Origin: a virus | Lineage: Duplodnaviria > Caudoviricetes | IMG/VR virus record: IMGVR_UViG_3300016265_001897 | Coordinates: 1 to 30,442 of that record | DNA: 30,442 nt | Reading direction: 5' to 3' (one strand) | Shown here: positions 1-30,442 of the stretch, one piece after another | Numbering within the stretch: position 1 is the stretch's first letter | How the letters are laid out: each line of letters begins with the position of its first letter | Translations under genes and position numbers: made by a program | The notes under the pieces: model-generated | What the model was told of the DNA's origin: nothing | Databases searched by the model: none | What the model saw: the letters and a program-made list of their open reading frames with translations, nothing else

Positions 1-199
1 GAATCAACACAAGCGTGGGCGCTTTCCAGCTTCATTGTTCTACTACACTATCGAGCAGGAATGCTGCATCGGTATGCTTGATCTGTTAGAGCGCTATTTC
101 ATAATGAAGTATCGTAGCATCAGCCCATTTGGATTTAATGAGCAGGTGAATAGCTACAACCAGTTCAGGCGTTCAAGCGTGCAAGAGAAGAAGAAGAAA
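1..199. repeat. Terminal direct repeat, left copy (probable assembly circularisation overlap)
   Basis: 1-199 (GAATCAACACAAGCGTGGGC...GAAGAAGAAA) is identical to 30244-30442, giving a 30,243 bp circle. The repeat lies inside a coding gene. Confidence 0.95.
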
Positions 200-403
200 A
201 CACTATCAGATATTGCAAAATCGCAGTGGCAAAATGATCGCGAAAGAATGGTAATGTCGATGTCTGACAGAAAGAAACCGCCTCCCTTCAGTGAAGAGCA
301 TCGACTCAGGATGTCTCAAAGTAGGACGGGAAAGAAGTTCTCAGAAGAAACAAAGGCTAAGCTCTCTGCTGCCGCAAAGAACCGCAGCAAAAAAAGAAAG
401 TGA
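1..403 (+). CDS. GIY-YIG homing endonuclease with NUMOD3-like C-terminal motifs (3' part; gene starts at GTG 30164 and crosses the circular junction, ~160 aa)
   Basis: The joined translation reads MIGIYRITCKATGKIYIGQSTKIESRWNQHKRG...LERYFIMKY...GFN, which contains GIY, YIG and the conserved R, E and N residues. It is followed by FSEEHRLRMSQSRTGKKFSEETKAKLSAA (two NUMOD3-like motifs). In frame with track ORF 35..403. Confidence 0.92.
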   Translation, partial: NQHKRGRFPASLFYYTIEQECCIGMLDLLERYFIMKYRSISPFGFNEQVNSYNQFRRSSVQEKKKKTLSDIAKSQWQNDRERMVMSMSDRKKPPPFSEEHRLRMSQSRTGKKFSEETKAKLSAAAKNRSKKRK

Positions 404-1882
404 ATGATGAACATCAAGGATGTGCTCGCCGATCCTGTGCTCTTCTGCAGTCGTCTCCAAATCGTTGATAAGCGCGGTCGTCCCTGCAAGCTGGCGCTCA
501 GGAGCGAGCAGATCGCGATCATCGAGGCACTCGCAGCAGGGGATGACACGCTTGTCCTGAAGGCACGGCAGATCGGCTCAACCACGGCGGTCGCTGCCTT
601 CTTCTTCTGGAAGTGGTTCACGGCCGATGGTCCCGAGACCTACGTGAGCCTGAGCCACAAGCTTGCCTCAGCGAAGCATATCCTTGCCATCCAGCAGCGC
701 TTCTATGAGGGACTGCCCAAGGCACTGCGAAGGTCACTGTCTGTTAGTAACACCACAACCATGACACTCGCTGATACGGGCGCAACTCTGATGGCTGCCT
801 CAGCCGAGGGCAAGGGCGGACTGCGAAGCTTCACCGCCACGGGACTGCATATCTCGGAGTTCGCATTCACTCCCAATGCCGAGGAGCTGAAGGCAACGGC
901 GATCGCTGCTCTCAACGGTGGTCAGCTCTGCATCGAGAGCACGGCAAACTTCTTCGGTGATCCGCTGCACAAGGAGATAGAGCTCTGGGATGCGGAGCTC
1001 GTTGACTGGAACTTCCTGTTCTTCCCATGGACCGAGCACGCGGAATACAGCGAGCCGCCACCTGAAGGATTCCAATGCGACGACTCGCTCGATCTCTCAC
1101 CGGGCCAGCAATACTGGATGGCCCGCATGATGGGCAAGCTGGGGGAGACGAAGTTCCGCCGTGAGTATCCGCTCTCGGTCGATGATGCCTACGCCCAGAC
1201 TGACGGCGCCTGGATAGAGGCGGAGATGCTGAAGGACATACAGGTGGTGAAGCTCGAGCCCGAGGGCGGACAGCTCCACGCTGTGGATCACAACGACAGG
1301 TATGCGATCGGAGTTGACACAGGCGCTGGGACCGGGGGAGACTACTCAGCGCTCGTTGTGGTCTCAGCGACAAGCGGTCAGCCCGTCGATATCCGACGCA
1401 GCAACCGGCACACACCGACAGAGTGGGCTGAGGTTGTCGCGGATGCATCGAGGAAATGGAAGGATGCGAAGGTTCTCGTCGAGAGCAACGGAACCTGGGG
1501 CGGTGTGGTCATCACCGAGCTGAAGCACTGCGGTGTCCCACTGTGGAAGGATGCTGACGGCAAGGACTGGATCACCAATGCATCGACGAAACCAAAGATG
1601 CTCGAGGCCCTGAAGGATACTATCAGTCGCGGTGGGCTGACGATGCTCGATAGCTGGACGATCGGTGAGCTGCGATCCTTCAAGGTGGATGACCGTGGCA
1701 ATCCTTTCTGCCCTCGCGGTGGTGTCCACCATGGAGACACGGTGATCGCGTTATCTCTCGCTCTTCAGTGCGTGCAGAAGGTGAGCGTTCCCGATCGCCC
1801 TTACCTCCCAGACTGGATCATCGCCAGACGGACGGCTGAGGCGTATAAGAACGCCGGCAAGCAACAATTTCGCAGATACTAA
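404..1882 (+). CDS. terL: Terminase large subunit
   Basis: Walker A-like VLKARQIGSTT, Walker B-like LHISEFAF, motif III IESTAN, RNase H-fold nuclease YAIGVDTGAG..DYS and C-terminal HGDTVIALSLA. Directly upstream of the portal. Confidence 0.93.
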   Translation: MMNIKDVLADPVLFCSRLQIVDKRGRPCKLALRSEQIAIIEALAAGDDTLVLKARQIGSTTAVAAFFFWKWFTADGPETYVSLSHKLASAKHILAIQQRFYEGLPKALRRSLSVSNTTTMTLADTGATLMAASAEGKGGLRSFTATGLHISEFAFTPNAEELKATAIAALNGGQLCIESTANFFGDPLHKEIELWDAELVDWNFLFFPWTEHAEYSEPPPEGFQCDDSLDLSPGQQYWMARMMGKLGETKFRREYPLSVDDAYAQTDGAWIEAEMLKDIQVVKLEPEGGQLHAVDHNDRYAIGVDTGAGTGGDYSALVVVSATSGQPVDIRRSNRHTPTEWAEVVADASRKWKDAKVLVESNGTWGGVVITELKHCGVPLWKDADGKDWITNASTKPKMLEALKDTISRGGLTMLDSWTIGELRSFKVDDRGNPFCPRGGVHHGDTVIALSLALQCVQKVSVPDRPYLPDWIIARRTAEAYKNAGKQQFRRY

Positions 1883-1901
1883 ATATTTTTGCAGAGTTCG
1901 A

Positions 1902-1910
1902 TATACTTAG
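1902..1910 (+). promoter_or_regulatory. TATAnTTAG promoter-like motif (TATACTTAG) before portal
   Basis: Located in the short AT-rich terL-portal gap. The same motif recurs at other module boundaries. Confidence 0.6.
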
Positions 1911-1918
1911 GAGACAGC

Positions 1919-3532
1919 ATGGCACGCACAGAGAAAGACAGGATACAGTTCATCAGAGCTTCGCTCCAGCAGCACACCGACTACTGGGATGAGATGCGTC
2001 CTCAGATGCGCCGTTACCGCAACGCCTACATGACCAAGTTCTACGAGGACATGGACTCGGTTGACGCTGACAGCAGCATTCGAGTCGAGACTGCCGATGC
2101 CTATGCCTCCATTGAATCGCTGATGGGCTCACTCTTCACCAAGTATCCATCGGTTGAGGTGGCACCTGATATCACGGGCAAGGGAGATCTCGGGCTAACA
2201 AAGGAGATCAGCAACAACTGGCTGAAGACCTGCCGTTCCCAGATTGAGAACGCTGCACGCATGTCCCTCATCTACACGCATTCCTTCCTGAAGCTTGCAC
2301 CGCGTGAGAGCAACAACATCCTCACCAAGGTTGCGATGCGGGCTGTGCCGCCGTGGCAGGTGATCCTTGACCGCGATGCTGCTGCCTGGGAGGACAGTCG
2401 ATTCATCGGTCACGTCTACTACATCAGCGTTGACGAGGCGACCGAGAAGTTCGGCTCCAAGAAGTGGAACGGCACAGCCCAGCGTGACTACTTCACAGAC
2501 TACGAGCGCAACACCGATCGGAGCTATCGCAGCTACGGTGACAGCCCTGATCTCCCAAACGAGTATCTCTACATCGAGATCGTGGAGATGTATGACTTCA
2601 TCAACAAGGAGCTCCTGTTCTGGTCATCGCAGTGGAAGAACGGTGAGGAGCTGCTTGACAAGGCGAGCATCCCGGTGATGACATTCGATGGTCGTCCCCT
2701 CAGCAACATCGTTCCCTTCTACTTCGCACGCCGTCCTGACCGTCCCATGGAGGGATACTCAGCCCTTGGTCGTGTCTATGACCAGTGCTTCGAGAAGAAC
2801 ATCCTCCGCACCTTCTGGGCAAACGCGGTCCGCCGTGACAGCCGCCAGTTCATCTACAAGGAGGGCGCCTTCGATGAGGAGGCGCTCGCCAAGATCACGA
2901 GCGGTGTCGATGGTGCGATGATCCCGACAGACAGTGACACCATCACCGGTCTCATCGATCAGGTGCCTGTCACTCCCATCAGCAGCAACCACGCTGCCTA
3001 CCTCAACTACATCGAGCAGGATCTTCAGAAGGGATCGCTCACAGCGGGCTTCACGAGGGGCGAGGCAAGTCGGGCAACGGCGACTGAGGTGACTGCCCTC
3101 ATGCAGTATACGGCAAGTGAGCTCGGTAAGATGGCCCGTGACCGCGACTCCACCATCGAGGCTGCCGTCCTCCTCTACATCCGCATGCTGCTGCCGTTGG
3201 TCGATGACAGCGAGCGACTTGTTGTTGCGACGCCCGATGGCGCCAAGATCCTCAGCTCCGCCAAGATCGATGCTGACTGGACCTTCTACGCCACTGACGG
3301 TGGCTCAACTCCGATGACCGACATGGTTCGCAAGCAGCAGATCCTGCAGCTCCTCCCAATCCTTCCAGGTCTCGGTGTCCCAGCGGCTGTCATCAAGGAG
3401 GAGGTCATCAGGCTCTTCGAGCTCCCAGCAAGCTTCGCTCAGGAAGCTCCTGAAGCGGCTGCCACCTCAGTCGAGCGCCCACAGGCGGCAACTCCTGAGG
3501 CAACAGTCTCTGATGTTATTGGTGGTGCCTAA
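1919..3532 (+). CDS. Portal protein
   Basis: 537 aa from ATG 1919 (AGGAG upstream). Lies after terL; mostly helical; portal-like segments VPPWQVILD and RGEASRATATEV. Confidence 0.85.
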   Translation: MARTEKDRIQFIRASLQQHTDYWDEMRPQMRRYRNAYMTKFYEDMDSVDADSSIRVETADAYASIESLMGSLFTKYPSVEVAPDITGKGDLGLTKEISNNWLKTCRSQIENAARMSLIYTHSFLKLAPRESNNILTKVAMRAVPPWQVILDRDAAAWEDSRFIGHVYYISVDEATEKFGSKKWNGTAQRDYFTDYERNTDRSYRSYGDSPDLPNEYLYIEIVEMYDFINKELLFWSSQWKNGEELLDKASIPVMTFDGRPLSNIVPFYFARRPDRPMEGYSALGRVYDQCFEKNILRTFWANAVRRDSRQFIYKEGAFDEEALAKITSGVDGAMIPTDSDTITGLIDQVPVTPISSNHAAYLNYIEQDLQKGSLTAGFTRGEASRATATEVTALMQYTASELGKMARDRDSTIEAAVLLYIRMLLPLVDDSERLVVATPDGAKILSSAKIDADWTFYATDGGSTPMTDMVRKQQILQLLPILPGLGVPAAVIKEEVIRLFELPASFAQEAPEAAATSVERPQAATPEATVSDVIGGA

Positions 3533-3534
3533 GC

Positions 3535-4014
3535 ATGCCCTGCTACGAATACAAGTGTGACAGCTGCGGTGGCGTCTCTGATCATTTCATGTCATGGCAG
3601 CGGAGCCAGGAGGTTGACATCATCTGCGGGAAGTGCGAGGTTCCGAAGCGCAAGCTGATCAGCCTTCCGGCAAAGACCGCCACTCTGTGGAACGCGGGCT
3701 GGAATAGTGGCCTCAGCAACAACGGTTTCTACAGCTACTCAGCTGGGCAGCAGGTTGCCAACAAGCGTGAGGAGGAAGCGATCATGCGCTCACGTGGATA
3801 CATCAATGAGAAGGATCTTGGCGGTGAGAACTTCTACAATGATTACATGACCGAGAAGAAGAATGAGCGCGATGCTCTTGACGCCACCGCAAAGACCTAC
3901 AGGGAGAACCTGAGGAAGTTCGATGGGGATAAGGTCCGTGCTGTTACGGAAACATTCCCAGCCCATGAGATGCTGAAGCAAGCAGCCGATCACGATGCCA
4001 AGAAAGGAGCCTAA
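3535..4014 (+). CDS. FmdB-like zinc-ribbon protein
   Basis: N-terminus MPCYEYKCDSCG...CGKC...RKLISLP matches the MPxYEYxCxxCG/CxxC FmdB zinc-ribbon pattern. Confidence 0.75.
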   Translation: MPCYEYKCDSCGGVSDHFMSWQRSQEVDIICGKCEVPKRKLISLPAKTATLWNAGWNSGLSNNGFYSYSAGQQVANKREEEAIMRSRGYINEKDLGGENFYNDYMTEKKNERDALDATAKTYRENLRKFDGDKVRAVTETFPAHEMLKQAADHDAKKGA

Positions 4015-4015
4015 C

Positions 4016-4534
4016 ATGACACCTGATGAGAAGATGGAACTTGAGAAGATGCGTGCCGAGGCGATGAGCCGATCGGCTGACGTCGAGGAGAGCGAGGACG
4101 AGCTCTACACCGCGGTCTCGCCGAAGGGCAAGTTCAGCGGCAAGGCGCTCAACTCGCTTGTCGATGCTGTCAACCGCCTGCTGCCGCTCTTCGGAATCGA
4201 GGAGAAGTATGATCGCTTCGGTGGTGGGACCGTGGCGTCACTGCCCCCCGAGTTCGTGCGCCTGCTGACGATGTTCAGCCGTGCGATCGCTGACGCTGTT
4301 GATGCAGGCATCCTGCCCGATGACGCCATCGTCGATATGAAGATAATCGTCGATGACAGCGGTCTGCAGGGACTTGCTGGTCGCATCGGCATGGCAGCGA
4401 AGAGCCCAGGCTTCAAGCGCTGGCTGCTCCGCAAGGTGACTGCCGCCGGCGGTGAGGAGATGAAGGAGGGCGAGGAGACTGGCGACGAATCGACCTCAGA
4501 GGACACTGATAATCTATTCAAGGAGAGAATGTAA
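4016..4534 (+). CDS. Hypothetical acidic protein in head module
   Basis: ATG 4016 follows AAGGAG. Fills the gap between neighbouring genes and has typical codon usage. Confidence 0.75.
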   Translation: MTPDEKMELEKMRAEAMSRSADVEESEDELYTAVSPKGKFSGKALNSLVDAVNRLLPLFGIEEKYDRFGGGTVASLPPEFVRLLTMFSRAIADAVDAGILPDDAIVDMKIIVDDSGLQGLAGRIGMAAKSPGFKRWLLRKVTAAGGEEMKEGEETGDESTSEDTDNLFKERM

Positions 4535-4537
4535 CAC

Positions 4538-5386
4538 ATGTCAACCATCGCAGCCACGCCGTCCACGGCACCTGCACAGACCGCCACCAGCACCACTGGC
4601 GAGCCCGTGCAGTCACTCAATACGGGAACCAATGGTGCACCAGGGGGGAGCGAGAATAATGTAACAGAGAGCACGGGAGGGGGAGCGGATGAGGATGTCG
4701 ATCTCTCCCTTGACGAGCTCGTTGGTCCCGAGTTCGACGACCATCCTGACCTGAAGGGCGGGCACAAGGGACTGCCCGACTACAAGAAGATCCTCGAGCA
4801 CCTGCCTGAGAATGGGCGTAAGCTCCTCGGCAACCTGCGCTCGAGCTACACTCAGAAGACGCAGGAGCTTGCCGAGGCTCGCCGCCAGCTTGAGGCTGAG
4901 AGGGCAAAGCTCGAGCGTGACAGGCAGCTTCTGACGGAGAGTGAGTGGGCGAAGCAGGTCCGTGCCCAGGCCGAGGCTCCACTCCAGCATGATGCTTGGA
5001 GCGATGAGGGGCTGCAGGAACGGATCAACAAGCAGGCTGCTGAGATGATGCAGCGGATGCTCTCACCGCTCCAGCAGGACCTCGAGGCACAGCGCCGCCA
5101 GGTGGCTCTCGACAGCTTCAAGTCCCAGCATCCTGATCTCACATCCGATGAGATCCGCGTGCCTGTTGCCCGCCTCCTGATGGATCGACCTGAGCTGAAG
5201 CTCGAGGATGCATACTTCATCGTGAAGGGACAGGTGAGTCGCCAGCAGGCGGATGCCGTCAAGCAGGCCCAGCGGGAGACGCTGAAGAAGACAAGCACCG
5301 GCAACGCTGTCCGCAATGCCCAGCCCCCCAAGTTCAAGTCCGCCTGGGAAGCTTACCAGTATCACAAGGCGAACGGCGGTAGATGA
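4538..5386 (+). CDS. Capsid scaffolding protein (putative)
   Basis: Disordered acidic N-terminus, YTQKTQELAEARRQLE coiled coil, LEDAY motif and short C-terminal SAWEAY helix. Immediately upstream of the capsid gene. Confidence 0.75.
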   Translation: MSTIAATPSTAPAQTATSTTGEPVQSLNTGTNGAPGGSENNVTESTGGGADEDVDLSLDELVGPEFDDHPDLKGGHKGLPDYKKILEHLPENGRKLLGNLRSSYTQKTQELAEARRQLEAERAKLERDRQLLTESEWAKQVRAQAEAPLQHDAWSDEGLQERINKQAAEMMQRMLSPLQQDLEAQRRQVALDSFKSQHPDLTSDEIRVPVARLLMDRPELKLEDAYFIVKGQVSRQQADAVKQAQRETLKKTSTGNAVRNAQPPKFKSAWEAYQYHKANGGR

Positions 5387-5462
5387 AAAAAAATATGCAA
5401 CGGGGAGCGATTAATCCGCGTGACATAATATGTATGATAAAATCAGTGCAACTTCTCCCGAC

Positions 5463-5577
5463 TGCCACGATGGATCCGAGAGGACAACCGGAGTGGGAAC
5501 TGAGGAAAGCGGAGCCGATGAGGCTAACCGAACCGTCAGTCACTCGCTCATCCCAGCAATTCCGCTGGGGGGCGGCA
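5463..5577 (+). ncRNA. Putative structured 5' leader RNA of the major capsid gene
   Basis: Nested complementary segments: TGCC5463/GGCA5574, TCC-GAGA-GGA 5475-5484, GAGTG5491/CACTC5541, ACTGA5499/TCAGT5536, GCC-GATGA-GGC 5514-5524, CCCAGC5552/GCTGGG5564. Confidence 0.55.
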
Positions 5578-5610
5578 TCAATCAATCAGTCAATCTAAGG
5601 AGTCATAACA

Positions 5611-6633
5611 ATGCCTATTTCCAATGAACTCCTCAGCTCGACTCTGTTCAGCATCCGTGACGGCGAGGTAGACGAGCTCTTCCAGAGAGTTCCCTTCCTC
5701 GACTTCGCCAAGAAGCTGGGCGGCATCGAGTATGAGGACGGCGGGATCAAGATCCAGCGCCCCCTCGCTGTGAGCAACCACAGCACCATCACCCCGCTCC
5801 CCACCGGTTACGAGCCTGTCTCCCTCGCGGTGCAGGACGTCATGCAGCCCGCTCTCTACGAGTGGTCTGACTTCGTGGCGCCCATCGTCATCACGAAGAA
5901 GGAAGAGCTCGAGAACAGCGGCGAGAAGGCGATCGTGAAGATCGTCGAGGCCCGCATGCGTAACGTGATGGGGCTGCTCCGTCGTGAGATCAACAAGCAG
6001 CTCGTCGCTGGTAACTCTGCGGTGCTCACCTCCCTCGGCACTCTGAACGGTGTCGCCACGACCACGGGCTTCCTCGAGCAGGGCGCCCCGACGGCGGCCG
6101 GTCAGACGAACCCCGTTGGTGGTCTTGCCCGTTCGCTCGTCCCGGACGGCAACGGTCTCTTCAACCGCATCTTTGACGCGGCCGGCGCCTTCGGCACCAA
6201 CGGCATCCGCGGCATGCACCAGATCGCGGCTGAGACCTCGGCCCGCGCCCCGATGGGAGAGGTGAAGCTCGTCCTCGCTTCCGAGGCTGGCTACGCCAAC
6301 TACCGTCGTGCGCTCTTCGCCCAGGAGCGTTACATCGACGAGAAGCAGCTTAACGCTGGTTACATGTCCCTCGCCTTCGGCAACGCCGCGGTCGTCCAGG
6401 ATGTGTTCATGCCGGACGCTTCGGTCAACGGCGCTGGTAACGCGGCGACGATGTATTTCATCAACTTCGACGGTATCAAGCTTGTGATGCACTCCGACGG
6501 CGACCTCGTTGTCAGCCCGTTCGAGTATATCCCGGGCACGACCGCTCGTTCGGCGCAGATCTACTGGAAGGGCCAGCTCATCGCTGACAACCTTGCCAGC
6601 TGCGCTCTGCTCTTCAACGGGGAGGTCTTCTAA
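5611..6633 (+). CDS. Major capsid protein (HK97 fold expected)
   Basis: 340 aa with strong SD (TAAGGAG) and the most biased codon usage in the genome. Motifs GGIKIQRPL, YEWSDFVAPIVIT, NSGEKAIVKIVEARM and TMYFINFD. Follows the scaffold gene. Confidence 0.88.
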   Translation: MPISNELLSSTLFSIRDGEVDELFQRVPFLDFAKKLGGIEYEDGGIKIQRPLAVSNHSTITPLPTGYEPVSLAVQDVMQPALYEWSDFVAPIVITKKEELENSGEKAIVKIVEARMRNVMGLLRREINKQLVAGNSAVLTSLGTLNGVATTTGFLEQGAPTAAGQTNPVGGLARSLVPDGNGLFNRIFDAAGAFGTNGIRGMHQIAAETSARAPMGEVKLVLASEAGYANYRRALFAQERYIDEKQLNAGYMSLAFGNAAVVQDVFMPDASVNGAGNAATMYFINFDGIKLVMHSDGDLVVSPFEYIPGTTARSAQIYWKGQLIADNLASCALLFNGEVF

Positions 6634-6635
6634 TC

Positions 6636-7160
6636 ATGGCAACTTCAACTCTCGTTCAGTATCTCGAAGCGAGCGGTGTCTCGGTCAGCGGCGCGTCCGT
6701 TGCCCTCGGCACCACTCCCTCCGACCGTCTGCAGAAGGAGACCTTCCTCACCGAGTCTGCCATCACCAAGGGCCAGCTCGTTGCGGTGGATGTCTCCAAG
6801 ATGGCGACCGACACGACCGGTGGCAGCACCGCGCTGACCGTCATCACCGCTGACTACAACTCCGCCACGGTCCAGAAGATCGTTGTCGGTGTTGCGGCGG
6901 CCTCGGTGACGGGCACCGCGACCTCCCCCCAGCCGATCGAGGTCATCGTCCGTGGTCCCGCTCTCGCGGTCCCGGCCGTTGGCGCGATTGCCCAGGGCGA
7001 TCCGGTGGTCCTCGATCCGGCCGGTGCGGCTGGTTCCTGCGCGGCCCAGGGCGCTTACAACTCCGCTTCCGCTAACCTCGTGAGTGAGGCCGTTGGCTTC
7101 GCCATGACGGCTGCGGCTGCCGGTGTTGTGAACGTCTACGTGCTCGGTAAGGGCATCTAG
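6636..7160 (+). CDS. Capsid cement/decoration protein (putative)
   Basis: Ala/Gly/Val-rich with AITKGQLV..VVGVA..VIVRGP..AIAQGDPV pattern. Co-transcribed with the capsid gene ahead of a terminator and has similar codon bias. Confidence 0.7.
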   Translation: MATSTLVQYLEASGVSVSGASVALGTTPSDRLQKETFLTESAITKGQLVAVDVSKMATDTTGGSTALTVITADYNSATVQKIVVGVAAASVTGTATSPQPIEVIVRGPALAVPAVGAIAQGDPVVLDPAGAAGSCAAQGAYNSASANLVSEAVGFAMTAAAAGVVNVYVLGKGI

Positions 7161-7174
7161 CTCACAGTGGAAGT

Positions 7175-7209
7175 CGGGCGGTCCTCAATTGCGGGGACCG
7201 CCCGCTTTT
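7175..7209 (+). terminator. Intrinsic terminator after capsid and cement genes
   Basis: CGGGCGGTCCTC-AATTGC-GGGGACCGCCCG stem followed by CTTTT. Confidence 0.8.
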
Positions 7210-7221
7210 GCAATCTGACAG

Positions 7222-7230
7222 TATAATTAG
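7222..7230 (+). promoter_or_regulatory. TATAnTTAG motif (TATAATTAG) before tail module
   Basis: Immediately after the terminator and before GAGGAG/GTG 7245. Contains a perfect TATAAT. Confidence 0.65.
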
Positions 7231-7244
7231 ATGAGGAGCAAACT

Positions 7245-8774
7245 GTGAACCTAACCGAGATACGCAATAAGGTCAAGTCCATCACGGACTACTCACCTGA
7301 GCTGACAGTCTACAACGAGCAGCTCGACCTCCTCATCAATGACGCTTACAATGCCATCTGGACCGAGAAGCGTTGGAAGTGGGCGCAGAAAACAATCTTC
7401 ATGGACATCTGGCCCGATGTCGTCCCACTTCAGCCGGATGGCACAACCAAGAACGCAGGTGTGGTCAACAACCGTCGCCGCGTTACATTCAGCGGTGTTG
7501 TTGGGGCTCTCGCTGGCTATCCCTACATCTGGGAAGGTCAGATCATAGAGATCCAGGGCCGCGACTACTTCATCGACCAGGTGATCAGCGGAACAGAGAT
7601 CCGGCTTCGTGAGCCGTTCCGTGGCACCTCGAACGTGGATGATACGACATGGAAGATCAAGCATCGTTTCTACGATCTCCCAGCCGATGCGATCGAGATC
7701 CTTGGACTCCTCCACAAGGACACGCCGGCTGCTGGCAAGATCCCACCGTATGGTGCGGTCCGTGGCATCACCGCCCGTCGTGAGGAGGACCTCAACCTCC
7801 GCGAGGACTTCACCAGTTTCTACTCCCAGGCCTACATCCCATACGGCACAAGCAACGTCCCACCTGCCGAGACACTCGGACTGGTCACTTCTGGGATCGA
7901 GGGCACCATTCCAGCAGGAACTTACCTTGAGCTCTGCTGGGCATTCGAGACCGATGGTGGTCGCAAGGTTGGGGCACTCAGCGAATCGAAGATTATCAAT
8001 GTGACAGGTCAGATCGGCGGTGGCCCGAGCGGTATCCAGGTCTCGTTCCTCACATTCGACGGTGTTCCCGTCCAGGCACCAGCTTACCTCAATGATATTG
8101 ACCAGGTGATGAACCAGTTTGAGGGACTGAAGAAGCGGATCTATTTCAACCAGAACTTCAACAGGACGACCGGCGTCCGACTGCCAGGTCTCCCAGTCTG
8201 GCGTGAGGTGACGATCGGCAGCACCTATGTCGCTCCTGGCACTGCAGGTCTCAGCACCGAGAATGATCCAGTCACGGTGCCCGATACAGTCGCAACATAC
8301 AACATCATCAGCCTGACTCAGGTGAATCCTGGTAACAAGCGCTACATCGATTACGATGGACTGCACCTCCGCTTCAGGCCCTATCCACGCCCCATCGGTT
8401 CCGACTTTGTCTACCTCGCTGTCGCTGGACAAGGTGGTCCCAATCCGATCAACAATGCACCTGAGCGCCAGTTCCGCCAGTGGGAGTGCCGCTACTACCG
8501 CAAGCCACATCGTCTCGGTCTGCAGACTGACACGCCTGAGTTCCCGATCGAGTTCCACCAGCTCGTCGTCTACAAGGTCCTGCATGATATCTACTCAAAG
8601 CATGACAACCTGAGCCAGGCACAGAACTACAAGAAGAAGTATGACGATGAGATCAAGCGCCTTGAGAAACGTTATGTTGATTCCGTGGACACGAATCTCA
8701 TCAGGCAGCAGTTTGGAATTCGCGGTCGGATCTGGACACCGTTCGATCCATCTTCACTGAGGAGACTCAACTAA
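7245..8774 (+). CDS. Head-tail adaptor-like protein with large internal insertion
   Basis: N-terminus MNLTEIRNKV...LDLLINDAYNAI and C-terminus TDTPEFPIEFHQLVVYKVL...AQNYKKKY are typical of podovirus adaptors. First gene of the tail module. Confidence 0.7.
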   Translation: MNLTEIRNKVKSITDYSPELTVYNEQLDLLINDAYNAIWTEKRWKWAQKTIFMDIWPDVVPLQPDGTTKNAGVVNNRRRVTFSGVVGALAGYPYIWEGQIIEIQGRDYFIDQVISGTEIRLREPFRGTSNVDDTTWKIKHRFYDLPADAIEILGLLHKDTPAAGKIPPYGAVRGITARREEDLNLREDFTSFYSQAYIPYGTSNVPPAETLGLVTSGIEGTIPAGTYLELCWAFETDGGRKVGALSESKIINVTGQIGGGPSGIQVSFLTFDGVPVQAPAYLNDIDQVMNQFEGLKKRIYFNQNFNRTTGVRLPGLPVWREVTIGSTYVAPGTAGLSTENDPVTVPDTVATYNIISLTQVNPGNKRYIDYDGLHLRFRPYPRPIGSDFVYLAVAGQGGPNPINNAPERQFRQWECRYYRKPHRLGLQTDTPEFPIEFHQLVVYKVLHDIYSKHDNLSQAQNYKKKYDDEIKRLEKRYVDSVDTNLIRQQFGIRGRIWTPFDPSSLRRLN

Positions 8775-8775
8775 C

Positions 8776-11025
8776 ATGGACACCAACACTCTGCCTGAGC
8801 AGGTTGCCGGTGGCGTTGATCAACGATACTTCCCAGGTCCCAATGCTGCATCAGAGGTTCTTAACTTTCGTTACGAGCCAAGCGGTGGATGGCGGAATGA
8901 TCGTGGTTGGGAACCACTGATTCCATATCCAAGTCCATGGAATCCAAGCATCACAGAGATTAAGGATCTCTACCAGCCGTGTCGCTTCCTGACTGTCGTC
9001 CAGCGACACCAGGGCGGTGAGGAGTATTACCTGCAGGAACGAAATGGTGAGCTCTTCTATGAGTTTGGCAATCAAGGTCTCGCAGTTACCAACAAGGTAG
9101 TCCTCGATAAGGATCGCAACATCCCACGCTCGGATGATCCTGGCACGCAGGCTGTTCCATACGGTCGATTTGTTGCGATGCTGAATGGTTACGACAACAT
9201 GCTCAAGTTCTGGGGCAGGGGCAGAACGACACAGTTTGGCTTCTACCAGACTCCACCAGCTCTCACGCCACTTGAGCTATCGATGGACTACAACAGCAGT
9301 CAGACACTGTCACCATCAGGAAGTCCAACAAATAACAATCTCTCAGGCATATCGATCCAGTTCCCAGCTGACAGTCGACTTGGGCTTGGTGATCCAGCTG
9401 CTGGATCTGTCAATACATATTCCTACTGTCAGACATACATCACAGACACTGGATCAGAATCACCGCTTAGCCCGCCCTGCACCGTTGGTTGGCAAATACC
9501 AACTGGTGATACGCCCATAGCGCTAGCAAATATGCGTAAGTATGGTGTTATGCTCGTTGGACTTGATCCAGGTCCAAATGGCACTGTTGCACGCAGAATC
9601 TATCGCACAAAGAATAAGAAGGATGGCATCACAGGTGCTGGTGATGTCTACTACCTCGTGGCTCAGATAGATGAGAATAACACCACGACGTATGTCGATA
9701 CCACGCCTGACAACCAGCTGACAATTCAGGCTCCGGGCGTGTCTGATTCAGTGGTGATCAGCACCTCATACAAGTATGGCGCATCATGGAACGGATGCTT
9801 CTGGCTTGCTGGAGGTGAGAGCACTCCTACGAGAATGATCTTCTCAGTGCAAGGTCTGCCTGAGCAGTTCCCAGCATTCAATTACTTCGATGTTGGTGTT
9901 CGTGATGGTGGTCACATCACAGCGCTCTATCCCTACTACGATGTGCTGCTGGTGTTCAGGGAGCGTAGCATTGATGCAGTTTTCACCAATGCAAGCGGTG
10001 ATGGCTTCACCTGCACAACGATCAAGAAGGACTGTGGCACAACGGCTACCAACTCAATCAAGCTCATCCCTGGTTACGGAATCATGTTCATCAACAAGGA
10101 TGGATTCTGGTTGATCAAGGGCGGTATGCGTGGTGGTGCCACAATCGATATTGTCAACATGTCACAGACAATAGAGAAGGAGATGGGCACACTCTCCAAG
10201 AATGCACTTGCCCGTGCATGCGCTGCATACTCAGATCGTGAGAAGGAATACTGGTGCATCTATCCAGTTGATGGTGAGACCGAGTGCACACGTGGTGCAT
10301 GCTGGAATATTGTCAACGAGCAATGGTCATTCCGCGGTGCAGGCGATGATCAGGATGATAACCATCAGTGGAAGTTCAGCCAGATCGCCACGGATCAGAG
10401 CGGCTACTTCATCCTTGGAACTGCTCCACAGTATAACAACGCATTCCCTATCCTCAGCAAGGCTTATCCCGGTCTCGGTCTCCAAGTGTGGAGCGGAAGG
10501 ACAAGCTGGGGAGATGATGTTGGGATCACGTTCAGTCAGCAAGGTGTCTACACGCTGACGCCAACTCCGCATGCTCAGGGAGGAAGTGTGTGGACATCGA
10601 CATGGTATGACTTTGGAGATGACTCTGTCAAGAAGCGCATCCTAACAGTTGAGATGGAGGTCATCACTGAGGGCAACAATCCAATCGAGTTGCAGTGGGC
10701 GCAGGACTGGGGCTACACATTCAACTCAGCTGGGACAGTTCCCATTCAGGTGGGGGATTACCTTGGTGGTCAGTCTGAGCAGGCGACCTACTCACCTGCT
10801 GGTGTGAGCACCGTCAAGCAGGCGACACCTGCAGTCTGGGATGCCTCGAAATGGGAGGAGCCACGAGTCACACGGCTCCGCTGGGATGTGAACACAGGTC
10901 TTGTCTCACAGTTCCAGTTCAGGATCCTTTCGTCGAATCATATGCAGATCGTGAAATACCAGATCAACTACATCGGTGGCAGCGTGAAGACTCCCAATGT
11001 CCGCATGCCAGGAGCGAGGAGCTAA
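8776..11025 (+). CDS. Tail nozzle / tail tubular B-like protein (P22 gp10 / T7 gp12 equivalent)
   Basis: 749 aa, beta-rich. Motifs RMIFS...PEQFP, ITALYPYYDVLLVFRERSI, GT...NSI, MFINKDGFW and C-terminal WYDFGD...KKR. Follows the adaptor. Confidence 0.75.
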   Translation: MDTNTLPEQVAGGVDQRYFPGPNAASEVLNFRYEPSGGWRNDRGWEPLIPYPSPWNPSITEIKDLYQPCRFLTVVQRHQGGEEYYLQERNGELFYEFGNQGLAVTNKVVLDKDRNIPRSDDPGTQAVPYGRFVAMLNGYDNMLKFWGRGRTTQFGFYQTPPALTPLELSMDYNSSQTLSPSGSPTNNNLSGISIQFPADSRLGLGDPAAGSVNTYSYCQTYITDTGSESPLSPPCTVGWQIPTGDTPIALANMRKYGVMLVGLDPGPNGTVARRIYRTKNKKDGITGAGDVYYLVAQIDENNTTTYVDTTPDNQLTIQAPGVSDSVVISTSYKYGASWNGCFWLAGGESTPTRMIFSVQGLPEQFPAFNYFDVGVRDGGHITALYPYYDVLLVFRERSIDAVFTNASGDGFTCTTIKKDCGTTATNSIKLIPGYGIMFINKDGFWLIKGGMRGGATIDIVNMSQTIEKEMGTLSKNALARACAAYSDREKEYWCIYPVDGETECTRGACWNIVNEQWSFRGAGDDQDDNHQWKFSQIATDQSGYFILGTAPQYNNAFPILSKAYPGLGLQVWSGRTSWGDDVGITFSQQGVYTLTPTPHAQGGSVWTSTWYDFGDDSVKKRILTVEMEVITEGNNPIELQWAQDWGYTFNSAGTVPIQVGDYLGGQSEQATYSPAGVSTVKQATPAVWDASKWEEPRVTRLRWDVNTGLVSQFQFRILSSNHMQIVKYQINYIGGSVKTPNVRMPGARS

Positions 11026-11819
11026 TGCCTAGACAGTATACGCAACGAGCATTCATAGGTGGTAACCTAGCTAATGCTGAGGATTGGAATGGAGAGATCT
11101 CGACTGCTGCATCTGAGATGAGTGGTCAGCTTGATCAGAACAACATGCCACTCAGCTCTGTCGATGATGGAAAGATGGCTGATCCAACTACCGTGGTTGA
11201 GGTTGACAATTCACTAGTAGCCCGCTACTTTATCGCTCACAGCTACATGCCCACTCAGTCCTATCACATCAGCGAATGCTCAGATGTCGATCCAACTGAT
11301 GGCACATGGTTCACCACAACCTGGCAACCGCAGGATTGGCGTCGTGATTGGCATCGTGTAGCTGAGAAGCGCACAACTCCTGTTGGTGGCACAAACTACT
11401 ATGCAGGTGCTGAGCTCAAGTTCCAGGCGCAGGAGGGCATGATCGTCGGTGAGGCTTTATTCGATGCCTCATGGCGTATCTCCTACTGGTCATGGACAGC
11501 TGAGGAAGAAGGTGGCGGCCCGATATTCTTAGGTGCCACAGAGCGTAATGATGCATTCATTGAGGTAGGAGTCTTTGTCAATGATGTCTGCTGCGCCAGA
11601 ACAGACTATCAATGGTTAGGAGGTCGATACACTTTTCACGTTCCGTTCAGCACTCCCATCGGCACAACTCCAGTCATAATCGACATCAGGTTCCGTCTTA
11701 AGTTTGATAACGTGAAAGAACCTTCTGCATCAGGTATAGTCTATTCCATCAAGGAAAATTGGATCAATCCCTTTCAGGTGCGTGACAGTCACATCTGGGC
11801 ACGTAACGTCTACAGGTAG
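11025..11819 (+). CDS. Putative tail/fibre-docking structural protein 1
   Basis: ATG 11025 overlaps the nozzle stop (TAATG). N-terminus FIGGNLANAEDWNGE resembles a fibre-anchor motif. Confidence 0.65.
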   Translation: MPRQYTQRAFIGGNLANAEDWNGEISTAASEMSGQLDQNNMPLSSVDDGKMADPTTVVEVDNSLVARYFIAHSYMPTQSYHISECSDVDPTDGTWFTTTWQPQDWRRDWHRVAEKRTTPVGGTNYYAGAELKFQAQEGMIVGEALFDASWRISYWSWTAEEEGGGPIFLGATERNDAFIEVGVFVNDVCCARTDYQWLGGRYTFHVPFSTPIGTTPVIIDIRFRLKFDNVKEPSASGIVYSIKENWINPFQVRDSHIWARNVYR

Positions 11820-11824
11820 GAAAC

Positions 11825-12511
11825 ATGCCAACAATCCCAATCACTACATACGAAGCGGGCGATCCTTTAGTCGCAGCTGATGTCAACGGTGACTTTACCA
11901 ACTTTCAGGCATACTCAGCAATCCTGGATGATGAAAATACTCGGACCGAGTGGTGCAGTCGCTATCACATGGACAGCATTGGCACGAATTTCATCAATGG
12001 AAACTTTGCGGATATTCAAGACTCAGACTCCACCATGGTGGTCAACAGCACTGTTTTCAGTGTCGTAGCTCTTGCTCCGAACTTCAGGATCTCCTACCTT
12101 GGTCTACCGCTAGCACCTGGAGAGACGCTGCGGATGCACTTCGACATCAATGTGATAGATGCAACTTTTGGTCAAGGCGGTGCAGTCCTTGGTAATATCG
12201 ATGATGATTGCTACCAGTTCCGCTTCTATTACAGGGACTCTGTCAGCGGTCTTGTTCAACCAATCGGTGACACATCCACTTACTCAACATCAAATAAGTC
12301 TGATCACATTCCTAATGGTGGTGGTGGAACAGCGACGCCTGTCAATCGAATTGGACAGCGTGTGAATCATTCATACTGCTGGATCAACACGACAGGTGCA
12401 ACAATCAACATCGACTGGATTGAGATCAGAGTTCGTCTGTGCAATCTCGCATACGTGACATCTGTCAGCCTGAAAGAAGCCACATTCCAAACATTTCGAG
12501 CGAGGCACTAA
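11825..12511 (+). CDS. Putative tail/fibre-docking structural protein 2
   Basis: N-terminus YEAGDPLVAADVNGDF; beta-rich C-terminal domain. Confidence 0.65.
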   Translation: MPTIPITTYEAGDPLVAADVNGDFTNFQAYSAILDDENTRTEWCSRYHMDSIGTNFINGNFADIQDSDSTMVVNSTVFSVVALAPNFRISYLGLPLAPGETLRMHFDINVIDATFGQGGAVLGNIDDDCYQFRFYYRDSVSGLVQPIGDTSTYSTSNKSDHIPNGGGGTATPVNRIGQRVNHSYCWINTTGATINIDWIEIRVRLCNLAYVTSVSLKEATFQTFRARH

Positions 12512-13209
12512 TGGCATACACACCACCGAACGTATTTGTTGCAGGCACGCCTGTTGATGCAACAGCGCTGCAGGGGAATACTGATGCCCTACGTAAGTAT
12601 ATCAACAGGGAAATTGTTAAAGCTGACGTAGCTCCAACTTCAGTCACCACAACCGATGTTGTTCGCGGTGAGTATGCAAATGTTGTCCGCGATCATCAGT
12701 TCACAACTGGTGATGTGATGACGAACTTCGTTGAGTTGAACGTCTTCCAGAATGATTACTTCACATCAACGTGGAAGATGTATGATCAGTATGGTCTAAA
12801 GACACAGCAGGTTCCACAGCTTGGAAAGCGTATTGTGATGGAGAAGAATGGATATATCTTCTTCACTGTCGCTGGATCATTTGTCGGCGATGACAATTAC
12901 GAGCTTCTGCCTGAGAAGAAGGCAAGCGGCATCTACATTCAGATCTCCAAGAACGATCGCGTTCTGCAGACAGACTACATACCAGCCACAAAGGGACGCT
13001 GCTACACTGAGGATAACGTGACTGCTGACATTGATAACTCAGGTAATACGACAGCTAGCGGAAAGTATAGCAGGCGCTGGTATTGCCAACGTTATCAGTA
13101 TTATGCGAACGCTGGGGACATTGTGAACATCTGCCTTGTCTTTGATCCAAACTGCGACAAAGCACATGCTACAGCAAGAAATCTTCAGGTAGAGATTTTT
13201 TACCGTTGA
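12511..13209 (+). CDS. Putative tail/fibre-docking structural protein 3
   Basis: ATG 12511 via TAATG overlap. N-terminus YTPPNVFVAGTPVDATALQGNTDAL. Confidence 0.65.
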   Translation: MAYTPPNVFVAGTPVDATALQGNTDALRKYINREIVKADVAPTSVTTTDVVRGEYANVVRDHQFTTGDVMTNFVELNVFQNDYFTSTWKMYDQYGLKTQQVPQLGKRIVMEKNGYIFFTVAGSFVGDDNYELLPEKKASGIYIQISKNDRVLQTDYIPATKGRCYTEDNVTADIDNSGNTTASGKYSRRWYCQRYQYYANAGDIVNICLVFDPNCDKAHATARNLQVEIFYR

Positions 13210-13214
13210 TAGCG

Positions 13215-13223
13215 TATATTTAG
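13215..13223 (+). promoter_or_regulatory. TATAnTTAG motif (TATATTTAG) before ejection-protein module
   Basis: AGCGTATATTTAG (13211-13223) is identical to the minus-strand element at 28528-28540. Confidence 0.65.
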
Positions 13224-13231
13224 GAGATAAC

Positions 13232-13963
13232 ATGGCGAATGGAATCGTATCAAGCATCGGTAGCACTCTTGGTGGAATAGCTGGAACTGCAGTTGGCGGT
13301 CCTCTTGGCACAGCGCTTGGAACAGCAGCCGGATCATTGATTGGTGCTGTGATTGAAGCAATCCCAGCACTTGTCAAGACTGATGCTGAGAAGGAGAACG
13401 AACGCCGCCTGAAGCAGCTACAGCGGATGCAGGAGATGGGAACTCTCGGTCTCACCGAAGCTGAGAAGCAGCAGCTCTTCACCACAGCGCAGGGACAGGC
13501 AGCTGGTCAGATGCGTCAGGCTCAGGCAGGCATCAGGGCTGCAGGTGCCGCTCTTGGTGGTGGCGGTGCTGGAACCGAGGCACTCCGTCAGGCCCAGCTT
13601 GCCGAGGGCATGTCAGCCGTCCAGGCTGGTATCTCCCAGAATGTTGAGGCTCAGAACTTGCAGCGCAAGCGTGAGCTCGAGGATGAGATCCAGGCTCGTA
13701 TCGCTGCGAAGAGCGAGGCCGAGAATAGACGACTCGCAGCTGCGACAGGCGTCGCTGCAACAGGTGTGCAGTCATTCAGCGAGCGACTTGCTCAGGAGCA
13801 GACGATCCAGGGCAAGGCCCCTTCAGCAGGTGAGCTCGCAGCAGTTGCGAAGCTCTACGGTGTTGATGAGACGGTCGCTGCTGGTCTGATCGATTTTCTC
13901 GGTCGTAATCCAGATGCTGCGAAATCGATCGGTCAGTATCTCAGCCTCTCGCAGAGCAAGTAA
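13232..13963 (+). CDS. Putative internal virion / DNA-ejection protein (small)
   Basis: Hydrophobic Gly-zipper N-terminus (GSTLGGIAGTAVGGPLGTALGTAAGSLIG) followed by Gln/Ala-rich helices. Position matches podovirus ejection proteins. Confidence 0.6.
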   Translation: MANGIVSSIGSTLGGIAGTAVGGPLGTALGTAAGSLIGAVIEAIPALVKTDAEKENERRLKQLQRMQEMGTLGLTEAEKQQLFTTAQGQAAGQMRQAQAGIRAAGAALGGGGAGTEALRQAQLAEGMSAVQAGISQNVEAQNLQRKRELEDEIQARIAAKSEAENRRLAAATGVAATGVQSFSERLAQEQTIQGKAPSAGELAAVAKLYGVDETVAAGLIDFLGRNPDAAKSIGQYLSLSQSK

Positions 13964-13975
13964 GGAGACTCCGCA

Positions 13976-16546
13976 ATGGCAATATCCCAGGTGAGCAAGG
14001 GCGTCTACGTCATCTCCCCTAACCAGGTCAAGAAATACAAGGACACCGCGGCCGGTGAGTATACGTCCGTATTCACCAAGGAGCGGGCTGAGCAGTGGCA
14101 GATGGCGCAGAAGCAGGCGCTGCTGGAGCTTGAGCTTGGCACGAAGCAGTTCGCTGAGGAGATGAAGACCTACCGCGACCGTCTCGATGCGCTTGATGCT
14201 CGCCGGAAAGAGCTTGAAGGGCTGAAGGTCCGTGTTGCTGAGGGCCGTCTCGATGCAGCTGATGCGGCTGCCATCGCTGCGATGCGTGAGGCTGGTGATC
14301 GCCAGCGGACCGCGGCTGATTTTGAAGCGAAGAAGGCGCAGGTTGCACCTGTCACCACTGGAACAACAACGACAGGTGGTGGTGGTCGTCGTGGTGCTGC
14401 TGGTGCTGGTTCAATCAGCGATGATGCTCAGAAGGAGATCGATCTCTCCAAGGCGCAGGTTGATCCTGCCAACGCTGTTGGTCTTGTTGGTAATGTGGAG
14501 GCAAAGATCAGCGGTGGTCGCATCGGTGCTGGTAAGCCTGAGGAAGCTGACGCTGCTCGATACAGAGTCGTGAATGAATCGATCGATGCAAACACAGCAA
14601 TCCTGATGCGAAATAATCCGAACGTGCCTTACGAGGACGCTCGTGCTGCTGCGCAAGTTCAGGTTCTTAATGACCTGAGAGCAGGTGGTCAACCAAATGC
14701 TGCCTCAGCTTTCGAACGTGTTGATGCAAAAATTACAGCTGAAGCTGGGACTGGAACTCCAGCTGTTACTGAACGTAAGGTCGAATACTACAAGAAGTAT
14801 CAAGGTCTTGGAGAACTTCCTGCTGCACCGACCGTGGTTAAATCTGGTGAGACGCCTCCAGAAAAAGGAGCTTTCATTGTTTCTCCTGATGTTGCAAAGG
14901 CTGATGATATCACTGGACCTGAGGGACTTATCGCTGGTAGTATCGCCCAGATAGAAGCTGAGAGAGCGAAGCTTGCCCGTCCGACGATGGCTGGCTTTGA
15001 TTACATCACTCGTGCCCGTGATATTGCAGCCGGTCGGTTCGGTCCCGTCAGTGCCTCACCTGCATACGGTCAGCGCAACGCGATCGAGGCTCTCCTGCGT
15101 GCTGATCCAAGCATGCGCGCTGCTATCATGGAGAGCTTCTCCAGGGCACCAGCAGCACCTGCCCAAGGTGTAACTGGTCCGTCTGCGCCAGCAGTGACTG
15201 GCGCCCCTGCAGCCACTGCTCCGGCCGTTCCTGCTACGGAGGAGGGATGGGCATCTGTCGGTGTGGTAAAGCCCAGCACAGGTGATGCGGCGGCTGATGA
15301 AACTGCTTACCAGGCTGCAAAGGAAGCGTGGGCCAAGTCACAGGCTGCTGCACCAATACCTCCTGTAACAACTCCTGACACAGAGCAATTTTATCGGCCG
15401 TTCGAGATGGAACCAGGTCAGAGCCCTGAGGCACTGCTTGCTGAGGCTGTGGATGTTGGTGCACAGGCTGGCACACCTGGTCTTCTTCCTGGCGCAAAGT
15501 CTGCACTTGAACGGCTGGCTGAGACCAAGTTCAAGGAAGCAGAGAGACGCATGGCAGAGGAAGCACGCATCGGTGCTGAGATCGCTGCTGCTGAACGTCC
15601 ATTCGAGATCCCATTCGAGGAACGTGGCGGTGAGACAGTTCCCTTCTATCGCAAGCCTGGTGGTCGGGCTGACGTTCGTGCGATGGAGGAGTATGCTGCA
15701 AGCAGACGGGATGCAATTGGTCGCCAGGCTCCACCGATGGGAACGTATCCATCCGCTCCCGAGATACGTCCTGAGGCTGCAGCCCTGATGACTCCAGCTG
15801 AGCGTGCTCAGATGCTCGATGAGCTTCGTGCAATGCGTCCTCCATCAGCCCTTCAGGTTGCAAGGGAGACGACATTCCTTCCACCTGGACGCCTTCCCAG
15901 TCCGGCTCGTCCCCAGATGGTTCCTCCTGCATCAGCAGCTGAATCATTTGCATACTATTCGCCAGGAATACGGACACAATCGCCACCGAGCGCCGCTCCT
16001 GATATTGGTCGCTACACACCTGGTCCTGGTCCTACACCAGTTCCGATCGAAGGTCCATCGACTGCTGGGGCTGCACCGAGGACCGCTGCCGAGGCACCTG
16101 CTGGCTACCTCCAGCGTCCCAGTCGTCCCATGGCTGCGGATGTTGCCGCCCGACTGGCGATCAAGGAAGGTGAGGAGTCCGCTGCTGCGGCGGGCGCTGC
16201 AAAGAAGACGATGGCTGATATCAAGGCTGCAGGTGCGGTTGAAGCTTTCAGGGGACCGAAGACTGGTCCCGGTCAGACAAAGGAGGGCTACCTCCTTAAT
16301 CGACTCGAGGGAGCCTACTCGCTTGCGAAGAAAGTTGATAAGCTGGGCAGACTTTCTTCAAGCGGACCTGGAAAAGTCGCGTATGATCTATATGTAGCAA
16401 ACAAGGCGAAGGGAATCCCATTCAGCAGGACCTACGAGGAGATCACTTTGACTTTCTCAGGTGACATGCCAGCGATGGAGAAGGCACACGAGATTGCCCT
16501 CGCACTTGACATCAAGGATCGGGACACCGCGCCCGGAGGAAAGTAA
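13976..16546 (+). CDS. Putative internal virion / ejection protein (856 aa, Pro/Ala-rich)
   Basis: SD TAAGGAG. N-terminal coiled coil and long low-complexity Pro/Ala segments. Lies between two other ejection-like genes. Confidence 0.55.
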   Translation: MAISQVSKGVYVISPNQVKKYKDTAAGEYTSVFTKERAEQWQMAQKQALLELELGTKQFAEEMKTYRDRLDALDARRKELEGLKVRVAEGRLDAADAAAIAAMREAGDRQRTAADFEAKKAQVAPVTTGTTTTGGGGRRGAAGAGSISDDAQKEIDLSKAQVDPANAVGLVGNVEAKISGGRIGAGKPEEADAARYRVVNESIDANTAILMRNNPNVPYEDARAAAQVQVLNDLRAGGQPNAASAFERVDAKITAEAGTGTPAVTERKVEYYKKYQGLGELPAAPTVVKSGETPPEKGAFIVSPDVAKADDITGPEGLIAGSIAQIEAERAKLARPTMAGFDYITRARDIAAGRFGPVSASPAYGQRNAIEALLRADPSMRAAIMESFSRAPAAPAQGVTGPSAPAVTGAPAATAPAVPATEEGWASVGVVKPSTGDAAADETAYQAAKEAWAKSQAAAPIPPVTTPDTEQFYRPFEMEPGQSPEALLAEAVDVGAQAGTPGLLPGAKSALERLAETKFKEAERRMAEEARIGAEIAAAERPFEIPFEERGGETVPFYRKPGGRADVRAMEEYAASRRDAIGRQAPPMGTYPSAPEIRPEAAALMTPAERAQMLDELRAMRPPSALQVARETTFLPPGRLPSPARPQMVPPASAAESFAYYSPGIRTQSPPSAAPDIGRYTPGPGPTPVPIEGPSTAGAAPRTAAEAPAGYLQRPSRPMAADVAARLAIKEGEESAAAAGAAKKTMADIKAAGAVEAFRGPKTGPGQTKEGYLLNRLEGAYSLAKKVDKLGRLSSSGPGKVAYDLYVANKAKGIPFSRTYEEITLTFSGDMPAMEKAHEIALALDIKDRDTAPGGK

Positions 16547-19500
16547 TGCCGCCAGTCACCAAAAGTAGAGAGGAAGAGCTTCGTAGAAAATATCCAAATC
16601 TCTTCGCTCCATCTGCTCCTGCGCCCGAAGCTCTTCCACCTGCTGGTGCTGAGAGGCGGACAGCAGTTCGTGGAATGGGAGCCAGTGCTGAATCCACTGA
16701 GGCGTTAACAGAGCTCCAGACTGAGGAGGATCGCCTCATCCAGATAGAGCTCCTGAACATTGAGCGTGAGGGCACTCCACTCTCACCTCAGGCCGCTCGT
16801 GATGAGGCAAAGCGTCGTGTCCAGGCTGCCCGTCGGGAGCCCATCTATGCAGGTGGATTCCAACCATTCAGGTATGAGCTGCCCCTTGCAGGTGTTGCTC
16901 CTCCCGTCAATGTTCCAGCTGCCTCAGTTCCCGGCATTGGAACCGCCCTCCTCCCACAGACTCGTGTGCCAGGACAGGTTGCTGCAGCTGCTGAAACTCG
17001 GCGTGTTGAGGGACTGTTCGATGACAAGGCTTTCAATGAATCGATCAAGGATCTGACACCTGAGGATAAGCGTGAGCAGCTCGATGCGTATGAGGCGTTC
17101 AAGGCTGCATACAAGAAAGTTCGCGAGCTCAATCCTCCCCAGACAGGAGTGACAGATGAGGATATCCTCAAGGATCTGCAGCGCCAGCTGAAGGCTCTCG
17201 GTGAGGGGGAGATCAGGACATTCGTCGATGATCCTGCGTTGAGGATGGGATACACTGGCGATCCACTTGCCCGATCCCTTCAGCGGCAGGTGACTCCATC
17301 AGCTCCCATTCCGAAGCTTGAGCCTGGGCAGATTGCATTCGTCGGTGAGCTTGATCGTATCAAGCGTGGTCGTCGTGCTGATCTCTCAGCAGCCCAGACC
17401 GAGGAGCAGCTGCGGAAGCGTGGCGTTGAGATCACCACGAAAGTGAAGCGTCCGACCGGTGAGACAGGTCCTGGTGGTCGTCCCGTCCTCGAGGAAGTTG
17501 AGGTTGGCACTGGTAAGTTCCGTCCTGCTACCGAGGATGAGATCAAGAAGTCTGTCGAATCAGCACGTCGATACGAGGCAGAGGCGGCCCCTCTTCCATT
17601 CTACGCAACTGAGAAACGTGATGAGGTCCTCAGGAACCTTGAGAAGGGATCGAAGGGCGGATTCGTTTTCCAGAAGGAGTATGAGACTGGAGCTACAGTT
17701 GAGAGCCCTGTCAGCTGGTTTGTTCGGTCAGCTCTCTCGGTTCCAAATGCTCTTGTCGGCGCTGCCTCAGAGGCATTCACTCCAGAGGTGATAGAATCCC
17801 GTGAGCGGGCTGCCCGTCCACCACTCTACCGTGATGCACCTGCTTACGTCTTCAACGTTGCTGAAGCTCGTGGTCTGATGGGGGAGATCGGTGATCTGTA
17901 TGATTACGCTCCTGAGAGCTGGACGCTTGGTGGCAAGCCCCTGAAGGAGTATGCAACATTCGCGAAGGCAGCCGGTTTTGCCGGTGATCTCATCGGTTTC
18001 GATCTTGGCGTTATCGCTGCTGGTGCAACTGGTGCAAGGACTGCTGCTGCTGGTGCGAAGGCAGCCCGGGCAGCCGGTCGTCCAGCTCTTGCTGCAGCTG
18101 CGAAGACTGGTGCGAAAGCTGCCGGTCGCGAGTTCCTTGAGACAATAGGTCTTGGAACACTGGCTGGAAAAGTTGACGTTGGTGATGTTCGCCTTCAGTT
18201 TGGAACATCGCTGGGCGATGATATGCGCGCGGCTGATGAATACCAGCGTGTGATCGATGCAGGTGGTGATCATGCTGCTGCTCTTGTGGAGGCCCAGCGT
18301 GTTGCTCCTCGTGCTAAGTTTATCGATGATGCAAAGAGGGCTGGTCCATCGATCATCGATGATGTGAGGACGGGAAAGCACTTTGGTGATGCACCTGAGT
18401 GGCGCGATTACAGGAAGATCGTTGATGCTGTCGATGATGCACGTGTCGGTAAGAACCTCCCTGCTGCTGGCAAGGAGCTACGCCCATACATTGCAGCTGC
18501 TGTGCGTGAATCACCGACAGTGATGGATGCTCTTCGTGCAACAGCTGGAACTGTGACTGGTATCAGCCCACGCATGAAAATGTCGAAGGTGTTGGAGACC
18601 ATCAACAGCTCCCTCACTGATGCTGAGCGTGTGCAGTTCTACAGGACCGTGGCTGATACCGCAGCGGCTGAGAAGGGATTCACAATCATCGATCGTGCAA
18701 CAAGGGGAACCGATCCAGGTCGCTTCACGATCAGGCTCACTCCCAGCACATTCACGACATCAAATGGTGCAGCCCGTATCATCGAGGAGGTGAGGAGCAC
18801 GCCTGAGTTTAACCTCATCGATAGCATCACCTCAGCATCACCAGGCCGTGGAACATACACTCTCTCCCCTCCTCAGCAGGTTGCGCTTCGTGATATTGTT
18901 CGTCAGCAGGCTGTGTCATCGACTCTACCACGTGGCGATGCAAGCAGGATGATGGCAAAGATCAGCAGTGGAACAGTCGAGGCTTCGGACCTCAGGCAGA
19001 TTGTTCACTCTGTGACCGATGCTGTTGCTGCGAAGGGAGGCCAAGCGTTCAAGAGTCGGGCACTTGCACCTGCTGGTGAGAGAGCTGTCATCCGCGAGAA
19101 GGTCACAAGAACAGTTCCAGTTCCAGCAACTCGTGCCACTGTCTATGGTGCTGATGCTGGTCTCATCAGCTCAACCTGGAGATCCATCGCAGCGAAGGCT
19201 AGTGAGTGGATGGGCAAGGTCGGTGATCCAGCTCGTTTCCTCAACAGCGATCAGCTGCGTATCCTGACCGATGGTAGGACGCAGATGGGCAACCTTGGTA
19301 AGCTTCTCGAGAGGCAGCTGAAGGGAGCAGCTGGTGCGACTCCATACGAAAAGATCGTCAATCTTGTTGGTGATAGTGGAAGTAAGGATACATGGACACG
19401 CATCGCACAGTCAGCGATCTTCGGCCGGAAGCAGTTTAGTGGTGCCCAGTGGTTCCTTGGATCATTCGAATACGATGATGTGACAAAGTTCCTCACGGCT

Positions 19501-21681
19501 GAAGGTCAGGCCGAGCTTGGTGCTGTTATCAACCGTTACCTGGGAAGTGACCTAAATGACGTTGATGTTGTTAGATCATTCATCGGTGACGTTGCCAATA
19601 TTGCCGAGAGCAGGCAGTTCCAGAACACCGCGTTTGTCGATCAGCTGGGCGAGGTCTTCTCACTCAGCACGAAACCTGAGGAGGTTCTCACAGCAGCCTG
19701 GGCACGCCGTGAGGCAAACAGGATCTCACGTGAGACTGTCAGCAGGATACTTGACTTCGAGCCTGACACTCTTGGTGGATACCTTGATCTTGCGATCACT
19801 GCATTTGGTCCTGCTAATGGTCGTAAGATCATCAATGCTGTCACGGCTGCGTCGCTTGATGGAGCTGTCCTTAAGGGAGCGGATGATATCATCAACCTGC
19901 CGCTTGTGAGATCTGTTCTAGATGAGGAACCACTTATCGAGAATGCGATCAGGGCACGTGCTTCAGAGTGGATCCAGGCAGGTGAGGACACTGCGACAGC
20001 GATCCGTGCCTCATACGCAGGTGATGCAACTCTCATCGCTGTTGACGCTGCAAAACTTGCGAACGGTGCTCTTGATGTGAAGACGATGGGGGCAGGTCCG
20101 CTTGGTCGTCTCATCCAGGAAGCTGTTGAGGTTGACTTTGGAAAGGCGCCGAAGTTCGATGAGCTTATCAATGAGATGGGCATCCTGGCTGAACGTGCAA
20201 GGAAGGGAGAGGGCTCAGCTGTCTCGGTCCGTAATCGTATCAGCGATCTTTGGCAGGCTTACAACTCAGCCTTCTACAACCTCATCCTCTACCTGAATCC
20301 TCGTTTCCATGGAACAAACATCAGCACTGCACCACTTATCGCTGGTCTGACAGTCGGTGCGCTGCCAGTTTCTCCAGGTTCAGGTGCTTATGTGCTGATG
20401 AAGGGAGCGTCAACTGATCCTGCTGTAAGAGCAGCTGTTGTGGCGACCGATCGCTTTGGTGTGCCTGTCACAGCAGGTGAGCTCTATGACCGTGCGATCG
20501 TCAGTGGCGTGTTTAAGTCACAGGCTGCTGCGAACATCGATCCTCGTTTCCTGGATGATGCACGTCGCCTGGGACTCACCTCAGGGATGTTTGGCAAGGT
20601 GGCAGGTAGAGCTGAGGGGCTGACATCCATTCCATCTTCAGTTGCTCAGGTTGCTGATGACGTCTGGCGTCTCAGCTACACTGTCGATGCAATCAAGGGC
20701 GGCGCAACTGTCGATGAGGCGATTGATCTTGGTCGTCGCTCACTCTTTGACTACGGTTCAGCTACCGAGTTCGAACGTAAGTTTGTCTCCAAATACGTCC
20801 TGTTCTACAACTTCTTCAGGAACTCGATCGTTGAAGGAACACGGACGATCCTCACAAATCCAAGTCGTATCATCCGTCAGATGCGTCTCACCACCGATGG
20901 GACCAAGATGGCTGTCGGCGAGGAGAAGTGGAATGAGATGCGCTGGTATACTCCATATGACGCAGGCATCGGTCGTGTTGTTCTTGATCTAGAGAGCAAG
21001 GCAGGTCGTGAAGGTCATATCACTATGATGCCGAACATGCCATACTATGACTTCGTCTATCTGACAGCCGGTCTGATGACAACGCCTGTTGGTCTCATGC
21101 TGGGAGCTGCTGAACCTGTGAAGGGACGCCGTGAGTTCGGTGCGGGCTACGTCTTCAGCAAGCTTCGTCCTGAGTATCAGGCAATGATAGCAACTCTAGC
21201 AGGTGAGGATGCTCTCTATGATGTCAAGCTGAAAAAGAATAGGATCCCAGTGGAGCACATTGCTCTCATGGATGCAGCTCTTATGAAGGATGCTTGGGCC
21301 ACCAATTTCAATGCGAAGGTCCGTTCTGCTGAACCTGGTGAGGAAGCATATAACGGTGTCGTGTATGAGCTCTCGTCCGATGATTTCGAACGTTATAAAG
21401 CATACATGAAAGCATTTCAGATTCTTGGCGCCAGACGTTTCTTTGATGACTGGGGCAAGTTCGCAGCATCGATCGATCTCTTTGGTAGCGGTGGCAAGGC
21501 AACAGGTGAGCGTGCAACATTCACGCCTGCTGAGATGGCTGGTATCGTAACTCGTTCAAGCGCTGGTCTACCGCTGGAGACTGAGACGAGAGCTCTTGAG
21601 CAGTCTGCTGCAGAAACTGAGATCCGTCGTAAAGAACGTGAGATTCAGACTGGTGCTGCAAGGAAGGAGGAAAGGAGATGA
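16546..21681 (+). CDS. Large internal virion / ejection protein (1711 aa)
   Basis: Largest ORF. Helical and Ala-rich, with C-terminal NPRFHGTN...DDVWRL...SLFDYG...FE....VLFYNFFRN pattern reminiscent of large podovirus internal proteins. Confidence 0.6.
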   Translation: MPPVTKSREEELRRKYPNLFAPSAPAPEALPPAGAERRTAVRGMGASAESTEALTELQTEEDRLIQIELLNIEREGTPLSPQAARDEAKRRVQAARREPIYAGGFQPFRYELPLAGVAPPVNVPAASVPGIGTALLPQTRVPGQVAAAAETRRVEGLFDDKAFNESIKDLTPEDKREQLDAYEAFKAAYKKVRELNPPQTGVTDEDILKDLQRQLKALGEGEIRTFVDDPALRMGYTGDPLARSLQRQVTPSAPIPKLEPGQIAFVGELDRIKRGRRADLSAAQTEEQLRKRGVEITTKVKRPTGETGPGGRPVLEEVEVGTGKFRPATEDEIKKSVESARRYEAEAAPLPFYATEKRDEVLRNLEKGSKGGFVFQKEYETGATVESPVSWFVRSALSVPNALVGAASEAFTPEVIESRERAARPPLYRDAPAYVFNVAEARGLMGEIGDLYDYAPESWTLGGKPLKEYATFAKAAGFAGDLIGFDLGVIAAGATGARTAAAGAKAARAAGRPALAAAAKTGAKAAGREFLETIGLGTLAGKVDVGDVRLQFGTSLGDDMRAADEYQRVIDAGGDHAAALVEAQRVAPRAKFIDDAKRAGPSIIDDVRTGKHFGDAPEWRDYRKIVDAVDDARVGKNLPAAGKELRPYIAAAVRESPTVMDALRATAGTVTGISPRMKMSKVLETINSSLTDAERVQFYRTVADTAAAEKGFTIIDRATRGTDPGRFTIRLTPSTFTTSNGAARIIEEVRSTPEFNLIDSITSASPGRGTYTLSPPQQVALRDIVRQQAVSSTLPRGDASRMMAKISSGTVEASDLRQIVHSVTDAVAAKGGQAFKSRALAPAGERAVIREKVTRTVPVPATRATVYGADAGLISSTWRSIAAKASEWMGKVGDPARFLNSDQLRILTDGRTQMGNLGKLLERQLKGAAGATPYEKIVNLVGDSGSKDTWTRIAQSAIFGRKQFSGAQWFLGSFEYDDVTKFLTAEGQAELGAVINRYLGSDLNDVDVVRSFIGDVANIAESRQFQNTAFVDQLGEVFSLSTKPEEVLTAAWARREANRISRETVSRILDFEPDTLGGYLDLAITAFGPANGRKIINAVTAASLDGAVLKGADDIINLPLVRSVLDEEPLIENAIRARASEWIQAGEDTATAIRASYAGDATLIAVDAAKLANGALDVKTMGAGPLGRLIQEAVEVDFGKAPKFDELINEMGILAERARKGEGSAVSVRNRISDLWQAYNSAFYNLILYLNPRFHGTNISTAPLIAGLTVGALPVSPGSGAYVLMKGASTDPAVRAAVVATDRFGVPVTAGELYDRAIVSGVFKSQAAANIDPRFLDDARRLGLTSGMFGKVAGRAEGLTSIPSSVAQVADDVWRLSYTVDAIKGGATVDEAIDLGRRSLFDYGSATEFERKFVSKYVLFYNFFRNSIVEGTRTILTNPSRIIRQMRLTTDGTKMAVGEEKWNEMRWYTPYDAGIGRVVLDLESKAGREGHITMMPNMPYYDFVYLTAGLMTTPVGLMLGAAEPVKGRREFGAGYVFSKLRPEYQAMIATLAGEDALYDVKLKKNRIPVEHIALMDAALMKDAWATNFNAKVRSAEPGEEAYNGVVYELSSDDFERYKAYMKAFQILGARRFFDDWGKFAASIDLFGSGGKATGERATFTPAEMAGIVTRSSAGLPLETETRALEQSAAETEIRRKEREIQTGAARKEERR

Positions 21682-21953
21682 AGAAGGGAGGACCAAAGGC
21701 GACACCGAAGCTCAACTCCCCCAGGGCGCTGCGTCCTGGTGAAGGCGGCTACGGCAAAAAGAGGAAGGTTGTATTTGTCAAGAATCCGAAGACCGGTCGC
21801 ATCAAGCGGATCACATTCGGCGACAAGAAGCTTGGACTGGGAGTCAATAGCCCCCGCCGCCGGAAGTCATACTGCGCCAGGTCAAAGGGGCAGGGCAACC
21901 TGAAAAATAAGTTGAGCGCAAATTATTGGGCTCGACGTGATTGGAAATGCTAA
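21678..21953 (+). CDS. Small basic protein (TFGD...RRKSYCARS...SANYWARRDWKC)
   Basis: ATGA overlap with the upstream stop and strong SD (AAGGAG). Motif type familiar from aquatic phage small basic proteins. Confidence 0.8.
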   Translation: MKKGGPKATPKLNSPRALRPGEGGYGKKRKVVFVKNPKTGRIKRITFGDKKLGLGVNSPRRRKSYCARSKGQGNLKNKLSANYWARRDWKC

Positions 21954-21986
21954 GATACGAAATACATATAGTGAGGAGAGCACATC

Positions 21987-22340
21987 ATGGAACGTGACGA
22001 TTACGAGTATGAAGAGACGCCGGTAAAGAATCCAGGAAAGAGCAAGGGCCGCAAGGGCAATGTTCCTCCGAAGACCTACACCGTTCCTGACCTGATCAAT
22101 GAGGGAGACTACAGCGATGTGAAGGCTCCTGGCTCTGCAAAGCAGGGGAGTGGTAAGGGCAGCAAGGGATGGCGACCGAAGTATAAGACTGGCTCACCTG
22201 ACAACCAGGGAACCGGCCCGGGACCTGTCAAGTATCAGGCGCCCAAGAACACCGGTAAGGCTTCTATCGATGAGCTCCCAGGTCAGATGACCAAGCCAGT
22301 TCCAGTGCCCAAAAAGAAAGGCGCGCCCAAGGGGAAGTGA
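21987..22340 (+). CDS. Lys/Gly/Pro-rich disordered protein
   Basis: SD GAGGAG; preceded by the motif variant TATAGTGAG (21967-21975). Confidence 0.75.
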   Translation: MERDDYEYEETPVKNPGKSKGRKGNVPPKTYTVPDLINEGDYSDVKAPGSAKQGSGKGSKGWRPKYKTGSPDNQGTGPGPVKYQAPKNTGKASIDELPGQMTKPVPVPKKKGAPKGK

Positions 22341-22483
22341 TGGCACTCAAGAAGACAAAGAAGGGCTACTACGCTACCTCATCGAAGGGCCGTAAGCTGA
22401 GCAAGAAGCCGAAGACGAAGCGGGCTGCGATGAAGCAGCTTGCCGCTGTCGAGATCAGCAAGGCTCGTCGGAGGAAGAAGTGA
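22340..22483 (+). CDS. 47-aa highly basic protein (not in ORF track)
   Basis: TGATG overlap. MALKKTKKGYYATSSKGRKLSKKPKTKRAAMKQLAAVEISKARRRKK. Confidence 0.8.
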   Translation: MALKKTKKGYYATSSKGRKLSKKPKTKRAAMKQLAAVEISKARRRKK

Positions 22484-22623
22484 AGAAGAAGAAGCCCGGC
22501 TTATACGCCAACATCAACCGTCGTAAGCGGCTCGGCATCAGTCGTCCGAAATCCAAGTCAACCATCGATCCCAAGACCTACAAGAAGATGAGGACCTGGG
22601 GCAAGAAGAAAAAGAAGAAGTAA
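22480..22623 (+). CDS. 47-aa highly basic protein (not in ORF track)
   Basis: GTGA overlap with GGAGG upstream. MKKKKPGLYANINRRKRLGISRPKSKSTIDPKTYKKMRTWGKKKKKK. Confidence 0.8.
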   Translation: MKKKKPGLYANINRRKRLGISRPKSKSTIDPKTYKKMRTWGKKKKKK

Positions 22624-22665
22624 GATTATCAGATCTCCCTGAAGAAGAAGGAGAAAGGAGAAGAA

Positions 22666-23097
22666 ATGGCAAAGACAGGTAAGTTCATTCATAACTCAGC
22701 ACATGCGGGGCTGGCGCTTGGTGCGACCAACGCGTATGCTGCGGCAGCTCGACACAATGTAGAGCTCAATGCCGACCAGAGCAATGTTGTTGGTTCCACC
22801 ACGTCAAGTGGACGTGGTGTTGCACGGCTCAGTGGTCTCTACGTGTTCGTCAACACGCTTGCAGGTGGTGCCACTCAGCTCACTGTTCGTCTGACACGTG
22901 ATCTTGCTGGTGACATTCCAGTCGTCCCTGACACGACAGCGACAATCACAACCGGCATAACGACGGTGGCGTCTGGATCATGCGTCTACAAGATTGATGT
23001 GGACTACCTCCACACTGATGACAACCTTTACTGCTGGATCAAGACGAATGCAGGCACATGCACTGTCTACCGTCTTGAACTGACCTGGGAGGAGTAA
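22666..23097 (+). CDS. Putative virion structural protein (beta-rich, 143 aa)
   Basis: Strong SD (AAAGGAG); first gene of the fibre cluster. Confidence 0.65.
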   Translation: MAKTGKFIHNSAHAGLALGATNAYAAAARHNVELNADQSNVVGSTTSSGRGVARLSGLYVFVNTLAGGATQLTVRLTRDLAGDIPVVPDTTATITTGITTVASGSCVYKIDVDYLHTDDNLYCWIKTNAGTCTVYRLELTWEE

Positions 23098-23098
23098 C

Positions 23099-24031
23099 AT
23101 GGCTGGAAATGGTGTTGATGTATTCTCATCCAGTAATGCGTTTCCCGGTGGCGGGGGCGGTGGCAGTGGTTTCTCTGCAAGTTATGGCTTAGGACTCTTC
23201 GGTGATGGCAGCGATGGTGATGCCACGATTGTTGGCACGACCACGCTGACGAAAGAGACGCACTACAACAATCTTACCATCACGGCAACTGGGATCCTGA
23301 AGCCCAATGGGCATCGTATCTTCGTGAAGGGATTACTCATCATAGCGACAGGCGGATCCATCAACGATGACGGTCTCGATGCAGTTGGAACTGCTCAGGG
23401 CGCGGCATTGACTCAGAGGAACTGGCTCGATGCGACAAGCACGCAGGGCGGTGTGGGACGCGTCACAGCTGGTGTTGGAACTGCAGGTGGGGCGCAATCA
23501 AGCAACGTCAGCCCGAATGCTCTTGGTCTCGCTCCAGCAGGTGGAACAGGTGGAACAGGTGGAGTCAACGCAGGTGGTGCTGGTGGTTCCAGCAACTTCA
23601 TGACGCTGTCACGACGCTGGTCATCGTGCGCCGTGCAGTTCTCAGGTCGTGCTGGCAACGCATCAGATTCCTGGAAGGGAGGAACTGGTGGTGGAGCAGG
23701 TGGTGCTGATGCGACCGGTGGCACCATCATCAACTCCGGTGCAGGTGGAAGCGGTGGTGGGATCGTATGGATCTCAGCGTATAACGTCACCAATGCTGGT
23801 AGAATCTCTGCCAATGGTGGGAATGGTTCCTCAGCTGCAACGACTGGCACAGCTTCTGCTGGTGGTGGTGGCGGTGGTGGCGGTGGTCTTGTCTGCCTCA
23901 TCACTGAGACCAACACTGGAGTTGGAACCGTGCAAGCAGCTGGTGGTAACGGTGGTGCTGGTGCTGGACCAAGCGGAGCAGCTGGAGCACCAGGATCTGT
24001 CGGATCTGTTGTCACTCTCATTCTGACCTGA
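23099..24031 (+). CDS. Glycine-rich fibre/adhesin-like protein
   Basis: FGDGSDG motif and repeated GGxGG runs alternating with short beta strands (GGSGGGIVWI, ISANGGNG, GGGGGGGGGLVCLI). Consistent with a polyglycine-II-rich adhesin domain. Confidence 0.65.
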   Translation: MAGNGVDVFSSSNAFPGGGGGGSGFSASYGLGLFGDGSDGDATIVGTTTLTKETHYNNLTITATGILKPNGHRIFVKGLLIIATGGSINDDGLDAVGTAQGAALTQRNWLDATSTQGGVGRVTAGVGTAGGAQSSNVSPNALGLAPAGGTGGTGGVNAGGAGGSSNFMTLSRRWSSCAVQFSGRAGNASDSWKGGTGGGAGGADATGGTIINSGAGGSGGGIVWISAYNVTNAGRISANGGNGSSAATTGTASAGGGGGGGGGLVCLITETNTGVGTVQAAGGNGGAGAGPSGAAGAPGSVGSVVTLILT

Positions 24032-24041
24032 GGAAATCAAT

Positions 24042-24224
24042 ATGACACAAACATGGCTTATCTTTGAAGCTGATGCAGCGGCGTCATACATCAGCTGGCA
24101 CCTGTCAAGAAATCCTGACGCAGTGGGATACTTCCTTGGTTGTCCTCCGTTCCTAAGCGGGCTTGCCGAGGAGGAGGGCTGGACACTCAGACCACCTCAC
24201 ATTTGGATTGAGGATGTTGTCTGA
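24042..24224 (+). CDS. Hypothetical 60-aa protein (possible fibre accessory)
   Basis: GAGG SD; fills the gap exactly. Confidence 0.6.
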   Translation: MTQTWLIFEADAAASYISWHLSRNPDAVGYFLGCPPFLSGLAEEEGWTLRPPHIWIEDVV

Positions 24225-24225
24225 T

Positions 24226-24504
24226 ATGGAAGGGCTCGTAGCTCTAGTCACAGGTCCGTTCGGCGCCCTTGCACTTGCTGTCGGTATCCTGTGGTGGTTA
24301 GCTAACAAGATGCTGCCCGTCCTCCAGGCATACTTCGATGGTCACAATGAGAAGCTCGGCAAGCTTGTTGTTGCGCTTGAGAAGACTGTTGACACACACG
24401 AGAAGGACCGGGAAACATTCACGGAAACCATCGCCGGAATCACGAAGCGCATCGAAGCGGTCGAGGATAAGGTGGAAATCATCCACAAAAAGCTAACCTC
24501 TTAG
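24226..24504 (+). CDS. Putative holin (BhlA-like architecture)
   Basis: ATG 24226. One N-terminal TM segment (GPFGALALAVGILWWLA) followed by a charged coiled coil ending RIEAVEDKVE. Confidence 0.55.
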   Translation: MEGLVALVTGPFGALALAVGILWWLANKMLPVLQAYFDGHNEKLGKLVVALEKTVDTHEKDRETFTETIAGITKRIEAVEDKVEIIHKKLTS

Positions 24505-24526
24505 AACACACTGGAGTGCCCAAAAC

Positions 24527-24697
24527 ATGCAACCTGAAAAGATACTCGTCAAGCTTCCTTGGCCGCAGATTGCCCGACTCATTGCCACTCTGATCAAGTC
24601 AGCACGTGGTGGTATCAGCAGGGAGGAGGGAGAGGAGCTCATTGAGCTGCTTGCTGAACTCATCGCTGCACTTGCTACTGGACTCCAGGTGAAGTGA
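24527..24697 (+). CDS. 56-aa amphipathic helical protein (not in ORF track)
   Basis: GGAG SD. MQPEKILVKLPWPQIARLIATLIKSARGGISREEGEELIELLAELIAALATGLQVK; fills the gap. Confidence 0.7.
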   Translation: MQPEKILVKLPWPQIARLIATLIKSARGGISREEGEELIELLAELIAALATGLQVK

Positions 24698-24700
24698 TGA

Positions 24701-25255
24701 ATGACAAAGCAGTATGTCAAACCACGGACTGGTCAGTTCATCAAGGAGAGCACGGGATCGAGCTCAACGTCTACCTCAACGGCAGATCTGACATCCTTGG
24801 TGGCTCAACTGAGCGCAGCCCAATCGCAGGTAGCCTCGCTCCAGAGCCAGGTGACCACATTGCAAGCCCAGGTAGCAGCCGACGCGGTGGTGATCTCAGC
24901 TTTGCAATCCCAACTTTCAGCGGCACAAGCACAGGTCTCCTCTCTTACCGCTCAGGTGGCGGCGCTTCAGTCGCAGGTGACGACGCTTCAGGCTCAAGCG
25001 GCAGTTGATGCTGCTACGATAGCAAGCCTGGCGTCTCAGGTAGGGACACTTCAATCGCAGGTCTCCTCTCTCCAGGCGCAGGTCTCTGCCCTGAGCAATC
25101 CAATGTATGGACGATTCATCCTGACAAGGATGACAGCAACAGGTGGTGGAATCTACGTTCCTCCATCGTATTCTGATCCGACTGTCAACCTTCGTCCCCT
25201 GCTTGGAAAGGCAATCAACAGACAGATAACAAGAACGGGCGGAGGCTATCCGTGA
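24701..25255 (+). CDS. Coiled-coil fibre protein
   Basis: 15 uninterrupted heptads of the type VxxLQxQ (residues 30-134). Confidence 0.7.
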   Translation: MTKQYVKPRTGQFIKESTGSSSTSTSTADLTSLVAQLSAAQSQVASLQSQVTTLQAQVAADAVVISALQSQLSAAQAQVSSLTAQVAALQSQVTTLQAQAAVDAATIASLASQVGTLQSQVSSLQAQVSALSNPMYGRFILTRMTATGGGIYVPPSYSDPTVNLRPLLGKAINRQITRTGGGYP

Positions 25256-26238
25256 GTAAAATAGAACCATGCACCTGGACAATGTCAGCAGCTGGACTTG
25301 TCACACCGACAACCTCGCAGCTGTCAGCGGTCAACACCATCCAGACTCTCATCACCAACTCATCCAACTGGAGAGTTGTCAGCACAGGCACAACGGCAAG
25401 CGGCAAGAAATACGTTGAAGCTGCTCCGCTGATCGGCTCTCTCTACAAGGATATGCGTGTCCTATTCCTGGAGATGGCGATCAATAACAACGGTAAGACG
25501 TTCTACGACAACAGCACAACGCTTGTTAACAAGCTGTGCTACATGATCTGTCCTGATGGTGGTGCGTCATACTGCACCTTCACACCGTCCAGGCTTGAGG
25601 CAGCATCAGCACCTTACGCTCCAGTCTACGTTGGTTCAAAGTATGCGACAGATGTGTGGTCATCGATCGACAGTCCATACACTGCAATCTGGATGTATGA
25701 GTGTGATGGTGCGATGTGGCTTGTCAACAGAAACGCAGCCACGTCACATTCATTGCATGCTATCGGTCAGGTGTTCAATCATCCCAGGACTGATTGGCAG
25801 GATTGGAACGAGGCTGGGACAGAGCTTGGTCTGATGGGAGTATACAGCGTCAGAGGTCTAACAGCAACAAGTTTGGCTGGAGCTACTACTCTGTTCAACA
25901 GCTCAACATCGAACCGTGGTCTCGTGTTCTTCACCAGAACCTCTGCTGCTGCGGCAGCAACGATAAGGAACGTCAACAACGGACAGACACCGGACGCAGC
26001 GTGGATTGTGCAGAATGCATCTTACAATTCAACGCTTGGAACAGCTCTCTTCATGCCTGTTGCTGCAGTTGGTAGCAACAACATCGGTGCTGTGGTCATG
26101 CGTGGTTTCTATCTCATTGGAACCTTTCAGACGCGGACTACAATCAAGGATTCAACTGGAGCAACAACTCTAGGATACACCTTCTATCCTGATGATATCA
26201 ACGCAGGTTATGCAGCAGCTTGGATGGCAACACCATGA
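25252..26238 (+). CDS. Putative receptor-binding/structural protein (328 aa)
   Basis: GTGA overlap with GGAGG SD. Thr/Ser/Ala/aromatic beta-rich composition; lies in the fibre cluster. Confidence 0.55.
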   Translation: MSKIEPCTWTMSAAGLVTPTTSQLSAVNTIQTLITNSSNWRVVSTGTTASGKKYVEAAPLIGSLYKDMRVLFLEMAINNNGKTFYDNSTTLVNKLCYMICPDGGASYCTFTPSRLEAASAPYAPVYVGSKYATDVWSSIDSPYTAIWMYECDGAMWLVNRNAATSHSLHAIGQVFNHPRTDWQDWNEAGTELGLMGVYSVRGLTATSLAGATTLFNSSTSNRGLVFFTRTSAAAAATIRNVNNGQTPDAAWIVQNASYNSTLGTALFMPVAAVGSNNIGAVVMRGFYLIGTFQTRTTIKDSTGATTLGYTFYPDDINAGYAAAWMATP

Positions 26239-26444
26239 CAATTATCTTTTCGATTATAGATTTCGTTAGCGATCAGGTTGTGTGGAAGTTACGTCATAAT
26301 CCGTCCTGGGAGATTCCATTCGTAACGCTGGCTGGAACTCAACACATCTGGAACTGGGACTTTATCAGTGGCAACCTGCTTCAGGATGGTGTGCCGCTGA
26401 CGGGATACACAATCATGATCGAGAAAGAAGATGCCCCAGTTTAG
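26235..26444 (+). CDS. Hypothetical 69-aa protein
   Basis: ATGA overlap with the upstream stop; overlaps the endolysin start. Confidence 0.6.
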   Translation: MTIIFSIIDFVSDQVVWKLRHNPSWEIPFVTLAGTQHIWNWDFISGNLLQDGVPLTGYTIMIEKEDAPV

Positions 26445-26820
26445 TCAGCGCAGCACTGATCGTCTATCAACATGCCATCGACTGCTTCAGAGATTGATGC
26501 AGTCAGTGGTGGCTGATCTTGATATTACTATCATCTGCGGTTTCAGGGGAGAGGGGGAGCAGAATGATGCATATGCTATCGGTGCATCGAAACTGAGATG
26601 GCCTCAGTCAAAGCACAACGTCTCTCCCAGCATGGCAGTGGATGTTGCTCCCTATCCAATAGACTGGAACGATGATGAACGGTTCAAGAAGATGGGGCAG
26701 GTGGTGAAGGAGCACTGGGAACGGATACCAGTCGAGGAGAGGATGGGATACAGTCTCAGCTGGGGCGGAGACTGGAAGAGCTTTAAAGATTTACCGCACT
26801 TTGAACTGAGGATGAGATGA
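26431..26820 (+). CDS. Endolysin, peptidase M15 family (L-Ala-D-Glu peptidase-like)
   Basis: GFRGEGEQ, SKH....AVDV (Zn ligands H and D), WGGDW and DLPHFEL motifs. Confidence 0.92.
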   Translation: MPQFSQRSTDRLSTCHRLLQRLMQSVVADLDITIICGFRGEGEQNDAYAIGASKLRWPQSKHNVSPSMAVDVAPYPIDWNDDERFKKMGQVVKEHWERIPVEERMGYSLSWGGDWKSFKDLPHFELRMR

Positions 26821-27641
26821 ATCCACTATTGATGCTGCTCGGTTGTGGTCCTTCAGGTTGCTCAGCACCTGAGGAAGAGAAGAAGAAACCTGATCTTGGA
26901 TATGATCCTGAACTTGCAAAGAAAGCAAGGTTCCAAACTGAGTTCAACATTCTATTCCCAGAGATGAAGGAAAAGATCGATGCGTTGAAGAGCATCGAAG
27001 ACAGTCCTTTCACCAATGTCGATGATAGGGATATTGCTATTGCACTGTATAGTTCTCTCATTCAGGAGAACATACCAGGAAAAACAACTGGCAAACAGGT
27101 AAATGCTAAGAAAGGAAGCACTGCAGTTGGAGCCCTTCAACTTGAACCTTCGACAGTTGTGAATGCACCGAAGGCATTAGCATACAAACCACAAAGTCTA
27201 GCCACATTGAAGGCGCTGAAGGATCTCAGTCCAGGTAGCGTGAAGCTGCTGCAGAGGGCAGATGAACTATCGAGGATGAAGAAGGACAGTGATAGGTTGG
27301 CTGCAACCAAGAAGCTGGATGGTGAGGATTATTCTAAAGAACTTGGAGTGATGAACGATGCTGACCTCCAGTCACTGATCAAGGTGATTGATATGCTCGC
27401 CAAGAAAGACGACATCTCAGATATGTATGAATCAACTAAGAGTGGCACTTACGACAAACAGTTCTGGGATAAAGTCAAGATATTGCAGCACTCAGGTAAA
27501 ACGCTGTATGAGCATGGAGATAAACCTACTGATGAAACACGTCAGGCTAAGTTGCAGTATGGACAGGAAGAGATGACTGCTGGAAAGCAATACGTGCTCC
27601 AGTATCTGGCACCGAAGCCAGAAGATAAGAGCTCAAAATGA
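26817..27641 (+). CDS. Hypothetical protein with lysozyme/SLT-like motif and possible lipobox
   Basis: LIQEN...NAKKGSTAVGALQLEPST resembles the SLT E-S...GAxGLMQLxPxT motif. N-terminus MNPLLMLLGC. Confidence 0.45.
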   Translation: MNPLLMLLGCGPSGCSAPEEEKKKPDLGYDPELAKKARFQTEFNILFPEMKEKIDALKSIEDSPFTNVDDRDIAIALYSSLIQENIPGKTTGKQVNAKKGSTAVGALQLEPSTVVNAPKALAYKPQSLATLKALKDLSPGSVKLLQRADELSRMKKDSDRLAATKKLDGEDYSKELGVMNDADLQSLIKVIDMLAKKDDISDMYESTKSGTYDKQFWDKVKILQHSGKTLYEHGDKPTDETRQAKLQYGQEEMTAGKQYVLQYLAPKPEDKSSK

Positions 27642-27850
27642 GGATCGATATTGGGGACGCTGTCATCCTAACGAAGGATGCAGTGCTAACCTTAAGGGAC
27701 CAAGGCTACAGCCTGGAGGGAGAGCTTGCTGAGGTGGTTGACCGTCAGATAGTTCCTGATGGGATCGATCTCACTCTCAGGTTTGACACCACGAAGGTGC
27801 TGATCACAGAGATACCGATCCAGTTTGTTCAGCATGTAGGCGTCTGCTAA
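27638..27850 (+). CDS. Small SH3/KOW-like protein (70 aa)
   Basis: ATGA overlap. IDIGDAVIL...AEVVDR beta-barrel-like pattern. Confidence 0.55.
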   Translation: MRIDIGDAVILTKDAVLTLRDQGYSLEGELAEVVDRQIVPDGIDLTLRFDTTKVLITEIPIQFVQHVGVC

Positions 27851-27884
27851 AAGAGAACAGGGGCTGGGATTCGTTCCCAGCCCC
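27849..27884 (-). terminator. Intrinsic terminator (U-tail on minus strand)
   Basis: Perfect 10-bp stem GGGGCTGGGA/TCCCAGCCCC (27860-27884). The minus strand continues UGUUCUCUUUU. Confidence 0.7.
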
Positions 27885-28038
27885 CGGAGTCTTGCAGCGA
27901 CTCTCTCGTCATTTGGCTAACGTGATGGTGATTTGGAGGTATGCCGCAGTGACGATAACGTAAAGCTAAAAGAAGAGCGGTGGTAAGGTGTGTGAGGAAA
28001 AATGTCAGAAAACCTCAGCTTCCCTTACCACCGCTCTC
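27849..28038 (-). ncRNA. Candidate ~190-nt structured small RNA (ncRNA-A)
   Basis: Starts 8 nt after a TATATT box. Perfect 15-bp stem 27974-27988/28023-28037; further stems 27906-27911/27950-27955 and 27887-27891/27899-27903. Ends in the terminator; no ORF longer than a few codons seen. Confidence 0.55.
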
Positions 28039-28052
28039 ATATCTAAATATAC
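28035..28052 (-). promoter_or_regulatory. 18-bp promoter-like repeat copy 1 (GTATATTTAGATATGAGA)
   Basis: Identical to 28520-28537 and contains TATAnTTAG. Confidence 0.7.
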
Positions 28053-28059
28053 TGCTCAA

Positions 28060-28523
28060 TCTGAATCTTTGCAGTCTTCAGCACTTTCTCTACATTTTTA
28101 TAGCAGTGTCTCTGCTCTAGATACAGAACCACTATAGAGCGACCGAACTTTGACCTGAATCCGTCTCTCTTACTGCTTGTCTGATTCACCTTATTCAGCT
28201 GCTCCCTTAAATCCTTCAGTAGCAGTCTTCTATTTGGTGGGCTCTTGAGTCTTCGCCTTGATGTCGTCTACCTTGTTCCGTCCAGTTTCCTGAATGGCAG
28301 ATTCCAGTGGTCACGGAGATCTACGAGGCTTGATCATCAACTCAGCGGGGGCCAGATAGTGGTAAGCAGCTGGGATCCCATTTAGTGGCTATTGCTTTTT
28401 TCATGAGCTTAACTCCCTGACGAAACCATCAGGAGCTCACTACTTATCCATTCACCACCACGTCTAAGACTGAAGAGAGAGACCGGGAGGATTGGAACCT
28501 CTGCACCACCATCAGGCGGTCTC
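28060..28523 (-). ncRNA. Candidate long structured RNA (ncRNA-B) with tRNA-like 5' module; 3' end uncertain
   Basis: Starts 8 nt after a TATATT box. 7-bp GAGACCG/CGGUCUC stem plus T-arm-like GAGG-UUCCAAU-CCUC. Further hairpins at 28413-28435, 28281-28294 (GAAA loop), 28156-28188 and 28114-28140. G-U pairs favour the minus strand. Confidence 0.45.
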
Positions 28524-28537
28524 ATATCTAAATATAC
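28520..28537 (-). promoter_or_regulatory. 18-bp promoter-like repeat copy 2
   Basis: Identical to 28035-28052. Confidence 0.7.
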
Positions 28538-28600
28538 GCTTCGATGGTAATCTTTTCTGAGAACGCTAAATAAACAAAAAAAATTGATTACATTTTCTAC

Positions 28601-28912
28601 ATGAAAGAACAACGCTTCAAGAGCGACGGAACTCCATACAAGAAAAAATACTACAGCTCATTTGCAAGTAACGCAAATAGCTGGCGTTCTCTAGAAGAAG
28701 TTGGCAACATCGAGGGCATATCCAAGAATAGAGTGTCGATGATCATATCAAAAGCGATGGAGAAGATAGCCCTCTCAGTTCTCAGAGATATAAGAGGACA
28801 CCGTCCAACAGACGAGGAGCTGGACGTCATCTCGAAGGATGAATCATTCCAGCTCCTGGTAGCTGAGGTGATGGAGTCTACGCAATCCAGCGTGGACCGC
28901 CGGGATCCTTAG
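28601..28912 (+). CDS. Sigma-70 region-4-like helix-turn-helix protein
   Basis: RSLEEVGNIEGISKNRVSMIISKAMEKI matches the sigma r4 pattern TLxEIGxxLGISRERVRQIxxxALxKL. No sigma region 2. Confidence 0.7.
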   Translation: MKEQRFKSDGTPYKKKYYSSFASNANSWRSLEEVGNIEGISKNRVSMIISKAMEKIALSVLRDIRGHRPTDEELDVISKDESFQLLVAEVMESTQSSVDRRDP

Positions 28913-28933
28913 ATGGTGGGATATACTGTGGAG

Positions 28934-29389
28934 TCACAGCCCCACCTGAGCAACAAAGCCTGCCTCGGCGCAGATCCATGGCATGATGACACACTGGGCA
29001 TCATGACGCTCGAAGGTCCGTCTGTTCTTGATCCAATCCCTCAGCCGGTCGCTACGGTAGATGTAAGCCCAGCTCCTGGAGCGGTCGATGAAGACAACAA
29101 CATCACTCTTCCCAGTGCTCCATCCAACAGGACGACCAGCCTTGGTGGTCACCTCAACGCAGACGGTATCGTAGTATTGCCCCCAGGCGGAGACACCGGC
29201 GTTGCTCTTCACCTCAACACGCTTGCCACGAAAGATCATGTCGTAGCCATCGAAGAATCTATTCGGATCCTCACTGATCCACTGGGCGGCGGGATCAGTC
29301 TCACTCATAAGAGCAAACAGGCGCGCTTCGAATTCCTTACCGACCTGGAGGCTGCGCTTGCCGTCCTCGGTGTGCCAATCTGATGCCAT
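28934..29389 (-). CDS. PD-(D/E)XK family nuclease (151 aa)
   Basis: SD GGAGGT before ATG 29389. GKEFE...YDMIFRGKRVEVKS...VCVEV...GW.T.KSD.VVF is a restriction-endonuclease-like phage nuclease pattern. Confidence 0.75.
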   Translation of the reverse strand: MASDWHTEDGKRSLQVGKEFEARLFALMSETDPAAQWISEDPNRFFDGYDMIFRGKRVEVKSNAGVSAWGQYYDTVCVEVTTKAGRPVGWSTGKSDVVVFIDRSRSWAYIYRSDRLRDWIKNRRTFERHDAQCVIMPWICAEAGFVAQVGL

Positions 29390-29452
29390 TGTATACCTCC
29401 ATTTTTTTCCTCGACGGGCTGCAAATCCGCGAGGACATGGATAGGTATGGCG

Positions 29453-29515
29453 CATCTTCGAAATTTCAAGATGTAAATGAATTTTGTTGAAAATATTTTC
29501 GACGGTTATAGTTAG
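29453..29515. promoter_or_regulatory. Divergent control region: two imperfect palindromes plus a TTGTTG-N17-TATAGT(TAG) promoter
   Basis: CATCTTCGAAATTTCAAGATG (29453-29473), GTTGAAAATATTTTCGAC (29486-29503) and TATAGTTAG (29507-29515). Confidence 0.55.
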
Positions 29516-29530
29516 GAATGTGGAGGCGCG

Positions 29531-29608
29531 GTGACGGCTGAAAAAGAAATCATCTACATCATCCTGTTCTGGATAGTGGCACTATGGAGCGGTGGAGTAT
29601 TCACATGA
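29531..29608 (+). CDS. 25-aa single-TM micro-protein (not in ORF track)
   Basis: GGAGG SD and GTG start. MTAEKEIIYIILFWIVALWSGGVFT; the stop overlaps the next ATG (ATGA). Confidence 0.55.
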   Translation: MTAEKEIIYIILFWIVALWSGGVFT

Positions 29609-29847
29609 ACGCAACTCCAGATTGGAGCAACTGCAGCATCCGACCAGGTGACCTTGTCCATGTCTACAGTCCATACCGTCGGACCGACGGGCAGGGCCTC
29701 TACACCATCGGTCTCGTGATCTCACTCAACAAGCCGCCCGTCGGCAGCCTTCAGATCTTCGATGCCCAGGTGCTGGTGGATGGAAGCATCATCAACGTCT
29801 ACAGGCACGATATGTATCGGATAACAGATGACTCGCTCTCGGTCTGA
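29605..29847 (+). CDS. Small SH3-like protein (80 aa)
   Basis: GGAG SD. IRPGDLVHV...IGLVISL...QVLVDGSI beta-barrel pattern. Confidence 0.6.
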   Translation: MNATPDWSNCSIRPGDLVHVYSPYRRTDGQGLYTIGLVISLNKPPVGSLQIFDAQVLVDGSIINVYRHDMYRITDDSLSV

Positions 29848-29915
29848 AAAAATTACACTCTTTTCACCAGCAATCCCGGATGGCGTGTATAGTTATCGTG
29901 ATGGAGAGTGCACTC

Positions 29916-30167
29916 ATGAATGAACACGCACGGGACTTTAAGAAAGTTAGGAAAGCTGTCAAGGACAGAAACCTGCAGGAGATGTGCTGGGAGATGCTCA
30001 GCATGTCGATAGACGATATTGAAGCGACGGGAAAAGCAGAGCTCTTCGGTAAGACTGGTCTGATGGAACTCATTCGCGTCCTATCAATCCAGAAGAACAC
30101 TGACCATATGTCGGATCGTATGGAGAAGATCTCAGAGATGCGTGAATGGTTGAGGAAGAGCGCGTGA
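29916..30167 (+). CDS. Small helical protein; terminase small subunit candidate by position
   Basis: TATAGTTAT (29888-29896) and GGAG upstream. Precedes the endonuclease and terL on the circle. Start could alternatively be 29901. Confidence 0.5.
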   Translation: MNEHARDFKKVRKAVKDRNLQEMCWEMLSMSIDDIEATGKAELFGKTGLMELIRVLSIQKNTDHMSDRMEKISEMREWLRKSA

Positions 30168-30442
30168 TCGGCATCTATCGCATCACATGCAAGGCGACGG
30201 GAAAGATATACATCGGTCAGTCTACAAAGATTGAATCACGTTGGAATCAACACAAGCGTGGGCGCTTTCCAGCTTCATTGTTCTACTACACTATCGAGCA
30301 GGAATGCTGCATCGGTATGCTTGATCTGTTAGAGCGCTATTTCATAATGAAGTATCGTAGCATCAGCCCATTTGGATTTAATGAGCAGGTGAATAGCTAC
30401 AACCAGTTCAGGCGTTCAAGCGTGCAAGAGAAGAAGAAGAAA
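30164..30442 (+). CDS. GIY-YIG homing endonuclease, 5' part (continues across the junction to 403)
   Basis: GTG 30164 overlaps the upstream TGA. MIGIYRITCKATGKIYIGQS. Confidence 0.9.
   Translation, partial: MIGIYRITCKATGKIYIGQSTKIESRWNQHKRGRFPASLFYYTIEQECCIGMLDLLERYFIMKYRSISPFGFNEQVNSYNQFRRSSVQEKKKK
30244..30442. repeat. Terminal direct repeat, right copy
   Basis: Identical to 1-199. Confidence 0.95.

Follow-up and report, generated by a model that had tools for sequence, protein, structure and literature searches.

A closed 30-kb podovirus genome without recognisable replication genes carries a conserved, promoter-led structured element as a candidate origin

Genome organization and closure

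The window analysed here is a stretch of 30,442 nucleotides, the whole of IMG/VR record IMGVR_UViG_3300016265_001897 (Table 1). The virus is a freshwater podovirus with its own full virion and lysis gene set; its genes number more than 35, ejection proteins and an endolysin among them.

Table 1. Features of the window
Feature	Position	Strand	Basis or remark
Terminal repeat	1..199	.	copy at 30244-30442; assembly overlap, circular or circularly permuted genome
Terminase large subunit (TerL)	404..1882	+	phrog_2 E 3e-24, Terminase_6N
Portal	1889..3532	+	phrog_156, SU10_portal weak
Zinc-ribbon protein, 179-aa protein, probable scaffold	3535..5386	+	scaffold by position only
Major capsid protein (MCP)	5611..6633	+	PHROGs/Pfam and closest named relatives
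174-aa protein, SU10-type adaptor (7245-8774), nozzle-like tail protein (8776-11025), three further probable tail proteins	6636..13209	+	
Three probable ejection (internal virion) proteins, 243, 856 and 1711 aa	13232..21681	+	podovirus-like position
Small basic proteins, probable tail fibre/decoration proteins, two holin candidates (24224-24504, 24527-24697)	21678..26444	+	holins putative
M15 peptidase endolysin	26431..26820	+	phrog_465 E 9e-34, PF13539
274-aa accessory protein	26817..27641	+	lipoprotein-like start; no library match
70-aa small beta protein	27638..27850	+	SH3-like by eye; in several element-bearing relatives
Intrinsic-terminator-like hairpin and T run	27858..27886	-	
Second -10-like box (28033-28051, repeat of the first), then long hairpin (27974-28037)	27974..28051	-	candidate second small RNA
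Non-coding element, family A, ~410 nt	28115..28523	-	conserved; 3' end approximate
tRNA-like 5' module of element A	28479..28523	-	7-bp acceptor-like stem, GG-bearing loop, 4-bp T-arm
Sigma70 -10-like hexamer	28531..28536	-	7-8 nt upstream of element A
103-aa sigma70 region-4 HTH protein	28601..28912	+	PF04545 E 1e-5
151-aa PD-(D/E)XK nuclease	28934..29389	-	model pLDDT 89.6
25-aa membrane peptide and ~80-aa small beta protein	29531..29847	+	
Probable terminase small subunit (TerS)	29916..30167	+	position and conservation; no library match
GIY-YIG endonuclease, first part, NUMOD3 tail	30146..30442	+	accessory; over junction to base 403, 166 aa total

Searches of PHROGs and Pfam (41 ORFs) and NCBIfam (19 ORFs) recovered TerL, portal, MCP, adaptor and a tail/internal virion protein, together with the M15 endolysin, the sigma70 region-4 HTH protein and the GIY-YIG endonuclease. 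The closest named relatives of the MCP, at 27% identity, are those of Bradyrhizobium phage ppBjS10J-1 and Myxococcus phage Mx8. A structural module (MCP, 24-27% identical; SU10-type portal and adaptor profiles) is shared with Mx8/ppBjS10J-1-like and SU10-type podoviruses, whose genomes measure 39-53 kb as against 30.2 kb here. The three further tail proteins before 13209 are assigned by position. Both the ejection-protein block, which has a weak glycine zipper, and the zinc-ribbon, 179-aa and scaffold-candidate genes also occur in relatives that own replication genes, the latter three being kept in relatives without them as well. A PDB sequence search gave no match to the 856- and 1711-aa proteins, the nearest named Atlas cluster to the larger being LPD38 (0.93), and the coiled-coil protein at 24701 matched only SMC/SbcC-type coiled coils, below the cut-off. 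The 274-aa accessory gene, whose product has what we take to be a transglycosylase-like motif, is missing from close strains and skipped by contigs of two runs (X3 and X7). Ahead of the junction, the 83-95-aa ORF is probably the small terminase: a homologue lies directly upstream of TerL family-wide, and two tryptophans are invariant in 16 of 16 aligned sequences. In one relative (L140) a GIY-YIG gene likewise lies between this ORF and TerL.

Bases 1-199 are identical to 30244-30442, giving a circle of 30,243 bp, and the join reads through into an intact 166-aa GIY-YIG/NUMOD3 ORF, in agreement with an earlier note on this DNA that had the genome closing with a gene restored in frame. The same note had put the structural and lysis share at about 90%; positions 404-27641 make up 90.1% of the circle, a figure that also covers one accessory gene and the small basic proteins whose function is unknown. 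The circle is a complete genome. One sequencing run, possibly the source of the record and thus not independent, holds contigs over 12000-16063 (depth 8.6) and 16137-30270 (depth 7.9) with zero differences; the even coverage that read mapping was meant to confirm is found over 16137-30270, but the junction appears on a short, low-depth contig only. Two replication-less relatives (G002 and G020) are also closed by terminal repeats, at 29.9 and 31.4 kb, and together with the matching contigs of this one non-independent run they speak against the earlier concern that the circle might be a collapsed fragment of a larger genome.

No close cultured relative was present in the GenBank phage set searched. 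The sole GTDB match, a closed phage contig of 31.4 kb, had been binned into an Isosphaeraceae MAG and is not an integrated prophage; blastn of window positions 1-20000 against 400 genomes of the phylum of Isosphaeraceae returned only 28-65-nt matches with E values of at least 4e-5.

Absence of recognisable replication genes

An initiator, a primase or a nicking Rep is the least that a tailed dsDNA phage is expected to encode. No Rep, primase, polymerase, helicase, integrase or Par family was found in the PHROGs/Pfam (41 ORFs) or NCBIfam (19 ORFs) searches, and when the circle was searched in six frames with profiles of the relatives' replication proteins, a single shadow frame (E 0.35) was all that came up at E<=1. 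These results uphold the earlier statement that replication, integration and partition genes are not recognisable, though its upper limit of 160 aa for the remaining ORFs was slightly off, since one nuclease has 151 aa, or 173 when counted from its first ATG, and the other 166 aa. In a control, Pfam and PHROGs missed four of six replication proteins of relatives, among them the PolA-like and initiator/loader-like ones, meaning that a missing library match is weak by itself.

A conserved structured element in the non-coding tract

The 750-bp tract that the earlier note had called simply a non-coding region in fact contains a conserved, promoter-led structured element, which had been overlooked. 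A hidden gene was ruled out, since six-frame comparison of five relatives found no frame open across them. The element is 78% identical to those of two relatives (L124 and L204) over ~430 nt, and its profile matched eight distinct records, one of them a 37-nt partial match. Its T-arm lies at 28487-28501 with a 7-nt T-loop, and the acceptor-like stem is present in all seven type A members in five different sequences. The window's own copy is not unusually stable (z +0.67), and the long hairpin downstream scores z -5.9 as DNA. A TATAAT-like hexamer occupies the -10 position in 11 of 11 aligned elements; the window's was not called by a promoter scan because it has no -35 match. Several members share a layout of promoter, RNA, purine/TA-rich run with short repeats, and terminator. 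The short repeats are found downstream of the element in five relatives and not in the window, and four members (G002, L005, L136, L126) have a different hairpin and T run at the terminator position. Transcription of the element would run opposite to every structural gene.

Several known classes were considered. ARAGORN found no tRNA or tmRNA either in the window or at any of 10 loci bearing an element, the likeness being confined to the acceptor-like stem and T-arm. A group I intron was rejected, as there is no Rfam match, the flanking genes are whole, and nuclease type is independent of element type. Rfam 15 gave no match to this element or to the type B element described below, and a literature search covering few subscription papers and no supplements was also empty. 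Of the four plus-strand sites with TAAATA, which we take to be the T4-type late promoter motif, three are in the tract; T4-type late promoters were set aside, as two of the sites are the element's -10-like boxes read in reverse and no site precedes a structural operon. E. coli-type DnaA boxes were absent from both strands of the window. Cumulative GC skew rises nearly continuously with a small turn near 28 kb and is uninformative as an origin check because the coding strand confounds it; fourfold-site skews show G excess on the minus and T excess on the plus strand, with no clear leading strand.

Exchange of elements and replication genes among relatives

We compared 15 close-clade members, including the window, in which the lysis-to-TerL interval is seen whole. 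Eleven have no recognisable replication gene, showing that the lack, which the earlier note had proposed checking in TerL/MCP relatives, is a family trait; the other four have PrimPol-VapE, polymerase plus UvrD, or a small winged-helix/PolA-fold protein. Of the 11 replication-less members, 10 carry an element of type A or of a second type, B; none of the four with a replication gene does. By eye, type B may resemble the RNase P specificity domain or the interdigitated T-loops of T-boxes. Covariation counts, made on 5-7 sequences with structures taken from the same alignments, gave two-sided changes in 7 of 22 pairs for the automatic type A alignment and in 43 of 79 for type B, a value reached by 0 of 500 shuffles (slid controls 6-15). 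In a slot flanked by the same promoter and downstream tract, two members carry type A (L136/L298) and two the unrelated type B (L005/L126), and the types interleave on the TerL tree, as expected of interchangeable functional cassettes.

Replication genes can fill the same slot. One relative, G001, resembles the window at the endolysin and then once more from the end of the HTH gene onwards, across the nuclease and small ORFs (69% DNA); between these stretches it has a 340-aa winged-helix/PolA-fold gene in place of the element. Its protein model (pLDDT 86.5) matches Klenow (Z 9.2, rmsd 6.2 over 247), with polymerase family A in all of the top eight matches. Some mobile elements encode PolA-family proteins that can act as primases (PMC10061031), so a primase-like gene and the element would occupy one slot. 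The exclusion reflects no more than about three independent replication-gene gains, and whole-region replacement could have stripped the element passively. Seven distant replication-less relatives have the nuclease and neither element type; two of them (G021 and L192) carry tRNA-Arg in the element slot, suggesting instead a role connected with tRNA. L211 lacks replication gene, element and nuclease alike. TerL identity spans 42-87% across the family, with the replication-less state interleaved among self-replicating members, and TerL third-position GC is 0.41-0.79 in element-bearing members vs 0.80-0.93 in PrimPol/Pol members.

The PD-(D/E)XK nuclease

The 151-aa ORF belongs, by its modelled core fold and its D and E-x-K residues, to the PD-(D/E)XK superfamily; D50, E59 and K61 are invariant in 54 of 54 sequences. 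Fold matches include I-Ssp6803I (Z 9.4, rmsd 2.9 over 116) and Hjc (Z 7.4, rmsd 3.2 over 102), the latter scoring below the homing endonuclease and amid restriction enzymes, where Z values of 7-9 are too close to separate. Among replication-less members the nuclease occurs in 10 of the 11 close ones and 7 of the 11 distant ones; both PolA-like members have it too, and it is missing from all 17 records that carry PrimPol, polymerase/UvrD or initiator/loader-like modules. Its profile found nothing in five replication-less records (L211, L262, L185, L266 and L268).

Possible modes of replication

A role in replication is proposed for the element, judged solely from the exclusion pattern and its position. 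Our leading reading, to which we give somewhat less than an even chance, is of a helper-independent phage that has no recognisable replication protein and starts replication in ColE1 style from a host-transcribed, ~400-nt structured RNA. Host sigma70 RNA polymerase would transcribe the element leftwards from ~28523; the folded transcript would keep hybridised to its template and offer a 3' end, which host polymerase I and the restart primosome would extend; and the nuclease may resolve branched intermediates or trim the primer, enabling terminase to package concatemers. The earlier note had offered either host enzymes with a cis origin or a helper-dependent satellite. The former gains real, if indirect, support, because a promoter-led structured element and replication genes are mutually exclusive among relatives, and the satellite option is left without positive support. 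More tentatively still, many lineages of this widespread aquatic tailed-phage family may replicate without a phage replication protein, by way of an exchangeable RNA-only origin.

ColE1-type plasmids replicate without a replication protein of their own; in a compact non-coding block, a structured transcript of several hundred bases is made from a sigma70 promoter, with RNA I/RNA II antisense control and a G/C clamp, and replication depends on RNase H and polymerase I. The window is similar in having no element-encoded initiator, with the nuclease as a possible exception, and a predicted promoter-headed structured RNA in a compact non-coding block; it differs in being a tailed phage, in the 5' tRNA-like module, in having no evident antisense RNA I or G/C clamp, and in an origin role that is predicted. 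Neither Rfam nor a PLSDB blastn search gave an RNA I/RNA II match. The ARRPOF motif of Fusobacterium plasmid pKH9 lies in a gene-free region, and the plasmid can replicate with rep deleted (PMC5737381). That is a precedent for a structured element supporting Rep-free replication, although pKH9 is a plasmid, Rfam links neither element to the motif, and the three plasmid motifs average 223-349 nt vs ~370-410 here. GOLLD and ROOL are large multistem RNAs of unknown function found in phage contexts, often near tRNAs (PMC5737381); our elements are smaller, have no Rfam match to them, and exclude replication genes in their distribution. HTVC010P-type pelagiphages are abundant small aquatic podoviruses that depend on the host, with no DNA or RNA polymerase (PMC8477408), but most encode a DnaA DNA-binding-domain protein and all an exonuclease, whereas the window has no such initiator.

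In this family, close relatives swap five protein modules against none, with uncatalogued structured RNAs filling the empty slot, which makes RNA-only-origin replication of a tailed phage testable or else yields a new class of satellite or initiator. Under the RNA-only-origin reading, at least two unrelated ~400-nt folds would swap places with primase-polymerase, PolA-like and initiator genes. Even without a link to replication, two new ~400-nt phage RNA families remain, as does a winged-helix/PolA-fold protein family overlooked by Pfam and PHROGs.

The earlier pair of alternatives left out the nuclease, though it tracks the replication-less state. As an initiator it would nick a phage site from which host polymerase, or the PolA-fold enzyme, extends into a rolling circle. 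We regard this as unlikely but credible: its distribution fits the replication-less state more widely than the RNA does, and the T-loops in both elements and the tRNA-Arg genes in the slot of two relatives fit a tRNA-related RNA, but its best folds are homing endonucleases, restriction enzymes and junction resolvases, the five records named above have none by profile, and it gives no account of the RNA's absence wherever a replication gene is present. We know of no PD-(D/E)XK initiator. The RNA would then serve otherwise, for example by mimicking or binding the tRNA elbow.

Unlikely, too, is a satellite of the MiniFlayer type that builds its own virion and requires a co-infecting large phage's replisome, with the element as recruiting signal. 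Capsid and packaging proteins are present and primase, other replication and integration genes absent within library sensitivity. There is precedent in MiniFlayer and MulchRoom, which have their own terminase, portal and capsid and no primase, MiniFlayer also having no integrase (PMC10690885). In these satellites, for which helpers have been demonstrated, the genes number 20-26 and the terminal repeats measure ~1 kb (PMC10690885), whereas the window has its larger gene set, no known helper and self-replicating sister lineages. The lower TerL third-position GC of element-bearing members could echo a low-GC helper, but may merely reflect different hosts; the phage's own ejection proteins, endolysin and holin candidates, the sigma70-type promoter fronting the element and the recurrence of the state across the family also argue against a satellite. 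Neither element was found in larger phages by three exact-pattern IMG/VR scans with profile follow-up or by blastn against GenBank phages and PLSDB. The scans placed 6 of 7, 14 of 18 and 7 of 11 matches outside the family with no extended likeness, except one 37-nt match to the T-arm only, and we treated these as chance. A PICI, P4 or PLE satellite was rejected, as no integrase or replicase was found and the full virion set is present.

Quite improbable is a replication protein hidden in a small ORF (HTH, zinc ribbon, 179-aa) or within the 856- and 1711-aa proteins. Library searches did miss most of the control proteins, but those missed are 239-357 aa, and the window's interval has no unassigned ORF of that size; the zinc-ribbon, 179-aa and long proteins are equally found in relatives with replication genes, and the HTH has no match in the complete relative G002. 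An assembly artefact, or a defective particle after loss of its replication region, is largely refuted and very improbable: the thin junction coverage in the probable source run would allow it, but the region is covered in close strains from at least three other studies as well as evenly in that run, the same state recurs in eight additional spanning contigs and in two closed genomes besides this one, and the TerS-TerL order over the junction agrees with that of the family.

Gene content of the closed genome

The earlier note had described a closed phage genome with virion and lysis genes and no recognisable genes for replication, integration or partition, and each part of this description held: a 199-bp terminal overlap closes the record into a circle of 30,243 bp and restores a 166-aa GIY-YIG/NUMOD3 gene across the join, positions 404-27641 (90.1% of the circle) make up the virion and lysis share of about 90%, and no replication, integration or partition family was found with PHROGs and Pfam (41 ORFs) or NCBIfam (19 ORFs). 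Contigs of one run, possibly the source run, are identical to the window at even depth over 12000-16063 and 16137-30270. The families found by these libraries are TerL, portal, capsid, adaptor, a nozzle-like protein, M15 endolysin, a sigma70 region-4 HTH and the GIY-YIG protein; the nearest Atlas neighbours of the 1711-aa protein are LPD38-type internal proteins, and neither it nor the 856-aa protein has a PDB sequence match. As Pfam and PHROGs missed four of six replication proteins of relatives used as controls, we added a six-frame search of the window with profiles of the relatives' replication modules, which found nothing. The lack of recognisable replication genes is confirmed for the window and extends to its family. 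Close strains are present in other freshwater and river studies, and the 274-aa gene after the endolysin is accessory, since two of them skip it.

A family with a swappable interval

Searches with MCP and TerL recovered a large uncultured family (closest cultured capsids 27% identical) with complete or near-complete records of 28.6-35.2 kb, a syntenic structural block and, throughout, an 83-130-aa gene directly upstream of TerL that is probably the small terminase. The interval from the lysis genes to TerL is a swappable cassette. It carries PrimPol-VapE in G003, L131, L145 and L146 (Pfam), a polymerase-like gene with UvrD in G014, and in 12 distant records a two-gene pair that we take to be an initiator and helicase loader, a label with no library hit. 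G001 and L212 encode a 340-357-aa protein, modelled as an N-terminal winged helix plus family-A polymerase fold, which has no Pfam or PHROG hit and is a candidate initiator-primase.

The lack of recognisable replication genes recurs among TerL/MCP relatives. It marks 11 of the 15 members of the close clade (TerL identity of 55% or more, interval seen whole, window counted): the window, G002, L005, L124, L204, L136, G013, L153, G022, L216 and L211. Another 11 distant records share it, seven scanned with libraries (G004, G020, G021, L192, L223, L182, L268) and four (L186, L262, L185, L266) checked only by relatives' profiles and in part by eye. Across 141 interval ORFs, Pfam and PHROGs gave no replication family, and instead nucleases, methyltransferases, RusA and HTH proteins. 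Terminal repeats close the genomes of G002 and G020, so this state did not arise by accident of assembly. That the replication cassettes of a phage family can be swapped, with the empty state among them, is a firm new result.

Structured elements and nuclease in the empty state

The earlier note overlooked a conserved minus-strand element within the 750-bp tract at 27850-28600, which has no conserved reading frame. This type A element is found in the window, G002, L124, L204, L136, L216 and L298. A -10-like hexamer lies upstream in 11/11 aligned elements, and four relatives have a different hairpin where the window has its terminator-like one. The 5' end forms an acceptor-like stem, then a GG-bearing loop and T-arm; the stem is present in 7/7 members as five different sequences of 4-7 bp, and among control placements a stem at least as long never arose for three members (0 of about 300) and arose in 1-6% for the remaining four. 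In the 3' hairpin the loop is conserved and the closing stems differ (6/6 examined). Over its whole length the window's element does not exceed its shuffled versions in stability (z +0.67), and an automatic alignment gave only 7/22 two-sided pairs.

Type B (L005, L126, G013, G022, L153) occupies the same slot with no sequence relation to type A. Two-sided changes occur in 43 of its 79 pairs, a count reached by 0/500 shuffles (slid controls, 6-15); these five sequences also yielded the structure itself, whose likely pseudoknot is invariant. By eye, the conserved purine-rich loops of type B resemble interdigitated T-loops. Neither type matches Rfam or GenBank phages, and type A has no match in PLSDB.

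Of the close members whose intervals were seen whole, 10/11 without a replication gene have type A or B and 0/4 with one do; the distant records all lack both types. On the TerL tree the two types are intermingled, and their flanks are shared (A in L136/L298, B in L005/L126). G001 shares with the window the endolysin and the HTH-to-small-ORF flank and has the PolA-fold gene in place of the element. The 151-aa nuclease, with a predicted PD-(D/E)XK fold, is encoded by 10/11 close and 7/11 distant replication-less members and both PolA-like members, and by 0/17 records with PrimPol, polymerase/UvrD or the initiator-like pair, some of these 17 being partial contigs. These exclusion patterns represent few independent events: the close clade accounts for about three gains, and key nodes have FastTree supports of 0.64-0.96. 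That two uncatalogued structured elements mark the empty state, and that the nuclease tracks it, are firm new results.

Features of the window and of related records
Feature	Record	Position	Strand	Remarks
Conserved type A element	window	~28523 to 28115	minus	78% identity over 430 nt to L124, L204
Terminator-like hairpin	window	27886-27858	minus	strand end of tract
Second promoter-like box and long hairpin	window	27974-28051	minus	start resembles that of main element; similar box in G022, L153
Accessory lipoprotein-like gene	window	26817-27641		transglycosylase-like motif; missing from close strains
Type B element	L005	1885-2270	minus	also L126, L286, L288, L153; T-loop arm, long multibranch helix, likely pseudoknot
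Second conserved tract downstream of element	L136; L093	2390-2640; 16400-16730		also L005, L126, L298; short GTTAGAG repeats, conserved block, terminator; common to A and B carriers, missing from window
tRNA-Arg (ACG anticodon)	L280; L192	14659-14732; 4599-4671	minus; minus	downstream of nuclease; two distant replication-less relatives
200-220-aa proteins adjoining nuclease	L280; L182; L192	15765-16421; 3289-3915; 5716-6327	minus; minus; minus	no library hit; resemble small sigma factors by eye
Stand-alone ~340-aa winged-helix/family-A-polymerase-fold protein	L099; L212	7531-8550; 1951-3021	minus; plus	16 homologues found
360-aa orphan, possibly an unrecognised Rep	L211	5726-6805	plus	ribbon-helix-helix-like start; sole close relative with no replication gene, element or nuclease

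How the empty state might replicate

Replication of the ColE1 plasmid is primed by a transcript. We tentatively favour a similar scheme, which covers most of the facts and is inferred at every step, transcription included: the element transcript would prime replication by host enzymes alone, and the nuclease would resolve or trim replication intermediates. With a primase-like PolA protein the RNA would no longer be needed, and with a PrimPol-helicase or initiator system neither RNA nor nuclease would be, which is the distribution observed. The PolA-fold protein can be likened to the primase-like PolA proteins of PMC10061031, and ARRPOF, a structured motif in a region supporting Rep-free replication, offers a precedent (PMC5737381). 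Nearly all replication genes are missing from some duplodnaviruses (PMC11348598). HTVC010P-type phages have no polymerases, and most of them retain a DnaA-domain protein (PMC8477408). That tailed phages have an RNA-only origin, taken by itself, is possible but doubtful.

The nuclease could instead be a nicking initiator and the RNA have a tRNA-related role, a rather unlikely reading that is the first rival because the nuclease has a broader fit to the replication-less state than the RNA, and the slot holds tRNA-Arg in G021 and L192. Of the two alternatives in the earlier note, host-only replication is thus far unproven but favoured over a MiniFlayer-like satellite (PMC10690885), which we judge unlikely. 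A search for a link to a helper found none. The satellites described in PMC12822802 and PMC13587820 lack tail or lysis genes, unlike the window phage.

Third-position GC of TerL ranges from 0.41 to 0.93 among close-clade phages with capsids about 85-96% identical, which suggests different hosts or replication regimes. One closed 31.4-kb family member (L279, or G020:C26) is binned into an Isosphaeraceae MAG, a weak host clue since it is not integrated.
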